From assembly GCA_035476995.1 (NCBI GenBank), contig DATIKY010000344.1, forward strand, positions 4,550 to 68,549: a stretch of 64,000 nucleotides of DNA, given 5' to 3'. The position numbers and the translations under genes are program-made. Within the stretch, counting starts at the first letter, position 1. Each line of letters opens with the position of its first letter. Source of the stretch: Sedimentisphaerales bacterium. Lineage in GTDB: Bacteria; Planctomycetota; Phycisphaerae; Sedimentisphaerales; Anaerobacaceae. The notes under the pieces were generated by a model, which ran no database searches, was not told where the DNA came from, and saw nothing but the letters and a program-made list of their open reading frames with translations. This document shows, piece after piece, positions 1 through 64,000 of this stretch.

Positions 1-1
1 C

Positions 2-232
2 TTCGAAATCAACTATGAGAAGGTGATTTCCCGCGGCTTGGCCGCCAACGACGTCCTGCTCGAAGAAGGCGACATCGTCTATGTCCCGCCGACGATCCTG
101 GCCTCGATCGGGATGCTTCTCGAAGAGTTTATCAGCCCTGTGGCCCGCGCCTTCTACGGCGCGTACCTCGTTCAGAACCCGCCGTCAACCTCCGAAGGCG
201 GCTACAGGCCTCTCGGTGGAAGCGGATATTGA
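2..232 (+). CDS. polysaccharide export protein, C-terminal fragment (Wza/EpsE-like; 5' end outside window)
   Basis: The frame is open from the window edge to the stop at 230-232. The tail FEINYEKVISRGLAANDVLLEEGDIVYVPPT resembles the terminal SLBB-type repeat (..L.dGDvi.VP) of outer-membrane polysaccharide exporters. The gene sits at the edge of an EPS locus. Confidence 0.5.
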   Translation, partial: FEINYEKVISRGLAANDVLLEEGDIVYVPPTILASIGMLLEEFISPVARAFYGAYLVQNPPSTSEGGYRPLGGSGY

Positions 233-272
233 CGGCGTGCCTACGGGGTCTCAGCCACTCAGAGAAAGTCAC

Positions 273-1085
273 ATGACAACACGGAAAACCCTCCGACTCA
301 CCCACGTGGTGAGCACGATCTGGTTCATGACCTGCATCGGCTATATCTTCGTGTTGGCCCTGCATCAGGCAGGGTTCCGCTGGTGGATCATCTTCTCGCT
401 GTCCGGGCATTCCGCGCTCGTGGTGTTTCTCCTGATCAGTATTTATCTGTTCGCCCTGTTTCGCGGCGTGGGGGAGGCCCAGCAGATTGAGTTCGAGCAT
501 CCGCTGACGACAACGAGCTATTACATGGGCTTCTACGTGGCAGCTCCCCTCCTGGGAGGACTGGCGGGCATGCTGGGCATGGCGGGAGCCTCCTACCTGG
601 CGGACTTTCTGCTCGGCGTGGCGATGGGGACGCTGGGCACGACGTTCGTCGTCTGGGTGGTCGTGGACCCGATCGCCGGGCTGGTGGAGTCTTTTCTGCC
701 CGTCAGCCGCAAGCACCGCCTCGAACGGCTTGCCGATGCGGAGGCTCAGCGACGAACCCGCCAGGAGAAACGGGAACAGTTGCTGGCGGAGGCCTTCGCT
801 CGCGAGGAACAGGAACGACAGCGCTGGCTGCAACGTCTGCGTCCCAGCGCAGAGAGACTGGCCGTCCTGTTGAAGACGGACTCTCCGGAAGTCCCCGGCG
901 CCGAGCGGGAGGCCGTGAGCATCGGCGCCAGTGCCTGGCAACTGGGCGGTTTGAGCTGCATGAGACAGCTTCGAGACATGACGGTGACCCTCCAGAAGGA
1001 TTCCGGAAATCAGGCGATCACCGCTGAACGACTGAGCAATTGGTGGGATGGGATTGGGGACTGGAGACGGCCCGTATTCCACTGA
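273..1085 (+). CDS. hypothetical multi-pass membrane protein with C-terminal coiled-coil region
   Basis: The start was moved to ATG 273, because the ORF-track start at 81 overlaps the exporter tail. There are about 5 hydrophobic helices (e.g. VVSTIWFMTCIGYIFVLAL, ALVVFLLISIYLFALF, FVVWVVVDPIAGLV). A charged heptad-like stretch follows (RLADAEAQRRTRQEKREQLLAEAFAREEQERQRW). I recognised no family. Confidence 0.55.
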   Translation: MTTRKTLRLTHVVSTIWFMTCIGYIFVLALHQAGFRWWIIFSLSGHSALVVFLLISIYLFALFRGVGEAQQIEFEHPLTTTSYYMGFYVAAPLLGGLAGMLGMAGASYLADFLLGVAMGTLGTTFVVWVVVDPIAGLVESFLPVSRKHRLERLADAEAQRRTRQEKREQLLAEAFAREEQERQRWLQRLRPSAERLAVLLKTDSPEVPGAEREAVSIGASAWQLGGLSCMRQLRDMTVTLQKDSGNQAITAERLSNWWDGIGDWRRPVFH

Positions 1086-1223
1086 TCGCCCCCTCCTGCG
1101 GTATGACAACCGACAACGCTCCGGCTTACCCTCGATCCTCTCGCGACAACCGTCCTTGCCGTCCCGTCGGATTGCCCCCTGTCGTCGACCGGTCATGCCC
1201 CCTGCGATTTGGGACGTGGAGGT

Positions 1224-1258
1224 AGGAAGCGGATCACGTCCCTGCGATCCTGCTTCCT
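1224..1258. terminator. hairpin between convergent genes (possible bidirectional terminator)
   Basis: AGGAAGCGGATC (1224-1235), a 10-nt loop, then GATCC-T-GCTTCCT (1246-1258): a 12-bp stem with one bulge. It lies between the + gene ending at 1085 and the - gene ending at 1321. There is no clear U-tract on either strand. Confidence 0.3.
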
Positions 1259-1320
1259 AGCATCCAGTCAATTGGCATTCTTATCGTGCGGGCAAGACCG
1301 TGACAACTGCAACGTCCCGC

Positions 1321-1911
1321 TTACATCGTCCGACGTCTCTTGAGCCAACCGACCACGCCCAGACCGAGGCTGCCCAGAAGCACGGCTCCCGGAGCGGGAA
1401 TCGGAGAGGCGGAAATGTGGAAAAGATCCCGATCTTGTCCCGAGGGATTGATCACACGGAACCCAAGCCATCGCACATCGTCAAGACCGGGCAGGGCGGA
1501 AATGTCCCAGACGATGCCGGCACCGGTGCCCGGAGCCAGATCCACCGCAGGACTCATGTACGTGGTGGGCGAGCCGCCATCAACGCTCCGCAGAAGCAGA
1601 CGGACCGTCCAGTCCTCGTTGTTGTCATCATTGAACAGCCTCAGACCGTAATGGGAGTAGGCGCTCAGGTCCCACGTTTTGCTCCCGATCCCGATGAAGT
1701 CATCCTCCTCGAGCAGCCCCCAGTAACCGACGTGGCCAGTCATCACGATGCTGCCAGGGAAGGACGTACCGCTACCCTGGAGTTCGCCACCGCCGGCGCC
1801 TTGCTTCGTGAAACCCAGAAGCTCGTCCACGGAGGGCGTAAACGTGTCAAAGGCCAGCAACGAGGGTGTGGCCAAACCGCAAATAACCAATACTGCCAAA
1901 AACCGTTTCAT
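1321..1911 (-). CDS. PEP-CTERM sorting-domain protein (small secreted exosortase cargo)
   Basis: The start was set at ATG 1909-1911, with AAGGAG about 7 nt upstream. Signal peptide MKRFLAVLVICGLATPSLLA. The C-terminus SPIPAPGAVLLGSLGLGVVGWLKRRRTM shows a P-x-P motif, a Gly-rich TM helix and an Arg cluster. Confidence 0.85.
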   Translation of the reverse strand: MKRFLAVLVICGLATPSLLAFDTFTPSVDELLGFTKQGAGGGELQGSGTSFPGSIVMTGHVGYWGLLEEDDFIGIGSKTWDLSAYSHYGLRLFNDDNNEDWTVRLLLRSVDGGSPTTYMSPAVDLAPGTGAGIVWDISALPGLDDVRWLGFRVINPSGQDRDLFHISASPIPAPGAVLLGSLGLGVVGWLKRRRTM

Positions 1912-1977
1912 CTGTTTCTCCTTTTGTCGTGCCAGTAGACGGAAAACCGAGGACAACTCCATTTCATCCTGTTTTTT

Positions 1978-2721
1978 CTAGGTTCTTCCGGGGGGCGGGC
2001 GAGCCCACTCGATACATCCGACGGCAACAGACCCGCGGAACGCGCCCCTGCCGACAAGACACACGCGGGCCAAGCGGTTCCCCTCGTGTGTCCAACCGAC
2101 CCGAGACAACAGGCCTTTCTTGCCTTGATCCCAGCGCGCCCGGTCCAGGGACAGAGGCGGATTCTTCCGCCCCGGCGCCAAAACCCCCGGCGAGCACCGT
2201 GCCGTCACAGACCACCCCACCCACCGCTCAGGAATCCGACATGATGGCTGGTGCCACAGCACATGATCGAATCCGCTCTCGGTTGGAGACTCGGGGCCGG
2301 TCGATTCCGGCAGGGAAATGTTCACTCGAGACCCACGGGCCGCCCCCAGGCGGCCATTGCTCAAGACGAAGAGACACAGGCCAATCCAGATCCTGCGATT
2401 CTTGACCAGAGAGACACAGACAAACCCCAGAACCCCCAGGCAGACCGTGCCAGGTCCGTCGGGAAGTGACATGGCTGGGATCGATTCGCAAAGCACGCTT
2501 CGACAGGCCCGATCCGTGGGCCCCTCGAAACGGAGAAAATCCGGCAGGCGAGGATCGCCGGCAGAAACCGGTCCGAGGAATGAAATCGGGGAACATTCCC
2601 CCTCGCTTCGGCCGGGCACACCGAATGCCTCCTCAGTCCCATGCGCGACGGCTCCACTCCACAGAGCCATGACACAGGACAAGAAGACCGTCCTGAACCG
2701 AACTTCCCTGCCCAGCCACAT
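1978..2721 (-). pseudogene. candidate decayed or stop-lost small PEP-CTERM-like gene (may be a chance ORF)
   Basis: ATG 2719-2721 is preceded by AAGGAG with an 8-nt spacer. The N-terminus is signal-peptide-like (RFRTVFLSCVMALWSGAVAHG). Residues ~85-112, SLPDGPGTVCLGVLGFVCVSLVKNRR, mimic the tails of the neighbouring cargo genes. The frame then stays open for about 135 more R/G/W-rich residues with no protein-like character. Confidence 0.25.
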
Positions 2722-3408
2722 CTCCCTGTCTCCTTACGGTTCACCCACTCCGATCCGTCAGCTTAACGACCGGCCAGCCCCACCACAAAACCTGGAGATG
2801 GCCTCACTCCTGTGGCGCCACTAAGCTGCTGTCAGCTTAACAAGAGACAACGCCCTGTCAAGTCCAAAAAATGAGAATCGTCCGATTTCCTGTTGAGGCG
2901 CTCCGCCGCCTGATGTCCCTTGTAGAGCGCACCGGGCCATCACACACGCCGCGACGCAAAAAGGCTTTCACAGGATTCTTATGGGACCAGCCCAAAGATC
3001 GCGTACGACCTTCTGATAATACCTTACGGGGAAAGCGTCGAAGGGTTCATCCGCACACACAGACATTCTTCCGCCAGCCCGCAAATCAAGGGCAATGCGA
3101 GACAGACAAGAGGACAGGACTCTCTCACTGGCGACTTGCCGCCTCCCTCGAATCCTGCCATGCCCCCCAAAAGAGAGGCCCCAGGGGGACCGAAATCCAC
3201 CTGGGGCCGTAATGCTCACAGACCGACCCGCCTCTTCCCCCGGCGGCCGATAAGGGCCAGACCGACACGCCGGTGCCAGAAGCCAGATCGGGCGGGACAT
3301 GCGTCCCGCGCCGCCGCCCTGACGATGACTTACGCCATCATTGCACGCCCGCGACAAATCCTGTTCCGCAGCGTGCGGGGCGACGGATCGTACTCGTGCG
3401 ATGCGCGA

Positions 3409-4008
3409 TTACACGGCGCCGCGTCGGCGGAGCCAGCCGACCAGACCGGTGCCCAGACTGCCCAGGATGATGGCAGCGGGAGCCGGAATAACAGGGGACT
3501 CCGGAGGCGCCGGAGGCTCTGGGACTTCATACGTGATGGCGAAGACCGCCGACCCGATCGTCGAGCGACTGTCCGCAAAATCCGGGTGACCCGTGAAGAA
3601 ATCGATCTTCATAGTCACACCACCGTCCAACTGCGGCAGGAAACCGAGAGACAGAAGATCGAACGAGGTCTGCTGAACAGGCTCGTACTGAAGCTGGCCC
3701 ACAAGCACATTGTCCAGATAGACCTTGTGGATCTCCCCAGCGAAGACATTCCAAGGTCCATCGACGCCCGTGTGGTTCACGATCAAGTTGGCACTCGTGA
3801 TACTCGTGAAGCCCGCGGGAACATCCCAACTGTACGTCCAGTTGACGGTGGTCGGAACCACGTTCTGATTCTGCGGGCCGTAGGTGCCCGCAGGCGCACC
3901 ACTTGGCGTGGTGGTTATCAGCGGACTCACCGGCGTCGCATGCGCCAAGCCGGTGATCCCAACCACGCAAAGGGCTATTAGTAATCCTCTCATCATAACC
4001 TTCTCCAT
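3409..4008 (-). CDS. PEP-CTERM sorting-domain protein (small secreted exosortase cargo)
   Basis: GGAGGTGA lies about 7 nt upstream of ATG 4006-4008. Signal peptide MEKVMMRGLLIALCVVGITGLAHA. C-terminus SPVIPAPAAIILGSLGTGLVGWLRRRGAV. Confidence 0.85.
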   Translation of the reverse strand: MEKVMMRGLLIALCVVGITGLAHATPVSPLITTTPSGAPAGTYGPQNQNVVPTTVNWTYSWDVPAGFTSITSANLIVNHTGVDGPWNVFAGEIHKVYLDNVLVGQLQYEPVQQTSFDLLSLGFLPQLDGGVTMKIDFFTGHPDFADSRSTIGSAVFAITYEVPEPPAPPESPVIPAPAAIILGSLGTGLVGWLRRRGAV

Positions 4009-4778
4009 GACACTCTCACCTCCAAATTATCCACATGACTAATTCACGGCCTGCACTCGCCGCAGGCCGCCAGGGACCCTACTCGGTCCCTATGCACCAC
4101 ATCGCCGACGCGAGACAGCACACACTGCCGGGCCGGCGTCGAGTCCGGGAACGCCACCAATCGGCAACGACGACACTGACAATCCGTCACCGCAGCCTGA
4201 TCCAGCTTTCCTCGAACTCTCCTCGATAAACACTACTGATGCATGCCCGACTCCTCTCGGAGCCCACGCGGCTGTGAGACACAGGGCGATGACTGCTTCG
4301 CCAAGAAGGACCTTGCGCGCATCGACCCTCCCCTGCTCGGCAGTCATTCGATCCTCGGTGGTCTTCGTGGGGGACAACGAGGGGCCTGCACGAACAGACT
4401 CCTCGACGCACGAGGCCAGCAAGAACCCGACTCCAGAGCCGGACAGCACAGTACATCTGGGGGAAGCTCAACGGTGAACTGAAGCGGGGCACGGACAGGC
4501 TTCGGCCGAGGGTGTCGGACAGAGACCTCCGCGTCGTCTGCAACGCAGCCAGTCTCCGCATGAAGTATCGCAGGACACCGCACACGACGGTCGGGAGGCC
4601 CGCAGTCATGTACCCTGCTCTTCCACCACCGCTCCTCCTCCAGATTCGAGCGTCAAACAACACAGTCGCCATTCGACACGGCGTCTGCCCCCGTCCGGAA
4701 ACGAACCCGCATATGCGAAGAACCAACCGAAAAACCGCACACGCGGATCCCCATCCCGTGGGGTCCGTCAACTCACTC

Positions 4779-4807
4779 ATTGTAACCTTAGGGGGCCACA
4801 CGGTCAA
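4779..4807 (-). promoter_or_regulatory. sigma70-type promoter candidate, TTGACC-N17-TACAAT on the minus strand
   Basis: The reverse complement of 4771-4810 reads GAGTTGACCGTGTGGCCCCCTAAGGTTACAATGAGTGAGT. The -35 box is plus-strand GGTCAA 4802-4807 and the -10 box is ATTGTA 4779-4784, with an exact 17-nt spacer. It fires toward the PEP-CTERM gene at 3409-4008, about 760 nt away. Confidence 0.45.
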
Positions 4808-4961
4808 CTCATTTTCACTTTTTCGCCCAACATTAACACAACCCTTACTACCCAAACACCCCAAAGACACGCTAAGTCCCCTTCCTGACAGTACACACGA
4901 ATCTGTCTAACCCTAAAATAATACTACTAAAGATATAGTCTTTAAGGAGTATTATGCGGAC

Positions 4962-5009
4962 AAAAAAAGCCTCTGCTCGTGAACAGGCGTTAACCTTTCA
5001 AGCAGAGGC
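4962..5009 (-). terminator. Rho-independent terminator after the LuxR-type gene
   Basis: The minus strand reads GCCTCTGCT-(loop with inner TGAA/TTCA pairing)-AGCAGAGGC followed by TTTTTTT. On the plus strand this is the A-run 4962-4968 with arms at 4969-4977 and 5001-5009. It lies 32 nt after the stop at 5041. Confidence 0.6.
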
Positions 5010-5040
5010 AGGATCTTGGGGACAGTCCGCAACGTGCGGC

Positions 5041-5370
5041 TTACGCTTGGTTCAGATCCCCTGCGACCTCGCGTGCGTCGCTGACAAACCGCAGCAACAT
5101 GTTCATCTTGTTCCGGACTTTCACCTTCCGATAGATGTTCCGAATATGGGTCTTCACCGTCCCCGGCTGGATGCAGAGCCGCCCTGCGATGCTACAGTGC
5201 CGCAATCCCTGGCACACCAAATCGGCAATCTGCACCTCGCGAGGGGTCAGGTCGTACCGTCGGGAAAGGTACGACCACTGCCTGCGATCCAAGAGCACTT
5301 GGCCCGATCCCGGACCGCCCGGATCGGCACCGGGCGTTCGGTCACCGTACAGTTCGTCTGGCGGCATCAT
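5041..5370 (-). CDS. LuxR/GerE-family HTH transcriptional regulator (EpsA-like, stand-alone DNA-binding domain)
   Basis: The C-terminal segment LTPREVQIADLVCQGLRHCSIAGRLCIQPGTVKTHIRNIYRKVKV is a typical GerE/LuxR HTH. The start was set at ATGATG 5365-5370, directly after the TAG of the upstream TPR gene (reverse strand reads TAG-G-ATGATG). The ORF-track start at 5421 would overlap that gene. Confidence 0.8.
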   Translation of the reverse strand: MMPPDELYGDRTPGADPGGPGSGQVLLDRRQWSYLSRRYDLTPREVQIADLVCQGLRHCSIAGRLCIQPGTVKTHIRNIYRKVKVRNKMNMLLRFVSDAREVAGDLNQA

Positions 5371-5372
5371 CG

Positions 5373-8300
5373 CTAGCGGCCTTTCTGCAATTGGTCCAGA
5401 AGGAGCCTGGCCTCCGTCCAATCCTCGCCAGGCCGGACGTCCACCAGATCCTGTTGATCGAAGCCCATCTTGAATTGATCCATCTCTTCCTGGAGCGACA
5501 GCGCGTCCCGGAGCACTTTGATGGCATGCGTCCTGCGTAGGGCCTGGTCATGGTCCCGGGCCAACTGGATGCTCCTGCGGTTGAGGTTCAGGGCTATTCG
5601 GAGGTGCTCCACCGCCTGCGTCCTGCGGTTCGTCGCGGCATATACTCGCGCAAGATGGAACTGCGGCGCCGCCGACTGCGCCGAACCGGCGGGAAACAGC
5701 GAGAGACACTTCACAAGATCGGCCTCGGCCCTGGCCATGTCGCCGCTCTTGTAGTACGCGACGCCCCGCGTGTCGAGCAAATCCATGTAGTCCGGCATCA
5801 GCGACAGCCCCCGATTGGCCAGAGTCAGCGCCTCATTGGTCGCCTCGGCTGAGGGGGAAGGCTTGTCGCAGAGCATCCACGCCAGATTGTTGATCGCGAT
5901 GACGTTGTTGGGATCCAGCTCCAGGATTCGACGGTTGAGCCGGGCGGCTTCTTCATTTCGTCCCGCGTCCTGCATCAGCATGCTCAGGAGCACGAGGGTG
6001 GGCACCGCCTGGGGATTGGGGTCCAGGATCATGCGGAGTTGATCCTCCGCCATCTGGAGGCCCTCGCGATCTCCGCTCTGGGCCAGAATTCGGGCCATGT
6101 TGGTCGCGGTCTCGGCGTCCCTCGGACTGGTCGTGCGCCAACTGTTCAAGAGCTGGTTGACTTGGGTCCACCGCCTTTCCTTGCGGAGCAGTTGCCCCAG
6201 CAGCATCACCGGCGTCGGATCGTTCGGATCGGCGGCGATCAGCTTGTCGAAAAGCTCCTGGGCCTTCTCCCGCTGCTGATCGGTGTACAACGCGGCCGCC
6301 AGGGCGATCTCGCACCGCCGGCGCGCCAGGCCCTCGAAGTCCGCCAGCTTGCCGCTGAGCAACTCCACCGCCTTTTCCGACCGATTGGCCTGGGCGTAAG
6401 CGTCGGCCCACTCGATGAGAATGCCAACATCGTCGGGATACTGCTTGGCCAGCGACGGCAGGGTCGTCAGGGCCGCCACGGACGGAGAGAGCCTCTTCTC
6501 CGCGATGGCTTTGAGCAGAAGCAATTGCTTATGTTGTTCGTTGTGAGCCAGGGCCCGGGTAGCGAAGTCCAGCGCTCGGCCCGGCTCCCCCTGGTTGAGT
6601 TCGAGCTGCGTCATCAGTTCCCAGCCGTCCGCGTACTTGGGGTAGTCCGTCGTGACCTGTCGCAGAAGCTGGCGGGCCTCCTCGATGGATGGCCCGGTGC
6701 CCCGCAGAATCAGGATGCGGGCCTTGTACACGCGGAGTTGCGGGTCCTTCTTCTCCTGAGGGCCGCTCTGGTCGGCCAGGGCCTTGTCGAGCATGGCCTC
6801 CGCTTCTCGCAAGAGCGACTGTTTTCCGGAAGCGATGAATAGAGCCGCTGAGAGTTTCTGGATACGCGGCTCCTGGGGCGACAGGGCGAGCGCCCGTCGG
6901 ACGTCCGAGATCGCCTCGGGGACCCGCCCGGACAAGCTGTAGACCCGCGCCCGAGCCTCCCAGTTCTCCGCATTGTGCGGCTCCAGGGCGATCGCCTGCC
7001 CGAGGTCCTCCAACGCCTTGCCCCCCTGTCCCAGAGTAATCAGCATGTCGGCGCGAAGCAGATACGCCTTGGCGTTACGCAGTTGATCCACCGCTTCATT
7101 GCAGATCTGCATCGCCTTTCCCGTATTCCCCTGCTGAATGTGAAGTTGAAGCTGCGCACGAATCACGGGGATCACATTCGGATCCGGCGTCCGCGCCCTC
7201 AGATCGGAAAGGAGGGACTCCGCCTTGGCGAACTCCTTGCGGAGGACCAGAACCCTCGCGTACGACAGCGTAAGATTCGAGTTGTTCGGGTCGCGAAGGA
7301 CCATTTGCTCGAGCGTGTCCGACGCGGAGTCGATGTCGCCCCGGCGGTAATCGCGCTCCACCAGAAACTGCTGGAGGTCCGGGTTGTTCAACTGCTGCGG
7401 TCCCACTTTCTCCAGAATGGTCGCGGCCTCGTCGAACTCGTTGGCCTTGTGCAACGCCGTAACCAGCCGCACCAGCACCTGAGAATCGTTCGGCGATTTC
7501 TCGAACGCCTCGCGGTACATCGTCAGGGCCAACTGCTGTTCCCTCGCCATCTCGTAGGTGGCCGCCAGGAGCAGGCGACTGCCCTGGTCCTCGGGATTGG
7601 TCAGCAAATTCTCCTGCAGCAGCTTGACGGTCTGAGCATAGTGGCTGAACTTTTTCTCGGGGTCCCGTTTGACCTCGTCGGAGTGGAGGCGGATCCAGAG
7701 CCGGGCCTGTTCATACCGCCACCGAGAACCCCTCTCCCCCTCCAAGACCTTGATCTCCTCGATCACCTTCTGCGATCGAGATGCGTCCTGGACCAACTGA
7801 TCGCAGCCCAGCAGCATGCGCCGGGACTGAATGTCGTTGGGGAACTGCACCGTCAGGTCGGTGAGCCATTGGCACAGCTTCTCTTGTTCCTGCCATCGGT
7901 AATACAGCTCGGCGAGCAACAGACCGCAATCGCGGCGAAGCTGCGGCTCCTCAAACCTGGCGATGGCGGCTTTGAGTACCGATTCGCATTCGGTCCGCTG
8001 ATTCTGCCGATCCAGCAACACCGCCAATCCCCGCACCGGATCGAACGCCTGGGGATGCGCGGCAATCGCGTTCAGATACAACGTCCTGGCTTTTTCGTTC
8101 TGGCCCTCGGCGGCGCTGAGTTCCGCACGAACGAGCGTCAAGCGGAGCTCGGACGGATTCTTGCTTTCCAGCTCGCTGAGCGCCGAAGAGGCGTCCGCGA
8201 ACTTCCCCTGCGTCATGGCGATCTGGACCTGGAGCAGCTTGACGCCGGGGGCGCCGTTGGCCTCCTTGTCCAGGACCGCCAATTCGGTTTCAATCTCTCG

Positions 8301-9779
8301 CCACGCCTGTTCCTTGTTCTCCTCGACAGGCTTGGCGGCCAACAATTGGGTCCGAGCCTGCAGACCCAGCAACTTCGCCTCCGTGACGACCTGCGGATCG
8401 GTCTTGGCAAGCTCCACAAGTTGCCCAGCCAGTTCCTGCACCTTGGGCCAGTTTCTGGCCTGAGCGAACAGTTGCGTCAGATAAAGGCGGGCTTGGACAT
8501 ACTCGGATTGCGGAGCCGCCCCACTCTGCTCTCCAGGGCGTTTGTTCAGCATGATCTGCAACTGGTTGATCGCCGACTGCGTGTCGCCCAGGCGGGAATA
8601 GGCGGAAGCGAGCCGCCGGTACACCTCTTCAGGGGCCCGCGGGCTCAGGGAAATCGCCCGCTGCCAGCTCGCCACGGCGTCCCGCAGACGACCCTGCTTC
8701 TCCGCCAGCAGACCTTCGAGATAGGCCTGCGTCGGCGGATCCAGTTCCTGATCACGCATCCGGGCCAGATAGCCCTCGACGTTGTCCAGGCGTCCCGCGA
8801 AAATGAGCAGACGCGTTGCGGTGGCGATGAAATCCCAGGACTCCGACGTCGCCTTCATGCCTTCGTCGGCGACCATGAACATCTCGTCCGCAGAGGCCGT
8901 CCGGAAGGCCAGGACCGCCCAGGTCTGCCACAGCCGGGGGTCGGTCTTGTCGATCTCCTGCAGGGCCTGAAGCTGCTCCCTCGCCTTGTCCAGGTTCCCT
9001 GCGACGATCAGTCCCTCCACCAGAAGCAAGCGAGTCGGCGCGTCCGATAGATCGCACGACATCGCCCGCGTCAGGTCGGCCAGCGCCTTGTCCTTGTCTT
9101 TCTGCCCCAGATAGTATCCCGCTCGCGTGACATAAGCCCGGGCCGACTCGGGATTCTTCTCGACGGCGTCGTCTAACCAGGCAAGGGCCGGTCGCTTCAC
9201 GGTTTCGGGCCGTTCCGCAGCCCACAGGCCCATGACGGTGTACGCCGGAACCTCGCCGGGATATTTGTCAACGACGGTCTTGACCTCCGCCACAGCCTTG
9301 TCGAACTCTCGCAACTGCCAGAAGGCCTGCCCCAGCATTCGACGCAAGCCGGGATCGTCCTGGATCTCGAGATGGCGAGTCGCGATCCCGATGGCGTCGC
9401 TCGGCACTCTCATGTCCAGATATAGTTGCGTGAGCTTCTTGGCCGTCTCAATGTCGTTCGGTCGAAACCGCAGAGCGTTCCGGTAGGCCGCAATGGCCTG
9501 CTGGATGTTGCCCTGGCTCATCGGCCGGCGATTCATCTGCGCGTCGGCGTACTTGACCAGCATCGCGACATCCTGGTTGTTCCTCGCGATATAGCGGCCC
9601 AGTTGCTCGGCGGCCTCGTCCCATTTCTTCGCTTCGAAGGCTTTGAGCCCTCGCGGGAGCGCCTGCTCGGCTTTCGTGGTCGTCTGCCAGGCGTGCAGCG
9701 CGTACACCGAAACCCCGAAGACTCCCGAGGCGACGATCAGAACGATCGCCAGCTTCCAGTTGAAGTATCTCATCGCCAT
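5373..9779 (-). CDS. giant TPR-repeat protein with N-terminal membrane anchor (PEP-CTERM-system PrsT-like)
   Basis: 1468 aa. The N-terminal helix is WKLAIVLIVASGVFGVSVYAL. After it come dozens of 34-residue TPR-like units (e.g. AIAAYRNALRFRPNDIETAKKLTQLYLDM, ALEDLGQAIALEPHNAENWEARARVYSLSG). It lies inside the exosortase operon. Confidence 0.85.
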   Translation of the reverse strand: MAMRYFNWKLAIVLIVASGVFGVSVYALHAWQTTTKAEQALPRGLKAFEAKKWDEAAEQLGRYIARNNQDVAMLVKYADAQMNRRPMSQGNIQQAIAAYRNALRFRPNDIETAKKLTQLYLDMRVPSDAIGIATRHLEIQDDPGLRRMLGQAFWQLREFDKAVAEVKTVVDKYPGEVPAYTVMGLWAAERPETVKRPALAWLDDAVEKNPESARAYVTRAGYYLGQKDKDKALADLTRAMSCDLSDAPTRLLLVEGLIVAGNLDKAREQLQALQEIDKTDPRLWQTWAVLAFRTASADEMFMVADEGMKATSESWDFIATATRLLIFAGRLDNVEGYLARMRDQELDPPTQAYLEGLLAEKQGRLRDAVASWQRAISLSPRAPEEVYRRLASAYSRLGDTQSAINQLQIMLNKRPGEQSGAAPQSEYVQARLYLTQLFAQARNWPKVQELAGQLVELAKTDPQVVTEAKLLGLQARTQLLAAKPVEENKEQAWREIETELAVLDKEANGAPGVKLLQVQIAMTQGKFADASSALSELESKNPSELRLTLVRAELSAAEGQNEKARTLYLNAIAAHPQAFDPVRGLAVLLDRQNQRTECESVLKAAIARFEEPQLRRDCGLLLAELYYRWQEQEKLCQWLTDLTVQFPNDIQSRRMLLGCDQLVQDASRSQKVIEEIKVLEGERGSRWRYEQARLWIRLHSDEVKRDPEKKFSHYAQTVKLLQENLLTNPEDQGSRLLLAATYEMAREQQLALTMYREAFEKSPNDSQVLVRLVTALHKANEFDEAATILEKVGPQQLNNPDLQQFLVERDYRRGDIDSASDTLEQMVLRDPNNSNLTLSYARVLVLRKEFAKAESLLSDLRARTPDPNVIPVIRAQLQLHIQQGNTGKAMQICNEAVDQLRNAKAYLLRADMLITLGQGGKALEDLGQAIALEPHNAENWEARARVYSLSGRVPEAISDVRRALALSPQEPRIQKLSAALFIASGKQSLLREAEAMLDKALADQSGPQEKKDPQLRVYKARILILRGTGPSIEEARQLLRQVTTDYPKYADGWELMTQLELNQGEPGRALDFATRALAHNEQHKQLLLLKAIAEKRLSPSVAALTTLPSLAKQYPDDVGILIEWADAYAQANRSEKAVELLSGKLADFEGLARRRCEIALAAALYTDQQREKAQELFDKLIAADPNDPTPVMLLGQLLRKERRWTQVNQLLNSWRTTSPRDAETATNMARILAQSGDREGLQMAEDQLRMILDPNPQAVPTLVLLSMLMQDAGRNEEAARLNRRILELDPNNVIAINNLAWMLCDKPSPSAEATNEALTLANRGLSLMPDYMDLLDTRGVAYYKSGDMARAEADLVKCLSLFPAGSAQSAAPQFHLARVYAATNRRTQAVEHLRIALNLNRRSIQLARDHDQALRRTHAIKVLRDALSLQEEMDQFKMGFDQQDLVDVRPGEDWTEARLLLDQLQKGR

Positions 9780-9891
9780 TGGCCTGCCCTTTCCTACTGC
9801 ACCAGAGGCCTTCCCGCGGCTGCCGAGACAGCCCGCGTTCGGGACCCGATGGACGCAGACGCACTCGCGGCTCGATTCCTGCGTTTGCGTC

Positions 9892-11604
9892 TCAGAACTG
9901 ATTCACAAAATTCTCAACCATTCTGCGGAATGTCCGCCAGCAGATCCACAGATCCAGCCCCGGCGAGAGATTCCGGACGTATTCCGTGTCGTAATGAATC
10001 CACTCCTGGAAATCCTTGTGGGCCGCACGAGTCCTGCAGACCTGCCACAACCCGGTGATGCCCGGTCGCACGGAAAGCCTCGCGTCGCGCCACGAGGCAC
10101 ACAACGTATTCTCGAATTCGGGCGACGGCCTGGGTCCCACCACGCTCATCTGCCCGCACAGCACATTGAAGAACTGCGGAATCTCGTCCAGATACGTCTC
10201 CCGCAGAAAGCGTCCGACCGTCGTGATGCGCGGGTCGTCCGCCATTTTGAACTGGGGACCGTCCACCTCGCAGACGAACCGCAGCTTGTCCTGCATCTTG
10301 TCGGCCCCCTGACGCATGGTGCGAAACTTGATGCAGTCGAACATCTTGCCGTGAAGGCCCTGCCGCCTGTCGTGGAAGAAGATCGGCCCCGGAGAGCTCA
10401 AGCGGACCGCCAGGGCGATCACCGGGATCACCGGCGCAAACAGCGCCAGCACGATCACAGCGGCGAACACGTCCGCCATCCTCTTGATCGAGCGGGCGTA
10501 CGAAAACTTCGGCCACGTGCGAAACGCGCTCTCCAAACGACCACATACGTGCTCTCGCGGCTTCGTTGCCCGCCGGACTGTCCCGGCGTCGCCTCCGTTT
10601 CCGTTCCGCCCCGGCTCCCGCGCCAGGCGGCCGCGAAGCACTTGGCCGGACTCCACCGACACGCGGGTCCCCACAATCGCGGAATCGACCACCGAGTCCC
10701 TGCGAACCGTGCAATCGTCGCACAAGACGGCCGGTCCCACAACGATGGCGCCGGGCTCCACCGTCACCTTCCGGCCCAGCACGACCGGACCGATCAGACG
10801 AGGGGCGTCGCCGACGCCGTCGCGGCCAGGGACGTCGTTGGGGTCGCGCAGGGTCGAGGAGGACGGCTCTCGCGACTCGGAGAGCCCCAGGACCATTCCA
10901 CACACGGCCAGCATGCCTTCCTCGGAATCCAGATCGAACACCGTCCCCGCGACGGCCATTCCGCGCATCGTATAGTTTCCGGCCCGGCACGCGTCGACCA
11001 CCGCGTCGAAGCCGGCCAGCAGATTCGGCTTGACGACCGCCTCGAACATGTCCGGTCGGACCAGCAGATGGTTCGGCCACCCGGCCGGCACCGCTATCGG
11101 CACGACCGAATCGGCGAACAACCGCCGATAGCCGACCAATCGATTGTCCGGCGTGAGACGAACCCGTTCCCGATAAGCCATCAGTTCCGGATCGATGTTC
11201 ACCGCGATGACGTCCGCCTGCATCCCCTCCACCGCGCGCGTCACCAGCAGGTGGTTCACGCACGTCGCAAACCGGCCGTCCGTGACAACGACCCACCGGT
11301 CGTTGTGTTGCGGAAGACCGTCGGCCCGGGCCCGTTCCCAGGAACATCGCGACAGACGATCGATCGAGACCTCTTGGCACCAGGTTTCCGGAAGAATCCA
11401 CTGGGATTGACGCGGGCTTGTCCAGCCGGCCATGGGAGGCCGACCGACCGCCGTGCGGCACCGCCACAAATGGTCCATCCCGTCCAACAGCACCCGGTTC
11501 AACGGGTTCGTGGACAAACCATACCGCAGCAGACTCCCTCTGCCGCCGACGGCGCTGTCTCCACTGTCTCGAATGACGATCGCCTGCATATCCAACCAGA
11601 TCAC
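9892..11604 (-). CDS. priming polyprenyl-phosphate sugar transferase (EpsB/WbaP-type, PF02397-like) with N-terminal nucleotidyltransferase-like + hexapeptide-repeat module
   Basis: The C-terminal 195 aa carry a TM helix ([22 protein letters not shown]) and bacterial sugar transferase hallmarks ([58 protein letters not shown]). The N-terminal ~330 aa contain [13 protein letters not shown] and the hexapeptide run [32 protein letters not shown]. Confidence 0.85.
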
Positions 11605-11636
11605 GTTCCCGTCGTCTGTTCACCCGTCGGTGGAAA

Positions 11637-13940
11637 TCAGTTCTCCGCCGGACGATCGCCGCCCGGTCCGGACGACGCCAGCAGCAGCTTCTTAGGTTTG
11701 CCGCCCTTGCGGGTGGTGGCCGCACTTCGCGACCGATACGTATAGCCTTGACGATACAGGCCCTGATCCGCAGGGACGTTGCTCACGACGGCGCCCAGGA
11801 TTCGCGCCCGGATGCGGGCGAACCGCTCCTTGGCCTCCTTCAGATCGGGCCCAGTCGTCTGCCCGGCGAAGCTGACCAGGATCACCGCGTCGGTGAGCTT
11901 GGCCCAAACCAGCGCGTCGGGGAAAGCCAGCGTCGGCGGACTGTCCACGATCAGGTGATCGTACTCCCGTCCCAGTCGCTCCATCTGCTCGGAAGCCGTG
12001 GAGGAGGTCAGCAACTCATAGGCGTCGCCCGAGTGGCGGGGATTGGCCGCCAGAACGTGCAGGCCGCTCGACGGCAGCACGCACACGACGCCGCTGGGGT
12101 CTTCGCCCAGCAGAACGTTCTGCAGACCGCTGGTGTTGTTCAGGACGTTGAGCATGTGCCCGATGTCGGGCTTTCGAAGATCGCCGTCGATCAGCAGCAC
12201 CTTCTTGCCGGACTTGGCCAGGCTGGTCGCCAGGTTGACCGCGAACGTGGTCTTGCCCTCGCGCATGCCGGGGCTGCTGATGACGAGCCGCTTGGGCGTG
12301 CCCCCGTTGTACAGGAGACCGAGGTTGGTGCGGATCGTCTGATAGTCGCCCGCGATCTGCTCGGCGAACAAGGCCGGCTTGACCGTCCGCGAACTCGTCG
12401 TGGTCCCGAGAATCGGCAGATCGGCCTGCCGCATGATATCCGCCGGAGTCTGGATCGTCTTATCCAGCTTATCCCGCAAGAACGCCAGGCCCAGTCCGCA
12501 TCCCAGCGCGCCGAACACCACCATGCCGGCATATTTGACGCGGTCATCGTCCTTGCCTTTCACCTCCGCCATCGAGGCGATCTCCACGCGGGGCCGGCGA
12601 TCCCGCTCCATCTCGAACCATTTGAGCCGCTGGTTCACCCGATCGAGCACCTGTTCATTCATTTCCAGACTGCGCTGCTCGTCCTGGATGTCGAGATTGG
12701 TGGTTCCCATCTCGACGGTCCGCGCCTGCTGCACGCTCAGAATGCGCCGGATTTCGTCGATGTGGGCTTCGACCTGGGTCTTCTGGGCCTTGGCTTCAAG
12801 CACCCGCTGCTGGGCCGCTTCCTTGAGTCTGCCCTCCAGATTGGCGTCGAACTCCTCCGCGAGAACCTTGCGCCGCTCCTCGAGTTTCTGCTGAAAAGCT
12901 TTCAGCACCGCCAATCGCTGCGTGTAAACCGGGTTGCCCGGCAGGTGCGTCTGCTGGGCGACGATCAACTCCCGCTCCATCTGGACGATGTTGGTCGACA
13001 ACTCCGCGATCATAGGATCCGAGTTGATGTGGTTGGTGCGCGCGTTCACGATCTGCTCCGGGGCCAGCGACATCACCTCGGTCTTCTCGTATACGCCGAT
13101 GTCCGCTTCGATCTTGACCCGATCCGCCTCGAGTTGGGTCAGTCGGCCCTGCAAGGCGCTTTGGGTCTGGAGCTCCACCGCCTGGAGAGCGTCGAGCCCG
13201 GTCGATCCGTACTGCATCGCCATTTTCCGGAGCTTGCTTCGCGATTCGGCGATTCGTTTCCCGTACTCATTCCGCTGAGTCTCCAGAATCGTGATATTCT
13301 GGCTCTCGCTCGTCGTGGTCTCCACGCCGTACTGGCCGACGTAGTTGCGCAGGAATGAATTGACGATGATCCGAGCCTCGTCGTCGTTCTGGCTCCTCAT
13401 CGTCACCGCCATCAGTTCGGAGCCCTGCAGGTAACCGGCCGTAATCTTCTGCTTGGCGATCGCCTTGCGAAGGACCTGGTCGGGCAGTTCATTGACGTCC
13501 TTGGGCAGAATTCTCGCCAGGAGCTTCTCGATCCGCGTGCTGGGCCTGCCGCTGAAGAACGCCAGATTGCGACCCGCCAGGTCGTCTACGATCTTCTGAA
13601 GCCGCTGCTCGTCCGTTATCAACAGCATGGCCTGGGTGTTCACGAACGGCGCGTAGCTGGACACCTCGTCGGGCGACGGCGTGTTGTCCAGAATGCCAGG
13701 GACCACTGGTTTGACTCGAACCAGGCCCTGGACCACATACACCGGCTCGACCAGGAACCACACCACAGGGAGCCCGGCCGCGATGATCAGCAACGCCACG
13801 ACCACGACGATGGGCCATCGCCTGCGCACACTCTCCATGAGGTTCGACGTCGGGGGGGCTTCCTGGACCTCGGCCGGCGGCTCATAGACGATCGGCTTCT
13901 GCTCGATCACCTGATCCAGATACTTCTCCAGGTTGTTCAT
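11637..13940 (-). CDS. polysaccharide co-polymerase / tyrosine autokinase (Wzc/GumC-type chain-length determinant)
   Basis: It has an N-terminal TM helix, a Wzz-like region, a long coiled-coil periplasmic region and a second TM helix. The C-terminal P-loop domain reads ISSPGMREGKTTFAVNLATSLAKSGKKVLLIDGDLRKPD, with a short Tyr-containing tail YRQGYTYRS. Confidence 0.9.
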   Translation of the reverse strand: MNNLEKYLDQVIEQKPIVYEPPAEVQEAPPTSNLMESVRRRWPIVVVVALLIIAAGLPVVWFLVEPVYVVQGLVRVKPVVPGILDNTPSPDEVSSYAPFVNTQAMLLITDEQRLQKIVDDLAGRNLAFFSGRPSTRIEKLLARILPKDVNELPDQVLRKAIAKQKITAGYLQGSELMAVTMRSQNDDEARIIVNSFLRNYVGQYGVETTTSESQNITILETQRNEYGKRIAESRSKLRKMAMQYGSTGLDALQAVELQTQSALQGRLTQLEADRVKIEADIGVYEKTEVMSLAPEQIVNARTNHINSDPMIAELSTNIVQMERELIVAQQTHLPGNPVYTQRLAVLKAFQQKLEERRKVLAEEFDANLEGRLKEAAQQRVLEAKAQKTQVEAHIDEIRRILSVQQARTVEMGTTNLDIQDEQRSLEMNEQVLDRVNQRLKWFEMERDRRPRVEIASMAEVKGKDDDRVKYAGMVVFGALGCGLGLAFLRDKLDKTIQTPADIMRQADLPILGTTTSSRTVKPALFAEQIAGDYQTIRTNLGLLYNGGTPKRLVISSPGMREGKTTFAVNLATSLAKSGKKVLLIDGDLRKPDIGHMLNVLNNTSGLQNVLLGEDPSGVVCVLPSSGLHVLAANPRHSGDAYELLTSSTASEQMERLGREYDHLIVDSPPTLAFPDALVWAKLTDAVILVSFAGQTTGPDLKEAKERFARIRARILGAVVSNVPADQGLYRQGYTYRSRSAATTRKGGKPKKLLLASSGPGGDRPAEN

Positions 13941-13958
13941 AAATCGGTTCTCCCACTA

Positions 13959-15938
13959 TTAAGGGTCTGGTACGTGTTGAGGTTGCCGCCGGGAAACGAT
14001 GGCCAGCTCGATCGGAACCGGGAGGGTGGTCAGCCGGGTCAGAACCCACAGCTCCACCACCACCACGCCCAGCGCCAGGGGCATCATGGCGTATCCGCCG
14101 TAATCGTGAAACCCCTGTCTCCATCCTTCTCCCTCGATCATCGTAAAAGCCACGCTTGTCACCGCAAGTCGCAGCGTATTGCACAACAGAGCGATCGGAA
14201 GGCTGGAGATCAGAATGACCGCCTTGGCCCACCATTCCCGCCGCGTCAACAGCACGACCAAGCCGGTGATCACGAAGAACGCCGTGATCATCCGCAGACC
14301 GTTGCACGCCTCGGCCACCGCCACGCTCGTGTCTCCGATGTGGATGATGTTGCCGTCCCGCAGGATATCCCAGCCGCCCAACTCCAGGCAGAAGACCGCC
14401 GAGCCCGTGGCCCACTGCTGCAGCGGAATCGCCAGCGCCTGCTGGACGCGGTTGGGCCAGGGCAGCATCAGGCACAGAAACACCAGCACGCCCGCCAGCT
14501 TCCACAGATGTCGCCAGCCCAGCATCAACAGCACCAGCGCCGCAACCGCCAGAACCAGGGACAACCGCTCGGCCGACTGATACATGTAGAACAGTCCCGC
14601 CGTACGGAGCGCCTGCGTGGCGACGATCGCCGCCCCCCCCGCCAGAATCGCCGAGCGGAGTCGAATCGCGCCAAACTCCTGCCGGCGCGACCAGACCACG
14701 TAAGCCGCCAGGAACGGAACCAGCATTCCCGAGGAATACTCGTCGCTTCGAGTCCAGATGTCCATCAGTTCGCCCATGGTGGGCCAGTACGACCACAGCA
14801 GCGCGGCCAGGACCGCCAGACCCGCGGACAACAGGGCCGTCTGACCGGGCGACAGACCCAGCCGCTCGCCCAGGGACCGCAGGAACCGGTCGGCTCGCGA
14901 TGCCCCGACCGGGACCGCCTGCGCGGGATCGACCACGCGCTCGCCCTCCTCGCAAGACGCCGTCCGTCGGACGACACAGTCGTGGTCCGGCACCGAGACC
15001 CGATAATCCAGGATCGAATCGCGAACCTGAGAACCCCTGCCGATCACGGCCCCCGCCCACAACACGCTCTTGACCACCGCGCTGTTCTCGCCCACCACGA
15101 CGTTACGTCCGATCATCGCAGGACCCATGACCACCGCGCCCTCCAGAATCCGGGCGTGATCACCGATCAGGACCGGCCCACAGATTCGAGCGCCGGGATG
15201 CGTAACCGCCTCGACGCCTTCATATATCGGACCTTGCCGCGACATCTCGCAGGTTCCATCGCGCAGCCCGACCAGCCTACCGCTTTGAAACAGAGTGTCG
15301 ACCGCCTCAAGGTATCCCGTGTGATCGTGGAAGTTCCCGACCGAATGCGAGAGCACGAACGGCCGAACCGTTCCTCCCGCGCGCAGAATCGCCGGAACCA
15401 CGCCCTCTTTGATGTCTGAATAACCGCCGCAGGGAATCCGCTCAAGCACCTGCGGCTGGCACAAGAAGATCTCCGCCGCCGGACCGGGCTTCGCGGAATC
15501 CGACGTTCCGGGATTGAATACCATCGTCAGGTCGGCTCCCCCGGCTCGATGCGTCTCGACGAGCTCCGCGATCGAGGGTGGAACCGCGAGGCTGCCGGAG
15601 AGCACAAGAATCGGACCCTGGGAATCGCGGGGCGCCGCGTCGCGAAGGCACCCCCCCGTTCCGTTGATCAGTTCTTCGACCCGAAGCGTCACCGCCAACC
15701 GGCTGTCGCGACACATCGCCGTCACGTCCGCCGCCACGTCGCCCGGGCAACAGACGGTCACGTCGGAGAGCCCCTCCTCGGCCAGATGATCCAGCAACCG
15801 CGCCAGCGCGGGCCGGTCCGCGATCGGCCACAACGCCGCAGGCAGACGCGCAGCCAGCGGGCATCGTCCGAAGTCGCGTCCTCCGACGAGCACGACCGTG
15901 CAGATCTCCAGGCCCTTCACTGTGTTTTCACCGGCCAT
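13959..15938 (-). CDS. exosortase (EpsH family) fused to an N-terminal nucleotidyltransferase-like + hexapeptide-repeat module
   Basis: The start was set at ATG 15936-15938 (MAGENTVKGLEICTVVLVGG). The C-terminal ~290 aa are polytopic and carry exosortase active-site motifs: VAVAEACNGLRM (Cys), LLCNTLRLAV (Arg) and GFHDYGGYAMMP (His). The N-terminal ~330 aa contain LVGGRDFGRCPL..LWPIADRPAL and the LbH run RICGPVLIGDHARILEGAVVMGPAMIGRNVVVGENSAV. Confidence 0.85.
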   Translation of the reverse strand: MAGENTVKGLEICTVVLVGGRDFGRCPLAARLPAALWPIADRPALARLLDHLAEEGLSDVTVCCPGDVAADVTAMCRDSRLAVTLRVEELINGTGGCLRDAAPRDSQGPILVLSGSLAVPPSIAELVETHRAGGADLTMVFNPGTSDSAKPGPAAEIFLCQPQVLERIPCGGYSDIKEGVVPAILRAGGTVRPFVLSHSVGNFHDHTGYLEAVDTLFQSGRLVGLRDGTCEMSRQGPIYEGVEAVTHPGARICGPVLIGDHARILEGAVVMGPAMIGRNVVVGENSAVVKSVLWAGAVIGRGSQVRDSILDYRVSVPDHDCVVRRTASCEEGERVVDPAQAVPVGASRADRFLRSLGERLGLSPGQTALLSAGLAVLAALLWSYWPTMGELMDIWTRSDEYSSGMLVPFLAAYVVWSRRQEFGAIRLRSAILAGGAAIVATQALRTAGLFYMYQSAERLSLVLAVAALVLLMLGWRHLWKLAGVLVFLCLMLPWPNRVQQALAIPLQQWATGSAVFCLELGGWDILRDGNIIHIGDTSVAVAEACNGLRMITAFFVITGLVVLLTRREWWAKAVILISSLPIALLCNTLRLAVTSVAFTMIEGEGWRQGFHDYGGYAMMPLALGVVVVELWVLTRLTTLPVPIELAIVSRRQPQHVPDP

Positions 15939-16321
15939 TGGCTCTTCGTCTCGCCTGAGAACTTCCCCAGGCAGGCCCCATAATCCATCTTTTCGGAATA
16001 CCCCGCGCCGATGCGGGAGCACTACAGAGCTGTCTCCCACCGGCACAAATCCAGGATATCCCACCCATAGACACACTTCTCAGCACTCTGGCGTCTCCAC
16101 CGTTCCGTGGCACTTCTCCAGAGCTCGTTTCGCCGGGAGGCGAAAACCCCTCGTCCATGAACCGACGCATCCTAACACAGGGGCGTCGTGGTTTCCACTG
16201 AATTCCATGATCGCCGGCGACCGCCATCGGGCACAGGGCCCTGCCCGAACGCAGAGCGTTCGTCGCCGCAAACCCGACGGAGGCACGTCTTTATCATCGG
16301 CCGAGCGTACCCCCTACATGA

Positions 16322-17695
16322 CTACCATTTTGATTCCAGACCGCCCGGGGCGTTTCCCCCGGAAGGAGGGTCCTCGCTTCCCTGCCGCGAGGAGGCTGGC
16401 CGCCCCACCCCGAAGTACGTAAGCCCCGCTCGGGACACGCTCTCGGGATCGTAGAGGTTCCTGCCGTCAAAGAGGACGGGCTGTCGAAGCCGACTGCGGA
16501 TTGTCCCAAAATCAGGCGTGCGGAACTCCGGCCAATCCGTCAGGACGACCAGTCCATCGCAGCCGTCCAGCATCGCGTATGCATCCGCATGCAGATCAAT
16601 GGCCCCGTCCAGAGCGGCCAGCGCCGCCGGACCGGCCTGTGGATCGTAGGCTCGCACTCTCATTCCGGCCTCCGCGAACCGCCGAACACAATACACCGCG
16701 GGGGACTCACGGATGTCGTCCGTGTTGGCTTTGAACGCCAATCCCCACACGGCCAGAGCGCATGGAGGTTGCCCCCCGGCGAAATGCCGGATCACCCGGC
16801 CGGCGAAATGGTCACGGGCGGCGGCGTTGACCTTCCAGACAGCCTCGATCAGCGGCATGTCCGCGCCGTGGGCGCGTCCCATGTGGACCAGCGCGTGGAT
16901 GTCCTTGGGGAAACAACTGCCCCCGAATCCGATGCCGGGAAACAAGAAGGCCGACCCGATCCGACTGTCAGAGCCCAGACCCTGTCGCACCAGTTCGATG
17001 TCCGCCCCCATCTGCTCGCACAGCATGGCGATTTCGTTCATGAAGGAGATCCGCGTCGCGAGCATGCCGTTGGCCGCATACTTGGTCATCTCGGCCGACG
17101 CCGGGTCCATGAAGAGGACTCGCTTGCTCTTTCGCATGAACGGCTTGTACAACTCGGCCATGACGTCCCGCGCCCGCTGGCTGGTGGTTCCGATAATGAT
17201 GCGGTCCGGCCTCGTGAAATCCTCGACCGCGGCCCCCTCCTTGAGGAACTCCGGATTGCTCACGTAGTCGAATGGAACGTCCGTGTGCGAGCGGATGATC
17301 CGGCTCAGCGTCTCGTGGGTCCCGACCGGAACCGTGCTCTTCATCACGATGACGCGATAGTCCGCCAACTCGGCGCCCAGGGCGTGCGCAACGGCGCAGA
17401 CGCCGTCCAGATTGGCCGAGCCATCCGAGGCCATGGGCGTGCCCACGGCCAGGAAGACGATCTGCGAGTTGCTCACGCCTTCCTTCAGGTCGGTCGTGAA
17501 CCGCAGGCGTCCGGTCTTGACGGTGCTCCGCACGATCTCCTCCAGACCCCGCTCATAGATCGGGATTTCGCCGTGACGAAGGCCCTCGATCCTGCGAGCG
17601 TCGCTATCGACGCAGATCACATGATTGCCGGCCTCGGCAAGACAGGCTCCGCTCACCAAACCGACGTAACCGACTCCGACGACGCATAGTCTCAT
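16322..17695 (-). CDS. ugd: UDP-glucose 6-dehydrogenase
   Basis: MRLCVVGVGYVGLVSGACLAEAGN (Rossmann GxGxxG), NPEFLKEGAAVEDF, and the catalytic-Cys motif GFGGSCFPKD. Confidence 0.85.
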   Translation of the reverse strand: MRLCVVGVGYVGLVSGACLAEAGNHVICVDSDARRIEGLRHGEIPIYERGLEEIVRSTVKTGRLRFTTDLKEGVSNSQIVFLAVGTPMASDGSANLDGVCAVAHALGAELADYRVIVMKSTVPVGTHETLSRIIRSHTDVPFDYVSNPEFLKEGAAVEDFTRPDRIIIGTTSQRARDVMAELYKPFMRKSKRVLFMDPASAEMTKYAANGMLATRISFMNEIAMLCEQMGADIELVRQGLGSDSRIGSAFLFPGIGFGGSCFPKDIHALVHMGRAHGADMPLIEAVWKVNAAARDHFAGRVIRHFAGGQPPCALAVWGLAFKANTDDIRESPAVYCVRRFAEAGMRVRAYDPQAGPAALAALDGAIDLHADAYAMLDGCDGLVVLTDWPEFRTPDFGTIRSRLRQPVLFDGRNLYDPESVSRAGLTYFGVGRPASSRQGSEDPPSGGNAPGGLESKW

Positions 17696-17780
17696 ATCGC
17701 AATCTCAAAGAACCGACGGGCCGCTCCGGGATCGTCCTGTCCAGGACGCCGGAGCACTGCCTCCGATCATCCGCCGGAGT

Positions 17781-19094
17781 TCACCAGCAGATGCCGTAGT
17801 ACTTCCCTTCCTGTGTCGTCTGCGGCGTAATCCGAACCAGGTCCACCACGACCTGGCCGGGCCGGACTCGATCCACGATCCCCTCGAATTCCGCGGACCT
17901 GTTGCCGATAACAAGCGCCTCCGCGTGGTCGAGGACCTCATCGAGAGTCTCGACCATCAGGCTCGAAATGTGCGGAATCAGATTCAGCAGATGGTCCCGG
18001 TTGGTGCCGATCAGGCGGGCCATGTTGACATCCCTGTCGTAGACGCGGATGTCGTGGCCCTTGCCGAGCAGCCGCTCGATCACATTGACCATGGGGCTCT
18101 CGCGGAGGTCGTCGGTCCCTGCTTTGAAGCTCAAACCCAGAACCCCGATCTTCTTCTTGCCCCGGTCCAGGATCAGGTCCAAGCCCCTCTCGGTCTGCAT
18201 CCGATTGCTCGGGAGGATCGCGTTGAGGATCGGCAGCTCCAGGTCCAGCGTCCGCGCCTTGTGGGTCAGGGCCCGCAGGTCCTTGGGCAGACACGAGCCG
18301 CCGAACGCAAAACCGGGCTTCAGATACGACGAGGACAGATTGAGCTTCGTGTCCTGACAGAAGATGTCCATCACCGCGTGACTGTCGATGCCCGAGGCCC
18401 GACAAACGTCTCCGACTTCGTTGGCGAAGCCGACCTTCAACGCGTGCCAGGCGTTGTCCACGCACTTGACCATCTCCGCCACTTCGATCCGTGTGCGGAT
18501 CAAAGGGGCGTCCATCTTCTCGTAGAGGGCAACCACCCGGTTTCCGCTGACAGGATCGCTTTCGCCGATCACGATCTTGGGCGGATGGCGATAATCGTGA
18601 ACTGCGGTCCCCTCGCGGAGGAACTCCGGATTGTGGCAGACGCCGAAGCCTTCGCCCACCCGTTTGCCCGAATGCTCCTCCAGCAGCGGGATCACTACGC
18701 CCCGCATCGTTCCCGGCGGAACCGTGCTGCGGCAGACCACCACGTGGTAATCGTCGATGCGACGCAGCGATCGGGCGATCTCCTCGCACACCTTGCGGAC
18801 GGACTTGAGGTCCGCGCCGCCATTGGCCTGGCCGGGCGTCCCCACGCAGATCAGCGACAGGTCCGAGGCCGCCATCGCCTCCTCCATGTCCGTCGTGGCC
18901 CGGAGAGTCCCCCGCGTCACCGCCTCGCGAATCAGCTCGGGCGTCCCGTTCTCGACGATCGGCGAGAGCCCGTCGTTGATCATGTCCACTTTCGCCCGGT
19001 TGGCGTCCACGCCGAGGACGGCGTGCCCCTCCTTCGCCAGGCAGGCCGCACTCACCAGCCCGACATATCCGACGCCGACGACGCACACTCTCAT
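17781..19094 (-). CDS. nucleotide-sugar 6-dehydrogenase, GDP-mannose dehydrogenase (AlgD)-like
   Basis: The start was set at ATG 19092-19094 (MRVCVVGVGYVGLVSAACLAKEGH). KVDMINDGLSPIVENGT resembles AlgD KIDLINQGKSPIVEPGL as I remember it. Also NPEFLREGTAVHDY and AFGGSCLPKD. Substrate is inferred only. Confidence 0.7.
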   Translation of the reverse strand: MRVCVVGVGYVGLVSAACLAKEGHAVLGVDANRAKVDMINDGLSPIVENGTPELIREAVTRGTLRATTDMEEAMAASDLSLICVGTPGQANGGADLKSVRKVCEEIARSLRRIDDYHVVVCRSTVPPGTMRGVVIPLLEEHSGKRVGEGFGVCHNPEFLREGTAVHDYRHPPKIVIGESDPVSGNRVVALYEKMDAPLIRTRIEVAEMVKCVDNAWHALKVGFANEVGDVCRASGIDSHAVMDIFCQDTKLNLSSSYLKPGFAFGGSCLPKDLRALTHKARTLDLELPILNAILPSNRMQTERGLDLILDRGKKKIGVLGLSFKAGTDDLRESPMVNVIERLLGKGHDIRVYDRDVNMARLIGTNRDHLLNLIPHISSLMVETLDEVLDHAEALVIGNRSAEFEGIVDRVRPGQVVVDLVRITPQTTQEGKYYGICW

Positions 19095-19120
19095 GCGATG
19101 CCCCTCACGGAGGATCCCGC

Positions 19121-19771
19121 CTACGCCTCTCCGCCGACGGCGATGAGCGTCTCGGCCATGAACGTCACTCTCTGCTTGACGATCCGGCTCCCCGGGAAGC
19201 ACCTCGCCAAATCGGACGCGCTGAGCAGGCGGATTCCGCTGACCGGGACGCCGAGCATGTACCTGCGGTCGATGTGGTTATACCGCACCAGTCGCCCGGC
19301 GAGCAGATATCCATGCCAGGGCAGCCAGGTCACGAACGGCAGGCGCAGGTGAAATTCGAAGGGATACCAGCGGTTTGGCGTGGTCACGAACCATCGCTTG
19401 CCCACCCGCATGATCTCGCTGGCCATCCTGCGCTGATCCTCCGGACCCCCGACATGCTCGATGACGGCGTTGGAGTAGACGATGTCGAAGTGCTTGTCCG
19501 GCCAAGGCATCGCGCGCGCGTCTCCGACCCGGGCATCCACATCGGGATGGCGGCCCTTGATCCGCTCTACATGCTCCGGCAGGAGATTCAGCGCGCTGAC
19601 GTTCTTGGGCCACGAATAGACGTCGAGCAACTGCAAACCGTCGCCTCCGTCCGACCCGGCCTGCGACCCCACGTCCAGAACGCGCATCTGTTCCACCGGC
19701 TTCATGGTCTGGTCAAACAGCTCCAGTTTCTTCCTTCGGCTCACGACCGATAAACGGGAAAACACGCTCAT
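19121..19771 (-). CDS. class I SAM-dependent methyltransferase
   Basis: Motif I is VLDVGSQAGSDGGDG. FDIVYSNAVIEHV is typical of Methyltransf_11-type proteins. The start ATG overlaps the upstream stop (ATGA). Confidence 0.8.
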   Translation of the reverse strand: MSVFSRLSVVSRRKKLELFDQTMKPVEQMRVLDVGSQAGSDGGDGLQLLDVYSWPKNVSALNLLPEHVERIKGRHPDVDARVGDARAMPWPDKHFDIVYSNAVIEHVGGPEDQRRMASEIMRVGKRWFVTTPNRWYPFEFHLRLPFVTWLPWHGYLLAGRLVRYNHIDRRYMLGVPVSGIRLLSASDLARCFPGSRIVKQRVTFMAETLIAVGGEA

Positions 19772-20265
19772 GCACGAGCCTCCTCTCTGTTGAGTCCTTC
19801 CAGGAAGAGGGAGATTCGCCGGATCACAGCATCCGGACTCGGGCGGCGGATCTGCGGGACGAAGGCCTTGAGCTGGCCGATTCGCCCGGGCAGTTCCGTC
19901 TCATCCCTGGCCACCAGGATATGGCCGCACGCGGCGAACTTGTTCGCCAATCCCTCCTGGTGGTCGTTGACGACCTCGCCGTAGCGGCGTCGGCGAGGCA
20001 TGGCCAGCATCGCCTTGCCGTGGTCCATCGCCATCGCGATGGTCCCCATCCCCGCGTGGCTGATGACGGCCGAGGCCTTCACCAACTGCATGTCGAAGGC
20101 GTTCTTGTCCAGAGCGGTCACCGCCTCGAAGTGGCGGGGCTTGTACGCGCTGTCCCCCACCTGAGCGAAGATCTCTTCGCCAATCGCCCCCGTGCCGGCC
20201 AAATCGTCCACCGCCCGAACCAGACGATCAAATGGAAACTGAGTCCCCACGGTAAGAAAGATCAT
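19768..20265 (-). CDS. glycosyltransferase family 28 C-terminal-domain protein (Alg13 / Cps14G / PssE-like catalytic subunit)
   Basis: MIFLTVGTQFPFDRLVRAVD ... VISHAGMGTIAMAMDHGKAMLAMPRRRRYGEVVNDHQ matches the MurG-C/Alg13 pattern (TvGt..F..L .. H.G.gs .. P). It overlaps the upstream partner gene by 4 nt. Confidence 0.75.
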   Translation of the reverse strand: MIFLTVGTQFPFDRLVRAVDDLAGTGAIGEEIFAQVGDSAYKPRHFEAVTALDKNAFDMQLVKASAVISHAGMGTIAMAMDHGKAMLAMPRRRRYGEVVNDHQEGLANKFAACGHILVARDETELPGRIGQLKAFVPQIRRPSPDAVIRRISLFLEGLNREEARA

Positions 20266-20729
20266 ATCACCGCTCCGACATACTCAGCCTTCGGATTCTT
20301 CGCGACCAGCTCGGGCCACTGCACGAGGAGCAGGTCGGCGAACGGACGGACGAGCCGGCCCGACAGGGAGAGCCGCTCCACGTTCGTGATGCTGTCGAGC
20401 CAGACCACCCTGGCTCCGATCAGCTTGCCCAGCAGGCACATCAGACAACCGGGAGCAGCCCCCGTGCTGATGACAACGTCGGGTCGCTCCCGCAGGGTGA
20501 TCAGTATGCAGCGAGACAACACCGCGATCAGACGGAACGGGTGATCGCGATTGCACTCCCCCACTGCGTAGACCCTGCTGTTCTCTCCCAGCGAGCCGCT
20601 GACCATTCGACCGGTGGTCACCCAGAACGTGGGCAGCCCGGCCCAGGCCCCGACCACCTTGCGCAATTGGGTCAAGTGTCCCCCGGCGGAAGCCGCCAGA
20701 CAAATCTTCGGCAATTTGCGTTTCATCAT
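20262..20729 (-). CDS. Alg14 / Cps14F / PssD-like glycosyltransferase membrane-anchoring subunit
   Basis: KICLAASAGGHLTQL ... PDVVISTGAAPGCLMCLLGKLIGARVVWLDSITNVERLSLSGRL is the Alg14-like signature (GGH, StGa, es.ar). It is paired with the Alg13-like gene downstream. Confidence 0.75.
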   Translation of the reverse strand: MMKRKLPKICLAASAGGHLTQLRKVVGAWAGLPTFWVTTGRMVSGSLGENSRVYAVGECNRDHPFRLIAVLSRCILITLRERPDVVISTGAAPGCLMCLLGKLIGARVVWLDSITNVERLSLSGRLVRPFADLLLVQWPELVAKNPKAEYVGAVI

Positions 20730-20739
20730 GTCCCCGGAT

Positions 20740-21669
20740 TCAACGGCACCGTGCGGGCTGCGACCCAGCCCTCTTGGCCATCGGAATGTGGTTGAGGCCG
20801 AAGACCCGCCTGAGTTGCTCCCGCCTCACGTATCGCGCCACGTTCAGCGGCATCTGGCGGGGCTCGCGTCGAATGCTCCCATAGGCGTAGCCCGCCAGCC
20901 GCAGCAACCCTCCGAGAAGCCTCGGAGACTCCAGAAGCCCCCTCTTGAGCGACTTGACCAGCATGAAAAGCGGATGCGTGCACACGCCGTAGTCCGCCAG
21001 TCCCTGAACGAAGCGGGCCCGCAAAACGCTCTTGGCGTTGCCGACCCCGGTGGGACGACGATGGACGACCTTCACATCGGGAAACGACCAACTCTTCCAG
21101 CCGTTCATCCGGGCCATGATGCAGGAGCAGGTGTCCTCCCCGCCGTACTTCAGCGGTAGAAAACCACCGATCTGCTCAAAACACGGCCTGCGGAAAACCT
21201 GGATGGCCTTCGGGGTCGACCGTCGATCGCTCAAGACTTTACGCAGGGAGCCGTCGATCAGGTTCTCGTAAACGCCCGAAGCGACGCCCAGTTGCGGATC
21301 TGAGTCAAACCGGGAGAAAATCCGCTCATAGTAGTCGCGGGGCAGCGTAATGTCCGCGTCGAGAATCGCGAGGAACTCGTAATCCAGGCGGGCGGTCTGC
21401 GCCACCCCTTCCATGAGGGCGTAGACGTTGCTGGCAAAATAGGCCTGCCCTGCCTGTCTGCAGCGACGATAGTAGACGATCCAGGGGAACCGCCCCTGCA
21501 TCCGTTCGATCTTGCCGCGCGTGTCATCGGTGGATCCGTCATCCACGATCACCCAGCACAGCGGAAGCACCGTCTGGGCCACGACGGACTCCATCGTGGC
21601 CTCGATCTGTGCCGCCTCGTTGAAGGCGGCCGTAATGATGACGAAGCGAGGACTATCCGACACGGTCAT
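20740..21669 (-). CDS. glycosyltransferase family 2
   Basis: FVIITAAFNEAAQIEATMESVVAQTVLPLCWVIVDDGSTDDT and the DxD-like motif ILDADI. Confidence 0.8.
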   Translation of the reverse strand: MTVSDSPRFVIITAAFNEAAQIEATMESVVAQTVLPLCWVIVDDGSTDDTRGKIERMQGRFPWIVYYRRCRQAGQAYFASNVYALMEGVAQTARLDYEFLAILDADITLPRDYYERIFSRFDSDPQLGVASGVYENLIDGSLRKVLSDRRSTPKAIQVFRRPCFEQIGGFLPLKYGGEDTCSCIMARMNGWKSWSFPDVKVVHRRPTGVGNAKSVLRARFVQGLADYGVCTHPLFMLVKSLKRGLLESPRLLGGLLRLAGYAYGSIRREPRQMPLNVARYVRREQLRRVFGLNHIPMAKRAGSQPARCR

Positions 21670-21717
21670 TCCGATCCTCCGTTGAAGACACCGACCCGCC
21701 CCCCGCGAAGAGCATTT

Positions 21718-22677
21718 CTATCTCCTGGCGCACAGCATCCTCCATCCCCCGAGACTGCGAAGCCCCCCCTGGAGGTAGGTGCGCACCAGCACAAGACTGT
21801 TCGCCCTGTCCGCGCCAGAGACCAGAGCCCGGAGCGCCCAGGGGGGCACACGCAGCACGAACCACAGCGAGGTGAGCAGACAGGCCGCCGCATACTCCGG
21901 ACCCGTTCGCCACTTCCCGAGAAACTGCAGCACCGCACTGCGCAGTTGGAGCAGCATTTGCGGCCTGACTTGCGCGGTGCTCTGGCCTCCCAGATGGATG
22001 ATCTGGGCCGAAGGCGTGAACCTCAGACGCCACCCCGCGCGGCGGAACCGCCAGCACCAGTCGGTCTCTTCTCCATACATGAAGTAGTCTTCGTCCATGA
22101 CGCCCACCTGGTCGATGGCTTCGCGACGAACCAGCATGAAACAACCGGTGACGACCTCCACTTCGCGTTCCTCGTCCCGGCCCCACCAGGTCATCTGCTC
22201 ACGACCGAAGAAACGGCTGCGCGGAAACAGCCTGTTCAGATAGAGAGTCGCCAGCAGCAGGTTCAGGACGGACGGATACATGAAGCACGTTGCCTGCAGC
22301 GATCGGTCGCGATTGAGGACACGGCAACCGACCACCCCCGAATCGGGATGGGCGTCGGAAAACGCCACCGCCTTGGCGATCGCGCCGTCCAGGACGATCG
22401 TATCGCTGTTGAGCAGCAGCACGTATCGCCCCCGAGCGACGGCCATGCCCTGGTTGTTGGCGGCGGCGAAGCCCCGATTGTGGAAATTGGCGATCAGGTG
22501 GACCTTGTCGAACTCCGTCCGAACCATCTCGACGGAGCCGTCGGCCGAGGCGTTGTCGACCACGATCACGTCGAAGTCGACCGGGCCGGAGTTCGCGTAG
22601 ACGGACCGAAGACAGTCCCGCAGAATCTCACGGGTGTTCCAACTCACAATGACGATCGTCACATCCGTCCTGTTCAT
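21718..22677 (-). CDS. glycosyltransferase family 2 (rhamnosyltransferase-like)
   Basis: The start was set at ATG 22675-22677, with GGAG 7 nt upstream. VTIVIVSWNTREILRDCLRSV, VIVVDNASADGS, NRGFAAANNQG, LLLNSDT, FMYGEETDWCWR. Confidence 0.85.
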   Translation of the reverse strand: MNRTDVTIVIVSWNTREILRDCLRSVYANSGPVDFDVIVVDNASADGSVEMVRTEFDKVHLIANFHNRGFAAANNQGMAVARGRYVLLLNSDTIVLDGAIAKAVAFSDAHPDSGVVGCRVLNRDRSLQATCFMYPSVLNLLLATLYLNRLFPRSRFFGREQMTWWGRDEEREVEVVTGCFMLVRREAIDQVGVMDEDYFMYGEETDWCWRFRRAGWRLRFTPSAQIIHLGGQSTAQVRPQMLLQLRSAVLQFLGKWRTGPEYAAACLLTSLWFVLRVPPWALRALVSGADRANSLVLVRTYLQGGLRSLGGWRMLCARR

Positions 22678-22729
22678 TCTGTTCTCCGGATCTCCCACCG
22701 ACAGCATGCACCAATCCACCGAGACGCAT

Positions 22730-24025
22730 TCAGGATCGCGCCTGCTGGAGCTGACGCACCATCACAGGCCGGCTCACACGCACCGGTTCCTTCGCCTTCC
22801 CGTAGAACAGGCCCAAACACGCCAAGAGCAGGTACCAGATCATCGTAATCTGACCGAAGTAGGAGACCCCGATGAACGAGACGCAGTGCGCGATGACCGT
22901 CACGAACAGGCCCCACGCCAGATAGGATTCGTCCTTGTCCTTGGAACGCTGCGACCAATGGAGGACCGCCCGGGCCCCCATATACAGAATGGCGCAGAAC
23001 AGCACGAGAGTCACCAGCCCTCCTCGCACGCCTTCCAGAATGAACTGGTTCGTCACGTCCTCCAGGCCGTACCCCCACTGCGCCGTGTTGCGCGTTCCAA
23101 ACAGCATCCATTCCCCGAAATGGCGGATCGCGGCATCAATCAGGTGGTACCGGTGCCAGCCCGTCGAGCCGGACACGACGCCGACCCGCGCCACGAGGTG
23201 CCACACGGGGGCCTTCATCACCACGTGCAAGGCCACCAGCATCCCCACCACGCACCAGGCCGCAGTCCCCGTCAGATACCGCCACCGATAGACCGCCAGC
23301 AGAGCCGCAACCACGAGCAAAGTCAGCACGGGCGTGCTCGAATTGGTTCCTCTGATCATGAACGCGCTGGCCGCCACCGCCGGCCAGAACAACCACTTGT
23401 ATCCCTGCCGAGAGTACGCCACAAACAGCGGCACCAGGGTCGCCCAGAACAGCCCCATCATGATCGAGTGCGGAAAGGTCGCCTGGCACCGGTACTCCCC
23501 CTCGCGAACGGCCGTGGTCACCCGACCCAGGGCACCAAAAGGATTGGCTCCATTGACCCATTCCACCGCCACGAACGGCATCATGGCTACTGCGCACACC
23601 GCCAGGCCCACGTAGGCTAATCGAATGTCCGCCCACGAACGAATGCTCTGTCGAAACACCCAGTAGAGACCGAGCCACTCCAGCAACCGGCCGCACCGAT
23701 TCACGAACGCTCCCATGCTCGCCCACTGAAAGGTGTAGACCAGGCTGCCGACGAGAGCCCAAATCAGAACCATCCGGTCGAATTTGTTCCATCGTATTGC
23801 GGCAATCTCCCCTCGGGCGGCGAACCGCACCATGCCAACAAGAACGAGAATGCGAAGCACCTGGAAATTCAGCTCCCCCACCATGACCGCCTGGTCCGCC
23901 GGCACCCAGCAGGCGCCGATCACGTACGGGAGCAGGACGTACTTCTTGGGAATCAGCACAAGCAGCACGGATAGAACAACCGTGATCAGAAGAGTGAACT
24001 GCGTTATCGTTACTGGGTGTTCCAT
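22730..24025 (-). CDS. O-antigen polymerase/ligase-family (Wzy-like) polytopic membrane protein
   Basis: The start was set at ATG 24023-24025. There are about 10-12 hydrophobic helices. A Wzy_C-like loop reads GWHRYHLIDAAIRHFGEWMLFGT. It sits among glycosyltransferase genes. Confidence 0.7.
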   Translation of the reverse strand: MEHPVTITQFTLLITVVLSVLLVLIPKKYVLLPYVIGACWVPADQAVMVGELNFQVLRILVLVGMVRFAARGEIAAIRWNKFDRMVLIWALVGSLVYTFQWASMGAFVNRCGRLLEWLGLYWVFRQSIRSWADIRLAYVGLAVCAVAMMPFVAVEWVNGANPFGALGRVTTAVREGEYRCQATFPHSIMMGLFWATLVPLFVAYSRQGYKWLFWPAVAASAFMIRGTNSSTPVLTLLVVAALLAVYRWRYLTGTAAWCVVGMLVALHVVMKAPVWHLVARVGVVSGSTGWHRYHLIDAAIRHFGEWMLFGTRNTAQWGYGLEDVTNQFILEGVRGGLVTLVLFCAILYMGARAVLHWSQRSKDKDESYLAWGLFVTVIAHCVSFIGVSYFGQITMIWYLLLACLGLFYGKAKEPVRVSRPVMVRQLQQARS

Positions 24026-24205
24026 CGTCGAGAACCCAACCTTTCCTGAGAACCTCCGGCGATCACAGCCCTGCCACCCGCCGAAGAGCCGCGCCACCCA
24101 CGTAGTATAGCGGCAACCGGTACGATGGGAAACCGCGCAGCATCGGATCTGCCGGCCGCAAGGCCCTCCGGGGCAATTCTCCCAGACGGACGGTCTGCAT
24201 TGGAC

Positions 24206-25177
24206 CTATCGCCAGAATACCTGCCGGACCTTACGCCGGGAGCGTTCCGGGAACATCAAAACCCCCACGATCACGCACGCGCCAAGATCCAGCGGCAGAC
24301 GCAACAATCCCTCGATCCGATAATACAACGGCACCCCGGGCCCAAGGCAATTCACGAGGCGGCGTTTGGCCACGCCGGCCCACCACCGCAGAAGCGACCG
24401 TTTCCTCCATCGCATCCCGGCGTAGGCCAGATTCTTATGAAGAATCTCCCATTCGCGGCAGGCGTATTTCCACAGGCCGTCCCGGTGAGAATGGCATGCC
24501 CGGGCCGCAGGCCAGTAGAAGCTGCGGAATCCCCGCCGCAGCGCCTGACGCGTGAACGGCCCTTCCTCCCCGCCGGAAGTCTGCTCGTCATACGGCTGCT
24601 CCTGCCAGAGACAACGGCGTATCGCGGCACACGCGTTGGACGCCACGACGCCCCGCCCGGTGTCCTCGATCTGTTGCCGCCCGTCCTGCACGATGACCTG
24701 GTCGCCGAATGTTCGCCGCAGTCGCACTCGCTCATCCACCGGGGCGTCGGGATAAGGCAGTTGCCTGCCGTATACGATGCCCACGTCCGGCTCGCGGAAC
24801 GGCTCGATCATGTGCCCCAGCCAGGATTCGTCCGCCGGCGTCACATCGGAAGACAGCAGAATCACGATGTCCCCGCGGGCCTTCGCGATTCCGCGATTCA
24901 ACGCCCTGCCCCAGGAGAACTCCGCCTGCGAAATCGACACGACCACGGCGCCGTGGCGCTCGGCCACGGCCCGGGAATCGTCGCGAGAATCGTTGTCCAC
25001 GACGACGATTTCCAGTTCCACGCCCTCGGGAAGCACCTGACGCTTCAGGCCGTTCAGGCAGCGATCCAGATCCCTCGAAGCGTCCCGGGCCCGGATCACG
25101 ACAGAAACCACCGTTCCCAACTTCTGCGGACAGGGACAGTCGGCATCACAATCGCGTCTATGGTTTCCGGTCAACAA
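24206..25177 (-). CDS. glycosyltransferase family 2
   Basis: VSVVIRARDASRDLDRCLNGL, EIVVVDNDSRDDS, ILLSSDV. The start is uncertain. TTG 25175-25177 has GGAGGA 6 nt upstream and avoids overlap with the upstream gene. The ORF-track GTG start at 25216 would overlap that gene by 23 nt. Confidence 0.7.
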   Translation of the reverse strand: MLTGNHRRDCDADCPCPQKLGTVVSVVIRARDASRDLDRCLNGLKRQVLPEGVELEIVVVDNDSRDDSRAVAERHGAVVVSISQAEFSWGRALNRGIAKARGDIVILLSSDVTPADESWLGHMIEPFREPDVGIVYGRQLPYPDAPVDERVRLRRTFGDQVIVQDGRQQIEDTGRGVVASNACAAIRRCLWQEQPYDEQTSGGEEGPFTRQALRRGFRSFYWPAARACHSHRDGLWKYACREWEILHKNLAYAGMRWRKRSLLRWWAGVAKRRLVNCLGPGVPLYYRIEGLLRLPLDLGACVIVGVLMFPERSRRKVRQVFWR

Positions 25178-25193
25178 ACACCATCCTCCGATT

Positions 25194-26441
25194 TCACTCT
25201 CGTGCCGTCCCCGCACGACGACTCTCTTTGAATCCGCGAATCACGTCCGAGTACCAATCGACGATCTTCGGCAGAACGGCGGGCATCGAGAAGCGGGCCT
25301 CGACCGTCTGTCTGCCGCACGTCCCCAGACGACGTCGCAGGAGCGGGTCTGCCAGCAGGCGTCGCATCGCCTCCGTCAGAGCTGCGGGTCTGCCCGGCGG
25401 AACCAGCAATCCATCGACCTCGTCTGTGATGATTTCGCCGGGCCCGCCGCAGCGAGTTGCGATGACGGGAGTGCCGCAGGCCATCGCCTCCAGCACGGTG
25501 TACGAGAAACTCTCAAAACCCCGCGTCGGCACGACAGCCAGCAGTGCCTTCTGTTGCAGCCTGATGATCTCCGTAACCGGGACATGCGACGTGAACAACA
25601 GCCGATCACCGAACCGCCCGGGCACCACGGACCGTATGACATCACAGGCGGTTTTGCCCTTGCAGGAAAGGCCGGGCGGCGCGGCCAGGTTCATCCCAAC
25701 GAAACGTACGGAGACGCCCGGATGCTCTTCGAGAACGGGAACGAGCGATTCCGCCAGATCGAAGACCCCTTTGTTGTACTCCAGTCGGCCCACGTAGAGG
25801 ATTTCCGTTCTTGCCGCACTCCCATCCCCGGGACGGAACAGCTCGGCATCGATCGGATTGGGGATGACGACGAAGCGGTTCAGTGGAATAACCCAGGCGA
25901 GACTCAGATGGCAGGCCAGCGCCTGACTGGGAGAGGCGATTCCCTCGGCGGATTGCGTCTGCTCCCGTTCGAGGCGGTCCTGCTTTCGAAGAGACGCCGG
26001 CATCGCCCCGGAGTGCGACAGGGACTGGCTCGCCGACCACAGGATGTGGGCGGCCGTGTGACATCGAACGACGACCGGGACATGAGCATCCTTCATGAAG
26101 TGCCAGCCCCAGGCTCCGAACTCGGCCGTTTCGACAACATCGACCGGCTCGGCCTGGCGCACCTGCTGGAACGTCTTCCAGGCTTCCCACGACCAGGGGT
26201 GCCGCACCCCCGCGAGAACGCGCCTGAGCCCCCTCTTCACCCGGCAAAGAAGGGTCCTGCGGCAATCCGGCAGGGCAACGGAGACTATGCTCGCTCCGGA
26301 GCAGGCGACGGGATTGCGATCGTGGGTGATCACGGTCACGCGATGCCCCGCCGACACGAGCCCTCGGGCCAGGTTGAACATGTAGGACCCGATCCCGCAT
26401 CCGTAGGGCGGCCACTCCAGACTCAGCAGACACACGTGCAT
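25194..26441 (-). CDS. glycosyltransferase family 4 (GT-B, Glycos_transf_1)
   Basis: MHVCLLSLEWPPYGCGIGSYMFNLARGL at the N-terminus, and the E-x7-E region GFESFSYTVLEAMACGTPVIATRCGGPGEIITDEVDGLLV. Confidence 0.85.
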   Translation of the reverse strand: MHVCLLSLEWPPYGCGIGSYMFNLARGLVSAGHRVTVITHDRNPVACSGASIVSVALPDCRRTLLCRVKRGLRRVLAGVRHPWSWEAWKTFQQVRQAEPVDVVETAEFGAWGWHFMKDAHVPVVVRCHTAAHILWSASQSLSHSGAMPASLRKQDRLEREQTQSAEGIASPSQALACHLSLAWVIPLNRFVVIPNPIDAELFRPGDGSAARTEILYVGRLEYNKGVFDLAESLVPVLEEHPGVSVRFVGMNLAAPPGLSCKGKTACDVIRSVVPGRFGDRLLFTSHVPVTEIIRLQQKALLAVVPTRGFESFSYTVLEAMACGTPVIATRCGGPGEIITDEVDGLLVPPGRPAALTEAMRRLLADPLLRRRLGTCGRQTVEARFSMPAVLPKIVDWYSDVIRGFKESRRAGTARE

Positions 26442-26499
26442 CCACAGACTCCCAAAGCCCGATTGCGCGGCGCACGGGCCGCATCGCGAACCAAGCCAA

Positions 26500-27459
26500 T
26501 CATGCCTTTCGCCGCCTCTGCACGAGGCCCCTGAGACTGCGGACGTGTCGCACCGCGCCGGGCATCGCCGTCTTGGCCCTCAACTTGAAGCACTCCCACC
26601 GAAATGTCTGCATTTGCGGAAATGCTTCCAGGAGCCACGCCGCCCTCGCGACATCGCCTTCCGAGGCCAGTCCGTGCGCCGTGGCCAGGGCGAACCGGGC
26701 AAGCCACGACTCCAACAACGGCCGCCGCTGGGGCGGACAGTGGCAGCGAATCGGCTCCGGGTCGGTGAACACCGGCTCCAGCGCCCGCCCCCTCTTGGGA
26801 CCGACGCCCAGTTCGGACGCCTCGATGTGGTACCACACGAGCGGCTCCAGTATCCGGTAGACGCTGTGGCCGAACAACACCTGCACCCACAGGTAGTAGT
26901 CCTCCCCCAGCGTGCAATGGTCTTTCTCGTAGAATCCGCCGTACTGCTCCACGACGCTCCGCCGAATCGTCGTCGTGCTGGAATTGACGGCATAGATCGC
27001 GCTGCGGAGTTCTTCGGCATTGCGGCAGGAATCCACGTTCCAGAGCCCGTCCTGGATGCCCCTCTGTCGAAACACGGGACCGACGTCGGCCTTGTCCGTT
27101 CCCAGGAAGTACGTCGATGCGGCGGCCGCACACTGGGGGTACTTGTCCAACACGTCAATCGTCCGCTCGAGGTAGGCGGGCAACCATTCGTCGTCCGCAT
27201 CGAGAAACGCCACCAGCGGAGACTTCGACTCCTTCAGGCCGCGATTGCGCGCCGCACCAGGCCCCCGGTTGGCCTGCCGGACCAGTCGAAGGCGATTGTC
27301 GTCGCACCTCCGGACGACCTCGGCGCTGTCGTCCGTGGAACCGTCGTCCACCACGACGATTTCCAGGTCGCGATGCGTCTGACTCAAGACGGATCGCAGA
27401 GCCCGCTCAATGTACCGGCCCTTGTTGTACAAGGGAATGATCACACTGACCTGTGCCAT
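26500..27459 (-). CDS. glycosyltransferase family 2
   Basis: MAQVSVIIPLYNKGRYIERALRSVLSQT, EIVVVDDGSTDDS, FLDADDEW. The start was placed at ATG 27457-27459. The ORF-track TTG start at 27471 would overlap the upstream stop. Confidence 0.85.
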   Translation of the reverse strand: MAQVSVIIPLYNKGRYIERALRSVLSQTHRDLEIVVVDDGSTDDSAEVVRRCDDNRLRLVRQANRGPGAARNRGLKESKSPLVAFLDADDEWLPAYLERTIDVLDKYPQCAAAASTYFLGTDKADVGPVFRQRGIQDGLWNVDSCRNAEELRSAIYAVNSSTTTIRRSVVEQYGGFYEKDHCTLGEDYYLWVQVLFGHSVYRILEPLVWYHIEASELGVGPKRGRALEPVFTDPEPIRCHCPPQRRPLLESWLARFALATAHGLASEGDVARAAWLLEAFPQMQTFRWECFKLRAKTAMPGAVRHVRSLRGLVQRRRKA

Positions 27460-27467
27460 GACCGCCG

Positions 27468-28442
27468 TCAACCTCCACTTCCCTTGGCAGACAAGACGCC
27501 GGCACTCGCCACAGGGCGCTCGGGCTTCGGGCTCGCCGACAGGGCCCCCATGAACCGTCCCCAGCTTACCGCCGCGCTATACTGCCTGTCGAAAAACTCC
27601 TGCGGCGTCACGCCTCGCAACAACCGGGCCCTTCCCACGCTGCCCCAGCAGCGGAGCGCATGAATCAGAAGCGATCCCACTCCTTTGGACTGCTTCCCCT
27701 GGGTTCTCAGCAACCGCTCGGCAGACACGGCGCCGCACCGCGCACGCGCCAGCACCCACTCCTTCGTCAGGCGCGAGGCCGGCACTCTGTGCCCCACGAC
27801 CGCGGCCGGCTCGTACACCACGATTCCTCCGATCTGCCGAACCCGGCTCAACAGATCCGCTTCATCCCCGGTCAGCAGGTTGCCGACGGACCTGCTGAAC
27901 AAGGGGTTGAATCCCCCCACCTCAAGGGCCACCCGCTTGAGCACGGAGAAGTTCAGCCCGTACAGGTCTTTGTCCGTCCCCACGAGCGTCTCGGGACCAT
28001 GGTCCAGCCGGGAGTACATCGTCTCCAGCTCGACCGGCAGCCATTCCGGCCGGCCCAGCGACTCCGGATAGAGGAGGTAGCTTCGCCCCCCGACGACGGA
28101 GGCGGAGTGCTTCGCGAATGCCGCGGAAACCGCACACAGCCAGTTGGGGTCCACGATCACATCCTCGTCGACGAAGGACACGATGTCCCCTCCGGCTTCA
28201 GCCAGGGCGCAGTTCCGGGCGTGACACAATCCCTGCTTCGATTCGCGGACGCTGCGAAACCGGGGCGACAGCAGATCGCTGTACCGCCGAAGCACCTCCG
28301 CGGTGCCGTCGGTGCAGTTGTTGTCGACCACGAGAATCTCGTACTCCACGTTCTCGGGACAGCGGAGAGACCTGAGGCTCTCCAGTGCTCCGGCCAATAT
28401 CGCCGCGTTGTTGTAGGTCTGGATCGTCACGCTGACAAACAT
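27468..28442 (-). CDS. glycosyltransferase family 2
   Basis: MFVSVTIQTYNNAAILAGALESL, EILVVDNNCTDGT, FVDEDV. ATG 28440-28442 has GGAGGA 5 nt upstream. Confidence 0.85.
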   Translation of the reverse strand: MFVSVTIQTYNNAAILAGALESLRSLRCPENVEYEILVVDNNCTDGTAEVLRRYSDLLSPRFRSVRESKQGLCHARNCALAEAGGDIVSFVDEDVIVDPNWLCAVSAAFAKHSASVVGGRSYLLYPESLGRPEWLPVELETMYSRLDHGPETLVGTDKDLYGLNFSVLKRVALEVGGFNPLFSRSVGNLLTGDEADLLSRVRQIGGIVVYEPAAVVGHRVPASRLTKEWVLARARCGAVSAERLLRTQGKQSKGVGSLLIHALRCWGSVGRARLLRGVTPQEFFDRQYSAAVSWGRFMGALSASPKPERPVASAGVLSAKGSGG

Positions 28443-28493
28443 ATAATCCTCCACGCCGGGACGGACCGATGCGCCTGGCGGCGTATTCTCTCA

Positions 28494-29459
28494 TCACGCC
28501 ACGCAATTCCTGCGAAACAGCTTCTGGAGCCACTGGTGCAAACCCGGCAGATACACCCCGACGAGCATTCGCGTGAGAACGCGATCTGGCCTCCTTCGCG
28601 CACGAAGGCTTTCGACGATACAGGCCCTCGCGTAGGCTCGCGATCGCACCACGTCACCCGCCTGCCGGCATTTCCGGGCCAACTCAAGATGGTGCGCCGA
28701 CAAGGAACGGGCGATCGTGCGATGGTACGTCCTGTCCATCGCGCAACGGAATCGACGAAGACACTCCATCGAGACCTCCAGCTTGTCGATCTCGCCGGTC
28801 ATCGAGTAGATGCCGTTTCTGTGATGCCGGTAGACGCCCATGGGCTCGTCGATGTAGCCGATGTCGCCATGCCGGGCGTGCAGAATATGGTGGGCCCAGT
28901 CCATGGCGGGCGTCAGGTAGACCCAGGCCGGATGATCGCAGAAGAGCCCCTTGCGGTACATCACCGAACAGGACTGGATCAGATTGCACTCCAGAAGGTC
29001 CGCCAGCGTGTAGATCTCCTGGATTCGCGGAGGCCTCATGAGGACGGGCGGTTGTCGCTCCTCGTCCCACACCGCGCGGACGCTGTGAAAACACAACGCA
29101 CAGTCCGGATGATCGTCCAGGAACGTCGCCTGACGCTGCAGCTTGTCCGGGCACACCCAGTAGTCGTCGCCGTCCAGCGAGGCGACATACCGGCCGCGGC
29201 AGGCGCGATAAGCCCGCACGATGGAGGCGCGTGCCCCGATGTTGTGGCGGTTCAGAAGCACGCGGATGCGGTCCCGGTGTCTCTCCCAGTACCGGCCGAT
29301 GACGTCCCGCGTGCCGTCGCGGGAGCCGTCATCGATGACCACCACTTCATACGGGAAGTCGGTATTCTGAGCAAGAACCCCTTCGATCGCGTCCGCGATG
29401 AAACGCTCATGGTTGTACGCAAGGATCGTCACGCTGACTTTGACGCGGGCATCCGTCAT
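28494..29459 (-). CDS. glycosyltransferase family 2
   Basis: MTDARVKVSVTILAYNHERFIADAIEGVLAQ, EVVVIDDGSRDGT, SLDGDDYW. Confidence 0.85.
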   Translation of the reverse strand: MTDARVKVSVTILAYNHERFIADAIEGVLAQNTDFPYEVVVIDDGSRDGTRDVIGRYWERHRDRIRVLLNRHNIGARASIVRAYRACRGRYVASLDGDDYWVCPDKLQRQATFLDDHPDCALCFHSVRAVWDEERQPPVLMRPPRIQEIYTLADLLECNLIQSCSVMYRKGLFCDHPAWVYLTPAMDWAHHILHARHGDIGYIDEPMGVYRHHRNGIYSMTGEIDKLEVSMECLRRFRCAMDRTYHRTIARSLSAHHLELARKCRQAGDVVRSRAYARACIVESLRARRRPDRVLTRMLVGVYLPGLHQWLQKLFRRNCVA

Positions 29460-29466
29460 AGGTCGC

Positions 29467-30720
29467 TCACGAGGCAATGCGAACATCCTGTCCTCTGCCT
29501 GCGGAGGCCAATCCTCGGTCGTCCAGGAGGCAACGGAGTTCCCGATGGTTCGCCGCCGCCAGGCGAAGAACGTGGCAGATCGTCGACACCGCCTCCGAGG
29601 ACACGCTCGTGCCCGTCGGCAGGCACATCACACGACTCGTGAGGATCTCCGTGTGAGGCAGCCGCCGATACGCGTCGGGGTCCTCCGACCGGTACGGCTC
29701 CATCCGGTGACACCCGGGATAGAAGTACCGGCGAGCCATCACGTTCTCCGCGGCCAGAATCCGCACGAAGTCATCCCGCGACAACTCCAGCCGCTCCCCA
29801 TCGACCGTCACTGCGACGTATTGGTAATTGCTCCGGTCCGCGTCGTCGTAGACGGCCACTTCCAGGCCGGGGGCGTCGGCCAGTTCCCGGCGGTACTGTT
29901 CGTAGTTGCGTCGATTGATTTCGACAAACCCATCGAGGCTCTCCAGCGAGGTCACCCCCATGGCCGCGCAGACCTCGTTCATCTTGCCGTTCATGCCGAG
30001 GCTGACGACACGGTCATACCCGGCGAACCCGAAGTTCCGCATCAGTTCCACCCGGGCGGCGAGATCCGAATCGTTCGTGACGATCGCACCGCCCTCGAAC
30101 GAATTGACGAACTTCGTGGCGTGGAAACTGAACACCTCGGCGTCTCCGAACGAGCCCACCATCCGGCCGCGATGAGAACAGGCGAACGCATGAGCCGCGT
30201 CGAAGAGCAGGCCCAACCGATGCCTGCGGGCGATCTCCTCCAGGGACTCCACGTCGCAGGGGCGCCCCCACACGTGCACGCCCAGAATTCCCGTCGTGCG
30301 AGGCGTGATCAGGGACTCCACCCTCGCCGGGTCGATGGTGTGCGTTCGAGGGTCGATGTCGCAGAACACCGGGGTGATCCCCTGCCAGCGCAGCGAGTGC
30401 GCCGTGGCGACGAACGTGAAGGAAGGCACGATCACCTCTCCGCCGAATCCCATCGCCCGGATGGCGATCTCCAGAGCCACGGTGCCGTTGCACATCGCCA
30501 GGCAGTGGCGAACGCCCGCCAGATCCGCGACCCGCCGTTCGAGTTCTCGGACATACGGCCCGCCGTTCGACAGCCAGCGGCGGTCCAGAACATCCTCAAT
30601 CCGCGTCCTCAACCGACCGCGGTCTCCAATGTTGGGCCCCCCGACGTGGAGCGTCTCGGACAGTGCCGCCCGCCCGCTCAAAATCGCCAGGTCACACGGT
30701 CGCTTGTGCAAATGGCTCAT
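29467..30720 (-). CDS. DegT/DnrJ/EryC1/StrS-family PLP-dependent sugar aminotransferase
   Basis: The start was set at ATG 30718-30720, with GAGGGAG 4 nt upstream. NGTVALEIAIRAMG, IVPSFTFVATAHSL, and the PLP-Lys motif FSFHATKFVNSFEGGAIV. Confidence 0.85.
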   Translation of the reverse strand: MSHLHKRPCDLAILSGRAALSETLHVGGPNIGDRGRLRTRIEDVLDRRWLSNGGPYVRELERRVADLAGVRHCLAMCNGTVALEIAIRAMGFGGEVIVPSFTFVATAHSLRWQGITPVFCDIDPRTHTIDPARVESLITPRTTGILGVHVWGRPCDVESLEEIARRHRLGLLFDAAHAFACSHRGRMVGSFGDAEVFSFHATKFVNSFEGGAIVTNDSDLAARVELMRNFGFAGYDRVVSLGMNGKMNEVCAAMGVTSLESLDGFVEINRRNYEQYRRELADAPGLEVAVYDDADRSNYQYVAVTVDGERLELSRDDFVRILAAENVMARRYFYPGCHRMEPYRSEDPDAYRRLPHTEILTSRVMCLPTGTSVSSEAVSTICHVLRLAAANHRELRCLLDDRGLASAGRGQDVRIAS

Positions 30721-30896
30721 CTGACTCCCTCTCGGTCTGTGCACGGGCCAACAGGGACTCCCGGTCCCCGATTCCCTCGTCAGTCACTCTTCCATCCGAC
30801 CCCTACAATCCCAGTTCCATCTCATCATCGGCTATCTGAAGGCCGGACTTAAGTCCCCACAGGACGAGGCACATGGGCCCGCGTCATCGCGGCTCG

Positions 30897-31793
30897 TCAC
30901 AAATAATCGGCGTAGTCGCTCTGGATGTACTCCTGCAGAGCCACCCTCCACTCCCGCATAATGCTGAGTCCCCGGATGTTGAGCTTGCGATTGATGAGGC
31001 GTTCCGACGGGGGACGCTCGGCGAAGTACACGTCCTTATAGTAATCGGAACTGACGCCAATCACCGACACGTCCGTCTCCAGATGGAGGATACGAATCAA
31101 CTCCCGGGCCACATCCAGTCGACTGGTCTGCCCCGCGCAGACCATATTGTAGAGCCCCCAGCATTCCTTCTCAATCAGCAGCCTGACATTGCGGGCGAAG
31201 TCGTGCGTATAGGTGGGCGTCCCATCCTTGTCGTTGACGATGTGAAGCTGTTTCTTGCCCGCCTTCAGTTGCGCCATGATCTTCTGAATGAACTTCTTGT
31301 CCTTGCGAGGGCCGCCCCCCATCATCCAGCCCGCGCGACAAACCAGGTAGCGTTGCGCATTCTCAACAACAAAACGCTCCCCCATGTACTTGGACCGCGC
31401 GTACACTCCCAGAGGATTGGGCTGATCCCAATCGTCATACTGATCCTTGCCCCCATCGAAAATCCCTGCCGTGCTGATATAGAGCACCGGAATCTCCAGG
31501 CTGTTTGCGATGTGGACGGCATTCTCAACCGCCACCGTGTTCGTGGCGTAGGTGTCGTCGGCGTTTTGTTCGCAGTACTCAAGGTCCGTATAAGCGCCGA
31601 GATGGAATAGGTAGTCCGGCCGAAAGGCCTCCACATCCTTGCGATAGCCGTCGTAATCGCGGAAATCGAGAAAACTCAACCAGGACTCGTTCACATCCTT
31701 GTCCGTGCAACGGATCTCATAACCATCTCCAAATCGCTTGTAGAATGCCTCTCCCAGCATTCCCCCACATCCTGCCATGTATATCTTCTTCAT
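30897..31793 (-). CDS. RmlD-like NAD(P)-dependent sugar reductase/epimerase (SDR superfamily)
   Basis: MKKIYMAGCGGMLGEAFYKRF (Gly-rich Rossmann loop), the catalytic region YARSKYMGE (YxxxK), and LVCRAGWMMG. It is visibly less GC-rich than its neighbours. Confidence 0.75.
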   Translation of the reverse strand: MKKIYMAGCGGMLGEAFYKRFGDGYEIRCTDKDVNESWLSFLDFRDYDGYRKDVEAFRPDYLFHLGAYTDLEYCEQNADDTYATNTVAVENAVHIANSLEIPVLYISTAGIFDGGKDQYDDWDQPNPLGVYARSKYMGERFVVENAQRYLVCRAGWMMGGGPRKDKKFIQKIMAQLKAGKKQLHIVNDKDGTPTYTHDFARNVRLLIEKECWGLYNMVCAGQTSRLDVARELIRILHLETDVSVIGVSSDYYKDVYFAERPPSERLINRKLNIRGLSIMREWRVALQEYIQSDYADYL

Positions 31794-32404
31794 ATCGACA
31801 CTCCACTTGACTTGCGATCATTGTCCGTCACGCCCGCAGAAGGCCGGTCATCAGACGGGCCGAACCGTAACCCCGACAGAGCTTCGACTGAGAAATGCGG
31901 ATCCGGGGCCCGTCTCGCGGAATCAGCCGAGGCATGATTCCAGACAAGGATCTATTCCTGTAAACTGTCCGCCGGATTACCAGCGGTGAGAATGAAGGTC
32001 CGAGTATCCGATTGCCGCCCTGCGAACAGACCGGCGACATCAGAAAAGACACAGTGGCGGGACATCGTGGATGTCGGGAGCAGACCGAGGAATCGAGGAA
32101 CTAACCCTGCCGTCGGCCCAACGGCCACGGAAAACCGGCGCCTGCATCCTCCGCAGTCCGCCCCCTCAAACGACTTCAGGAACATCTCACGACGATTCCC
32201 GGCATTCGGTCAGCGGCGCGACCACGGTTGTTGGCACCAGGCTCTACTCCTTGCAGATCAAGGTCCGGATGCCCGCGTGGTCATCCCTGCCGGGAAACCG
32301 ACATGGGGTGAGTATCTTCCCCCGCCATGCAGCGCACGGCCGACGTCAGCGTCCCCTCGCTCGCTTCCCGGAACGACGCAGGACGGTCGCGGAGAATCCC
32401 CCCA

Positions 32405-32444
32405 AAAGACAAACCCAGGGGGCGAGGTTGGTCACCTCGCCCCC
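32405..32444 (-). terminator. Rho-independent terminator after the third PEP-CTERM gene
   Basis: A perfect 11-bp stem GGGGGCGAGGT (32418-32428) / ACCTCGCCCCC (32434-32444) with loop TGGTC. On the minus strand it is followed by TGGGTTTGTCTTTTGGG. It lies 34 nt after the stop at 32478. Confidence 0.6.
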
Positions 32445-32477
32445 TGGCTAAGCATCGAAACAGATCAGACAGACTGA

Positions 32478-33131
32478 TCAGCGAAGGTTTCTTCGCCGAA
32501 CCAGACCGACCACGAAGGAACCCAGACCCGTCAACAGCAGCGCGCCGGGGGCGGGAATCACCGCGGCGTTCAAGACCATGTCGCTGACCAGAAGGCCAAC
32601 CGGGTTTGCATGAGCGTACAACGGACCATTCACGACCCTGAACTCGAGGGTATTCCAATCGTCCAGGATGAAACCGGTATCGATCACGAAGCCCTCGAGG
32701 CTTTTGTAGCCGGCGGTCGCCCGCTCAATACCCGTCCACACATCGTTCAGGTAGATCTTCCCGAAGTCATCGGTCGCCCACTTGCCGGTGATCCAGATCT
32801 TCATATTTGCAGCATCATCCGACGAGAGATAGAACGACTGGGTGAACGAGTACGCACCGGGCGCATCGGTCTTGCTGCCCTGCGTGGGGGCAATCCACCT
32901 GCTGTCGGCCGGGGCAGGCAGCCACGCCGGGTGAGCCGTCACGGCCAAAGCGGGGGCCGGTCCGCTGGGCGTCACCAGCGTGTAGTGGGTGTCAGTCGCC
33001 CCACTGGCCAGCGGAACGAACGAATTGTCCACACCCGTGTTGTAAATCGTCGGGACAGCCATGGCCTGACCGCCGAGCACGCAGGCAATCACAGCCACCA
33101 CCAACATTCGAATCACTTTGACGTTCTCCAT
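32478..33131 (-). CDS. PEP-CTERM sorting-domain protein (small secreted exosortase cargo)
   Basis: The start was set at ATG 33129-33131 (AGGAGG-N6-ATG). Signal peptide MENVKVIRMLVVAVIACVLGGQAMA. C-terminus AAVIPAPGALLLTGLGSFVVGLVRRRNLR. Confidence 0.85.
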   Translation of the reverse strand: MENVKVIRMLVVAVIACVLGGQAMAVPTIYNTGVDNSFVPLASGATDTHYTLVTPSGPAPALAVTAHPAWLPAPADSRWIAPTQGSKTDAPGAYSFTQSFYLSSDDAANMKIWITGKWATDDFGKIYLNDVWTGIERATAGYKSLEGFVIDTGFILDDWNTLEFRVVNGPLYAHANPVGLLVSDMVLNAAVIPAPGALLLTGLGSFVVGLVRRRNLR

Positions 33132-33244
33132 AGTCATCCTCCTAAAAAAAACCAGGACAAATTCCGGGACGTCTGTCCAACGTAGGTCCGGACACGACCA
33201 CCGAAAGACGCACAAGCATCTACAGAAGCCCATCATTTTGAACC

Positions 33245-33273
33245 AGTATACCATGATTACGAAAGGATGTCAA
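33245..33273 (-). promoter_or_regulatory. near-consensus sigma70-type promoter with extended -10 (TTGACA-N17-TGg-TATACT on the minus strand)
   Basis: The minus strand reads TTGACATCCTTTCGTAATCATGGTATACT. On the plus strand this is TGTCAA 33268-33273 and AGTATA 33245-33250. It sits in an AT-rich gap about 110 nt upstream of the PEP-CTERM gene start. Confidence 0.5.
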
Positions 33274-33486
33274 TGGAGTTTTGTGATTTCAACCTATTTC
33301 GCCCGTTTTCTCACGAAAGTTCTCTGCGAAACACCCTATGTCAATACACCGACAAATCCTCCGGGGTTTCGGAATCCCGGCGTTCGCCAACCGAGCAAGA
33401 AGAAGAATCGTCGTAAGAACGTATCAATACTATACTTATGATCGAACACACCTTCGATCAGCCTTCCAAGGCATCTCTAAGGGCCA

Positions 33487-35079
33487 TCACCGCGTCGCAA
33501 CGTCTGGCGGACCATCGCTCGGCACTGTCTTTCCGCGGCGCAGGCGGCCTGCGGCTTTGGCCCAGATCATCGCCAGATCCTGCTTGTCCTGCGGCCCGAG
33601 GCAGCATCCCAGAAGCACCGCGACATAGCACAGAGCGCCGGCCGCCACGCACAGCCCGACTTCGGTCCAGGTGTCAGGCACAACCACGCGCTCCAGGTAG
33701 ACCCACACCACCGCGGCCACGCACCCAGGGGCAAGCCCCGGAATGAGCGTCTTCTCAATCCAGGTTTCCAGTCTCACTTCCGCCAGGCGAAGCGCCAAAG
33801 GCAGCGTCAGAAGCACATCCGAGAGAGCCAGGACAACGAAGCTGGCCATGGCGGCCCCCATCGCGCCAAGGCCCCACCAACCCGCCAACACGAGAATGGC
33901 CACGACACCCACGGCTTGGGTCAGACACGCGCGAATCCCCAACGGCCGCATTTGCGCTTTGGCCGCCGAGATGCACCAAGCCATCCAGTTCCCAGAGGAC
34001 AGGATATAGCCAGCCAGCGTCAGCGACATGACGATCGCGCCCGCCGCATAGGTCTCGCCCGCGTACAGGCTGATCACCGGCCCCGAGTAGATGATGGCCG
34101 GCAGCGACACCGCCAGAATCACCCACGCCCCAACGCGGCCGCCCCACAAGTAGGCGTTCCTGAACCGCTCTTTGGCGCCCATCGCGTGCATTCCGGTAAT
34201 GATCGGGTGGATCGGCCTGGCCGCCACGTCGAACCACTGGTCCACCTGGCGACGCCCCATGGCCCCGATCTGATAGGAAGCGATGTCGATGGCCGAGCCC
34301 AGATGGTTCAGGATGAGCGGAGTGGCGTACTCTCTCGTCCTGGCGGCCAGCGCGACAAGGAAATTCCAGCCTCCGAACCCGGTGATGGCTCGCACCAGAT
34401 CCCATTGGACCGGGCGGTATCGGAATCTCAGGGCCGGGATCGCTCGCAAGGAAGCCATCAGATTGACCACGAGGGCGAACATCTGGGCAGCCACCATCGC
34501 CACCACCACCCACATCACGCGAGTGCTCACCAGAAGCAGCAAGGACAAGAGCACAACGGATTTCGTGACTTCGGAACATACCTGGATGAGGTTCGCCATG
34601 ACGAACTTCTGACGCACGTACAACCCAAGGCCCATCGGCCCACAGGGAAGCTGCACCGCCAGCGAGAAAAACAACAGGAACATCATGAGCCGCGCGTCCC
34701 CTATCAACTGCGGGGGAATCACCAGGATCCGGTCCACGAACCAGGCGACGAGCCCGCCGACGGCCAACAGCAACCCGCCAACGACAAACAACGGCGGGAC
34801 CATGGACGAGACGATCCGGCTGACCCGCTCATCATCTCCCCTGGCGTAAGCGTCCACCAGGTACCGCCCCAGGCCTGAGGTCAGAACCATCGTGAACAAC
34901 GGAACGAAGCCGACAATGGCCATGACGAGAGGATACAGGCTGTACTCGTCTGCGCTGACGCGCCGCAGCAAATGCTGGTGCAGCCACACCAGGACCGAGA
35001 ACTGCAGCACCTGCGCAGCGATGGAACTGGCGGAGTTGATGAACAACAGTCGTTTGCTGATTTCGACTCGAGATGCCAT
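33487..35079 (-). CDS. wzx: Wzx-type oligosaccharide flippase (MOP/polysaccharide biosynthesis protein family)
   Basis: 530 aa with about 12-14 TM helices throughout. The N-terminus LLFINSASSIAAQVLQFSVLVWL is typical of the PST/MOP family. It lies in the EPS locus. Confidence 0.8.
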   Translation of the reverse strand: MASRVEISKRLLFINSASSIAAQVLQFSVLVWLHQHLLRRVSADEYSLYPLVMAIVGFVPLFTMVLTSGLGRYLVDAYARGDDERVSRIVSSMVPPLFVVGGLLLAVGGLVAWFVDRILVIPPQLIGDARLMMFLLFFSLAVQLPCGPMGLGLYVRQKFVMANLIQVCSEVTKSVVLLSLLLLVSTRVMWVVVAMVAAQMFALVVNLMASLRAIPALRFRYRPVQWDLVRAITGFGGWNFLVALAARTREYATPLILNHLGSAIDIASYQIGAMGRRQVDQWFDVAARPIHPIITGMHAMGAKERFRNAYLWGGRVGAWVILAVSLPAIIYSGPVISLYAGETYAAGAIVMSLTLAGYILSSGNWMAWCISAAKAQMRPLGIRACLTQAVGVVAILVLAGWWGLGAMGAAMASFVVLALSDVLLTLPLALRLAEVRLETWIEKTLIPGLAPGCVAAVVWVYLERVVVPDTWTEVGLCVAAGALCYVAVLLGCCLGPQDKQDLAMIWAKAAGRLRRGKTVPSDGPPDVATR

Positions 35080-35259
35080 ATCGCGCTATCGTCATCCGGT
35101 AAACCAGCATCGACTGCCGTGACGAGAACTCAACGGATGGTCGTGGCGTCCCGGCGTCCTCCAGGCGCACTCCGTCCCCGTCGGCCGCAGGCCAAGAACA
35201 GGCGTAATCCATTGCCATTCAAGGATTTGTGACGATCTCCATAGCGTCACGCCGAGCGG

Positions 35260-36051
35260 TCATTCGCCGTGTCCGGCTGCTTCCGGAAACGGGGTCGCCT
35301 CGTCCGAGGCCTCCGCCGCGAGTACGCGCCCATCCTGGTCAGGCAAGTGGGCGAAGACCACGTCGGCAATGTCCGAGGCCAGAGCCTTGGCGGCCTGTTC
35401 GGTGACCGAACTGACTTGGACCTGAGCCACATAACGCGCCGGATCGCCGGCCAGATTCGGCCGGCGGCCGAGCCAGCCCGAGAAATCCTTCTCGCTCAAT
35501 GTGACTCGTCCGTTCAGGACGTAGTAGTTCAGCACGTAGATTCGCTCAAAAGTAGGCGCCGGCTTGCGGAAGCAGTGGATCAGACAGTCCACCGTCCGGC
35601 CGGACCAACTGACCACCTGAGAAGAAATCGTGCTTTCCCAGATCCAGCCGCTCCCGGGATAACACCGCTGGGGCCGGTGTCCGATAATCCCGGACAGGCG
35701 GGTCGCACAGTAGACGACGTACAGGTTGCCCCCCAGGCGCTCGGTCAGGTTGACGTATCTGCGGTTCACATAGTCATCCGCGAAATTCCGCTCCATGTAG
35801 AGCAGGGTGCCGGCTTCGATCTCCAGGTCCTGGCCCTCCCAGTTGCCGATCCGGGCGGGGATCCGGCTCAACGGAATACACAACTCGATATGGTTGTCCG
35901 CGGACATCTTCCAGCGACGGACAAGATACCGATACGCCAGGCCGCCCGCGACCAACACCACCACAGCGACGACGGTCGCCATGACCGCGGTCACAGCCCC
36001 AATGCTCCGATGCTCTTCGTTATGTCGATGCCTCATAGGCACAACCTGCAT
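35260..36051 (-). CDS. epsI: EpsI-family exosortase-associated protein
   Basis: It has an N-terminal TM helix (AVTAVMATVVAVVVLVAGGLA). The EpsI-like core reads IPARIGNWEGQDLEIE ... YVNRRY ... LYVVYCATRLSGIIGHRPQRCYPGSGW. The start is ambiguous (ATG 36051, GTG 36042 or ATG 36036). Confidence 0.75.
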   Translation of the reverse strand: MQVVPMRHRHNEEHRSIGAVTAVMATVVAVVVLVAGGLAYRYLVRRWKMSADNHIELCIPLSRIPARIGNWEGQDLEIEAGTLLYMERNFADDYVNRRYVNLTERLGGNLYVVYCATRLSGIIGHRPQRCYPGSGWIWESTISSQVVSWSGRTVDCLIHCFRKPAPTFERIYVLNYYVLNGRVTLSEKDFSGWLGRRPNLAGDPARYVAQVQVSSVTEQAAKALASDIADVVFAHLPDQDGRVLAAEASDEATPFPEAAGHGE

Positions 36052-36343
36052 TCCTTAGAAACAGGGGTACGCATACCTGCGTATCCCCCGGGTGGTACGC
36101 CCGTTATCGATCAGCACCACAAGTCAGGACGAAATGTGAGGCAGCCGGACCCTGCATGCCAACCCCCTGCTATCCGTCAGTTCATTTGTGTCGCCGTTGG
36201 GCTATTATCGACGCAGCCACAAGGAAACTCAAGCAAAAAAGCAGCCGGTCTCTGCCCCCCCGCCGGCACGAAAGTCCCCATCGTCCTATCTCCTGCCACG
36301 CGAGGCCTCCGGAACCCCGGAGATCGCCAACCGGCATTATGGA

Positions 36344-36373
36344 TTGTCGCCGAGGCAGTTTATTTGCTACAAT
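36344..36373 (+). promoter_or_regulatory. sigma70-type promoter candidate, TTGTCG-N18-TACAAT
   Basis: TTGTCG at 36344-36349 and TACAAT at 36368-36373. It lies about 70 nt upstream of the ATG of the 1491-aa protein, in the divergent gap shared with epsI. Confidence 0.3.
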
Positions 36374-36443
36374 TTGGACAAGGAGTCCGGGGGAACAACT
36401 CCTACGCGCATTCTCGCGTCAACACAGAGTATTGGGGGTACGT

Positions 36444-39400
36444 ATGGCAATCAGGCAGTCGAACAGGCATTGTTACGGCGGAGAACGGACCGGTCACACT
36501 ACGCGTCGCTCCGCCCCTTGGCATCACTGCATTCTGCCGCTCCTGCTGATGGGCATGGCGATTCCCGCTCGGGGAGCAACCTATTATCTGAACACCACCA
36601 CCGGCAGCGTCGACAATCCCGGCTCCAACGCCCAGCCGTGGAGAACCCTGGATCAAGTGCAATCCAAGGCCGGGGAAGGCGACACCGTCGTCATCCAGCA
36701 GGCGGATGCAGCGACCTACGCAGCCCTGTGGCCAAGCCACGTCTCCTACCGGGCCGACACGATCCAACAGTTCGGCATCACGTGGAAATTCAGCGATTAC
36801 CGCCCCGTCGGACAGTTCGCCAACGGCGATTTCTGGGTCGTCGGGCCGGTGACCATCGTTGGGATCCTGCCGCAATCGACCTCCGTGGACGGGCGAATCA
36901 TGAACGGGACTATGATCAATCCAAGTCCCAAGGAAAAGTCGCAGGGCTACGACAATTCCATGTATGCCAATACCTATTCGCCAGCATTGAACGTGGCGTT
37001 CAACCGGTCGCCCAGCAACCCACTGGTCGTACAGCCGGGCTCCTCGCTGGTCTCGACCATCAGCATGCCCGGCGCAGGCGTAATTCCGCAGTTGCAGCGA
37101 GCGGCGGTCCTGACGGTTCTGAACGCGCCCGCTCCGACGGGAAGTTTCAGGCCCGCCTACTCCGGCACGGACAAGACGGTTCGGTTCAACAAATCGGACC
37201 TGAACTACGCGATTCTCCGGCGTCTGCCTGCGGTCGCGAATACCCCGACTCTCGGTTCCGTGGAGGCCCTGTTCGCCGCGCCCTGGATCGACCACCAGCC
37301 GGGTTGGCCGCAGAGAATGCAGCACCCCAAACTCAACATGCCGGACTATGGACGCGAAATCCATCGGGACATCGGTATCGGGGGGTTGATGTTGCACCTG
37401 GACTTCACGCCGGAGCAGAAACAGACGCTGATGGTCCGCTACGTCCAACTGGGAGTTGATTTCTACGGAATCGTCAAGGCCGGAGGCACCTGGAACTGGG
37501 TCGGCGAAGGGGGGCACGGAGGGGGCCGCAAATGGCCTATCCTTTTTGCCGGCATGGTCCTCAACGACCTCGATATGAAAGCCATCGGCCAGAAGTCCGG
37601 CAACTATCTGTACAGCAACGGATATGGGCCTGGCAACTCACCTCCCGATTATGTTCATTTCGGCGAGGACGACCAGACCTTCTATGTCTCGGAGTTTGAC
37701 GTTGCCCTGACAAACGGACCCAAGTGGAATCCGGACACGCGTAGCGGTCCTCCTTCCCCCTATCTGCGATCCGACATCGGAATGCCGGAATGGGGTATCG
37801 AGCATTCGCACAATCCGCACAGAAGCGACAAGGCCTTCCATGCGATCTACCGAAATGTGGCTGGCCCTCCCTTCAACGGCACAGCACTGGCTGCGCTCCT
37901 GACGCCGGGGGCGAAGGCCCTGTGGAATCACAACGCCTACTTCGACTACACGGACCGCTATCAGGCGTTCACCGGCCCCGGCGGGGAGTACGCGGGCTAT
38001 TGGCACACATCCAGCGGCTTCGCGGACAGCATGTGGCACGCCTACCGCTCGCTTGGAGGGGCCGTCTGGCCGGCGACCGACGCCGGCGGCGCCCCGGTTC
38101 TATCGCCCATCGGAAATAGGCAGGTCCTGGTGGGCGAGACTCTCACGTTTGTCGCCAGCGCCGCGGGCAACGGGCTGACCTACACCGCCACAGGCCTGCC
38201 CGCCGGAGCGACGTTCACGAACGCGACGTTCGCGTGGACGCCGACGTCCGGCCAGGTCGGCAGTCACCAGGTCACATTCACCGTCAGCGACGGGCAGGCC
38301 CAGGATTCCGAGACGATCACGATCACCGTGTCGCGGCCGAACACGGCGCCTGTCCTGGGCAGCATCGGCGACAAGAGCGTGAACGAGAATCAGGCCCTGA
38401 GCTTCACCGTCAGCGGCACCGACGCCGACGGCGACTCTCTCACGTATTCCGCCACCGGCCTGCCGGGCGGCGCGACCTTCAACGGCCAGACGTTCTCCTG
38501 GACCCCCGGCTTCACGCAGGCGGGGTCCTACTCGGTGACCTTCACCGTCAGCGACGGCAAAGCCCAGGCTTCCAGGACGGTCGCGATCTCGGTCGCCGAC
38601 GTCAACCGGGCGCCCGCCCTGGCGTCCATCGGGGATCGATCGGTCAGCGAGGACAACACGCTGGCTCTGACTCTCTCGGGAACCGATCCGGACGGGACCG
38701 TCCTGACCTACTCGGCCACGGGGCTTCCCGCCGGCGCGACGTTCGCAGGCCAGGACTTCCGTTGGACGCCGGGCGCGGAGCAGGTCGGCTCGCACCAGAT
38801 CACGTTCACCGTCAGCGACGGCTCGCTGACCGCCTCCGAGACGATCGCCGTCATGGTCGTTGGCGCCGGCCCGGACACGGCCGCCCCGGTCGTGGCCAGG
38901 CAATCCCCGGCGCCGGGAACGATCCAGGTGCCGCTGAACAACCTGATCACGTTCCACGTGACCGACGCCGGCAAGGGAGTCAACGTCTCGTCGGTGACCG
39001 TCACGCTGGACGACCAGATCATCTACCAGGGCAACACGCCCCTGTACACCAGCGCCCGGGGCCGGTGTATCCGGTCGGGCTCCAAGAACGACTATCGATT
39101 CACCTATCAGCACAACGATCTGTTCGACTTCGACCATGAGATTCGCATGACGGTCAACGCCGCCGATCTGGCGGGCAACGTCATGAGCCCGACGACGTAT
39201 TCCTTCTCGACCGAGATGCGGACCTTCGCAAGCAACCGTCGCGTCAGCCAGACCGGCGCCCTCGCCAAGGGATCGCCGGCGACGGTGGGCGACGCGGCCG
39301 GCAACATCTGGGCGGCCTGGCACGCGGGTCCCGTCGGCGCCAGGGACATCTTCCTGGCGCGGATGGCCGCGGGCCAGGACGGATTCGATGCCCCAGTCCA

Positions 39401-40919
39401 GATCACGAACCATCCGCTCGATCAGTGCGATCCGGACCTCGCGTTGGCCGACGACCGGACCCTGTACGTGGTCTGGCAGGACAACCGCAAGGGCGATTGG
39501 GACATCTACGCGTCGGTGAGCGCCGACAGCGGGCTGACCTTCTCGAAAGAAACCGCGGTGGTCGACGCCGACGACAATCAGACCGCTGCGGCGGTGGTCG
39601 CCGACGGCGCCTCGCCCAGCCGGGTCTACGTCGCCTGGCAGGACGACCGCAACGGCAATCAGGACATCTACGTCGCCCACTCGGCCAACGCCTTCGCCAG
39701 CGCGACCGTGTCTCGCGTCACGACGAATACCGCTGACCAGACGGAGCCGGACATCGCCGTTGACGCGGGCAACACGGTCTACCTCGTCTGGACCGACAGG
39801 CGAAGCGGACAGGCGGATCTCTACGCCGCGGCTTCAAACGCCTCGTGGACGAACGTCCCGGTGATGACCGACGCCGGCGATCAGACGAGCCCGGCCCTGG
39901 CCGTGACTGCGGGAGGTTCCACCGTCCACCTGCTGTGGGTGAACCGCGTCTCGGGCAATGCGGACGTCTGCTACGCGTCGTCCAACGGCCTTCCTTCGTC
40001 CCCGCTGACCGGCGTGAGCATCATCGACGACACCACCGGCGCCGACCAGACCGCGCCGTCCGTCGCGTGCGACGCCGCGGGCAAAGTCTTCGCCTGCTGG
40101 CAGGACGACCGCAACATCGGCCCGTACGGGGCGGACACCGACGTCTACTTCACCGAACTCAGCGACGGCGCCGTAAAGACGAACGTCCTGCTCGGCGACG
40201 GCGGCGCCCGGGGCAGCCAGACCGAACCGGCCATCGCCCTGAGCACGGACGGCCAGCCTTACATCGTCTGGGCGGATTCCCGCAACTCATCCTCGGATAT
40301 CTACTGCGCCGCGACGACGTATCTGGACTCGACCCCGCTGTATTCGGCCCTGATCAATCCCGACGCACAGACCACGATCGGAACCGCGCCGGCCGCGATT
40401 ACGCGGGCCTCGGACGTCTCGATCGTCGTGCCGGCGGGCGCCTGCCTGAGCAGCGTCCGAGTCAGCATCTCGAAGATTCTCAACCCGATCGTTTCGCCGG
40501 ACGATTGCCTGGGCAGCTATGATTTCGGGCCCAGCGGCATCGAGTTCAGCCAGCCGGTCACGGTGACCATCCCCTACCAGGCCGACGCCGCCAACCGCCA
40601 GGCGCGGGCCTACTGGTACAACTCCCTGACCGGCGCTCTGAGCCAGCAGGGCATCACCGACATCGAGACTATCGCGATCAGCGGCGACCTCTACGCCCTG
40701 CAATTCAAGACCACGCACTTCACGCCGTACTATCTCGTCGCCAGCGATGCGGAGGTCATGGCCTTCGCGGGCGCCGACGGCAACGGCGGCTGTTCCATGT
40801 CCGCCACCGGCGGCGGTTCGCCCAGGCACCTGCTCGTCCCGTACGCCATCGTGGTCGTGTTCATGGCGATCCTGCGGCACAGAGACAGAAGAAGAGCGGC
40901 CGAACGCATCGGATCATGA
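36444..40919 (+). CDS. large secreted multidomain surface protein: unknown N-terminal domain, 3 cadherin/Ig-like repeats, beta-propeller-like repeats, Cys-containing C-terminal sorting-tag-like tail
   Basis: The start was set at ATG 36444 (the ORF-track start at 36156 adds 96 non-protein-like residues). Signal peptide WHHCILPLLLMGMAIPARGA. The three ~85-aa repeats read LTY.ATGLP.GATF....F.WTP...Q.GS..VTFTVSDG. There are 6-7 units of type DQTEPDIAV...VYLVW.D.R.G..DIY. The tail is GADGNGGCSMSATGGGSPRHLLVPYAIVVVFMAILRHRDRRRAAERIGS. Confidence 0.85.
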   Translation: MAIRQSNRHCYGGERTGHTTRRSAPWHHCILPLLLMGMAIPARGATYYLNTTTGSVDNPGSNAQPWRTLDQVQSKAGEGDTVVIQQADAATYAALWPSHVSYRADTIQQFGITWKFSDYRPVGQFANGDFWVVGPVTIVGILPQSTSVDGRIMNGTMINPSPKEKSQGYDNSMYANTYSPALNVAFNRSPSNPLVVQPGSSLVSTISMPGAGVIPQLQRAAVLTVLNAPAPTGSFRPAYSGTDKTVRFNKSDLNYAILRRLPAVANTPTLGSVEALFAAPWIDHQPGWPQRMQHPKLNMPDYGREIHRDIGIGGLMLHLDFTPEQKQTLMVRYVQLGVDFYGIVKAGGTWNWVGEGGHGGGRKWPILFAGMVLNDLDMKAIGQKSGNYLYSNGYGPGNSPPDYVHFGEDDQTFYVSEFDVALTNGPKWNPDTRSGPPSPYLRSDIGMPEWGIEHSHNPHRSDKAFHAIYRNVAGPPFNGTALAALLTPGAKALWNHNAYFDYTDRYQAFTGPGGEYAGYWHTSSGFADSMWHAYRSLGGAVWPATDAGGAPVLSPIGNRQVLVGETLTFVASAAGNGLTYTATGLPAGATFTNATFAWTPTSGQVGSHQVTFTVSDGQAQDSETITITVSRPNTAPVLGSIGDKSVNENQALSFTVSGTDADGDSLTYSATGLPGGATFNGQTFSWTPGFTQAGSYSVTFTVSDGKAQASRTVAISVADVNRAPALASIGDRSVSEDNTLALTLSGTDPDGTVLTYSATGLPAGATFAGQDFRWTPGAEQVGSHQITFTVSDGSLTASETIAVMVVGAGPDTAAPVVARQSPAPGTIQVPLNNLITFHVTDAGKGVNVSSVTVTLDDQIIYQGNTPLYTSARGRCIRSGSKNDYRFTYQHNDLFDFDHEIRMTVNAADLAGNVMSPTTYSFSTEMRTFASNRRVSQTGALAKGSPATVGDAAGNIWAAWHAGPVGARDIFLARMAAGQDGFDAPVQITNHPLDQCDPDLALADDRTLYVVWQDNRKGDWDIYASVSADSGLTFSKETAVVDADDNQTAAAVVADGASPSRVYVAWQDDRNGNQDIYVAHSANAFASATVSRVTTNTADQTEPDIAVDAGNTVYLVWTDRRSGQADLYAAASNASWTNVPVMTDAGDQTSPALAVTAGGSTVHLLWVNRVSGNADVCYASSNGLPSSPLTGVSIIDDTTGADQTAPSVACDAAGKVFACWQDDRNIGPYGADTDVYFTELSDGAVKTNVLLGDGGARGSQTEPAIALSTDGQPYIVWADSRNSSSDIYCAATTYLDSTPLYSALINPDAQTTIGTAPAAITRASDVSIVVPAGACLSSVRVSISKILNPIVSPDDCLGSYDFGPSGIEFSQPVTVTIPYQADAANRQARAYWYNSLTGALSQQGITDIETIAISGDLYALQFKTTHFTPYYLVASDAEVMAFAGADGNGGCSMSATGGGSPRHLLVPYAIVVVFMAILRHRDRRRAAERIGS
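38094..38864 (+). repeat. three tandem ~255-nt coding repeats (cadherin/Ig-like domains) inside the large surface-protein gene
   Basis: The protein repeats start PVLSPIGNRQV.., APVLGSIGDKSV.. and APALASIGDRSV... Each ends ..VTFTVSDG....S.TI.I.V. Confidence 0.8.
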
Positions 40920-41671
40920 GTCGATTTGCAGGTTCATTCCGTCACTGGAGCAGCGACGCCGGGCCGTGCGCGATCGCCGGATCGGCGCCGCTGCCGGTGC
41001 CGACCCCGTCGATCCGTCCGTCGGCGTCGCTGGTCCTGGAGACCGCAGCGGTGGCGATCGCGGCAGTGGCCGCTGTGCGGTTGCTCCATGTGCACCGACC
41101 CTTCGGTCTCCACTGGCTCCTGATCCCGTGCACGCTGGCGGTCGCCGCCCTGGCGCCCGCGTGGATCGCCCGGAGGGATTTCCCTCCTGTGGGCCTGCGC
41201 GTCGAAACGATCGGTCCGTCGCTGCGGGCCACGGCGGTCGTCTGCCTGTGCGTCCTGCCGCCGGTCTATATCGGACTGTGGCTGCTGACCTGCCGGGGCG
41301 TTCCCATCCCGCTGCGTCCGAGTCTGGCCCCCGGCGAAGACCGGCTCAGTTGGCTGCTGTACCAGTTCCTGTACGTGGCGGCGGCCGAAGAAGTATTTTT
41401 CCGCGGATATCTCCAGGCCAACACGATGAGACGGCTCGGCGAAAGCCGTCTGTCCCCGCCGGCCCGGCGGTGGATCGCGATCGCGATCTCCGCGGGCGGT
41501 TTCGCCCTGGCGCACGTCGTGGTCCAGGGTCAGATAGTATCGGCCCTGACATTCCTGCCCGGCCTGCTCATGGCCTGGCTGTTCGTGAGAACGCGCTGCC
41601 TGCTGGCGTCCATCCTGTTTCACGGCCTGGCCAACGTCTCCTATGGGATCATGGCCGCGATCCTGGCCTGA
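40916..41671 (+). CDS. CPBP-family (CAAX-protease-like) intramembrane glutamic endopeptidase
   Basis: All three CPBP motifs are present: AAAEEVFFRGYLQ (EExxxR), GGFALAHV (FxxxH) and SILFHGLANV (HxxxN). The protein is polytopic. Its ATG (40916-40918) overlaps the TGA of the upstream gene (ATGA). Confidence 0.85.
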   Translation: MSRFAGSFRHWSSDAGPCAIAGSAPLPVPTPSIRPSASLVLETAAVAIAAVAAVRLLHVHRPFGLHWLLIPCTLAVAALAPAWIARRDFPPVGLRVETIGPSLRATAVVCLCVLPPVYIGLWLLTCRGVPIPLRPSLAPGEDRLSWLLYQFLYVAAAEEVFFRGYLQANTMRRLGESRLSPPARRWIAIAISAGGFALAHVVVQGQIVSALTFLPGLLMAWLFVRTRCLLASILFHGLANVSYGIMAAILA

Positions 41672-41895
41672 TTCCTCGCGCGGAGGTGCTTATCGGGGCT
41701 TGCTGAAGTTCCGGACACGCGGGGACCGATAAAACCCTGCCCGACGGAACAAGGCCGACCCACACGGCACAAGCTCCTCGTCCGGCGCCATTCGAATCAA
41801 GTGCATACCCCCACGCGACGATGAACGCTGTGGCAAAACTACGTGCGGGTCTTCCCTGACGCGGGATTTCCCCGGAGGAACCCCATCGGAAGAGG

Positions 41896-42753
41896 GTGTC
41901 AATGAACGAGAAACGAGTCATTCGAGTCGTCTGGCTGGTCAAGGCTTCCCTCGTGGCCGCGTTGGTCTACGGCGGCTTTCGCGCCGCCATGGACCACCTG
42001 CACGTCGCGGCGTTCGACCCGGCCGCCGCGGTCGGCGAGGAACCTCTGCCGGACGCCGGTCCGGAGGCGACCGGTCCCCGATCCTCCGCGGACTATGAGG
42101 GAATTCTCCAGAGCAACCTGTTCTCCGCGACGGACCCGCGGAAGGTTCAGGCCCTGGATTCCATGCCCTCGGCGGAGGAACTGGGCCTGCGTCTGGTGGG
42201 CTCCATCGCCGGCGGACCGGCCATTTCCCGAGCCAATATCCAGGACACCAAAGGCAAAACCACCGGCGTGTACCGAATCGGCGACACCGTCGCCTCGGCC
42301 ACGATCGAAGCCATCCAGCAGGACGCGGTCGTGCTCCGGCACGAAGGCCGTCAGTTGATCCTGCGGCTGCGAACCGGGACCGCCGGAGGCGAGACGCCTT
42401 CTTCCGGGTCCATGCTTCCAACGACTCCCGAGAAGGCCCCGACCCCGGCCCAGAAGGCGGCGATGCCCCCGGTCAAAGCCGACTACGTCGCGGAGGTCTT
42501 TCGCAAGGCGACCATCGAACCCTATGTGAAAAACGACCGGACCGAGGGTCTGCGAATCACCGGTCTGGACAAAATCCCCATGGCCGAACTGTTCGGCCTG
42601 CGAAACGGCGACGTCATCCGAAAAGTCAACGGCCAGCAACTGACGAGCAAACAGAAGGCGTTCCAGGTCCTGATGAAAGCCCGGACGCAATCGAAGGTGG
42701 ATATTGAACTGTTACGCAACGGCAAAAGCAAAGATCTGTCATTCGGTCTCTAG
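41896..42753 (+). CDS. gspC: type II secretion system protein C (GspC, TM anchor + PDZ domain)
   Basis: N-terminal anchor VVWLVKASLVAALVYGGF. An HR-like segment reads LRLVGSIAGGPAISRANIQDTKGKTTGVYRIGDTVASATIEAIQQDAVVL. The C-terminal PDZ region reads GLRITGLDKIPMAELFGLRNGDVIRKVNGQQL. It lies immediately upstream of gspD. The start could instead be ATG 41902. Confidence 0.75.
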   Translation: MSMNEKRVIRVVWLVKASLVAALVYGGFRAAMDHLHVAAFDPAAAVGEEPLPDAGPEATGPRSSADYEGILQSNLFSATDPRKVQALDSMPSAEELGLRLVGSIAGGPAISRANIQDTKGKTTGVYRIGDTVASATIEAIQQDAVVLRHEGRQLILRLRTGTAGGETPSSGSMLPTTPEKAPTPAQKAAMPPVKADYVAEVFRKATIEPYVKNDRTEGLRITGLDKIPMAELFGLRNGDVIRKVNGQQLTSKQKAFQVLMKARTQSKVDIELLRNGKSKDLSFGL

Positions 42754-42757
42754 CACG

Positions 42758-44995
42758 ATGGAGGGCACCGTGAACCCACAACCTCTTCGCAACCCAAGGC
42801 AGCCTCGCGGCAATGCGCCGCACGGACGCCGAACCGCCCTGTTGACGCTGACGGTCCTGGTCCTGACCGCCGCGACGGGCTGCCAGACGCAGAAGGAAAA
42901 CGCATCCGCTTCGTCAGTCCCCGTGCCGCAGAGGGAGCGACTCGGGCAAAGTCCCACGGTCCCTGCCGTCGAACCGGCGCGCGTCGAGCCCGCCCCTGCG
43001 ACCCAGCGCATCACCGGCGCGTCCCCGAAAGACAGCCCCAGCCGCCGATGGCTGACCGAAGAAGTCGTCAGTCCCGTCGAGTTCGGCTCGCCCCAGCCCC
43101 CGGCCAAAACGCCCAAACCCGTGGAGCTCGTCGCGGTCCCGTCGCAGCCGCCCCTGCAACCGCAGGCGGCGGTCCCGCCTCAAGCCATGCCTTCGCTGAG
43201 GCCGGGCATGGCCGACGAGCCCGTTTCCGTGAACTTCGACAATGTCGACATCCGCACGGTCCTCAAGACCATCGGCGACATCACCGGCATCAACTTCATT
43301 CCGCATGAAAGCGTCACCGGCAACGTCACCGTGATGTCTCCGACTCCGATCCGGCTGGGCGACCTCTACGCCTTCCTGCAGTCGATCCTCGACGTGCGCG
43401 GCTACGCCACGATCGAGATGGACAACGCGGTCAAGGTGGTGCCCAAGGCCGACGCGGCCCGACACCACTTGCAGGTTCGGATCGGCGCCGACCCGGCCTT
43501 CATCCCGAAGGTCGACATGGTCGTCACGCAGATCATGCCGCTGAAGTACGCGGACGCCGACGAAGTCCGCCAGATCATCGAACCCATCATCTCGACCGGC
43601 GCACAACTGGCGACGTATCCGCGGACCAACTCCCTGATGATCACCGACACCTCCGCGAACATCCGTCACATCGCGCAGGTCGTTCAGCAGCTCGACGTCG
43701 AAGGTTCGCAGGAAAAGGTGCTGACGTTCCCGTTGACCCACGCGTCGGCCCGAGTGCTCAGCGAACAGATCACGCGGATCCTGGAGAGAAACCGCAGCGC
43801 GGGCCCCCAGACCGGTCGCATTTCGCCCGGCGGCGGGATGACCGGCGCAAGGATACTCCCCGACGACCGGACCAACTCGCTGATCGTCATCGCCGGCGAG
43901 CAGAACACCGAGATGATCCGTGGCCTCGTCGAACAGCTCGACATTCAACGACCCGTCGGCGTCAACAACGTCCACGTGGTGTACCTCAAGAACGCCGACG
44001 CCAACGAGGTGGGCCGCTCGCTCGACCAGGCCATGGCGGGTATGAAGCTGGCCGGGGCGGTCGAGGCTTCCCAGCAGGTCCAGATCACGCCCGACCCGAG
44101 CACCAACGCCCTGGTCGTGGTGGCCTCGCCGCAGGATTTTGAGGTGGTCTCGCAGATCATCGAGAAGCTCGACATCGTTCGCGACCAGGTGCTGGTCGAG
44201 ATGCTGATCCTCGAGATCACGGAGGAATCGCTTCGAGAGATCGGCATCGACTGGGCCACGCTCGACAACGCGGTGGCCGACAGCGTGCGAGGCTTCGGCA
44301 TGACCAATCTCGGCCCGCGCGTGGACTTCCTCAGCGGAACCTCCGAAGGGCTCAACGTCGGCGCCTGGCGAGGAGGCGCCGGCGGCGCGCAGATCGGCGC
44401 CATCCTCCATGCCCTGCAGAAACAATCGGGCGTCAACATCCTCTCGACGCCGTCGATCCTGACGTCGAACCACCGCAAGGCCCAGATCATCGTCGGCGAG
44501 AACCGCCCGTTCGTCACCGAGTCCCGGATCACCGAGAGCACCGATCCGATCAACCCGACGGTCATCAAAAGCTTCGAATACAAGGACGTGGGCATCACGC
44601 TGGACATCACGCCGCACGTCAGCCAGGGCGGCCTGATCCGACTCGAAATCGACAGTGAGTTCACCAAGCTCATCGAGGACGTCACGACCCTCTCGATCGA
44701 CACCCCCGCCACCGCCAAGCGTACCGCCCAGACGGTCGTCACGATGGGCAGCGGCGCGACGGTCGTCATCGGCGGTCTGATCCGCGACGACACGACCCAC
44801 GCGGTCAAGAAGATCCCCCTGTTCGGGGACTTGCCCCTGGTCGGGTCGATGTTCCGCTCGGAGCGAAACCGAACGCAGAAGACGAACCTCCTGCTGTTCA
44901 TCACGCCGCACGTGATGTCGACCCAGGAGGATCTGGTCAACATGAGCGAGAGAAAGAGGCAGGAAATGACCTTGGCCCAGCCAAAGGACAACTGA
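42758..44995 (+). CDS. gspD: type II secretion system secretin GspD, with lipoprotein-type signal and Pro-rich N-terminal extension
   Basis: The start was set at ATG 42758, 4 nt after the gspC stop. LLTLTVLVLTAATGCQTQ is lipobox-like. The N0 domain reads VSVNFDNVDIRTVLKTIGDITGINFI. The secretin core reads ILSTPSILTSNHRKAQIIVGENRPF and ATVVIGGLIRDD....KKIPLFGDLPLVGSMFRS. Confidence 0.9.
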   Translation: MEGTVNPQPLRNPRQPRGNAPHGRRTALLTLTVLVLTAATGCQTQKENASASSVPVPQRERLGQSPTVPAVEPARVEPAPATQRITGASPKDSPSRRWLTEEVVSPVEFGSPQPPAKTPKPVELVAVPSQPPLQPQAAVPPQAMPSLRPGMADEPVSVNFDNVDIRTVLKTIGDITGINFIPHESVTGNVTVMSPTPIRLGDLYAFLQSILDVRGYATIEMDNAVKVVPKADAARHHLQVRIGADPAFIPKVDMVVTQIMPLKYADADEVRQIIEPIISTGAQLATYPRTNSLMITDTSANIRHIAQVVQQLDVEGSQEKVLTFPLTHASARVLSEQITRILERNRSAGPQTGRISPGGGMTGARILPDDRTNSLIVIAGEQNTEMIRGLVEQLDIQRPVGVNNVHVVYLKNADANEVGRSLDQAMAGMKLAGAVEASQQVQITPDPSTNALVVVASPQDFEVVSQIIEKLDIVRDQVLVEMLILEITEESLREIGIDWATLDNAVADSVRGFGMTNLGPRVDFLSGTSEGLNVGAWRGGAGGAQIGAILHALQKQSGVNILSTPSILTSNHRKAQIIVGENRPFVTESRITESTDPINPTVIKSFEYKDVGITLDITPHVSQGGLIRLEIDSEFTKLIEDVTTLSIDTPATAKRTAQTVVTMGSGATVVIGGLIRDDTTHAVKKIPLFGDLPLVGSMFRSERNRTQKTNLLLFITPHVMSTQEDLVNMSERKRQEMTLAQPKDN

Positions 44996-45041
44996 TGTTC
45001 CGAGCGGGCCTTCGCCGGGCGCCGGCAGAAATCTTCAGACG

Positions 45042-46661
45042 GTGAGATCCCAGGGGAGCCAGGGAGTGATCGAACGGACAGACAACCGACAGCGGCATCC
45101 GATCCGCCCCGAGCAACTGAGCTCGGAGTTGATGCGACGACTGCCCCTTGAGTTTCTCAAGAGGCAACGGGCGATCCCCATCCTCCTGGAGAAGAATGAG
45201 CCGGCGGTGGCGTTGGCCGATCCGCTCAATATCGGCGCCTACGACGCGATCGTGGGCATCCTGGGCCGGCCCTGCCGCCGGGTCCTTTGCGAGCCGTCCG
45301 AGATCGAACAGGCGATCAGCCGATGCTACTACCTCAGCCCCGGCGAGGAAGACAACTACTTCACGCCCGATGCGCCGGAGTCGTCGGGACAAACCGACGC
45401 GCCCGCGTCGTCCGTCCAGGACCTCGCCAGCAGCGTCCAGACGCGGGCGGAGGACCTGCTCAACATCGCGGACAAGGCGCCCGCGATCAAGCTGGTCAAC
45501 AAGATCCTGTTCCACGCGGTGCACAGCCGGGCCAGCGACATCCACATCGAGCCCTACGAGCAGGAGGTGAAGATCCGTTTCCGCGTCGACGGCGTCCTGC
45601 GGAACATCCTGAGCCTGCCGAAGATCCAGGTCAGCCCGATCCTCTCGCGGCTCAAGATCATGGCCAATCTGAACATCGCCGAGCACCGCCTGCCCCAGGA
45701 CGGACAGAGCCGCGTCAGCATCGGCGACGAGGTCGTCGATATCCGCGTCTCGGTGATTCCCACCGCCGGCGGCGAGCGGGTCGTGCTGCGACTGCTCGAC
45801 AAGGGACGAGGCGAGCTGAAGCTCGAAGAGATCGGCTTCGGACCGGACCTGCTCAAGACGTTCCGCAGCCTGATCGCGGTCTCGCACGGGATCGTCCTGA
45901 TCACCGGCCCGACCGGCAGCGGCAAAACCACGACGCTCTACGGCGCCCTGAATGAGCTCAACAGCCAGGAACGGAACATCCTGACCGTCGAAGACCCGGT
46001 CGAGTACCAGTTGCCCGGCGTCGGCCAGATGCAGGTGCATCCGAAGATCGACCTGACGTTCGCCAGTTGCCTGCGTCACATCCTCCGCCAGGACCCGGAC
46101 ATCATCATGATCGGCGAGATTCGCGACCGCGAGACCGCCGAGATCGCAATCCAGGCCTCGCTGACCGGGCACCTCGTGCTGAGCACCCTGCACACGAACG
46201 ACGCCGCCTCGGCCTTCACGCGCCTGATCGACATGGGGATCGAGCCCTACCTGATCTCCTCGACCGTCGTCGGCGTGATGGCCCAGCGGCTGGTTCGCGT
46301 GATCTGCCCGAGCTGCAAGCAGCCGCACACGCCGCAGGAGGGAACGGTCTCCTGGAGCGAGTTGGAGAAAATCGCCACGGGATTCATCCGGTTGCACAAA
46401 GGCGCCGGCTGCGAGAAGTGCCTCGACAGCGGGTACAGGGGCCGCACCGGCATCTTCGAGCTGCTGCTCGTCGACGACCCGATCCGGGACATGATCGTCC
46501 GGCGGCAGGCGTCCCACGTCATCAAGGAAGCGGCCGTCCGGCACAGCATGACGACCCTGAGAAACGACGGACTGCGGCGGGCCCTGGAGGGAGCCACCAC
46601 GCTGGAAGAGGTCTATCGCGTGACGCAGGACAGCGTGCAGATCGGACTGGAGGGAAACTGA
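45042..46661 (+). CDS. gspE: type II secretion ATPase GspE
   Basis: Walker A is GPTGSGKTTT and Walker B is DPDIIMIGEIRD. Also LTGHLVLSTLHTND and a tetra-Cys motif CPSCKQ...CEKC. An alternative in-frame GTG start lies at 45066, with GGGGAG upstream. Confidence 0.9.
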   Translation: MRSQGSQGVIERTDNRQRHPIRPEQLSSELMRRLPLEFLKRQRAIPILLEKNEPAVALADPLNIGAYDAIVGILGRPCRRVLCEPSEIEQAISRCYYLSPGEEDNYFTPDAPESSGQTDAPASSVQDLASSVQTRAEDLLNIADKAPAIKLVNKILFHAVHSRASDIHIEPYEQEVKIRFRVDGVLRNILSLPKIQVSPILSRLKIMANLNIAEHRLPQDGQSRVSIGDEVVDIRVSVIPTAGGERVVLRLLDKGRGELKLEEIGFGPDLLKTFRSLIAVSHGIVLITGPTGSGKTTTLYGALNELNSQERNILTVEDPVEYQLPGVGQMQVHPKIDLTFASCLRHILRQDPDIIMIGEIRDRETAEIAIQASLTGHLVLSTLHTNDAASAFTRLIDMGIEPYLISSTVVGVMAQRLVRVICPSCKQPHTPQEGTVSWSELEKIATGFIRLHKGAGCEKCLDSGYRGRTGIFELLLVDDPIRDMIVRRQASHVIKEAAVRHSMTTLRNDGLRRALEGATTLEEVYRVTQDSVQIGLEGN

Positions 46662-46662
46662 G

Positions 46663-47847
46663 ATGCCCGTGCTGGAATCGGACTTCATGAACGACGTGCG
46701 GAGAGAGGCCGCCGCAGCCCGGCGACAAGCCCATCGGCCTGTCTCACCGGCCAGGCCCGGCAACGACATCCTGCGGCGGGCCGGCACGAAGGACCTGTGC
46801 CGGATCGCGAGGCAACTGTCGGCCCTGCTGCACGCGGGAATGCCCCTGGTGCCTGCGATGTCGGCCCTCGTCGAGCAGTTGGAGTGCCCCACGAACGCCA
46901 GGAGCGGGTCGTCCTCGCTGCGTAAGAAACCGCTCGTCCAGGCGATTCGGCAAGTCCGGGACGACGTGAACGAAGGCATGAGCATGGCCGAAGCCCTGGG
47001 CCGGCACCCCGGCGTGTTCTCGCCGCTGTTCGTCAGCATGGTCTCGGCCGGCGAGAGCAGCGGAGCCCTGGAGGAGGTGCTCGCACGCATCGCCGACATC
47101 CTGGAGAAACGAGTCCAGCTCGTCGGCAAGGTCAAAGCCGCGATCACGTACCCCACGGTCATGGCGACCGTGGCCGCGGCGGTCGTGGTGTTCCTGATCT
47201 CCTACGTGGTGCCCGGCATCACGCGGCTGTTCACCCAGATGAATCACGCGCTGCCCTGGCCGACGCGGTTTCTGATCTCGGTCAGCGAGTTCTCGCAGAC
47301 GTACCTCATGGTCTTTCTCGGCCTGTTCTGCGCAGCGGTGATCGGCCTGGCAGCCCTGCGACGGAACCGCGAAGGCAAGGCCTGGCTGGACCGCATCGTC
47401 CTGAAGCTGCCCTTGTTCGGTCCCCTGCTGTTCCGGCTGGAGCTGGCCCGACTGACGCGGACGCTGGGCACGCTGATGAAGAGCGGGTTGCCGGTGATGG
47501 CGGCGATGGAGATCACCCAGCGGGTGATTCAGAACAGCCTGATCGCGGAGGCGATGAAGACGATTCGCGAGTCCGTGCACAAAGGGGACAACATCGCCGG
47601 AGCGATGAAGACCACCGGCCTGTTCCCCCCGGTCGTATACCACCTGATCGCGACCGGCCAGATGTCCGGCAACATCGAGGACGGAATGATCGACATCGCC
47701 GAGATGTACGACGGCGAGGTCGAAGCCTCCGTGCGGACGCTCACCTCGCTCCTGGAGCCGGTGATTCTGCTGGTCATGGGAGGCATCGTGACGTTCATCG
47801 TGCTGGCGATTCTGTTGCCGATCTTCGAAATCAATCAAGCCTTGTGA
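46663..47847 (+). CDS. gspF: type II secretion inner-membrane platform protein GspF
   Basis: It has two GspF-type repeats (RQLSALLHAGMPLVPAMSAL; RTLGTLMKSGLPVMAAMEIT) and three TM helices. The C-terminus EPVILLVMGGIVTFIVLAILLPIFEIN is typical. The ATG lies 1 nt after the gspE stop. Confidence 0.9.
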   Translation: MPVLESDFMNDVRREAAAARRQAHRPVSPARPGNDILRRAGTKDLCRIARQLSALLHAGMPLVPAMSALVEQLECPTNARSGSSSLRKKPLVQAIRQVRDDVNEGMSMAEALGRHPGVFSPLFVSMVSAGESSGALEEVLARIADILEKRVQLVGKVKAAITYPTVMATVAAAVVVFLISYVVPGITRLFTQMNHALPWPTRFLISVSEFSQTYLMVFLGLFCAAVIGLAALRRNREGKAWLDRIVLKLPLFGPLLFRLELARLTRTLGTLMKSGLPVMAAMEITQRVIQNSLIAEAMKTIRESVHKGDNIAGAMKTTGLFPPVVYHLIATGQMSGNIEDGMIDIAEMYDGEVEASVRTLTSLLEPVILLVMGGIVTFIVLAILLPIFEINQAL

Positions 47848-47866
47848 CAAGTAAGGACGTTTGAGT

Positions 47867-48316
47867 ATGAACCAATCACCAATCATCAATCATCAATCAT
47901 CCATGCCCAAGGGGTTCACCCTGATTGAGCTGATGATCGTCGTGGTCATCCTGGGCTTACTGGCGACGACCGTGATGCCCAAGATCCTGAGCAGGCCGGA
48001 CCAGGCTCGCCAGACCAAGGCCACCGTCGACATCCGCGCGATTCAGTCCGCCCTGGCGATGTTCAAGACCGACGTCGGACGCTTTCCCACGACGGCCGAG
48101 GGCTTGCAGGCGCTCGTCGCCAATCCCGGACTCAAGGGGTTCAACAGCGACGGCTACCTCGAGCGAGTGCCCGCCGATCCCTGGGGAAATCCGTACATCT
48201 ACATCAGCCCCGGCCTGCACAGCAAGGATTACGATCTGAAGTCCCTGGGCAAGGACGGCGAAGACGGCGGCACAGACAAAGACGCCGACATCGAAAGCTG
48301 GAACCTCCAGGGCTAG
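47867..48316 (+). CDS. gspG: type II secretion major pseudopilin GspG
   Basis: The prepilin signature is KGFTLIELMIVVVILGLLA. The GspG core reads DIRAIQSALAMFKTDVGRFPTTAEGLQALV ... DPWGNPYIY. ATG 47867 has AAGGA 9 nt upstream and gives a 16-aa leader. The alternative start ATG 47903 gives a 4-aa leader. Confidence 0.9.
   Translation: MNQSPIINHQSSMPKGFTLIELMIVVVILGLLATTVMPKILSRPDQARQTKATVDIRAIQSALAMFKTDVGRFPTTAEGLQALVANPGLKGFNSDGYLERVPADPWGNPYIYISPGLHSKDYDLKSLGKDGEDGGTDKDADIESWNLQG
47871..47905 (+). repeat. tandem heptanucleotide repeat (A[C/T]CAATC x4, plus a degenerate fifth copy) at the 5' end of gspG
   Basis: ACCAATC ACCAATC ATCAATC ATCAATC ATCCATG, read directly. The last copy contains the ATG at 47903. 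Confidence 0.8.
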
Positions 48317-48348
48317 ACGCGGGAAACCGTCGGCAACGAGGAGGGACG

Positions 48349-48762
48349 ATGAAACCCAGGCATGCCAAAGCCTTCACGCTGATCGAGACGGTCGCAGCTC
48401 TGGCGATCGTCTCGATCGCTTTGCTCGGACTGCTGCAATTGAACCTGACCAGCATCCGGGTGGCGGACAAGGCGCAGACGACCGCCCGGGCGGTGTTTGT
48501 CGCCCAGGAGAAGATGGCCGAGACGCTGGAGTCGGGATTTCCCCCGGTTGGAACGCGCTCCGGCGTCGTGGAAAGCGGCGAGGGACGGTTCGCTTGGCGC
48601 GCCGAGGTGACCGACGCCTCCGGATCGCAGCAACGATCCCTGGGCGTGCGGCTCGACCGCCTGCGGAAACTCTCGGTCGAGGTCGCCGCCGGGGACAACC
48701 CCGCCAACAGCCCCGTCCGACTGACCACCTACGTTGCGGAGAGGAAGATCCGTGCACTGTAG
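48349..48762 (+). CDS. gspI: type II secretion minor pseudopilin GspI
   Basis: The prepilin N-terminus is KAFTLIETVAALAIVSIALLGLL. The size (137 aa) and the segment ARAVFVAQEKMAE are GspI-like. Confidence 0.7.
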   Translation: MKPRHAKAFTLIETVAALAIVSIALLGLLQLNLTSIRVADKAQTTARAVFVAQEKMAETLESGFPPVGTRSGVVESGEGRFAWRAEVTDASGSQQRSLGVRLDRLRKLSVEVAAGDNPANSPVRLTTYVAERKIRAL

Positions 48763-49456
48763 AGCCGCACAGAAAGCGTTCACCCTGATCGAGATGCTGG
48801 TCTCGCTGGCGATCGTCGCGTCCATCGTCACGATGGTCTACGGCAGCTACGCGGCCACCGCCCGGTCTCTGGACGTCTACGGCTCCCGCATGGCGTGCTC
48901 GGAACGCGCGCATCTGGCGCTTCGCATGATGGCCCGCCAGATCCGCTGCGCGTACCTGCCCCCGACCGCTGCGCACCCGACCCAAACGGATGTCGGACGC
49001 ACGATCAAGCCTGCGGAACCCGCCGCTGCGTTCTACGCCGAACCCGCGGCCTTGCGCAGCGATCTCCTGAGCTTCGTCACGACAGGCGGATTCGACCTCG
49101 GGTTGGACAGACCCATGGGGATCTCCCGCATTGCGTACCGCTACGAAGATGCGCAAGACACCCTGCTGATCGGCTGCGAGCCCTTCGTCCAACGCACAAA
49201 CACCCTGCAGGAGACCGGCGTCTGGCGGCCGATCCTGACCGGCCTGACGGAAATCGAACTGAAGTTCCACGATGGGAAACAATGGCAGACCGCCTGGGAT
49301 TCGAGGAGGGCCGGACGATTGCCGCATGCGGTCCGGATCGCGATCGGCGTCGCGGATCGCCAGGGGCTCGTGCATCGCTATGCGACGACGGTCCCCGTCG
49401 CATGCGCAAGCGTTTCTCGCGGACAACCAACCAGGGCCCCGAGCAAACAGCCATGA
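48752..49456 (+). CDS. gspJ: type II secretion minor pseudopilin GspJ
   Basis: GTG 48752 gives VHCRAAQKAFTLIEMLVSLAIVASIV. The assignment rests on size and on its position between gspI and gspK. It overlaps gspI by 11 nt. Confidence 0.65.
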   Translation: MHCRAAQKAFTLIEMLVSLAIVASIVTMVYGSYAATARSLDVYGSRMACSERAHLALRMMARQIRCAYLPPTAAHPTQTDVGRTIKPAEPAAAFYAEPAALRSDLLSFVTTGGFDLGLDRPMGISRIAYRYEDAQDTLLIGCEPFVQRTNTLQETGVWRPILTGLTEIELKFHDGKQWQTAWDSRRAGRLPHAVRIAIGVADRQGLVHRYATTVPVACASVSRGQPTRAPSKQP

Positions 49457-50442
49457 CACGAACCCGCACAGGTCACAGACAAGGCGGCTTCATCCTCGTC
49501 GTCGTGCTCGGGGCGGTCCTGGTGCTATCGAGCCTGCTGTTCGGCTTCAACCTGACGGCCCGCACGCGGCTGAATTCAGCCGACAGTTTCCACCGGACCG
49601 AACAGGTCGGCGCCGCCGCACGGGCCGGGATTGAGATCGCGATCGCCGCCATTCGGGACGTCAACGACCTCGGCGCGGACCCGCGATTCTCCAGCCTTCT
49701 GACCGGGGGCAACTCGTTCCTCATCGACGACGCCAACTGCTCCGTCACGGTCAGCGACGAAAGCGGGCTGCTGAACGTCAACCATCTCAAGACCGCCGAC
49801 GGGCAACTGAATCGACCGGTCATCGACCAGTTTCTGCGACTGATCGATCTGGTGAACGCCCAACAGGACCGTTCCGAGCGAATCGGCTACGGCGTCGTCC
49901 CCTCCCTGATCGACTGGATCGATTCCGACGACGAAGTGACGCGTCTGCCGTTCATCCAGCGGGAGAACACCGGTACCGAGGACGATCACTACCAGGCCCT
50001 GCCCCGACCGTACGCCTGCCGCAACCGACCGCTCGACACGGTGGACGATCTGCTCTGGGTCAAAGGCGTCACGCCCGAGGCGTTCAACCGGCTGCGGCCC
50101 TTCCTGACCTGCGTCGGCGACGGCAAGATCAACGTCAACGCCGCGCCGAAACTCGTCCTCCAGTCGCTCTCGGAGCAGATGGACGGCGCGGTCGCCCAGA
50201 TGATCCTCAACCAGCGCAGGATCAAGCCGTTCGCAAACGTCGCGCAGCTCCGAAGCCTGCCCGGAATGACCGATAATGTCTACCGGGCGATTAAAGACCG
50301 CATCTGCGTGCGTCCCCAGGACCGATTCTACCGCGTTCTCTCGCGGGCCGGCCTGGCCGACCGCACGCGCGCAGCCGAAGCGTTGCTCAGAAGAAACACG
50401 CAGGCCGGAACGGTCGATATGATTCTATACCGGGAACTGTAG
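49453..50442 (+). CDS. gspK: type II secretion minor pseudopilin GspK
   Basis: ATG 49453 overlaps the gspJ stop (ATGA). The hydrophobic N-terminus GGFILVVVLGAVLVLSSLL lacks the Glu+5. Other GspK-like segments are SGLLNVNHL, LDTVDDLLWVKGVT and KINVNAAPKLVLQSL. Confidence 0.75.
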   Translation: MTRTRTGHRQGGFILVVVLGAVLVLSSLLFGFNLTARTRLNSADSFHRTEQVGAAARAGIEIAIAAIRDVNDLGADPRFSSLLTGGNSFLIDDANCSVTVSDESGLLNVNHLKTADGQLNRPVIDQFLRLIDLVNAQQDRSERIGYGVVPSLIDWIDSDDEVTRLPFIQRENTGTEDDHYQALPRPYACRNRPLDTVDDLLWVKGVTPEAFNRLRPFLTCVGDGKINVNAAPKLVLQSLSEQMDGAVAQMILNQRRIKPFANVAQLRSLPGMTDNVYRAIKDRICVRPQDRFYRVLSRAGLADRTRAAEALLRRNTQAGTVDMILYREL

Positions 50443-50460
50443 AGACGCCGAGGACGCGTC

Positions 50461-51981
50461 TTGGCCCCCCGGCGACCCTTTGCAGGAGGTGAAGGCATCA
50501 GAACGCCCAAGAAATGCATCGGAATCGAGATCGGACGCAACCACGTCCGAGCCGCGCAGATCGCTCGGACCGCGGAGGGTCTTTGCCTGGAGAAAACTCT
50601 CGCCACGCAAACCCGACGGAGCACCGATTCGCCGTCGGCGATTCTCCGCTCGCTGATCCAGGACCACGGCTTCGACCCGCGGGCCGACGTCGCGGTGTCT
50701 CTGCCTTCCCACACGTTCTTCTTCGCGGACATCCAGACCGACGCGGCCGGGCTGGCGGCGCTCCAGGCGGGCGACGCGTCGAGTCTGCGAGACTGTTTCC
50801 CCATTCCGACTGAGGAGGCGGTCACCCAGGTCTGCACCGCCCTGCCTTCTCCGGACGGACGCCATTCTCTGCTGGTGGCCGCCACGTCGTGCGACCAGTT
50901 TGCCGCGCACCTGGCCTCGCTCGACGAAGCCAGGATCAAGCCGGTGCGAGTGGACTGCCCGACGATCGCCGGCCAGGCCGCGATCGCCGCGAACCATCCG
51001 GCCGCGATTCAAGGGCGGGCGGCCGTCCTGTACGTGGACGAATCCACGATCAACCTCGCCGCGACGCAGGACGGCTATCTGCTGCTCGTCCGCACCCTGC
51101 CGATGCTCTCCAGCGAAACGCAGAACCTCGAAACGGTCGTCCAGCAGACCGCGGAGATCCTCGCCCAGGAGATCGAGATCACCTGGAGACGGCTCTTTCA
51201 CAGCGACCCCGAAGCCGGCCTGTACATCTTCCTGATCGCCTCGGGCCGGATGGCGGAGCTTCTCCCGCCCGCGATGGGCGAGAAAATCAACAGCCGGATC
51301 GTGCCGGTTAATCCGTGCGTGAACGTCATCCGGTCGGCAGCGGCCGACGCGGACTCGGCCCTGTGTGTCGCAGAGGGCCTAGCCCTGCGGACGCTCCAGC
51401 CGCAGGCGACGAGCCGAACCGATTTCCTCAAGGCCTATCGGACCCGGACCCAGCCGGCCGTGCGGGTGCGCCGGGAGATGGCCATCTGCGGCGGCCTCGC
51501 TGCGGCGGCGGTGGCCATCTGGGTGATCGGCCTGTTCCTCCAGCTCTCGTCGCTGGAGTCGCAGTACACCAAGCTCAGAGAGCAGGAAAGAGCGACCTTC
51601 CTCCGCGCTGTCCCCGAGGAGCGCACCGTCGTCAATCCCGCGGCGCAGCTCCAACAGAAGCTCGACGCCCTCCGCAAAGACTGCGAGCTGTTCGCCGGCT
51701 TCAACCCGAACCAGCCCGGCCCGCTGGAGGTCCTGGCCACGCTGAGCCGGCAGATCCCCGCCTCGGGCAATCTGCGACTGCACGAGATGCTGATCGCCGG
51801 GGGCTCCATTCGGATCACCGGCACCTGCGATTCGTTCGCCACGTTCGGCGACTGGCAGCGGATTCTCGAAAACACGCCGGGACTCAGGCTCGTGGACGCT
51901 CCGCAGCCGCAAAGACGACCCGAATCGCAAAAGGTGGAGTTCAAGATCTCGCTGTCCACAACGGAGAAGAAGGCATCATGA
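50461..51981 (+). CDS. gspL: type II secretion assembly protein GspL (PilM-like cytoplasmic domain + TM + periplasmic domain)
   Basis: CIGIEIGRNHVRAAQI is an actin-like/PilM N-terminus. It has a single TM helix ICGGLAAAAVAIWVIGLFLQL and a periplasmic C-domain. It lies between gspK and gspM. The TTG start at 50461 is uncertain, as there is no in-frame ATG or GTG nearby. Confidence 0.65.
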   Translation: MAPRRPFAGGEGIRTPKKCIGIEIGRNHVRAAQIARTAEGLCLEKTLATQTRRSTDSPSAILRSLIQDHGFDPRADVAVSLPSHTFFFADIQTDAAGLAALQAGDASSLRDCFPIPTEEAVTQVCTALPSPDGRHSLLVAATSCDQFAAHLASLDEARIKPVRVDCPTIAGQAAIAANHPAAIQGRAAVLYVDESTINLAATQDGYLLLVRTLPMLSSETQNLETVVQQTAEILAQEIEITWRRLFHSDPEAGLYIFLIASGRMAELLPPAMGEKINSRIVPVNPCVNVIRSAAADADSALCVAEGLALRTLQPQATSRTDFLKAYRTRTQPAVRVRREMAICGGLAAAAVAIWVIGLFLQLSSLESQYTKLREQERATFLRAVPEERTVVNPAAQLQQKLDALRKDCELFAGFNPNQPGPLEVLATLSRQIPASGNLRLHEMLIAGGSIRITGTCDSFATFGDWQRILENTPGLRLVDAPQPQRRPESQKVEFKISLSTTEKKAS

Positions 51982-52532
51982 TCCAGATCAACCCACGGGA
52001 ACGAAACCTGGCGATCGGCGTGGTCGCCCTGCTGGTCGTGTTCGCGGCCTGGACGGCGGTCTTCCGACCCGCCCGGGAACGCATCCGGACCCTCGAACGC
52101 ATCCTCCCCGAGAAACGAGATCAGGTGCGACAGCTTCAGGCCCAAAGCGTCGAATACCAGACTCTGGCGAACCAGTTCAAAGGCCTGCGGGCGCGAATCG
52201 CCTCCCAGGACCCTGGATTCCAGCTGCCTCGATTCCTCGAAACGATGATCAGCCGGCACAAGCTGGACGCCCACGTCACGAAGATGCAGCCCGGCGTCGT
52301 ACAGGTCCGCCCGGACTACTCCGAGACGGTGGTCACGATCGAGCTCCAGGACATCGCCCCGCGACAGCTCGTCGCATTCCTTACCGAGGTCGACACCGCC
52401 GAGGCGGTCGTCCGCGTCGGCAGCCTCTACTTCCGCACCGACGCCACGAACGAGGCCCTGCTCGACGCCACCGTGGAAATCTGCAGCCCCCGGCTGACCG
52501 CCGACACGACGCAGGTCGCCCAGGGTTCCTGA
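51978..52532 (+). CDS. gspM: type II secretion protein GspM
   Basis: ATG 51978 overlaps the gspL stop (ATGA). The protein is 184 aa with one N-terminal TM helix (LAIGVVALLVVFAAWTAVF). Size and position are those of GspM. Confidence 0.65.
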   Translation: MIQINPRERNLAIGVVALLVVFAAWTAVFRPARERIRTLERILPEKRDQVRQLQAQSVEYQTLANQFKGLRARIASQDPGFQLPRFLETMISRHKLDAHVTKMQPGVVQVRPDYSETVVTIELQDIAPRQLVAFLTEVDTAEAVVRVGSLYFRTDATNEALLDATVEICSPRLTADTTQVAQGS

Positions 52533-52609
52533 GCCGTCAGACGTTGAGGCCCCCCCTCCATCCAAGACGCAGGCAGAAGCCCGAGCCCGGACGAGCCGGT
52601 TCGTCTCTG

Positions 52610-53854
52610 CTATCGCGTCGCATGTTCAGACAACCTCACGTTTCCCCTCGCTTTCCGCTTTCGCAGGTCCAGGCAGAGGACGTCGCCCGCCGCATTACGG
52701 AGGTAGAGGCAGCCGTCGGCGAGGGATGGCGCCGACCAGCAGCGTCCGGTGAGAGTCTTGGCCTCGGCGAGGGATCGGTACGCCTCGGGTGTCGCTTCGA
52801 CGATCCGCAGTGTGCCGTTCTCCTGGAGAACGATCAACTTGCCTTCAGCCAGGATCAGTGAGCCCAGGCCCAGTCGGGGGCTTGTCCAGCGGACTTCGCC
52901 GGTTTGCCAGTCGAGGCATTGGAGTTCCTTGTCGTCGAAGCCGTAGAGCGAACCCTGCCAGAGCACGCAGTTGCTCAGATAGGTCTTCATGTTCTTGTTG
53001 CGCCACAGTGGGGTGGGCGGGTTCGTCGAGAGGTCGAAGAGGCCGCAGCCCACGCCGTGGCCGGAGGAGACGAAGAGCCTGTTGTCCGCGATGACCACGT
53101 CGGAGGCGTTCTGGTCCCAGGTGGTCTTCCAGGGGATCTTCCAGCGGACTTGCCCATCCGCGATGCCAGCGGCGACGACTTCGTGTCCGCTGACGAACGC
53201 AAAACAAGCCTGCCCATCGACTTCGAACCGCACGGGCGATGAGTAGCCCGAATACCCTGGCCCGTTGTCCCAGAGTGTCTTGCCGGTGAGCTTGTCGACC
53301 GCCAGGCCGGCCGTACCGACGGGCAGGATGAGCTTGTCGCCTGCAATCTGGATCGAGCCGGCAAAGCCCCACCAGACTTGGTAATCGGCCTCCGTCCGAA
53401 CCGGCGGCTCAAACTTGGCCGACCAGATCACTGCCCCGGTCTCGGCGTTCAGGCAGAAGAAGTGGCCGAGTTTGCTGATCGTGTAGACGCGACCGTCCTC
53501 GACCGCGGGCGTGGCCATAGGGCCGCCTTCATAGGCTTTGGGATCGAGTCCGCAGGGATAGGAGTGTTTCCACAACTCTTTGCCTGTCTCGGCGTCCAGG
53601 CAGTAGACGGTGTCGATATTGTCGCGGTTGCCCAGCGTGTAGGCCCGTTTGCCTGCGACCGCGATGCATGAGAAACCCGTCCCAACGGAGGCCTTCCAGA
53701 GCACCTCTGGCCCGTCGGCAGGCCACTGCCAGCTCAGGCCTATTTCAGGCGAAATCCCGTTTCGGGCTGGTCCTCGCCAACCGGGCCAGTCAGCAGACAA
53801 GGCTGGAACAGCGGTTGCGAAGGCGATGATTGCTGCCAGGCGACGATTTCGCAT
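52610..53854 (-). CDS. secreted PQQ-like (BamB-type) beta-propeller repeat protein
   Basis: Signal peptide MRNRRLAAIIAFATAVPALSA, followed by DWPGWRGPARNG. Repeated units read G.V.W (e.g. ETGKELWKH, ETGAVIWSA, LTGKTLWDN, ADGQVRWKI, QTGEVRWTS). Confidence 0.8.
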   Translation of the reverse strand: MRNRRLAAIIAFATAVPALSADWPGWRGPARNGISPEIGLSWQWPADGPEVLWKASVGTGFSCIAVAGKRAYTLGNRDNIDTVYCLDAETGKELWKHSYPCGLDPKAYEGGPMATPAVEDGRVYTISKLGHFFCLNAETGAVIWSAKFEPPVRTEADYQVWWGFAGSIQIAGDKLILPVGTAGLAVDKLTGKTLWDNGPGYSGYSSPVRFEVDGQACFAFVSGHEVVAAGIADGQVRWKIPWKTTWDQNASDVVIADNRLFVSSGHGVGCGLFDLSTNPPTPLWRNKNMKTYLSNCVLWQGSLYGFDDKELQCLDWQTGEVRWTSPRLGLGSLILAEGKLIVLQENGTLRIVEATPEAYRSLAEAKTLTGRCWSAPSLADGCLYLRNAAGDVLCLDLRKRKARGNVRLSEHATR

Positions 53855-53946
53855 TCATGTTCTCCAAAGGAATCGGTATCGATCGCAGGCCGCGATCGTG
53901 GATGGATGATGTCCGCTCGCTGACGAGATGTCAAGGACGATGGGTT

Positions 53947-53963
53947 TGCGTCGCTGCGACGCA
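53947..53963. promoter_or_regulatory. perfect 17-bp palindrome in a divergent intergenic region (operator candidate)
   Basis: TGCGTCGC-T-GCGACGCA, read directly. It lies between the PQQ-propeller gene start (53854) and the moxR start (54141). Confidence 0.3.
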
Positions 53964-54140
53964 TGTCTCAAGTTCTTGTTTTGAAAGGACTTAAGATGGT
54001 TCCTGTCGGTTTCGATTTGCGTGGGGTCAACTCCCGTGGGGCGATCCGCTCGAAAGTCGGGGAATCCTGAAACGGCGGCTGGGTCGTCGCGTCTTAATCG
54101 TGAAAGCTGACGGTCCAATGATGCAAAGGCGGTTCGGGAT

Positions 54141-55205
54141 ATGGCGACAATCGAGAAAACGCAGAACGATGGTGTGGAACTGACGGTGGGGCCCAAGGCG
54201 GAGGGGGCCCCGGCCGTCGATCATGGTCAACTGATTGCCAAGCTGCATGAGGGGTGTATCCGGCTCAAGCGACAGGTGCACCAGGTGATCGTGGGACAGG
54301 ACGAGGTGATCGATTCGGTGGTCTGTTGCATGCTGGCTGGCGGGCATTGCATCGTCCAGGGCGTGCCGGGCCTGGCCAAGACGCTCATGCTCCGCTCGAT
54401 TGCCGACGCGATGAAGATGCGGTTCAACCGGATCCAGTTCACGCCGGACCTGATGCCCTCGGACATCACCGGCGCCGACATCATCCAGCGGGACGCCCAG
54501 TCCAGGCAGCGAAAGTTCGAGTTCGTCAAAGGACCGATCTTTGCCAACATCGTGCTGGCCGACGAAATCAACCGCACGCCGCCTAAGACGCAGGCGGCGC
54601 TGCTCCAGGCGATGCAGGAGCGGGAGGTCACGATCTCCGGCCGCACACATAAACTGGCGGAGCCCTTTTTTGTGCTGGCGACGCAGAACCCGATCGAGCA
54701 GGAGGGGACGTATCCGCTGCCGGAAGCCGCGCTCGATCGCTTCATGTTCATGGTCTACATCGACTATCCGACCGCCAAGGAAGAGCATTTGATGGTCAAG
54801 CAGACCACCACCGGTAAGAAGCACTCGATTGCCCCTGTGCTGGACACGGAGGATATGGTGCTGTTCCAGGAAATCGTGCGGATGGCCCCGGTCAGCGACA
54901 CGGTGATCGGCTACTGCATCCGCCTGGTTCGCGCGACCCGGCCGACGGACCCGCTGGCGACGGCCATGGTGAAGAAGTACCTCAAGTGGGGAGCGGGTCC
55001 CCGGTCAGGACAGTTCATGACGCTGGGGGCCAAGGCCCTGGCTTTGACCAAGGGGCGGATCACGCCGAGCTTCGACGACGTCAAGGCGATCTGCAGGCTG
55101 GTCCTGCGTCATCGCGTGATTCCGAACTTCAACGCCGAGGCCGACGGGATCAGCACCGAGGCGATCCTGGGCGACCTGGTGGAGAAGGTGGCGACGCCGA
55201 AATGA
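54141..55205 (+). CDS. moxR: MoxR-family AAA+ ATPase
   Basis: VIVGQDEVIDSVVCCMLAGGHCIVQGVPGLAKT (Walker A), IFANIVLADEINRTPPKTQAALLQAMQE (Walker B and sensor), and the ATQNP motif. Confidence 0.9.
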   Translation: MATIEKTQNDGVELTVGPKAEGAPAVDHGQLIAKLHEGCIRLKRQVHQVIVGQDEVIDSVVCCMLAGGHCIVQGVPGLAKTLMLRSIADAMKMRFNRIQFTPDLMPSDITGADIIQRDAQSRQRKFEFVKGPIFANIVLADEINRTPPKTQAALLQAMQEREVTISGRTHKLAEPFFVLATQNPIEQEGTYPLPEAALDRFMFMVYIDYPTAKEEHLMVKQTTTGKKHSIAPVLDTEDMVLFQEIVRMAPVSDTVIGYCIRLVRATRPTDPLATAMVKKYLKWGAGPRSGQFMTLGAKALALTKGRITPSFDDVKAICRLVLRHRVIPNFNAEADGISTEAILGDLVEKVATPK

Positions 55206-55239
55206 AGGGCGGCATAGTACGTATAGGACGGATGGGATC

Positions 55240-56136
55240 ATGACAACGTCAAGTCGGGAGTATCTCGATCCGCTGTTCTTGAACAAGCTGGCGAACCTGG
55301 AACTGGTGGCTCGGTACGCGGTGGAGGGGTTCTTCTCCGGCCTGCACCCCAGCCCGTTCCAGGGCTTCAGCGTCGAGTACAGCGACCACCGCGAATACCA
55401 TCCCGGCGATGAGGTGAAGTTCGTCGACTGGAAGGTGTACGCCCGCACGGACCGGCTCTGCATCAAGCGGTTCCATCAGGAGACGAACACGACGGTGTAC
55501 GTTCTGCTCGACGTCAGCAAGAGCATGTCGTTCGGGGGCGGCTCGATCCGCAAGATCGACTACGCCTGCTGCCTGTCGGCTGCGCTGACGTACCTGATGC
55601 TCAAGCAGGGCGACAGCACGGGGCTGATGCTCTTCGCGGAGAAGGTGATCTCGCAAGTTCCTCCGGCCTCCCGGCGGACGCACATTCACGCGATTCTGCA
55701 GGCCCTGGACCGCCAGACGACCGCAGGGCAGACGAATCTGGCTTCGGTCCTGCATACGGTCGCTGAGACGACCAAACGCCGGGGTCTGGTCGTCCTGATC
55801 TCCGACCTGCTCGACGACGAAGACGACATCTTCCGCGGCCTGGCCCACCTGAAGTTCCTCAAGCACGACGTGATCGTCTTTCATGTGATGGATCCCCGGG
55901 AGTTGGACCTCAAGTATGAGGGCCTGATCCAGTTCGAGGACCTGGAGACCGGCGACAAGTTCCGCACGTTCCCCCAGTCGATCCGCGATGGCTACCAGCA
56001 GCGGGTTACCGACTTTCTCGACAACGTCAAGAAGACCCTGGGCAAGAGCGGCATCGACTACTGTCTGCTGGAGACCTCGCTACCCCTGGACCGGGCCTTC
56101 CTCGCCTATCTGCTCAGGCGAAGGAGGCTGATGTGA
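55240..56136 (+). CDS. DUF58-domain protein (vWA-like, MoxR partner)
   Basis: GLHPSPFQGFSVEYSDHREYHPGDEVKFVDWKVYARTDRLCIKRF and VYVLLDVSKSMSFG are the classic DUF58 core. Confidence 0.85.
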   Translation: MTTSSREYLDPLFLNKLANLELVARYAVEGFFSGLHPSPFQGFSVEYSDHREYHPGDEVKFVDWKVYARTDRLCIKRFHQETNTTVYVLLDVSKSMSFGGGSIRKIDYACCLSAALTYLMLKQGDSTGLMLFAEKVISQVPPASRRTHIHAILQALDRQTTAGQTNLASVLHTVAETTKRRGLVVLISDLLDDEDDIFRGLAHLKFLKHDVIVFHVMDPRELDLKYEGLIQFEDLETGDKFRTFPQSIRDGYQQRVTDFLDNVKKTLGKSGIDYCLLETSLPLDRAFLAYLLRRRRLM

Positions 56137-58190
56137 GCTTTCTGGCGTGGACCTTCCTGTTCGGATCGGCGGCGGTGATCGGGCCGATCGCGGCTCACCT
56201 GCTGGCCAAGCCTCGCTTTCGCCGGGTGCCGTTCACGATGCTGCAATTCCTTCGTGCCGGCCGACAGGAGAGCCACTCCCGCCGAAAGCTCCGCGACATT
56301 CTCGTGCTGCTCCTGCGATGCGCGATCATCGTGCTGATCGCGGTGCTGTTCGCCCGGCCGGTGTTGGAGGTTCAGTCGCCGCCGCAGTCGCATAAACCGG
56401 TACTCTATCTGGCCCTGGACGACTCGGCGTCCATGGCCTATCGCGATCGCGGGGAGAGCCTGTTCTCGAAGATGATCGAGAAGGCGATCGACCATGTGCG
56501 TCAAGCCCCGTCTGATGCCGTGTTCGGCGTGTGCGGACTCGCATCGGGCAGAACCGCCGAGGGATTGACTCGCAGTCAGGCCCTCGCGGAGATCGGGCGA
56601 TTGGCCGTCGTGTCCAGGAGCGCACGGCCTGCGGATTTCGTGAAAGCCCTGGAGTCGCAGGGCTCCGCTGGATTTCGCGCCGGCGTGCTCTCGGCGGTCG
56701 TGCTCAGCGATTTCAGTCCGGACGTCTTGCGGCAGTTCGAGCGGATTCGCAAGCCCGCGGCCGTCGACGCGTTGTCGCACGAGATCGTCGCTCCCAGGGA
56801 CCCCGTGAGCAACGTGGCGATTGCCGACGCAAATCCCATCGAGACCGCAGACAACAAGCTCGACATCGATGTGGTCGTCGCCAACGGTGGGGACAAGCAG
56901 GAGCATCGCAAGCTAATCGCCAAATTCGATGATCTGAGGCCCGTTTCCACGGACGTGACGCTGTCGGCAGGCGAGCGGAAAGCGGTTCGCATCCGGATCG
57001 ATCTGGGACCGCGAGGGCAGGGTACCGGGCGGTCCTGCCTTCCGCTGGGACTGAGTCTCGAGCCCCGGGACGGTCTGGAGGCGGATGACGTATATCGTCT
57101 TGGCGTGTGCATGGTCCAGACTGCGGCCACGAAGGTCCTCGTGATCAGCCGAGGGGATGAAGCATTTCTGTTTGAGACCGCTGTCGAGGCCCTCATGGAG
57201 AAAGGCACCGCCGGCGGCATGAACCTGCGGAAGACCCGCGAGAGCGACCTTCGCAGCGACGACCTGGAATGGGCCGACGTCGTTGTGTTCTCCAGTCTGC
57301 CGACGAACGCCTCCTATCCGATCAGCCTGCTTCGAGGTTGCCTGGCCCGCGGCGGGCGGCTCGTCTTCTTTGCGACTGATCTCGGCAGCCCCCAGATCGC
57401 GGACATGCTGCTTCGCGAGGGACTGATTCCCGCTGTGCCCCAGAGGTGGAGCCAGGGACTCGCGTGGCCCCAGCCGCAGCCCGTCGCCGGCGAGGAGGCC
57501 CTGTCCAGCGAGGCGACGATCCAAACCCTCGCGAGCTATCGGTTCGACAAGATCGCCCTGAAGGGGCATTGGCTGTGTCGGACGTCGAGCCAGGCACAAT
57601 GCGTGTGGCGACTGGCCAATGACGCTGCCTTCATCTACACCCAGGCTCAGAACACGGGCATCTCGATCCTGGTGAACACGAGCATCGACGATTCGCGCGG
57701 GCTGCTCGCCAAATCCGGAGCCTGGGTGGCGTTCTGCCGATTCCTGGTCGGCGAGGGCGAGCGGGTCCGGCGGCTCTGTCTCCGTGCGGAAGATCGTCCG
57801 ACGCTCGAACTGCCCGCCTCGATGCGGGCCGTCGGGCGGACCCTCGTCCATGTGGAGAACTGCGATGGCGGCAAGGCCCGCGCCGCGATAGAAGGCGCCA
57901 GACTGGTCCTGCCCGCTCCGCAGGGGATCGGCTGGATGCGGACGCAAGGTGAGCCGATGCTGCACGTCGGCGTCAATCTACCCCAGGGCGAGACGAATCT
58001 TCTCCGACCGACCGAGGACGCGGTCGCCGCCGCGATGAAGCGGGCGTTTCTGGTCGAGCCCGGTCGGGAGCGGTCGCTTGCACAAGGGATTCCGCCCGTG
58101 CAGAGCAAGCTCCTCTGGCGTGCGTTCGCCTGGGCGATCGTGCCGCTGTTGCTGCTGGAGCCCGTGGTCACAAACAGGCTGAAGAGATGA
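56133..58190 (+). CDS. BatA-type N-terminal double-transmembrane-domain protein (large periplasmic/extracytoplasmic body)
   Basis: GTG 56133 overlaps the DUF58 stop (GTGA), with GAAGGAGG 5 nt upstream. MSFLAWTFLFGSAAVIGPIAAHLLAKPRFRRVPFTMLQFL ... ILVLLLRCAIIVLIAVLFARP is the aerotolerance-operon BatA N-terminal signature. There is also a C-terminal TM helix. Confidence 0.75.
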   Translation: MSFLAWTFLFGSAAVIGPIAAHLLAKPRFRRVPFTMLQFLRAGRQESHSRRKLRDILVLLLRCAIIVLIAVLFARPVLEVQSPPQSHKPVLYLALDDSASMAYRDRGESLFSKMIEKAIDHVRQAPSDAVFGVCGLASGRTAEGLTRSQALAEIGRLAVVSRSARPADFVKALESQGSAGFRAGVLSAVVLSDFSPDVLRQFERIRKPAAVDALSHEIVAPRDPVSNVAIADANPIETADNKLDIDVVVANGGDKQEHRKLIAKFDDLRPVSTDVTLSAGERKAVRIRIDLGPRGQGTGRSCLPLGLSLEPRDGLEADDVYRLGVCMVQTAATKVLVISRGDEAFLFETAVEALMEKGTAGGMNLRKTRESDLRSDDLEWADVVVFSSLPTNASYPISLLRGCLARGGRLVFFATDLGSPQIADMLLREGLIPAVPQRWSQGLAWPQPQPVAGEEALSSEATIQTLASYRFDKIALKGHWLCRTSSQAQCVWRLANDAAFIYTQAQNTGISILVNTSIDDSRGLLAKSGAWVAFCRFLVGEGERVRRLCLRAEDRPTLELPASMRAVGRTLVHVENCDGGKARAAIEGARLVLPAPQGIGWMRTQGEPMLHVGVNLPQGETNLLRPTEDAVAAAMKRAFLVEPGRERSLAQGIPPVQSKLLWRAFAWAIVPLLLLEPVVTNRLKR

Positions 58191-58193
58191 AGT

Positions 58194-61100
58194 ATGTCCG
58201 CTGCGGTTGACGACATTCTGAATGATCTGATCGCCCGGGTGGGACGCGTGCGGCGGTGGCTGCTGGCCCTCAGCGCTCTGCGGATTGGCGCCCTGGGGCT
58301 GGCCTGCATTTCGCTGTACATCGGCGGATACGCCTGGCTCGACCATCGCATCCACTTCGGTTCGATTGGCAGGTTGTCGTCGCTGGTTCTGTTTCTGGCC
58401 CTGCTGGCTGTCGGCCTGCATTTCATCGTCCGCGTTCTCCGTCGCGACATGACCTACGCCAACGCCGCCAACTACATCGAGGGCAAACGCAGCTTCGACC
58501 AGCAGCTTGTGGCGGCGGTGGAATACTACGAAGGACGCGTCGATTACCCCTACTCCAAGTCGCTCGCGGCCCAACTGGTCCGACAGGTTGACTCTGCGAC
58601 GCAGGGATACCGCTTCGATTCCACGATCGAGAAGTGGCAAGGGTATCTGCTCGCCGGCTTCGTTCTGCTCTGTGCGTGCGTCGTCGGGTTCTTCGTCCAT
58701 CAGAACGTGCTGTTCTTCTCTTCGTACCTCGCCCGGTTGCTCCGGCCGTTTTCCGCTGTCCAGCCGGCGGCTGACACAGTCCTGGAATCCGCCACGGGCG
58801 ACATCGTCGCAGGCGTGGACGACCCGGTGACGTTCGAACTGGCGGTCGAGGGCCGTGTCCCGGAATCTGCTTCGCTCGTGCTGACGCGGTGTGACCCGAA
58901 CGATGCGAATGCCCCTCGCGAGTCCCTCACGGAGAGGATCGAACTTGCACGGAGCACCGACTCCGATGGCAGGACGAAGTTCACCGCGACGGAATCCTTC
59001 GACGCTCCGGGCCGGTTCGAGTACCGGTTCGAGACGCCCCAGGCTCGGTCGGATTCGCACGAACTTCGCGTGTGCGAGTCGCCCTCGATCGATCGCATCA
59101 CGGCCAAGGTGTTTCCGCCCGGCGCGCCGCCGGAGGGCGGCGACTCCGATCCGAACGGAACGCCCGCGACCCCGATGCAGCCGTATGAAGTGGAGCTGGC
59201 CGACAAGCCGCTGGAAGTGCTGCCTCACAGCCGGGTCGAGCTGACGGCCCAGGCGTCGACCCCGCTTCGCGAGGCGACGATGACCGGGCCCGACGGCACA
59301 CCGGTGACGCAGCCGCTCAATGGTGAGAACCGTTTCGGTTTCGAATTCACCGCCGACAAACCGTCCTCGATTCAGCTCAACGCCGTTAGCGTCGACGGCT
59401 TGACCAGCGGTCAAACCAAGGAATTGCGGGTCGTGCTCAAGTCGGACGCGCGGCCCGAGTTCAAGCTGGTCTCGCCCGACGGCGACTGCCTGGCCACCGA
59501 CGTCGCCAGCATCCCGATCGCGTTCGAGGTGACGGACGATTTCGGGCTTGAGCGAGCGGAGTTGCTTTGCGAACTGCCAGGCCGGGAGGCCGTCGTGCTG
59601 AAGTCGGTCTCGCCTCAGGGGGGCAGGCAGGTCTCGCTCGCCCACGTGTTCGAACTGGAGGAGCACGAGCTGCGTGTCGGCGACGCGATTCTCTTCTATG
59701 CCAGAGCCAGGGACATCGACACCGGCCATCGGCCCACCGACGCGAACGTATGCAGCGAGGTCTATCTGATTGAGATCCGGCCGTATCGGCAGTACTGGCA
59801 CCGGGAGTCGGGCGGCAACCAGTCGAATGCGGCTCCCGGACTTATCCCGGAAGACCTCATCGCGGTTCTGGAATACACGCGGGCGGTGGTGAAGAAGACC
59901 TGGACGCTGGCCCGATCGCCGCAGTCGGCGGTGGAGGACCGTCCCAGGCTCCAGGCCTTGGCGGAGGACGTTCAGTACTGCGCCTCCCGGCTGACCACGA
60001 TCCGCGACGACCCGGAGAACGGTTTCGCCGAGGGCGACAAAGCCGTGATGAATCGCGTGCTCGAATCCTATCGGCAGGCGGAGACCCACCTTAAGAACGC
60101 CGATCCGAACGCCGCGTTGCCTCCGAGCCAGGACGCCTATCGTGTCCTCCGCATGTTCATCGACGAGCTGCATCTGAAATGGACGCCGCCGGAGAGCGGG
60201 ACCAGTGCGCCGCAGGAGACTCCCGAGAAGGTCAAGATCCAGGAGCAGCCGCAGGACCCCAAGATGGACAAGGACCGCATCGAAAACCAACTCCAGGAGA
60301 TGCAGCAGAAGGTCGATTCGCTCTCGAAACAGCAGCAATCACTCAAGGCGGACCTCGCCAAGGCGATGCGGCGGGAAGAGGATTCAAGGACTGAAGCCCA
60401 ATCCGCGGACCATTCCGGCGGCGGAAACGGGAACCCGTCTCAAGATCAGGCGGATGACAAACAGGCCGGCTCGTCCGGCGAGGGAGATTCCGGGAAACCG
60501 ACCGGCGAGTCCGGCTCGTCCCAAGGATCGCAGGGACAGAATGACGGTGAGCAACCGGCTTCTTCGCCGCAGGGCCAGTCGGGGACACAAGGGAGCCAGG
60601 GGCAGCAGCAGGATGGCGGGCAGGCGTCGTCGCAAGCAAATGGCTCCGGCGAATCGGGCGGCCAAAGTCAGTCTCAAGGCCAACAATCCGGCGGCCGGCA
60701 GAGTGGACAATCGGGTCAGGGACAGAGTGGGCAGCAAGGCCAACAATCCAGCCCCGGACAAAGCGGAAATCCCGGAAACAGTCCCGGCAGGGAAGGAACC
60801 GGGCAAGCTGGCAACATACCAGGGCAAGGTTCCGCCCAGGCCGATGCGCAGATGCGTATGCTCCAGGCCCGCCAGAAGGCCTTGCGAGAGCAAGCTTCGC
60901 AAATCAGCAAGGATATGGACGGGCTGACCGCTTCCGACGATTCTTCGCAGGGGCAACCCGGTCGGGAGGCCAAAGGGCATCTCGATCAGGCGGTCGAGGC
61001 GATGCAGCGGCTTGAAGAACATCTTGAAGACGCCCGGTACGGGTCCGGCGACGGGCCTTCATCCGAGGGCATGGCCGATCTGGCGGAATCCGCGGCCCGC

Positions 61101-61547
61101 CGGTTGGCTGAGGCGGGGCAGACGATCCGCCGCGGGCTTCTGGGCGAGGGAGAGAGTTCGCTGGAAGCGGCCCGCGAAATCGCCGAACAGCTCGCGCGGG
61201 ATGCACAAGCGTACGACGAGTCGCTCAGCGAGGCCCAGAAGCAGAAGATGCAGGATCGACTCAAGGCCGCCGAGCGGCTGCTGGAGAGCATGGCCGGGGC
61301 GCAATGGACCACGATGTCCAGCGGAGGCGGTCCCGGCATGGGTCATGTCTACACGAAAGATCCGCATACCTCGCCCGCGGAGGCCGCTCGCCTGCTCGCT
61401 CGGCAGTTCTGGTCGATGAGCCTGAAGGGACAAAACCGTCGAAGTCGGCTCATGGAGCAGGAATCGTCGGATGTGGAGTTCTTCGAAGCGGAGACCGAAT
61501 TCTTCGAGAAGGCGGCGAAATTCGGATCGCAGAGCGTGCAGCAATGA
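58194..61547 (+). CDS. large membrane-anchored protein of the MoxR/Bat-type operon (DUF4175-like, assigned from memory), with an S/G/Q-rich disordered segment
   Basis: N-terminal TM helices (LLALSALRIGALGLACISLYIGGYAWL, LSSLVLFLALLAVGLHFIV, LLAGFVLLCACVVGFFV), a beta-rich middle and a coiled-coil-like C-terminal third. A low-complexity stretch GQSQSQGQQSGGRQSGQSGQGQSGQQGQQSSPGQSG interrupts that C-terminal third. Confidence 0.6.
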   Translation: MSAAVDDILNDLIARVGRVRRWLLALSALRIGALGLACISLYIGGYAWLDHRIHFGSIGRLSSLVLFLALLAVGLHFIVRVLRRDMTYANAANYIEGKRSFDQQLVAAVEYYEGRVDYPYSKSLAAQLVRQVDSATQGYRFDSTIEKWQGYLLAGFVLLCACVVGFFVHQNVLFFSSYLARLLRPFSAVQPAADTVLESATGDIVAGVDDPVTFELAVEGRVPESASLVLTRCDPNDANAPRESLTERIELARSTDSDGRTKFTATESFDAPGRFEYRFETPQARSDSHELRVCESPSIDRITAKVFPPGAPPEGGDSDPNGTPATPMQPYEVELADKPLEVLPHSRVELTAQASTPLREATMTGPDGTPVTQPLNGENRFGFEFTADKPSSIQLNAVSVDGLTSGQTKELRVVLKSDARPEFKLVSPDGDCLATDVASIPIAFEVTDDFGLERAELLCELPGREAVVLKSVSPQGGRQVSLAHVFELEEHELRVGDAILFYARARDIDTGHRPTDANVCSEVYLIEIRPYRQYWHRESGGNQSNAAPGLIPEDLIAVLEYTRAVVKKTWTLARSPQSAVEDRPRLQALAEDVQYCASRLTTIRDDPENGFAEGDKAVMNRVLESYRQAETHLKNADPNAALPPSQDAYRVLRMFIDELHLKWTPPESGTSAPQETPEKVKIQEQPQDPKMDKDRIENQLQEMQQKVDSLSKQQQSLKADLAKAMRREEDSRTEAQSADHSGGGNGNPSQDQADDKQAGSSGEGDSGKPTGESGSSQGSQGQNDGEQPASSPQGQSGTQGSQGQQQDGGQASSQANGSGESGGQSQSQGQQSGGRQSGQSGQGQSGQQGQQSSPGQSGNPGNSPGREGTGQAGNIPGQGSAQADAQMRMLQARQKALREQASQISKDMDGLTASDDSSQGQPGREAKGHLDQAVEAMQRLEEHLEDARYGSGDGPSSEGMADLAESAARRLAEAGQTIRRGLLGEGESSLEAAREIAEQLARDAQAYDESLSEAQKQKMQDRLKAAERLLESMAGAQWTTMSSGGGPGMGHVYTKDPHTSPAEAARLLARQFWSMSLKGQNRRSRLMEQESSDVEFFEAETEFFEKAAKFGSQSVQQ

Positions 61548-63772
61548 TCTTCGTGGATTACCCAGGACATCTCGTTGCTTTGGGGCTGACGCTGGCGGCC
61601 GCCGCGGTTGTCCTCGTCGCCTTCCGCGCGGGCCCGCTGCAGACGCCGCAGCGCAACCGATACCGCCGGCTCCTGGCGGCTCTGCATTATGCTGCGATTC
61701 TGCTGGTGCTTGTCATCCTCTGGAATCCCTCGGCCAGGCAAAAGGAAGAAACGTTCGGGAAGAACACCGTCCTGGCGGTCTTCGATACGAGCGAGAGCAT
61801 GTCCGTGGCCGACGATGGGCGGCAGTCGCGTCTCGATCGGTCGCTGAGCCGATTCGAGGAATGCTTCGACAAGCCGGGCGGGGATGGGCCTCAGTACCGT
61901 GTCTACGGCTTCGACGATCGCGCCTACCACTGCGGTTTTGCGGGTCTCCTCCGGCGGTGGGGCTCGCGAAGCAATCTGCACGAGGCGGTCTCGCTCGCGG
62001 CCGACTGTGTTACGCAAGATGCGCAGAGTTCGACGCAGGACGAGCCCCCCGGTTTGGTCGTCTTCACGGACGGGCGGGCCGACGACCGGGACCCGCGGCG
62101 CTATCTGCCTGCGTTGCGGGAAGACCTGCCGATCCTGATCGTGGGCGTGGGGGCCCGCAGCCCGCGGCCCGACCTGGCGGTCGAGATGCTCATGAGCCCG
62201 GCGGCCGCCTGGGTCGACACGACATATGACGTTGGCGTCGTGGTGTCCGCCGCGGATGTGCCGAATGCTGCTGTGACGCTTGAATTGCTCTGCGACAACG
62301 AGATTGTCGAGAAACGTCAGATCGATCGAGAGGCCTTCCAGGCCGGCAGCCCGGGGACCGCACAGGCGACGGCCAGATTCACCGTCCCGGCGCAGGGGCT
62401 CGGCGTCCACGTGTTGACCGCCCGCGTCCAACCGGGCCGGGGCGAGATCAATCTGGGAAACAACGCCCGCACGACGTCGGTCGAGGTGATGCAGGACCGT
62501 CCGCTGCGGGTCCTGCTGCACTCGCAATGGGCCAACTTCAACATCGGCAAAATCCGCCAGGCGTTGTCGCGGGACAAACGCATTCGACTGGACCTGGGCT
62601 TCGACGTGATCAAGAACAGGCCTCTGTCGGATCGGGCGACGCGCGCCACGGGGTATGTGACCCTGGCGAAGTTCCGGACTCGGCAGGATGAATACGACGT
62701 GATCATCATGGGATCCTCGTACATCGGTTTCCCGGGCGACGATTTCAAGGAGAACACTCTGTACGATTTCTTCGCCAAGCGGGGCGGCGCCATGATCCTT
62801 CTGCCGGGCGAAACGGTGCACGCCCTGGCGACGGACAGCCAGGGCCGCGGCCTGTCCACGCTGCCGGTTCTGTTCGCGCGGCAAGAGCAGGGCGCCTTTC
62901 CCACAACGGCGATTCCGAGTCCCGCGAGGGTGTGGCCGCCGCAGCGCGATGCGATCAAGCTGTCCTTCGAAGCCGAGATCGCGCATGTGTTCGATCCGAG
63001 CGTATTGGCGGAGCCGCCGTATCGGGTCTCGCCGTACTACGGGATTGCCGCGACAAAACCCGCAGCCACGACGCTGGCGATGGTCGGCGATACGCCGATC
63101 GTCTCGGTGCACAGGGTCGGCCGGGGTCGCGTATGTCTGCTCAACATCTCGAAGCTGTTCACCCTCTACCGCGAGGACAGGCAAGGCGGCGCGCTGAGCG
63201 AACTGATGTGCGGCCTGGTGGCGTATCTGGGTCGCACTCCTTCGCAGGGAGCGAGCGTCGAGCTGTTCGCCGAGCGGACCGTCGAAAACCCGCGGCGGGT
63301 CGAATTCAACGCCCATGTGATGGATAAGTCCTTCGAGCCGGCTCCAGGGGCGAACGTCCTGCTGACCGTGGGCGAACAGGTCGTGGGCATGGAGCCGATC
63401 GGTCGGGGCTACTACCGGGCGACGCTCGACTGGGGCCCGGGGCAATCCGTCGTCGCCACCGCCCAGGCGGAGCTCAACGGTTCGTTCCTGGGCGAGCGGA
63501 CTCTTGCGACGACCCTGCCGGCGGTACGCGACGAGATGTCCTGCGTCGATCTGGACGAGCCGTTTTTGCGTATGCTGGCGGAGCGAATGAAGGCTCGCTA
63601 TGTTCACATCGACGATCTGAACGAGAAGGCCGCCGAGACCTTCGAATCCCGGCGTCAGATCGGAACGATCGAAAAAGTCACGAGCGTCTGGCCGAGATGG
63701 CCCTTGCTGGTGGTGTTGTGTTTGTTGCTCTCGACCGGCTGGTTCATCCGCCGGGCGATTGGATTGGTGTGA
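61544..63772 (+). CDS. membrane-anchored vWA-domain protein (BatB-like) of the MoxR operon
   Basis: ATG 61544 overlaps the upstream stop (ATGA). There are two N-terminal TM helices. The MIDAS-like motif is VLAVFDTSESMSVAD. The C-terminal TM helix is WPLLVVLCLLLSTGWFI. Confidence 0.7.
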   Translation: MIFVDYPGHLVALGLTLAAAAVVLVAFRAGPLQTPQRNRYRRLLAALHYAAILLVLVILWNPSARQKEETFGKNTVLAVFDTSESMSVADDGRQSRLDRSLSRFEECFDKPGGDGPQYRVYGFDDRAYHCGFAGLLRRWGSRSNLHEAVSLAADCVTQDAQSSTQDEPPGLVVFTDGRADDRDPRRYLPALREDLPILIVGVGARSPRPDLAVEMLMSPAAAWVDTTYDVGVVVSAADVPNAAVTLELLCDNEIVEKRQIDREAFQAGSPGTAQATARFTVPAQGLGVHVLTARVQPGRGEINLGNNARTTSVEVMQDRPLRVLLHSQWANFNIGKIRQALSRDKRIRLDLGFDVIKNRPLSDRATRATGYVTLAKFRTRQDEYDVIIMGSSYIGFPGDDFKENTLYDFFAKRGGAMILLPGETVHALATDSQGRGLSTLPVLFARQEQGAFPTTAIPSPARVWPPQRDAIKLSFEAEIAHVFDPSVLAEPPYRVSPYYGIAATKPAATTLAMVGDTPIVSVHRVGRGRVCLLNISKLFTLYREDRQGGALSELMCGLVAYLGRTPSQGASVELFAERTVENPRRVEFNAHVMDKSFEPAPGANVLLTVGEQVVGMEPIGRGYYRATLDWGPGQSVVATAQAELNGSFLGERTLATTLPAVRDEMSCVDLDEPFLRMLAERMKARYVHIDDLNEKAAETFESRRQIGTIEKVTSVWPRWPLLVVLCLLLSTGWFIRRAIGLV

Positions 63773-63783
63773 GGAGTATTCGG

Positions 63784-64000
63784 ATGGTTCAAACAATCGT
63801 GAGTGCTGCTTGCATGATGTTGGTCGCGACCGCTGGGGTCGCGGAGGATCGCCTTGCGGGCGAAACCTACGCGGTTGTCGTCAGCGGGGTCGGCAAGGAC
63901 CCGCAGGACCTTGTCGCAAGGGGACAGGTGCTGAGTGAATTGCGGACGTACTTGAGCGAAAAAGCTTTCGTCAAGCCTGAACGGCTGACGGTCCTGGCGC
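63784..64000 (+). CDS. hypothetical secreted protein, N-terminal fragment (runs off the window)
   Basis: ATG 63784 lies 12 nt after the upstream stop. MVQTIVSAACMMLVATAGVAEDRLAGETYAVVVSGVGKD... is signal-peptide-like. The frame is open to the window edge. This ORF is not in the ORF track because it is open-ended. Confidence 0.4.
   Translation, partial: MVQTIVSAACMMLVATAGVAEDRLAGETYAVVVSGVGKDPQDLVARGQVLSELRTYLSEKAFVKPERLTVLA

Follow-up and report, generated by a model that had tools for sequence, protein, structure and literature searches.

Neisseria PglB, in which a phosphoglycosyl transferase (PGT) is fused to a left-handed beta-helix (LbH) acetyltransferase, is an example of the BiPGTs. 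Enzymes of this group combine a PF02397 core bearing a re-entrant helix with an extra soluble domain at one terminus (PMC10942596, PMC11257628). Among the large monoPGTs, WbaP is a homodimer in which a DUF is involved; this DUF appears regulatory and is possibly an allosteric site for UMP (PMC10942596). Activation of EpsZ is due to a partner protein and, as modelling suggests, occurs via dimer formation (PMC12802240). In these large enzymes, an N-terminal accessory region made of a four-helix bundle and the DUF (PF13727) controls oligomeric state and activity.

Accessory subunits are also known among proteins in which a nucleotidyltransferase (NTase) domain is followed by an LbH. VTC1/KONJAC, eIF2B gamma/epsilon and the large and small subunits of plant ADP-glucose pyrophosphorylase form hetero-oligomers. 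GMPPA, a paralogue without catalytic activity, is reported to bind GDP-mannose and to interact with GMPPB (PMC11228364). In such NTase-LbH paralogue pairs, one or both partners are non-catalytic, and the proteins are soluble, serving nucleotide-sugar synthesis or translation.

In EpsH/XrtA loci, the exosortase gene lies among EPS genes together with a PF02397 transferase, a chain-length determinant/kinase and a PrsT-like TPR protein (PMC1569441). The only fusion partner of EpsH in the 2006 description is a C-terminal EpsI region, and the attachment target of the exosortase, as well as the tie between sorting and EPS, has been open since then (PMC1569441). In the literature, no description of an NTase-LbH protein fused to an exosortase or a PGT was found; a 2021 SSN catalogue of PGT fusions may list one.

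The window analysed here (the whole stretch of 64,000 nucleotides) carries a four-gene cassette in which both an exosortase and a priming PGT are preceded by an NTase-like plus LbH module. The features of the cassette are as follows:

13959..15938, minus strand: exosortase fusion gene, an open reading frame of 659 aa from ATG 15938 (the open frame reaches 16076)
14949..15938, minus strand: exosortase residues 1-330, an NTase-like domain (1-225) plus LbH (229-330), from profiles and AlphaFold2
13962..14819, minus strand: eight-helix exosortase domain, residues 374-659, from profiles, alignment and AlphaFold2
11637..13940, minus strand: Wzc-like protein of 767 aa with a chain-length-determinant domain, a coiled coil and a tyrosine autokinase (TIGR01007)
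9892..11604, minus strand: fused priming phosphoglycosyl transferase gene, an open reading frame of 570 aa from GTG 11604
10855..11604, minus strand: degenerate NTase-like alpha/beta domain, transferase residues 1-250, predicted with AlphaFold2 and Foldseek
10609..10812, minus strand: left-handed beta-helix of ~3.5 turns, transferase residues 265-332, from pLDDT, hexapeptide matches and profiles
9895..10509, minus strand: monotopic PGT core, transferase residues 366-570, from PF02397, PDB profile matches and the model
5373..9779, minus strand: giant PrsT-like TPR protein of 1468 aa, the fourth cassette gene (TIGR02917, 301.3 bits, cut-off 312.2)

The catalytic cores of both fusion proteins are intact. 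PF02397 matches the transferase at residues 374-563 with 202.9 bits (cut-off 27), in agreement with the initial annotation, which had placed such a core in the last ~195 aa, and the profile search recovers WbaP and PglC in the PDB with E-values from 1e-45 to 1e-33. The re-entrant membrane helix is modelled by AlphaFold2 as helix-break-helix at ~373-403 (helices 373-389 and 393-403, with an invariant P391), and the pair D473-E474, presumably the catalytic dyad as in PglC and WbaP, is invariant in 59 sequences of the family. On the exosortase side, the domain scores 177.9 bits with PF09721 (cut-off 25.7) and 142 with TIGR02602 (cut-off 105.55), and 66 sequences show no change at C545, R549, N587, R590 and H611; N546 is invariant, too. 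Like EpsH/XrtA loci, this locus unites an exosortase with a PF02397 transferase, a Wzc-like protein (TIGR01007 119.7 bits, cut-off 108, plus a weak Wzz match) and a PrsT-like protein. However, the specific models for exosortase subtypes all stay below their cut-offs (XrtD 152 bits vs. 400, XrtA 138.8 vs. 208), as do the other models of the XrtA system (TIGR03013 168.5 vs. 393; TIGR03018 86.1 vs. 230.65; PrsT 301.3 vs. 312.2). The locus is related to the XrtA system but is not a member of it, and its exosortase is fused to an N-terminal NTase-LbH module, unlike EpsH with its C-terminal EpsI region.

The profile of the exosortase module (xrtN) matches 7whr (E=3e-18), 8x7s and eIF2B epsilon in the PDB over both domains, and it aligns with the free-standing tlr0611 family with E=8e-20 and a score of 143.6 over 294 columns (hhalign). 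PF00132 reaches 33.1 bits, above its cut-off of 27, and PF00483 gives 14.7 bits, below its cut-off of 21.2; about half of the listed homologues of the exosortase fusion have a precomputed PF00483 match. Compared with the tlr0611 family, the GxGTR signature has become G-x-x-D-F-G-R-C, the Asp of the GD motif is replaced by a Ser that is invariant in the exosortase alignments, and the 26-residue FxEKP hairpin is deleted. The lysine of the PK motif is replaced by T, A or V, and Lys is not among the three commonest residues at this position in 51 fused sequences. The module is nevertheless strongly conserved as a whole, with a mean column identity of 67%, and many invariant residues are kept around the former active site (GTAGCLRDA, GYSDIKEG, DFGRC), so that it may bind a ligand or catalyse another reaction. 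Near-invariant cysteines flank this site as well and raised the idea of an Fe-S or metal site; the homologue from locus L066 has Ser at two of these positions.

In the transferase, the corresponding region (pgtN) lies within the ~365 residues that precede the PF02397 core, and AlphaFold2 with 59 sequences predicts for them an NTase-like alpha/beta domain over ~1-245 (pLDDT mostly 70-95) followed by a beta-helix of short regular strands at 268-330 (pLDDT 93-95). This is a single model with a mean pLDDT of 69, and its Foldseek TM-scores are low, 0.3-0.44; the best PDB matches are two-domain NTase plus LbH proteins aligned over 360-400 columns, namely tlr0611 (8x7s, E=3e-10), ST0452, GlmU, GMPPA/B, VTC1 and eIF2B. 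The hexapeptide, LbH_EIF2B and GMPPB_C matches at residues 271-325 are weak and below cut-off, and PF00132 gives 17.8 bits (cut-off 27), while the family profile finds LbH proteins in the PDB with E=1e-7. No Pfam or NCBIfam model matches residues 1-250, and the profile search gave no PF00483 match in the module. The fold of the NTase-like half is therefore taken from predicted structure only. This half lacks a GxGTR/PK signature, and no G-loop motif is conserved across the family; the family has motifs of its own, [17 protein letters not shown] and DWPHH.

Thus, neither module reaches the PF00483 cut-off or carries the GxGTRxxPLT...PK signature, FxEKP and the metal-binding Asp of sugar-1-phosphate nucleotidyltransferases. 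Since the core NTase motifs are missing in both, the modules are probably pseudoenzymes, judging from their sequences, and neither looks like an ordinary active enzyme. An NTase fold followed by LbH is predicted for both, with the low TM-scores of the PGT model to be kept in mind, and both have an LbH as judged by PF00132, PF25084 and PF25087, on the transferase side through the PDB profile matches and the model.

It was proposed in the initial annotation that the transferase carries a paralogous copy of the N-terminal module of the exosortase, with the same layout. In the predicted structures, both cytoplasmic modules do share one two-domain layout: helices and strands follow each other in an identical order in the two AlphaFold2 models, and Foldseek returns the same set of NTase plus LbH proteins for both (tlr0611, VTC1, GMPPA/B, GlmU, ST0452 and eIF2B, over ~330-630 columns, mostly 360-490). 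The hexapeptide run described as alignable between the two proteins is found exactly as written, with E=1e-4 in BLASTP. When profiles of the LbH alone are compared, the PGT and exosortase families score 93.7 (E=1e-18), and against the free-standing tlr0611 family they score 73.0 and 76.8 (E~1e-14), so that the resemblance exceeds the family background as represented by one free-standing family, a cyanobacterial outgroup of low sequence diversity. In line with this, the profile of the PGT module scores 62-94 against single exosortase-type segments vs. 40-69 against segments of 7whr, GMPPB and tlr0611. By sequence, the LbH halves are clearly homologous and each other's best match.

The NTase-like halves are another matter. 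Whole-module profiles align with 98.3% probability (E=1.7e-14, score ~107) over 153 columns, and this alignment reproduces the pairing of the central regions claimed earlier; however, once the LbH is removed, the E-value is 0.16 and the alignment is out of register. Therefore, the 153-column alignment is anchored by the LbH and is not proof of homology of the N-terminal halves, and the likenesses in the central region and the Gly loop are not statistically supported in themselves. GGRG of the window's transferase lies ~7 residues off the exosortase loop register in a colinear alignment of low confidence and is not conserved in the family. The term paralogous copy simplifies too much: the exosortase module as a whole is nearer to free-standing GMPP/tlr0611-type enzymes (143.6 over 294 columns vs. 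~107 over 153). The transferase model has extra strands where the exosortase module lost its FxEKP hairpin, and the AYRER stretch is placed there opposite AFQEK in a global hhalign alignment of low confidence, of a kind used for register and motif inspection only. If these are read as the retained hairpin, the duplication, if there was any, is older than the FxEKP deletion.

The cassette keeps one gene order, which starts with the exosortase fusion and continues with the Wzc-like tyrosine kinase, the transferase fusion and the giant TPR protein; its carriers are sediment and digester bacteria of the Phycisphaerae. The exosortase fusion also occurs in a cultured species, Anaerobaca lacustris (P0177). 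In the window, the two fusion genes are separated by a single gene, with gaps of 18 nt and 32 nt and all genes on the minus strand, and not two genes apart as had been stated. They never occur apart in the sampled genomes: both are present in 54 of 54 testable loci found with the exosortase fusion and 28 of 28 found with the PGT fusion, on the same strand and ~2.3-2.6 kb from each other. The Wzc-like gene lies between them in every locus that is complete across this interval, and where the sequence extends far enough, the TPR gene is nearly always found directly downstream of the transferase fusion (in L088 none was found at the threshold). Among the PGT fusions, the most remote, P0336 and P0327, are on contigs too short to reach the upstream genes. 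Three loci, L066, L081 and L099, are clean cases of a first module encoded as a separate protein (360-380 aa), with an otherwise intact cassette; no exosortase domain was found in the flanks examined, and the stand-alone module of L099 retains the PK lysine. These three loci indicate that the conserved partnership is that of module with module. Strict synteny is also expected, however, of any co-functioning EPS genes without physical contact.

Two UDP-glucose dehydrogenase genes are located directly upstream of the cassette. PEP-CTERM-like cargo genes lie nearby, and the cargo signal reads (I/V)PAPGA, not PEP. A promoter/terminator scan of the cassette gave counts no better than those of shuffled sequence.

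Evolutionary distances give a further comparison of the domains. Sequence change is 2-4 times faster in the modules than in the catalytic cores to which they are fused (mean distances 1.06 and 1.43 vs. 0.52 and 0.34). Of all domain pairs, xrtN and pgtN show the strongest correlation of distances (r=0.873, partial r=0.571); for xrtN and pgtC, partial r is 0.475, and the partial correlations of each module with its own fused core are 0.007 and 0.085. A mirror-tree signal of this kind can come about for the simple reason that phylogeny is tracked best by the two domains that evolve fastest.

The reading that we prefer, with a probability of roughly 45%, is that the two modules act as a pair and are cytoplasmic, membrane-tethered relatives of GMPP/tlr0611-type sugar-1-phosphate nucleotidyltransferases without catalytic function. 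The modules would then not make sugar nucleotides and would have an oligomerisation or regulatory role, the transferase module occupying the place of the four-helix bundle and nucleotide-binding DUF that serve dimerisation and regulation in large PGTs. By analogy with paralogous NTase-LbH pairs, the two might contact each other, probably via their LbH domains. The LbH domains of this subfamily form homo- and hetero-oligomers of several kinds, so the initial premise that LbH domains trimerise is right in that trimers occur and too narrow in that other assemblies occur too. Contact between the modules could govern whether the priming transferase is in its oligomeric, active state, and in most lineages, it could also keep the exosortase beside the start site of the lipid-linked glycan. 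That the modules are always inherited together points tentatively to a connection of protein sorting with glycan synthesis. A bolder form, in which a heteromeric bridge, possibly with the Wzc-like kinase, docks the exosortase on the transferase and the nascent lipid-linked glycan either receives the cleaved (I/V)PAPGA-CTERM proteins or gates their sorting, is unlikely.

Somewhat doubtful, but the next to be considered, is the idea that the modules are independent accessory domains, each homo-oligomerising or regulating its own enzyme, and that one EPS operon recruited a common NTase-LbH scaffold on separate occasions, the two copies not being in contact. The closeness of the exosortase module to free-standing enzymes, which exceeds its closeness to the PGT module, agrees with this, as do the NTase-like halves, unrelated at the sequence level, the hairpin deleted in one module and apparently kept in the other, and the homodimerisation of large PGTs by their own accessory domain (PMC10942596). 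Separate recruitment accounts less well for LbH halves that are mutual best matches, for complete co-occurrence in both directions and for a rate correlation that tops all domain pairs. Moreover, even where it is not fused to an exosortase, the first module remains a neighbour of the Wzc-like gene and the PGT fusion, which is hard to explain if it serves the exosortase alone. A further proposal, that repetitive hexapeptides produce the resemblance by chance and the transferase begins with an unrelated domain, can hardly be right: it fits the non-significant comparison without the LbH, but not the E-value of 1e-18 for the LbH alone, the predicted fold of residues 1-245, which matches NTase domains and lies directly upstream of the LbH as in the enzymes, or the common helix/strand order of the two models.

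The pairing reading must also be set against two further explanations. Both modules could sense one nucleotide sugar, e.g., UDP-glucuronate from the upstream dehydrogenases, and so receive one metabolite signal without touching each other. GMPPA-type pseudoenzymes are reported to bind the product nucleotide sugar (PMC11228364), the pocket motifs of the exosortase module are conserved and two UDP-glucose dehydrogenase genes are at hand; but no pattern of conserved residues is common to the NTase-like halves (E=0.16), the G-loop is entirely lost in the PGT module and the sugar-phosphate-binding EKP hairpin is lost in the exosortase module. The absence of common conserved residues argues against a single small-molecule signal, and this suggestion of the initial annotation is weakened and not favoured; we regard it as improbable. 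Very improbable, too, is an exosortase module that is an active enzyme with altered chemistry, for example, nucleotidylylating or activating a sorting or glycan substrate, beside a transferase module that is a decayed relic. The 67% column identity, the PF00483 matches of about half of the listed homologues, the PK lysine of the stand-alone L099 form and the cysteines ringing the former active site would suit an enzyme, whereas the signature Lys is absent from the 51 fused sequences, neither the GD Asp nor the EKP hairpin of the tlr0611 family is present and PF00483 stays below cut-off in the window's protein (14.7 vs. 21.2 bits). The relic part conflicts with the family conservation of the PGT module, whose own invariant residues indicate that it is not decaying.

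Set beside the known systems, a pair of tethered modules differs from each of them in its own way. As in BiPGTs, a PF02397 core with a re-entrant helix is joined to an extra soluble domain at one terminus; unlike in BiPGTs, the fused part is NTase-like plus LbH without catalytic signatures, not an active acetyltransferase or glycosyltransferase, and an obligate second copy of the module is encoded upstream. The position of the accessory region is that of the large monoPGTs, but there is no transmembrane bundle and no PF13727, and a different fold is found in its place. The two-domain fold is shared with GMPPA/GMPPB, VTC1/KONJAC, eIF2B gamma/epsilon and the plant ADP-glucose pyrophosphorylase subunits, which are the top Foldseek and PDB matches; here, both modules look inactive, and in contrast to the soluble pairs, they are tethered to different membrane enzymes.

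Clade-wide matching modules on an exosortase and on the first enzyme of the glycan provide a concrete hypothesis of physical or regulatory coupling. If the bridge existed, it would be the first physical link of exosortase sorting to glycan assembly and a membrane-tethered bacterial counterpart of GMPPA/GMPPB and eIF2B gamma/epsilon. The transferase module would represent a new accessory-domain solution for the control of a monotopic PGT, replacing the four-helix bundle and DUF, and the modules would add another case of NTase-LbH enzymes reused as pseudoenzymes. If the modules are independent, the cassette is merely a lineage-specific domain architecture.

The transferase homologues form 70 clusters at 90% identity, and the near-full-length ones (~540-590 aa) have the same architecture. 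In a library of 1.84 billion representatives, 333 match the transferase at E<=1e-10. The best 150 of the 333 appear to be PGT fusions or their fragments, so that the next-nearest family cannot be ranked from them; the 10 sampled among these 150 are PGT fusions, except for one apparent mis-call that runs in from the Wzc-like gene. P0110 and P0113, considered as stand-alone exosortase-type modules, were rejected as frameshift-fragmented genes on long-read contigs. The gene call for the window's exosortase fusion, P0071, has 659 aa. The true start of the transferase is probably ATG 11589, giving 565 aa, because the homologues begin at MQAIV.

All the genes of interest lie on the (-) strand. In the direction of transcription they are:

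17781-19202 and 16322-17695 (-), two nucleotide-sugar (UDP-glucose-type) dehydrogenase paralogues in tandem, directly upstream of the exosortase fusion
13959-15938 (-), exosortase fusion (P0071, 659 aa in the protein collection; the open frame reaches 16076)
11637-13940 (-), Wzc-like protein of 767 aa with a chain-length-determinant domain, a coiled coil and a tyrosine autokinase (TIGR01007, 119.7 bits)
9892-11604 (-), transferase fusion
5373-9779 (-), PrsT-like TPR protein of 1468 aa (TIGR02917, 301 bits, slightly below the cut-off)

The two fusions, initially placed two genes apart, are separated in the ORF map by a single gene, that of the Wzc-like protein. The gaps from the exosortase fusion to the TPR gene are short (18, 32 and 112 nt), which suggests that the cassette is co-transcribed; in a consensus scan of the cassette, promoter and terminator matches were no more numerous than those in shuffled sequence. 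Past the dehydrogenases lie a methyltransferase (19121-19771) and a PssE/Alg13-like glycosyltransferase (19768-20265), and together with the dehydrogenase pair they point to a polysaccharide with uronic acid. The locus resembles the PEP-CTERM/exosortase EPS loci (PMC1569441); none of the XrtA-system models reaches its cut-off in it. Three window ORFs (1321-1977, 3409-4008 and 32478-33269, all (-)) carry a common signal at the C-terminus, (I/V)PAPGA(V/L)LLG.LG..VG.L(R/K)RR. It is a PEP-CTERM-like variant with PAP in place of PEP, and the three ORFs are likely cargo of this exosortase; the one of them searched against NCBIfam gave no match.

The PF02397-type core noticed initially in the transferase is confirmed by Pfam (residues 374-563, 202.9 bits). 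The family profile also matches the WbaP and PglC structures (E=1e-45 to 1e-33), and the Asp-Glu pair D473-E474 and the re-entrant-helix proline are invariant in 59 sequences; thus, the priming enzyme looks functional, and every feature examined agrees with the monotopic PGT family. Since homologues open with MQAIV, translation probably begins at the ATG at 11589. Ahead of the core, Pfam and NCBIfam give weak LbH-type matches at 271-325 and nothing in residues 1-260.

The exosortase N-terminus is a recognisable NTase plus LbH, and its profile matches span both domains: Leishmania GMPP (7whr, E=3e-18), tlr0611 (8x7s, 4e-17), eIF2B epsilon, GMPPB and VTC1. Against the free-standing cyanobacterial tlr0611 family, 294 columns are aligned (E=8e-20, score 143.6). 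The AlphaFold2 model of the transferase N-terminus (59 sequences; mean pLDDT 69, most of residues 30-240 at 70-95, 268-330 at 93-95) is an alpha/beta domain followed by a beta-helix. In Foldseek, it retrieves tlr0611, ST0452, GlmU, GMPPA/B, VTC1, eIF2B and ADP-glucose pyrophosphorylase over 360-450 columns (E=3e-10 and weaker), essentially the same set as the exosortase model. The order of helices and strands is equal in both models, except for extra transferase strands at 146-170.

BLASTP between the two N-termini recovers only the hexapeptide run, exactly in the register of the initial annotation (E=1e-4). Comparison of the whole-module profiles gives a probability of 98.3% (E=1.7e-14, 153 columns) and reproduces the proposed pairing of the central regions, but with the NTase-like halves alone the alignment is shifted and E rises to 0.16. 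As the LbH alone gives E=1e-18, the homology signal sits there, while a common fold of the first 250 residues is predicted from the structure models and colinearity. The claim of one module on both enzymes therefore stands for the layout and the LbH and lacks sequence support in the NTase-like halves. The proposed correspondence of the Gly loops is not meaningful: the degenerate transferase loop, GGRG in the window, lies about 7 residues off the exosortase register and is unconserved in its family.

Profile comparisons of the exosortase (XRT) and transferase (PGT) modules
LbH only, PGT vs XRT: score 93.7, E=1e-18
LbH only, PGT vs cyanobacterial family: 73.0, E=6.6e-14
LbH only, XRT vs cyanobacterial family: 76.8, E=4.5e-14
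PGT-module profile vs single XRT-type segments: 62-94 (median about 78)
PGT-module profile vs single 7whr, GMPPB and tlr0611 segments: 46, 40 and 69
Whole module, XRT vs free-standing family: 143.6, 294 columns
Whole module, XRT vs PGT: about 107, 153 columns

The transferase module had been called a paralogous copy of the exosortase one. The LbH scores support a closer relationship of the two to each other, though the margin is modest and the outgroups are few. However, taken whole, the exosortase module resembles the free-standing enzymes more than it does the transferase module, which counts against a simple copy. The 26-residue hairpin carrying FxEKP is deleted in the exosortase module, and the transferase model has its extra strands at this position; in a low-confidence global alignment, transferase AYRER faces AFQEK and an insertion comes next. 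Most probably, an NTase-LbH gene was duplicated long ago and the transferase copy then diverged very fast; independent recruitment of the two modules is less probable.

Judged against the tlr0611 family, the exosortase module has G-x-x-D-F-G-R for G-K-G-T-R, Thr, Ala or Val for the PK-motif Lys (Lys is not among the three commonest residues of the column in 51 sequences), Ser for the GD-motif Asp, Asn for the WxDxG Asp, and no EKP hairpin. In the family alignment of the transferase module, no G-loop motif is left; the invariants are W104, G110, R161, W176-P177, F199 and G220, with R160 and D224 near-invariant. In Pfam, both LbH domains match the non-catalytic eIF2B/GMPPB type. Because the motifs are lost and both modules evolve 2-4 times faster than their own fused cores, neither would be expected to make sugar nucleotides. 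Such losses in both argue against the alternative that they are ordinary active enzymes. In the predicted structures, the modules share the NTase fold without the signature motifs or a match at the Pfam cut-off and, on their sequences, are not members of that family in a functional sense.

The transferase fusion comprises 70 clusters at 90% identity and 333 representatives (E<=1e-10) in a 50%-identity library. Nine of ten sampled among the best 150 of the 333 were PGT fusions or fragments, the tenth being an apparent mis-call running in from the adjoining Wzc-like gene. For the exosortase fusion, at least 259 clusters were counted. The source names are merely "sugar transferase" and "exosortase", and almost all carriers are Phycisphaerae, Sedimentisphaerales or unclassified Planctomycetota MAGs, with a few labels likely mis-binned. 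Two independent scans of species-representative genomes, one per module seed, yielded 33 and 65 loci, which were then scanned by domain HMMs. As the initial annotation had asked, the fusions do co-occur: both are found in every locus with enough flanking DNA (28/28 and 54/54), and all stretches of complete sequence show the order exosortase fusion, Wzc-like gene, transferase fusion, TPR protein.

In three loci, the exosortase-side module (module 1) stands alone, followed by the usual Wzc-like gene and transferase fusion:

L066, 9974-11077
L081, 9887-11026 (the same contig as L031, 6300-7439)
L099, 4579-5661, more distant

These proteins of 360-380 aa share the hairpin deletion, and that of L099 retains the PK lysine (TPKGLWP). 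No exosortase domain was seen in 10 kb flanks of L066 and L081 or in called genes up to 8 kb upstream in L099. The constant partners are thus the two modules plus the Wzc-like gene, rather than the exosortase and the transferase themselves. The architecture is real and clade-wide: paired pseudo-NTase modules flank a Wzc-like gene, one fused to the priming transferase and the other, in most cases, to the exosortase. In the ENA long-read contigs L100 and L101, most cassette-region genes are in short fragments, which fits assembly indel errors, and two further candidates for stand-alone module 1, P0110 and P0113, were rejected as artefacts of this fragmentation. L097 (139-4207) encodes P0336, a distant NTase-like/LbH-PGT fusion with stronger hexapeptide matches; Wza-like Poly_export and beta-barrel genes replace the TPR gene after it, and the short contig ends before the upstream genes.

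The 2006 description mentions only a C-terminal EpsI fusion for EpsH (PMC1569441), and no account of an N-terminal NTase-LbH on an exosortase or PGT was found in a literature search that lay outside the main PGT-fusion catalogue. Formally, the transferase fusion is like a BiPGT, but its partner appears to be a pseudoenzyme. Its module seems to take the position held in large PGTs (WbaP, EpsZ) by a four-helix bundle plus DUF. In WbaP, this DUF has a part in the homodimer and may act as an allosteric site for UMP (PMC10942596); for EpsZ, modelling suggests that the partner protein which activates it does so via dimer formation (PMC12802240).

The two modules agree in predicted layout, have related LbH domains and degenerate active sites, and are strictly inherited together; we infer that they serve in regulation or assembly, not catalysis. 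Their predicted location is cytoplasmic, given the absence of a signal peptide and the basic residues just ahead of each enzyme's first membrane helix. They may contact each other in the manner of other paralogous NTase-LbH pairs: GMPPA, which is non-catalytic, binds GDP-mannose and interacts with its paralogue GMPPB (PMC11228364), and the VTC1/KJC2 and eIF2B gamma/epsilon complexes are among the Foldseek matches. The oligomeric, active state of the transferase would be set by such contact, and an exosortase fused to module 1 would be kept at the site of glycan initiation. We give paired non-catalytic modules in mutual contact, setting the transferase state, a probability of about 0.45. A stronger version, in which the paired modules would form a bridge that links the sorting of proteins with the nascent glycan, is an attractive hypothesis that we consider unlikely. 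Distances of the two modules show the highest correlation of all domain pairs (r=0.873, 51 unique pairs; partial r=0.571 with both catalytic cores controlled for), and each module against its own core gives a partial r of about 0. This is only suggestive of a module-module link, since fast-evolving domains track phylogeny best and the exosortase module correlates with the transferase core also. One small-molecule signal for both modules, as had been proposed, is less likely than mutual contact because their NTase-like halves have no conserved residues in common.

The C-terminal tail of the Wzc-like protein has a few clustered tyrosines (GLYRQGYTYRS), as tyrosine autokinases do. Two conserved motifs of the transferase module, AYRER and GYRRLY, contain Tyr and could, purely as speculation, be phosphorylation targets. 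In the exosortase module (14949-15938, (-)), Cys is near-invariant at residues 26, 63, 64, 97 and 160 (GRC, VCC, GTAGC, YLC; numbered from the ATG at 15938), in loops bordering the nucleotide pocket of related enzymes, which brings a metal or redox site to mind; in the stand-alone L066 homologue, two of the five positions are Ser.

Follow-up and report, generated by a model that had tools for sequence, protein, structure and literature searches.

The window analysed here, a stretch of 64,000 nucleotides, carries on its minus strand a gene (13959..15938) that encodes a predicted pseudo-GMPP module, a linker, and an exosortase in one protein of 659 amino acids plus stop. The stop-to-stop ORF spans 13959-16076, and the ATG at 15938 yields the 659-residue product, which is 100% identical to, and of the same length as, the NCBI protein “exosortase [Sedimentisphaerales bacterium]”. 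A preliminary description of this DNA had placed a single gene at these positions without naming the strand, and we find that the frame is real. All of the peptides that it quoted are present (EICTVVLVGGRDFGRCPL...LWPIADRPALARLLDHL; RICGPVLIGDHARILEGAVVMGPAMIGRNVVVGENSAVV; AEACNGLR, residues 542-549; CNTLRL, 586-591; FHDYGGY, 610-616), and domain searches, an AlphaFold2 model, and Foldseek agree with the order of domains it claimed: a nucleotidyltransferase-like (NTase-like) domain, a left-handed beta-helix (LbH), and an exosortase.

That two genes were joined by a sequencing or assembly frameshift has in its favor the a priori possibility alone, with a low-complexity linker at the junction. 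The region 14850-14950, where such a break had been suspected, contains no frameshift and corresponds to this linker (residues 331-363; 14850..14948, minus strand), an Arg-rich, disordered, cytoplasmic segment (pLDDT <50 for residues 331-347) that ends in a short amphipathic helix and keeps the frame in every homolog. The two halves share a reading frame in 74/74 complete ORFs from independent species-level genomes, the closed chromosomes CP070782 and OY970194 among them, each of the 120 best homologs from the database has the full length (621-742 aa), and the cultured isolate Anaerobaca lacustris also encodes a single protein (WP_349245104). These full-length homologs and single ORFs rule out a frameshift or mis-assembly, and we give an artefact practically no weight. 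A scan for promoters and terminators found no signal that would split the ORF at the linker and nothing exceeding background in the window, and neither the 383-bp leader nor the rest of the window has an Rfam match to a riboswitch or another structured RNA.

The C-terminal part is an exosortase membrane domain of 8-9 helices (residues 364-640; 14019..14849, minus strand). It matches Exosortase_EpsH (PF09721; residues 377-633, E = 2.7e-52, 178.1 bits versus a cut-off of 25.7), TIGR02602 (142.2 bits versus 105.55), and the TIGR04178 signature (53.4 bits versus 23), and the AlphaFold2 model has 8-9 long helices over residues 364-637. Given the invariance of Cys545 (14304-14306), Arg590 (14169-14171), and His611 (14106-14108), all on the minus strand and each conserved in 75/75 genomes, this part is predicted to be catalytically intact. 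As the preliminary description had supposed, the architecture corresponds to no named exosortase subfamily: every named NCBIfam Xrt model scores below its cut-off (XrtD, 152 against 400; XrtW, 146 against 425; XrtA, 139 against 208; XrtV, 100 against 313; XrtB, 74 against 275), and membership of a named subfamily is thereby ruled out. It was also right about previously known fusions, in that the literature we searched describes exosortases joined to EpsI and CAAX-protease-like domains only, and we found no description there of an exosortase with a pseudo-pyrophosphorylase module.

The N-terminal module combines an NTase-like alpha/beta domain, apparently non-catalytic (residues 11-228; 15255..15908, minus strand), with a left-handed beta-helix of the GMPPB_C/eIF2B-epsilon type (residues 229-330; 14949..15254, minus strand). 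The beta-helix is recognized by Pfam (LbH_EIF2B, Hexapep, and Hexapep_GlmU over residues 237-325) and is modeled as short regular strands at pLDDT 90-96. The NTase-like domain is recognized mainly by structure, its Pfam NTP_transferase match (PF00483) lying below the gathering score in the window protein (E = 0.02, 14.9 bits versus 21.2); some homologs have a precomputed PF00483 match, and NCBIfam man1P_GTase_Rv aligns to residues 14-140 with 71 bits. AlphaFold2 models residues 11-330 with pLDDT ~85-95 (~85-93 within the NTase-like domain). The top Foldseek matches are GDP-mannose pyrophosphorylases (VTC1), a cyanobacterial NDP-sugar pyrophosphorylase (tlr0611), GMPPA/GMPPB, and eIF2B gamma/epsilon, and ST0452 and GlmU are also matched; E values over VTC1, GMPPB, tlr0611, ST0452, and GlmU run from 1.8e-17, the lowest, to 1e-13, with target TM scores of 0.6-0.66. 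A profile of the module matches the same PDB chains (E = 3.6e-26 to 1e-14). The model and these searches confirm a predicted Rossmann-like NTase fold followed by an LbH.

The preliminary description had remarked on a divergent nucleotide-binding loop, and this divergence is kept in an alignment of 75 genomes. In place of the canonical GGxGTRLxPLT...PKP, the module has the derived signature loop LVGGRDFGRCPLAARLPAALWP (residues 17-38; 15825..15890, minus strand), in which the residues aligned with G-x-G-T-R-L...P-K-P are D-F-G-R...P-(T/A)-A. The new loop, DFGRC...ALWP, is nearly invariant: DFGRC is kept in at least 71 of the 75 genomes (D22 in 72, F23 in 73, G24, R25, and C26 in 71 each) and W37 in all 75. 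Position 34, the site of the PKP lysine, is never Lys (0/75; T41/A18/M7/V3/P2). What is retained is the nucleoside-binding segment EELINGTGGCLRD (residues 88-100; 15639..15677, minus strand), equivalent to E80...G85-T-A-G88...R94-D95 of VTC1, with G93, G96, and R99 invariant, T94 in 68/75, and D100 in 67/75.

Using the ligand contacts reported for VTC1 (PMC9168903), we mapped the remaining active-site positions. The pyrophosphate ligands Thr12, Arg13, and Lys23 correspond to Phe23, Gly24, and Ala/Thr34 of the module, the Mg2+/GDP-mannose ligands Asn109 and Asp111 to Ser/Pro114 and Ser/Asn/Gly116, and the other ligands of this group, Glu195-Lys196, Trp217, and Asp219, to Lys177-Glu178, Val/Ala200, and Asn202. 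Position 116 (the Asp111 site) is S39/N17/G12/A3/D2 and position 202 (the Asp219 site) N67/S7/D1 among the 75 genomes. Other positions are fixed, the invariant residues of the module being W37, G93, G96, R99, Y173, D175, K177, G201, and Y209. The loss of pyrophosphate, Mg2+, and sugar ligands is consistent in the 75 genomes with the fusion and in 120 standalone relatives. By this mapping the module is a predicted pseudo-enzyme in which the pyrophosphate, Mg2+, and sugar contacts are all replaced and only the nucleoside-binding loop is kept, in line with the earlier guess of a regulatory or pseudo-enzyme role. From the sequences it is also shown to be under purifying selection despite the loss of catalytic residues.

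The same mapping bears on whether the module could be a non-canonical sugar-1-phosphate nucleotidyltransferase that supplies NDP-sugar locally. As a whole it has the fold of an active GMPase, its standalone relatives are annotated as such enzymes, and Arg21 and Arg25 of the new loop could in principle touch phosphates. However, the side chains that bind pyrophosphate (Thr12, Arg13, Lys23) and Mg2+/sugar (Asn109, Asp111, Asp219) in VTC1 are replaced in fused and standalone proteins alike, the Pfam NTP_transferase score is sub-threshold, and eIF2B gamma/epsilon, which rank among the best matches and are known to be non-catalytic, show the same pattern of loss. An active pyrophosphorylase is thus very unlikely. 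The module probably makes no sugar nucleotides, and the earlier suggestion that it might supply them does not hold up well, given the replacement of every pyrophosphate and metal ligand across 75 genomes.

The fusion gene is the first in a cassette that continues with a Wzc-like tyrosine kinase, a priming phosphoglycosyltransferase, a PrsT-like TPR protein, and a LuxR regulator, all on the minus strand. The Wzc-like chain-length determinant/tyrosine autokinase (767 aa; 11637..13940; TIGR01007, 119.7 bits versus a cut-off of 108.05) lies 18 bp downstream, has the C-terminal Tyr cluster YRQGYTY, and directly follows the fusion gene in 69/69 loci. The priming phosphoglycosyltransferase (565 aa; 9892..11589; Bac_transf, E = 3.8e-60) has an N-terminal extension in 60/60 loci. 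The PrsT-like TPR protein (1468 aa; 5373..9779; TIGR02917 PrsT, 301 bits, under the cut-off of 312) is found downstream in 57/57 loci, and the small LuxR/GerE-type HTH regulator with an EpsA-like C-terminus (5041..5421, start codon uncertain; NCBIfam HTH matches, EpsA 29.5 bits) in 39/44. The genes upstream vary across loci (UGDH in 7/61). The cassette has no evident gene for an active GMPase partner. An EpsI-like protein is the usual companion of an exosortase, and a standalone, unfused one (DUF3485; 35260..36051, minus strand; PF11984, 51 bits; TIGR02914, 34.6 bits, under the cut-off of 42.8) is encoded ~19 kb away and resembles the C-terminal part of XrtD. The adjacent ORF at 33487-35079, considered as a second, divergent exosortase, has no similarity to one.

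Three proteins encoded in the window are candidate substrates, identified by a regex scan and Pfam PEP-CTERM. They are proteins of 213 aa (1321..1962), with a PEP-CTERM-like tail that has PAP instead of PEP (17.1 bits), of 199 aa (3409..4008), ending in ...VIPAPAAIILGSLGTGLVGWLRRRGAV, and of 258 aa (32478..33254), ending in ...VIPAPGALLLTGLGSFVVGLVRRRNLR, all on the minus strand. Each ends in [IV]PAP[GA]A followed by a transmembrane segment and RRR, and Pfam PEP-CTERM scores them at 14-17 bits, below the 20.7 cut-off. This proximity is not conserved, because a PEP-CTERM-like gene lies within 10 kb of the exosortase in only 3 of 80 related loci.

The N-terminal extension of the transferase is informative about the module of the exosortase. 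It consists of a degenerate NTase-like domain (10870-11589) and an LbH with weak LbH/GMPPB_C matches (10615-10806), and after a linker comes the PglC-like monotopic core (9895-10509; Bac_transf), all on the minus strand. Aligned with hhalign, the exosortase module and the transferase extension match with 99.2% probability (E = 1.4e-18), an alignment that is confident over the LbH only, the NTase-like parts aligning weakly. Foldseek of the transferase model, which has a mean pLDDT of 69.6 and low-confidence loops, finds the same GMPP-type structures at the N-terminus (TM ~0.4) and PglC at the C-terminus. These comparisons show that the transferase carries a paralogous, more degenerate NTase/LbH module. 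In addition, standalone modules without an exosortase fill the same slot ahead of the kinase and the LbH-transferase in 5/5 contexts; annotation pipelines name these relatives “NDP-sugar synthase” or “mannose-1-phosphate guanylyltransferase”. The 303-aa unannotated genes near two of the standalone modules are unrelated to each other or to the exosortase, and we regard their presence as coincidence.

The architecture is not rare. A large clade of Phycisphaerae has it as the standard form, and a relative, called just “exosortase” in databases, is encoded in at least 232 Planctomycetota (Phycisphaerae) species genomes. A neighbor-joining tree with Fitch parsimony does not uphold the idea that the fusion arose once: all members of the outgroup are standalone, and fused and short forms interleave with 16 changes, a count that is not to be trusted since some of the short entries are broken gene calls (for example, P0256 clusters with a 645-aa protein). 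The module is one member of a family of predicted pseudo-pyrophosphorylases that extends across the Phycisphaerae and has the kinase and the transferase as fixed genomic partners. It had been described as an appendage of the exosortase, yet the genes that constantly accompany it encode the Wzc-like kinase and the priming transferase, and standalone copies occur in cassettes that have no exosortase. Because of this, the fusion suggests a physical link between protein sorting and polysaccharide initiation and not a private sensor of the exosortase.

A role confined to the attached exosortase is what would be expected if the module bound a nucleotide or NDP-sugar and gated the exosortase allosterically, with no pairing to the transferase. 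The nucleoside segment E88...G93-T-G-G96...R99-D100 is retained, the alignment places newly invariant residues (DFGRC, K177-E178, N202) along what was the active-site pocket, and there is a precedent in GMPPA, which is non-catalytic, binds GDP-mannose, and regulates GMPPB (PMC11228364). We nonetheless consider such gating unlikely. The exosortase cannot be the sole target when standalone copies sit in the same cassette position without it, a common assembly is suggested by the fixed triad and by the paralogous module of the transferase, and a flexible, disordered linker of 30 residues conducts allostery poorly.

The beta-helices might also serve only to di- or trimerize the exosortase and the transferase, each separately, with neither ligand nor cross-talk. 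LbH domains mediate di- or trimerization in GMPases, AGPase, and GlmU (PMC9168903), and the active form of priming transferases is a dimer (PMC10312794, PMC12802240). Simple oligomerization would leave unexplained both the strong conservation of the pocket loops (DFGRC, GTAG-RD, YxDIKE) and the maintenance of a soluble standalone copy beside the kinase and transferase, and we find it improbable, more so than gating.

Given the fixed cassette, the paralog in the transferase, and the standalone copies in the same position, the module is best read, by analogy, as a subunit that regulates the polysaccharide-initiation machinery or scaffolds it, like the members of the GMPPA/GMPPB or eIF2B gamma/epsilon pairs. 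Overall, we think it somewhat probable that the protein is a pseudo-GMPP platform subunit tethered to an exosortase and tied to a polysaccharide-initiation complex; co-regulation by itself would also fit the fixed gene order. The cytoplasmic N-terminal part would derive from a GDP-mannose-pyrophosphorylase-type enzyme and be flexibly tethered to the exosortase. We infer that the modules of exosortase and transferase may pair through their beta-helices, as in GMPPA-GMPPB, KONJAC-VTC1, and eIF2B-gamma/epsilon, to form a cytoplasmic regulatory platform on the initiation complex, whose retained nucleoside pocket may sense a nucleotide or NDP-sugar. The fusion would then position a PEP-CTERM-type transpeptidase beside the production site of the undecaprenyl-phosphate-linked sugar, and cleavage and attachment of [IV]PAP[GA]A-tailed proteins could be coordinated with polysaccharide synthesis. 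A bolder version, to which we assign only a small chance, is that the two modules hetero-dimerize and, with the Wzc-like kinase, form one inner-membrane machine in which the exosortase moves cleaved [IV]PAP[GA]A-tailed proteins onto a nascent lipid-linked glycan or polysaccharide. If true, the acceptor that has long been sought would be known, the PEP-CTERM/EPS link would have its physical basis, and Wzx/Wzy-type pathways would gain a nucleotide-sensing scaffold of a new class.

It was predicted in 2006 that exosortases tie the sorting of proteins to the production of exopolysaccharide (Haft 2006, PMC1569441), and the mode of this coupling and the acceptor in transpeptidation are the questions on which the fusion bears. 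It is a “Rosetta-stone” fusion, in which a subunit that otherwise travels only with a Wzc-like kinase and a priming glycosyltransferase is covalently attached to an exosortase. It predicts, in a form that can be tested, a sorting/initiation super-complex in a bacterial class that is abundant, little studied, and represented in culture by Anaerobaca lacustris. Furthermore, several hundred database proteins named “NDP-sugar synthase” or “mannose-1-phosphate guanylyltransferase” are probable pseudo-enzymes, and a bacterial, membrane-tethered example is added to the theme of dead pyrophosphorylases reused as regulators (GMPPA, KONJAC, eIF2B-gamma/epsilon).

Several known systems share parts of this arrangement. 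GMPPA/GMPPB and KONJAC/VTC1 have the same NTase and LbH fold (Foldseek matches 7d72 and 8yre) with an inactive yet conserved member. LbH-mediated pairing is documented there, where the LbH mediates GMPase dimerization and KJC activates VTC1 (PMC9168903); here a same-operon paralog is encoded two genes away in 60/60 loci. Unlike in GMPPA and KONJAC, both paralogs look non-catalytic and are fused to unrelated membrane enzymes (a transpeptidase and a phosphoglycosyltransferase), and more residues have been lost than in GMPPA. The gamma and epsilon subunits of eIF2B, among the best sequence and fold matches, are likewise a pair of NTase-like and LbH proteins that have lost catalysis and form a hetero-dimeric scaffold, but they belong to a eukaryotic translation factor with no membrane domain and an unrelated pathway. 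Priming transferases can be regulated by cytoplasmic accessory domains or partners (PMC10312794; PMC12802240). Large monotopic phosphoglycosyltransferases, as in the WbaP DUF and EpsZ-EpsW systems, follow the same concept, their priming step being under the control of either a nucleotide-sensing, non-catalytic domain in the cytoplasm or a small partner protein that promotes the active dimer; no link to protein sorting has been described for them, and their accessory fold is a Rossmann-like DUF or a receiver domain as opposed to the GMPP-like NTase and LbH found here. Lastly, the XrtA/EpsH system (Haft 2006, PMC1569441) shares the polytopic domain with its Cys/Arg/His triad and the EPS-locus context, including a PrsT-like TPR protein, a tyrosine autokinase, a chain-length determinant, a Bac_transf priming enzyme, and an EpsI-like protein, as well as small secreted proteins with Pro-x-Pro, a transmembrane segment, and an Arg-rich tail. 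In contrast to XrtA/EpsH, the candidate substrate tails here read [IV]PAP[GA]A and not PEP, and the fusion protein is without a C-terminal EpsI domain and has a 360-residue N-terminal cytoplasmic module that we predict to be a pseudo-GMPP.

The minus-strand ORF at 16076 to 13959 (the window has a G+C content of ~63 %) encodes, from the ATG at 15938, 659 residues that contain every peptide string cited in the preliminary description and are identical to database protein P0001, named only 'exosortase [Sedimentisphaerales bacterium]'. Pfam places Exosortase_EpsH at residues 377-633 (E 2.7e-52), three left-handed beta-helix (LbH) models at 237-325 and a sub-threshold NTP_transferase match at 14-143 (E 0.02), and NCBIfam places a mannose-1-phosphate guanylyltransferase model at 14-140 (71 bits). 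The generic exosortase model TIGR02602 is passed (142 bits versus a cut-off of 105.55), and Cys545, Arg590 and His611 are retained in 75/75 genomes by column counts. Membership in a named Xrt subfamily was rejected, every subfamily model scoring below its NCBIfam cut-off (XrtD 152/400, XrtW 146/425, XrtA 139/208). In an AlphaFold2 model built from 120 homologs, residues 11-330 are modelled confidently (pLDDT about 85-95) as an alpha/beta domain that leads into a regular beta-helix. Foldseek matches this module to PDB structures of the GDP-mannose pyrophosphorylases (GMPases) Arabidopsis VTC1 and human GMPPB, GMPPB's inactive paralog GMPPA, cyanobacterial NDP-sugar pyrophosphorylase tlr0611, archaeal ST0452, GlmU and the non-catalytic eIF2B gamma/epsilon subunits (E 1.8e-17 to 1e-13, target TM 0.6-0.66, about 365 columns). 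A module-only profile recovers the same chains from sequence (E 3.6e-26 to 9e-14). Pfam, NCBIfam, the model and Foldseek thus bear out the initially described architecture of a nucleotidyltransferase-like domain, LbH and exosortase.

The frameshift that had been feared near 14850-14950 would make the fusion ORF an artefact, a reading we regard as practically impossible given that module and exosortase share one frame in 74/74 complete ORFs from related loci, and that the best 120 of 668 homologous clusters are all full length (621-742 aa) with a common architecture. Nucleotides 14850-14948 encode a disordered linker (residues 331-363; AlphaFold2 pLDDT <50 at 331-347), in which a promoter/terminator scan found no signal above background. 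Relatives are encoded in at least 232 species-representative genomes; the best 80 of these, closed chromosomes among them, are Planctomycetota throughout, most carrying the label Phycisphaerae or Sedimentisphaerales. The cultured species Anaerobaca lacustris also carries the fusion (WP_349245104).

We next compared the module with VTC1, in which Gly9, Thr12, Arg13 and Lys23 contact pyrophosphate, and residue 80, Gly85, Asn109, Asp111, Glu162, Asn173, Glu195, Lys196, Trp217 and Asp219 contact GDP-mannose (PMC9168903). Mapping by HMMER alignment, with column counts over 75 genomes, finds Thr12 replaced by Phe23 (F 73/75), Arg13 by Gly24 (G 71/75) and Lys23 by position 34, which is never Lys (T41, A18, M7, V3, P2). 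Asn109 corresponds to position 114 (S37, P35), Asp111 to position 116 (S39, N17, G12, A3, D2), Trp217 to position 200 (Val or Ala) and Asp219 to Asn202 (N67), and Glu195-Lys196 is swapped in order to Lys177-Glu178 (K 75, E 74). The nucleoside-binding segment is retained (E88, G93-T94-x-G96, R99-D100; G93, G96 and R99 invariant), and a replacement loop, D22-F23-G24-R25-C26, is near-invariant, as are W37, Y173, D175, G201 and Y209. This pattern argues that the module has lost phosphoryl-transfer chemistry yet is clearly functional and under selection, in keeping with the earlier guess, from its unusual nucleotide-binding loop, of a regulatory module or pseudo-enzyme. With pyrophosphate and sugar contacts replaced, we consider it very improbable that the module is an active enzyme of a non-canonical kind. 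Several cysteines are also conserved (C26 71/75, C97 60/75, C160 74/75; C63/C64 and C303 at least 90 % among close homologs), two of them in former nucleotide-pocket loops, and these could conceivably form a metal or redox site.

The fusion gene lies in a long minus-strand polysaccharide (EPS) locus with glycosyltransferases, an aminotransferase, a reductase, split Alg13/Alg14-like genes and two UDP-sugar dehydrogenases. Immediately downstream is a Wzc-like chain-length determinant/tyrosine autokinase (11637-13940, minus; TIGR01007 above cut-off), followed by a priming phosphoglycosyltransferase (9892-11589, minus), a PrsT-like TPR protein (5373-9779, minus; 301 bits versus a cut-off of 312) and, last, a small LuxR-type regulator. 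This order is fixed over related loci (Wzc-like 69/69, transferase 60/60, PrsT-like 57/57, LuxR 39/44). Upstream genes are variable, a dehydrogenase occurring in only 7/61. The split Alg13-like (Glyco_tran_28_C, 165 aa) and Alg14-like (155 aa) genes lie at 19768-20729 (minus); the same pair directly precedes standalone pseudo-pyrophosphorylases at loci L081/L082 and L084, so it may be a further semi-conserved cassette member. Judged by position, two large predicted membrane proteins of the EPS locus, 33487-35079 (minus, 530 aa) and 22730-24097 (minus, 455 aa), with zero Pfam/NCBIfam matches, are flippase or polymerase candidates. The Wzc-like kinase carries a short Tyr cluster, YRQGYTY, at its C-terminus, and given the invariant Y173 and Y209 the module is a possible kinase substrate.

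The priming transferase carries a related module. About 360 cytoplasmic residues precede its monotopic, PglC-like core (about 200 residues) in the same ORF in 62/64 genomes, with weak GMPPB_C/LbH_EIF2B matches. Profile-profile comparison of this extension with the exosortase module gives a probability of 99.2 % (E 1.4e-18), the alignment being confident over the beta-helix part only, and no signature loop is recognisable in the transferase module. An AlphaFold2 model (mean pLDDT 69.6) comprises an alpha/beta domain, beta-helix, disordered linker and core; Foldseek matches the N-terminus to the same GMPP-type structures (E about 1e-9, 365-390 columns, TM about 0.4) and the C-terminus to PglC (E 1.3e-8, TM 0.67). 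The 565-aa transferase, annotated merely as 'sugar transferase', is thus itself an unusual fusion of a degenerate nucleotidyltransferase-like domain, LbH and PglC-like core, conserved in at least 60 genomes.

A module-only search of 1.84 billion representative proteins (E <= 1e-30) returned 94 matches in two length classes, ~620-690 aa (fusions) and ~320-430 aa. The short class includes DFGRC-loop proteins and a more distant group with an 'LAG.H.WG...PRPL.P' loop, which forms at least 351 clusters, exclusively Phycisphaerae/Planctomycetota. This distant group is without the catalytic set: Thr12 is Trp in 119/120, Arg13 is Gly in 103, Lys23 is Arg or Trp, and Asp111 is Thr, Ser or Ala. In 5/5 contexts examined, the standalone gene is directly upstream of Wzc-like and LbH-bearing transferase genes, and the surrounding 8-9 kb contain no exosortase (multi-megabase contigs in two of these contexts); TPR and GerE genes follow in window order in one of the five. 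Since the standalone modules occupy the same slot without an exosortase, the conserved unit is a triad made up of pseudo-pyrophosphorylase, kinase and transferase, and their missing catalytic set shows that catalysis was lost before the fusion arose. In a rough tree the all-standalone group falls outside the DFGRC clade, within which fused and unfused forms are mixed; because of broken gene calls, the number of fusion/fission events is unreliable. Pipelines label the distant group 'NDP-sugar synthase' or 'mannose-1-phosphate guanylyltransferase', and several hundred such Phycisphaerae entries are probably mis-annotated pseudo-enzymes; P0249, P0344 and P0392-P0510 (loci L084, L086-L089), for example, lack the Thr/Arg/Lys/Asp set and always precede a Wzc-like kinase and LbH-bearing transferase.

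GMPases dimerise through their beta-helices (PMC9168903, PMC11228364), and it is quite unlikely, though conceivable on this basis, that the module is just a homo-oligomerisation handle. GMPPA, itself inactive, binds GDP-mannose and uses the beta-helix to assemble with active GMPPB (PMC11228364, PMC9168903; PDB 7d72, 8yre), VTC1 is activated by KONJAC proteins (PMC9168903), and eIF2B gamma and epsilon form a dead hetero-pair (cited with PMC9168903, PMC11228364). Priming transferases are control points for nucleotide-sensing accessory domains, dimer-promoting partner proteins or kinases (PMC10312794, PMC12802240). Given the retained nucleoside-binding segment, the module might instead act solely as a sensor in cis, which we find unlikely beside its transferase paralog. 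Based on the pairing and regulatory precedents, we propose that the exosortase and transferase modules would come together as a cytoplasmic platform that sits on the initiation complex and may respond to a nucleotide ligand, the tyrosine kinase or both. With one of the platform's subunits fused to the exosortase, as in this clade, PAP-tailed proteins would be sorted at the place where polysaccharide synthesis is initiated. The architecture, residue losses, gene order and standalone forms are shown by the analyses above; that the modules pair, bind a ligand and couple the two functions is inferred.

Three small window proteins (1321-1962, 3409-4008 and 32478-33254, all minus) end in [IV]PAP[GA]A, a hydrophobic helix and an Arg cluster; these tails are PEP-CTERM-like, below the Pfam threshold, and similar ones occur at L033, L049 and L075. 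The variant in this clade is [IV]PAP[GAS]A, not PEP, and scores below both Pfam and NCBIfam PEP-CTERM thresholds, so current models likely under-count its substrates. The window also encodes a separate EpsI-like protein (below the TIGR02914 cut-off). A 1587-aa repeat/beta-propeller protein (36156-40919, plus), whose tail ...NGGCSMSATGGGS...LLVPYAIVVVFMAILRHRDRRR has a Cys-containing motif, TM and Arg cluster, is overlapped by 4 nt by a CPBP/myxosortase-like intramembrane protease gene (40916-41671, plus; Mrt_core 74.6 bits, MrtP/MrtC-like, all below cut-offs), and together they resemble a further sorting pair in the window, of MYXO-CTERM type. The sorting and EPS loci adjoin a set of putative type II secretion genes (41896-51981, plus). 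Its GspC-like member, with a PDZ domain, is the one that was checked by Pfam; the others are a 763-aa protein of secretin size, ORFs with the sizes of the ATPase and the platform protein, and small pseudopilin-like ORFs.

The 2006 description of the exosortase system reports only EpsI and CAAX-protease-like fusions (PMC1569441). The preliminary view that a nucleotidyltransferase-like fusion lacked prior description agrees with the searched literature, in which nothing relevant links an exosortase to a nucleotidyltransferase, a pyrophosphorylase or a hexapeptide domain, and with NCBIfam, which has zero models specific for this clade. The fusion is common in nature and suggestive as to mechanism, and its function is an inferred one. 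Systems in which an exosortase belongs to an EPS locus are already known; as far as we can tell, the N-terminal pseudo-GMPP module, its transferase paralog and the conserved triad have no earlier description.

Follow-up and report, generated by a model that had tools for sequence, protein, structure and literature searches.

A large C-terminally tagged protein (the cargo), a CPBP intramembrane protease and a secretion system of type II (T2SS) are encoded side by side on one strand of the 64-kb stretch of DNA that we analyzed (the window). Do these genes form a pathway for placing one protein family on the cell surface, or are they neighbors for other reasons? We think it probable that they belong to a dedicated myxosortase-type C-terminal sorting system of Phycisphaerae-like planctomycetes that is genetically coupled to a T2SS operon, all of its biochemical steps being proposed by analogy.

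Table 1. Features of the cargo/CPBP/gsp block and its left flank (window coordinates)
Feature	Position	Strand	Evidence or remarks
EpsI-like (DUF3485) membrane-anchored protein	35260-36051	-	Divergent from cargo gene; Pfam PF11984, 51 bits (cut-off 26)
Sigma-70-like promoter match	36344-36373	+	TTGTCG-18-TACAAT, with TG; about 70 nt upstream of cargo ATG; consensus match only
Cargo, 1491 aa	36444-40919	+	Domain calls by Pfam/NCBIfam
ZU5/GAIN-like beta-sandwich of cargo	40329-40745	+	Pfam ZU5, Foldseek, AlphaFold model
C-terminal sorting tag of cargo	40785-40916	+	GG-C(aa 1450)-S-M-S, 11-aa spacer, LLVPY, TM helix, RHRDRRR tail
CPBP/Rce1-like intramembrane glutamic protease, myxosortase-like	40916-41671	+	Pfam PF02517
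Conserved non-coding spacer, 224 nt	41672-41895	+	TTATCGG (41690-41696), CCGATAA (41726-41732), TCAAGT-N14-GACGATGAA (41797-41825)
gspC, C-terminal PDZ domain	41896-42753	+	Pfam T2SSC and PDZ
gspD, secretin	42758-44995	+	TIGR02517, 472 bits (cut-off 351)
gspE, ATPase	45042-46661	+	TIGR02533, 646 bits (cut-off 630)
gspF, platform protein	46663-47847	+	TIGR02120, 361 bits (cut-off 424); Pfam T2SSF x2
gspG, major pseudopilin	47861-48316	+	TIGR01710, 163.6 bits (cut-off 88.85)
gspI, minor pseudopilin	48349-48762	+	Pfam T2SSI, N_methyl
gspJ, minor pseudopilin	48734-49456	+	Pfam T2SSJ, N_methyl
gspK	49453-50442	+	NF037980, 135.5 bits (cut-off 130); ATGA overlap with gspJ
gspL	50461-51981	+	Pfam GspL_C, PilN
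gspM	51978-52532	+	Pfam T2SSM; ATGA overlap with gspL

The gene order and coordinates given in an initial annotation of this DNA were confirmed, with ORFs present at each position: cargo, CPBP, spacer, then gspC-D-E-F-G-I-J-K-L-M (41896-52532). The ATGA overlaps that it reported at J/K (49453) and L/M (51978) are present, and a third one, which it did not mention, joins the cargo stop and the CPBP start (40916). Its description of the T2SS set as complete was an overstatement. Between gspG and gspI there is no gspH (the gap is 32 nt), gspN is also absent from the block, and neither the block nor the rest of the window yielded a gene for the prepilin peptidase, gspO. The set is thus core-complete rather than complete, with GspD, GspE, GspF, GspG and GspC/L/M present. 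GspD, GspE, GspG and GspK exceeded the NCBIfam equivalog cut-offs; the scores of GspC, F, I, J, L and M were below NCBIfam but above Pfam thresholds. The operon ends at 52532, because the next gene (52610-53854) is convergent. Nor is the block self-contained, as had been proposed, on its left side, where a conserved divergent EpsI-like gene is part of the neighborhood. The interpretation as a whole was partly supported: synteny, the Mrt-like protease and the tripartite tail agree with it, but the completeness of the T2SS, the identity of the tag as MYXO-CTERM and the curated Mrt cut-offs do not. The EpsI-like partner had been missed, as had the near-restriction of the tag to one protein family and the ZU5/GAIN-like domain with its H-F-T motif before the tag.

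Conservation in relatives, which the initial annotation had suggested as a check, was examined at 21 orthologous loci of Phycisphaerae-type MAGs, with proteases 40-93% identical. All of these loci represent one class-level lineage and were retrieved via CPBP itself. The comparison was positive: gspC directly followed CPBP on the same strand in 18 of the 20 informative loci, and a tagged cargo gene was directly upstream of CPBP in 14 of 19. Relatives whose intergenic DNA can no longer be aligned still have this arrangement, which puts it far beyond chance. Of the 13 loci with enough upstream sequence, 10 have the EpsI-like gene upstream, on the opposite strand. Among loci without the cargo (L003, L015, L081 and L083), the CPBP-T2SS and the EpsI-CPBP adjacency are kept, with the EpsI-like gene in its usual divergent position in L003, L081 and L083. 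The link of the protease with EpsI and the T2SS is therefore closer than its link with the cargo. Around the EpsI-CPBP-T2SS unit of L081 there are housekeeping genes, and neither EPS genes nor an exosortase occurs nearby. In L086, the cargo gene directly follows gspM instead, so that the order differs with the same partners; two pseudopilin genes lie between G and J in this relative. The remaining exceptions were L005, with CPBP alone; L008, with an inverted T2SS; L085, whose cargo is followed by only a truncated CPBP remnant; and L087, whose cargo has EpsI and an exosortase as neighbors and no CPBP closer than 8 kb. The cargo genes of L085 and L087 are away from any T2SS. This conserved neighborhood of cargo, protease and T2SS across distant relatives points to a predicted dedicated pathway for surface display.

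The protease matched the Rce1-like family (PF02517) with 66 bits against a cut-off of 22, and the motifs EExxxR, FxxxH and HxxxN (AEEVFFRGY, FALAH and FHGLAN) were invariant among 26 CPBP orthologs. Its seven best NCBIfam matches were all to Mrt models, each below the curated cut-off: Mrt_core (NF040914; 74.6 vs. 100), MrtP (75.3 vs. 250), MrtC (72.2 vs. 195), MrtS (67.3 vs. 130), MrtJ (NF033192; 52.4 vs. 75), MrtZ (44.2 vs. 325) and MrtX (43.1 vs. 180). A myxosortase is expected to have a cognate Cys-tag, and in the 14 loci mentioned above the ORF adjoining CPBP carries one. The tag consensus is a run of G, C-[SA]-[MILV]-S, about 11 residues, L-x-P-Y, a TM helix and R/K-x-R-D-x-R, which is the tripartite design (Cys motif, TM, Arg-rich) of myxosortase substrates. 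The Cys, the Ser at +3 and the Pro were invariant in the tails from 13 loci, and the Cys, Pro and Tyr were invariant in a C-terminal alignment of 22 sequences.

A profile search with the tag retrieved 173 protein clusters, with matches that, a few repeat-type hits excepted, lay no more than about 50 residues from the C-terminus. Nearly all of these clusters are one family, with a common Big_5, propeller and ZU5-like stalk and different heads. Every tag-bearing 20-kb locus had exactly one tagged ORF, and none was found in 61 unrelated CPBP loci. This pairing of tag and protease fits a system of one enzyme and one substrate family, like JDVT-CTERM/MrtJ. The tag matched none of the NCBIfam sorting-signal models; MYXO-CTERM (TIGR03901; at most 8.0 bits vs. 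20) and JDVT-CTERM (NF033191; 7.1 bits vs. 27) were both rejected. The cargo was also rejected as an exosortase substrate, with no PEP-like motif and no TIGR02595 match in tail scans. Other proteins, with IPAPGA tails (IPAPGA...RRR), are the substrates of the exosortase of the window. Adding the tag to current annotation models, from which it is absent, would improve the annotation of Phycisphaerae MAGs.

In the pathway that we propose, the cargo, which has a signal-peptide-like N-terminus, would be exported by Sec and held in the inner membrane by the TM helix of the tag, with the Arg-rich tail in the cytoplasm. The invariant Cys, which follows the flexible Gly run as part of a CaaX-like C-[SA]-[MILV]-S box, would then be lipidated, and the adjacent, translationally coupled CPBP would cut just after the lipidated Cys. 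The lipid-tethered cargo would finally be handed to the T2SS encoded immediately downstream for display on the outer surface. We infer lipidation, cleavage and T2SS dependence from Myxococcus and Vibrio only (PMC11980579; 10.1101/2023.06.07.544157). The ATGA overlap of cargo and CPBP was counted as translational coupling, in favor of a dedicated system.

The regulation of the gsp genes bears on whether their T2SS is dedicated to the cargo. The initial annotation had held that a terminator or separate regulation before gspC would speak against the linkage. No terminator-like site was found in the spacer (41672-41895); the spacer does contain conserved promoter-like motifs, so that independent or additional transcription of gsp is likely, which counts against a dedicated system. 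The motifs and their 71-nt spacing are kept without gaps in at least 12 loci, and the DNA between them has diverged. Since the motifs are conserved with invariant spacing, a separate promoter probably drives the gsp operon, with the spacer as its probable promoter/operator. The spacer showed no sigma-70 match, no Rfam match and no consensus RNA fold. The hexamer TTATCG/CGATAA is found again between the EpsI-like and cargo genes in 8 of 9 loci. Its presence upstream of both cargo and gspC makes co-regulation of the two possible.

A promoter of its own is what would be expected if gsp encoded the only, general-purpose T2SS of the cell, as it may. CPBP would then process the cargo tail, the adjacency would be an inherited order in a cell-envelope/EPS region, and the cargo would be one of many T2SS substrates or none. 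The gsp set is indeed an ordinary core T2SS and the single one in the window (64 kb), the CPBP-T2SS pair stays where the cargo is missing, and the cargo genes of L085 and L087 are far from any T2SS. We nevertheless regard this explanation as unlikely. The adjacency held down to 40% protease identity, with flanks beyond EpsI that vary by locus. Without selection for linkage, it is hard to see why the L086 cargo would have moved to the opposite end of the same operon. In addition, related Cys-tag and GlyGly-CTERM systems require the T2SS (10.1101/2023.06.07.544157).

The constancy of the EpsI-like gene suggests another partner for the protease. This protein scored 34.6 bits with NCBIfam EpsI_fam, below the cut-off of 42.8, and also matched the C-terminal part of XrtD. 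CPBP might work with it and with the exosortase/PEP-CTERM-EPS system, or on T2SS components, and the cargo tail might anchor the protein permanently in the inner membrane, or an enzyme other than CPBP, for example an exosortase, might process it. Of the upstream neighbors, EpsI is the most constant, and it is kept where the cargo is missing; in L087, the cargo adjoins EpsI and an exosortase, away from any CPBP; and an exosortase EPS locus fills the entire left half of the window. Fusions of exosortase and CAAX protease domains are known (PMC1569441), and CPBP aligned over nearly its full length, weakly (31.8 bits), with the model of the PEP-CTERM-associated CAAX protease (TIGR03008). With the Mrt models, however, the score was more than double (about 75 vs. 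32 bits). The Cys of the tag is invariant and a PEP-like motif is lacking, the IPAPGA...RRR tails are a different signal, the cargo and CPBP genes overlap by ATGA, and the unit in L081 has no exosortase nearby. These observations make the explanation quite improbable, and we see the divergent EpsI-like protein as a likely accessory factor of the proposed sorting system. That the genes are neighbors by descent alone, sampled with a bias toward relatives that have the arrangement, is very improbable: all loci come from one class-level lineage and were retrieved via CPBP, and L005, L008, L085 and L087 are exceptions, but the intergenic DNA is beyond alignment except for the motifs, flanking genes differ, L086 has the same partners in an alternative order, translational coupling is present, and the tag and protease families match a known functional pairing.

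The architecture of the cargo suggests a further processing step in the sorting system. Its head domain (aa 40-575; model pLDDT 87, pTM 0.88) had no structural match in the PDB. The head has more than 1500 homologs, mostly proteins of about 550 aa that bear Flg_new or dockerin tails. It is followed by three He_PIG Ig repeats (aa 572-806), a Big_5 domain (aa 811-923), propeller-like repeats (aa 1008-1225) and a ZU5/GAIN-like sandwich (aa 1296-1434), then the tag. The domain before the tag matched Pfam ZU5 with 21.9 bits, just above the gathering cut-off of 21, and its AlphaFold model has pLDDT >90. In Foldseek, ankyrin ZU5 came first (E 1.6e-4, probability 1.0, TMt 0.55-0.63), followed by the GAIN domains of BAI3, CELSR1 and BAI2; UNC5b was also matched. 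An H-F-T sequence (aa 1425-1427, nt 40716-40724) occupies the turn that joins the last two strands (190-199 and 202-208 in the model). Across the family, the motif is H-[FL]-[TS] with an invariant His and conserved F/L and T/S; HFT, HFS, HLT and HLS all occur.

PIDD is cleaved at HF/S directly after its ZU5 domains (PMC3210808), and the H-F-T turn is a candidate site of cis-autoproteolysis in the cargo. The autoproteolytic ZU5 domains (PIDD, UNC5CL, and the FIIND of NLRP1/CARD8) and the GAIN/GPS of adhesion GPCRs share with the cargo domain a beta-sandwich fold, H-[FL]-[ST] in the turn before the last strand, and a membrane tether directly after the domain. The cargo differs in being bacterial and extracytoplasmic and in its tether, a predicted lipid-Cys rather than 7TM or a death domain, with self-cleavage predicted only. 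The domain would probably cleave itself at H-F|T, after which a short lipid-anchored stub consisting of the last beta-strand, the Gly linker and the lipid-Cys would hold the large ectodomain non-covalently. Such self-cleaving tethers on bacterial surfaces, suggested by a ZU5/GAIN-like domain beside a lipid-anchor tag, might be a new role for ZU5/GAIN domains.

A bolder version of the sorting system, conceivable and on balance doubtful, is that the EpsI-like protein, CPBP and the T2SS form a self-contained display machine for a single polymorphic client family. The client would be a bacterial counterpart of the adhesion-GPCR/PIDD architecture, with ZU5/GAIN-like self-cleavage at H-F|T and interchangeable heads held non-covalently on a lipid-anchored stub that a dedicated T2SS delivers. 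The EpsI-like protein would act in Cys-lipidation or hand-over.

Compared with known systems, the block would represent a new variant of the myxosortase/Cys-tag sorting systems that is physically coupled to a T2SS, its biochemical steps being assigned by analogy. The MYXO-CTERM/MrtX pathway of Myxococcus xanthus (Sah 2020; Haft 2023/24; Guo, Haft and Wall 2025, PMC11980579) resembles the block in its enzyme, which is an intramembrane glutamic protease of the CPBP/Rce1-like type, in a tripartite signal made up of an invariant Cys, TM helix and Arg-rich tail, and, as proposed here, in lipidation, cleavage and T2SS-dependent display. The best NCBIfam match of GspC, the delta-proteobacterial type GspC_delta (NF041515; 126.5 bits, cut-off 150), adds to this likeness. 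MrtX cleaves MYXO-CTERM, and surface display requires the T2SS (PMC11980579); MrtX shares an operon with none of its targets (10.1101/2023.06.07.544157). MYXO-CTERM has a GCGC-type motif and no Pro or charge in the TM, whereas the present tag has a single Cys in C-[SA]-[MILV]-S, a long 11-aa spacer and an invariant P-Y at the TM start. The protease here is below the Mrt_core cut-off, nearly all tag-bearing clusters are one substrate family rather than dozens of substrates, and cargo, protease and T2SS are contiguous, in Planctomycetota.

JDVT-CTERM/MrtJ was described by Haft as dedicated and co-operonic (10.1101/2023.06.07.544157). The likeness lies in one target per locus that adjoins CPBP in the same orientation (14 of 19 loci, with the ATGA overlap in the window), a single invariant Cys, and a Pro that is conserved in or close to the TM segment. 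The tag and protease here fail the NF033191 and MrtJ models, cargo family and taxa differ, and the conserved neighborhood adds the T2SS operon and the EpsI-like gene. In the Synerg-CTERM/MrtS system (Haft), a Cys tag, a CPBP protease and the T2SS are also linked, by phylogenetic profiling in Synergistetes with a divergent T2SS; here the link is physical adjacency, the substrates are apparently not many, and the T2SS subunits match no Synerg-specific model beyond a weak GspC match (28.5 bits vs. 200). In the GlyGly-CTERM/rhombosortase/T2SS system of Vibrio (VesB), an intramembrane protease removes the C-terminal tag, the protein receives a lipid-type anchor and surface display depends on the T2SS, as we propose for the present locus. 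The protease is a rhomboid there and CPBP here, and the motif is GG there and Cys here. PEP-CTERM/exosortase (EpsH)/EpsI (Haft 2006, PMC1569441) is similar in the EpsI-family neighbor, the position at the edge of an exosortase EPS locus and a generally tripartite C-terminal signal. It differs in that the tag here lacks a PEP-like motif, the adjacent enzyme is CPBP, and the unit is also found without EPS genes around it (L081).

Myxosortase-type sorting (Cys lipidation, CPBP cleavage and T2SS export) has so far been demonstrated experimentally only in Myxococcus, where the genes for the protease, its dozens of targets and the T2SS lie scattered and the enzyme that lipidates the Cys is not known. 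The present locus belongs to a different phylum and brings together one client family, the protease, the T2SS operon and the EpsI-like gene in a single neighborhood, which makes it a compact test case. It offers a small gene set for reconstitution and a short list of candidates for the missing sorting steps.

Sigma-70-like matches in the region were no more numerous than in shuffled sequence. For gspD, the ATG at 42758, 5 nt past the gspC stop, is a more likely start than the TTG at 42704 that gives the longest ORF. The N-terminus of GspD has a putative lipobox-like sequence, LTAATGC, followed by a Pro/Ala-rich linker.

As the initial annotation described, the open reading frames (ORFs) for a large tagged protein, hereafter the cargo, and for a CPBP/Rce1-like protein are followed on the plus strand by a gap and then by the gsp genes of a type II secretion system (T2SS), in a window with a G+C content of about 63%. 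GspD, GspE, GspG and GspK passed their NCBIfam equivalog cut-offs, and GspC, GspF, GspI, GspJ, GspL and GspM passed Pfam thresholds. The T2SS had been called complete; its core genes were recovered by the family scans, but gspH, gspN and gspO are absent from the set. The ATGA overlaps reported at J/K and L/M are both present, and there is a third at the cargo/CPBP junction. Because the next gene is convergent, the operon ends at gspM. The start of gspD is probably at 42758 rather than at 42704. The N-terminus of GspD carries a lipobox-like LTAATG-C after a signal sequence, and a linker rich in Pro and Ala, about 130 amino acids long, precedes the N0 domain. No pilotin gene is present. From these sequence features, GspD may be a self-piloting lipoprotein secretin.

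Features of the window, with positions and strands
Feature	Position	Strand	Remarks
Exosortase EPS locus	1-36051	-	EpsI-like gene is its last gene
EPS locus, contents		-	tyrosine-kinase chain-length determinant; 1468-aa TPR protein; many GT2/GT4; Wzx-like flippase
EPS locus, sugar-nucleotide genes		-	two UDP-glucose dehydrogenases, DegT, RmlD
EPS locus, further examples	11637-13940, 5373-9779	-
Exosortase	13959-16076	-	fused to N-terminal sugar-nucleotidyl/hexapeptide transferase domain
Small proteins with IPAPGA...RRR tails (three)	32478-33254, 3409-4026, 1321-1962	-
530-aa ORF	33487-35079	-
EpsI-like (DUF3485) gene	35260-36051	-	divergent from cargo
Cargo	36444-40919	+	1491 aa
Cargo head	36561-38168		aa 40-575
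Cargo pre-tag domain	40329-40745
HFT motif of pre-tag domain	40716-40724
CPBP/Rce1-like protein	40916-41671	+	251 aa
CPBP-gspC spacer	41672-41895		224 nt
Ten gsp genes	end at 52532	+	family scans
GspD N-terminus	42758-43160
PQQ-like beta-propeller gene	52610-53854		convergent to gsp operon
MoxR AAA ATPase, DUF58/VWA, three large ORFs	54141-63772	+

The three CPBP catalytic motifs were invariant among 26 orthologues. The seven best NCBIfam matches of the protein were the myxosortase (Mrt) core and subtype models; as all the scores were below cut-off, we call it myxosortase-like and do not place it in a named subtype. A survey with the core model found myxosortase members only in Myxococcota and Bradymonadales (Haft, 10.1101/2023.06.07.544157), and planctomycetes are mentioned neither there nor in the paper on the Myxococcus protease MrtX (PMC11980579).

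The C-terminal sorting signal of the cargo, the tag, has a conserved layout: a Gly run leads into C-[SA]-[MILV]-S, then come about 11 residues and L-x-P-Y, and a hydrophobic helix and R/K-x-R-D-x-R follow. Its Cys and Pro were invariant in both alignments, the Tyr was invariant or nearly so, and the Ser at Cys+3 was invariant in 13 locus tails. Among eukaryotic CaaX boxes are CSIM of prelamin A and CVLS of H-Ras. By analogy, the CaaX-like C-[SA]-[MILV]-S box of the tag would fit Rce1-type cleavage right after a lipidated Cys. An assignment to a sorting signal already described was rejected: no NCBIfam model matched the tag even at E values up to 10, and it scored at most 8 bits with MYXO-CTERM and 7 bits with JDVT-CTERM. 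A word-indexed database search with the tag gave only 19 short fragments, which did not reveal the architecture. It was replaced by a profile search that covered 1.84 billion representative proteins exhaustively. This gave 173 tag-bearing clusters, with the match at the C-terminus or within about 50 residues of it save for a few repeat-type matches. Nearly all the longer matches share the stalk of the window cargo (Big_5, propeller-like and ZU5-like), about half share its Ig region, and around ten share its head. The tag is therefore the mark of a single protein family whose heads can be exchanged. This pattern resembles the dedicated pair JDVT-CTERM/MrtJ (10.1101/2023.06.07.544157), in contrast to MYXO-CTERM with its many clients.

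The cargo head has a confident AlphaFold model (pLDDT 87), for which a comparison with the PDB found no counterpart (best match E 0.5). There was a faint likeness to alpha/alpha-toroid glycosidases/lyases, along with a 45-residue pectate-lyase-like N-terminal cap. No function was assigned from structure. The head has more than 1500 homologues, mostly Planctomycetota and Omnitrophota proteins of about 550 amino acids with Flg_new or dockerin tails, and is a large uncharacterised extracellular domain family. The pre-tag domain is a beta-sandwich whose best PDB matches were to ankyrin ZU5 and, next in rank, to the GAIN domains of adhesion GPCRs and to UNC5b. The turn between its last two strands holds an invariant His with F/L and then T/S after it (HFT in the window). 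GAIN domains cleave at HL/T or HL/S, before the last strand. In PIDD, self-cleavage at HF/S comes directly after the ZU5 domains, and the resulting fragments remain associated (PMC3210808). In both systems the self-cleavage falls at a position matching the H-[FL]-[TS] motif of the cargo. Self-cleavage of the pre-tag domain is therefore a reasonable prediction from the model and this likeness, and it points to a tether that cleaves itself on a bacterial surface protein.

In the best-supported reading, which we regard as fairly likely, the cargo would be exported by Sec and retained in the inner membrane by its tag. Its Cys would be lipidated by some enzyme, the adjacent CPBP protein would cleave it, and the T2SS would transfer it to the surface. 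To this pathway we add ZU5-type self-cleavage, which is probable, and an EpsI-like protein in a likely accessory role.

The nearest relatives of the CPBP protein were in Sedimentisphaerales/Phycisphaerae metagenome-assembled genomes. We compared 19 orthologous genome loci (L001-L019, CPBP identity 40-93%) and two metagenome-derived ones (L081/82 and L083/84); L003 is on OY970194.1. The expectation that CPBP stays beside gspC in relatives was borne out: of 20 informative loci, 18 had gspC-D-E-F-G-I-J-K-L downstream of CPBP and co-directional with it. L005 had no T2SS within 10 kb of CPBP, and in L008 the T2SS was inverted. Adjacency of cargo and CPBP was frequent but not obligatory, with a tagged homologue as the immediate upstream neighbour in 14 of 19 loci. 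The alternative that this T2SS is a general-purpose one, tied to CPBP by nothing except inherited gene order, we judge rather unlikely. The arrangement was more varied when tagged proteins were the starting point of the look-up than when CPBP was. In L086 (1-16356), a tagged cargo of 3451 amino acids directly follows gspM, and two pseudopilin genes lie between gspG and gspJ. L085 has EpsI, cargo, a CPBP remnant (13296-13616; aa 22-129 only) and FGE-sulfatase genes in this order, with no T2SS. In L087 the tagged cargo is in an EPS locus, adjoining EpsI and an exosortase; L089 was a weak, unrelated-looking match.

The CPBP-gspC spacer was about 150-225 nt long in most loci. A comparison of the window with L001-L014, L081 and L083 found three motifs, each at a constant distance from the stop of CPBP: TTATCGG at +18, GCC[GT]ATAA at +54, and T[TC]AAGT-N14-GACGATAGA at +125. 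The 71 nt between the second and third motifs are kept without gaps, with the intervening sequence diverged. The third consists of two hexamer-like blocks 17 nt apart, a promoter-like geometry. A sigma-54 reading of it is not claimed, as its spacing is one nucleotide away from what that would require and its conservation is weak. The hexamer TTATCG/CGATAA is over-represented in the window; in 8 of 9 loci there are also about two copies of it between EpsI and the cargo. Because the spacer motifs are conserved at fixed spacing, the gsp operon probably has its own promoter, and it may share a regulator with the cargo. A probable promoter of its own weakens the idea of one transcript across the block, and leaves the functional link as it was. 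The initial annotation had named a terminator or independent regulation between CPBP and gspC as grounds against its proposal; promoter-like motifs are conserved there, but no terminator was found. A scan of the spacer not tuned to planctomycetes detected neither an intrinsic terminator nor a sigma-70 promoter. A structured RNA or riboswitch was rejected, with no Rfam match in the window and no consensus pairs from RNAalifold on 10 aligned spacers.

An EpsI-like gene lay upstream on the opposite strand in 10 of 13 loci, and the cargo-less loci L003, L081 and L083 still keep EpsI-CPBP-T2SS. Since the flanks of L081 are housekeeping genes, this unit is independent of the EPS locus. No other gene upstream of the CPBP-T2SS unit is as constant as the EpsI-like one, which is kept without cargo and, in L081, without a nearby exosortase. 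The EpsI-like product may serve the CPBP system here rather than an exosortase. The constancy of this neighbour and known exosortase-CAAX fusions (PMC1569441) would also agree with CPBP belonging to the EpsI/exosortase system and not to the cargo; however, its Mrt-like scores, the Cys tag on the cargo and the ATGA coupling of cargo to CPBP make this quite improbable. That the adjacency of cargo, CPBP and T2SS is meaningless is hardly credible.

The logic of the favoured route, from Sec export through tag processing to T2SS-dependent display, is already known from Myxococcus (PMC11980579), and so are dedicated protease-target pairs such as that of JDVT-CTERM (10.1101/2023.06.07.544157). What is new here is the tag, the protease subfamily together with the phylum in which it occurs, the ZU5/GAIN-like module adjoining the anchor, and the fact that physical coupling with a T2SS operon and with an EpsI-like gene is conserved.

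Three small proteins of the EPS locus end in [IV]IPAPGA-hydrophobic-GWL(R/K)RR, a PEP-CTERM-like signal nearest in style to VPLPA-CTERM that no NCBIfam or Pfam model recognises. They are presumably substrates of the exosortase of the window. The 530-aa ORF was rejected as a candidate lipid transferase, because its sequence resembles that of a Wzx-type flippase with multiple TM segments, and MatE/Polysacc_synt matches are found in the corresponding L085 protein. On the other side of the block, beyond the PQQ-like beta-propeller gene, the genes from MoxR onward resemble a Bat/aerotolerance-type operon, unrelated to the cargo-CPBP-T2SS block.
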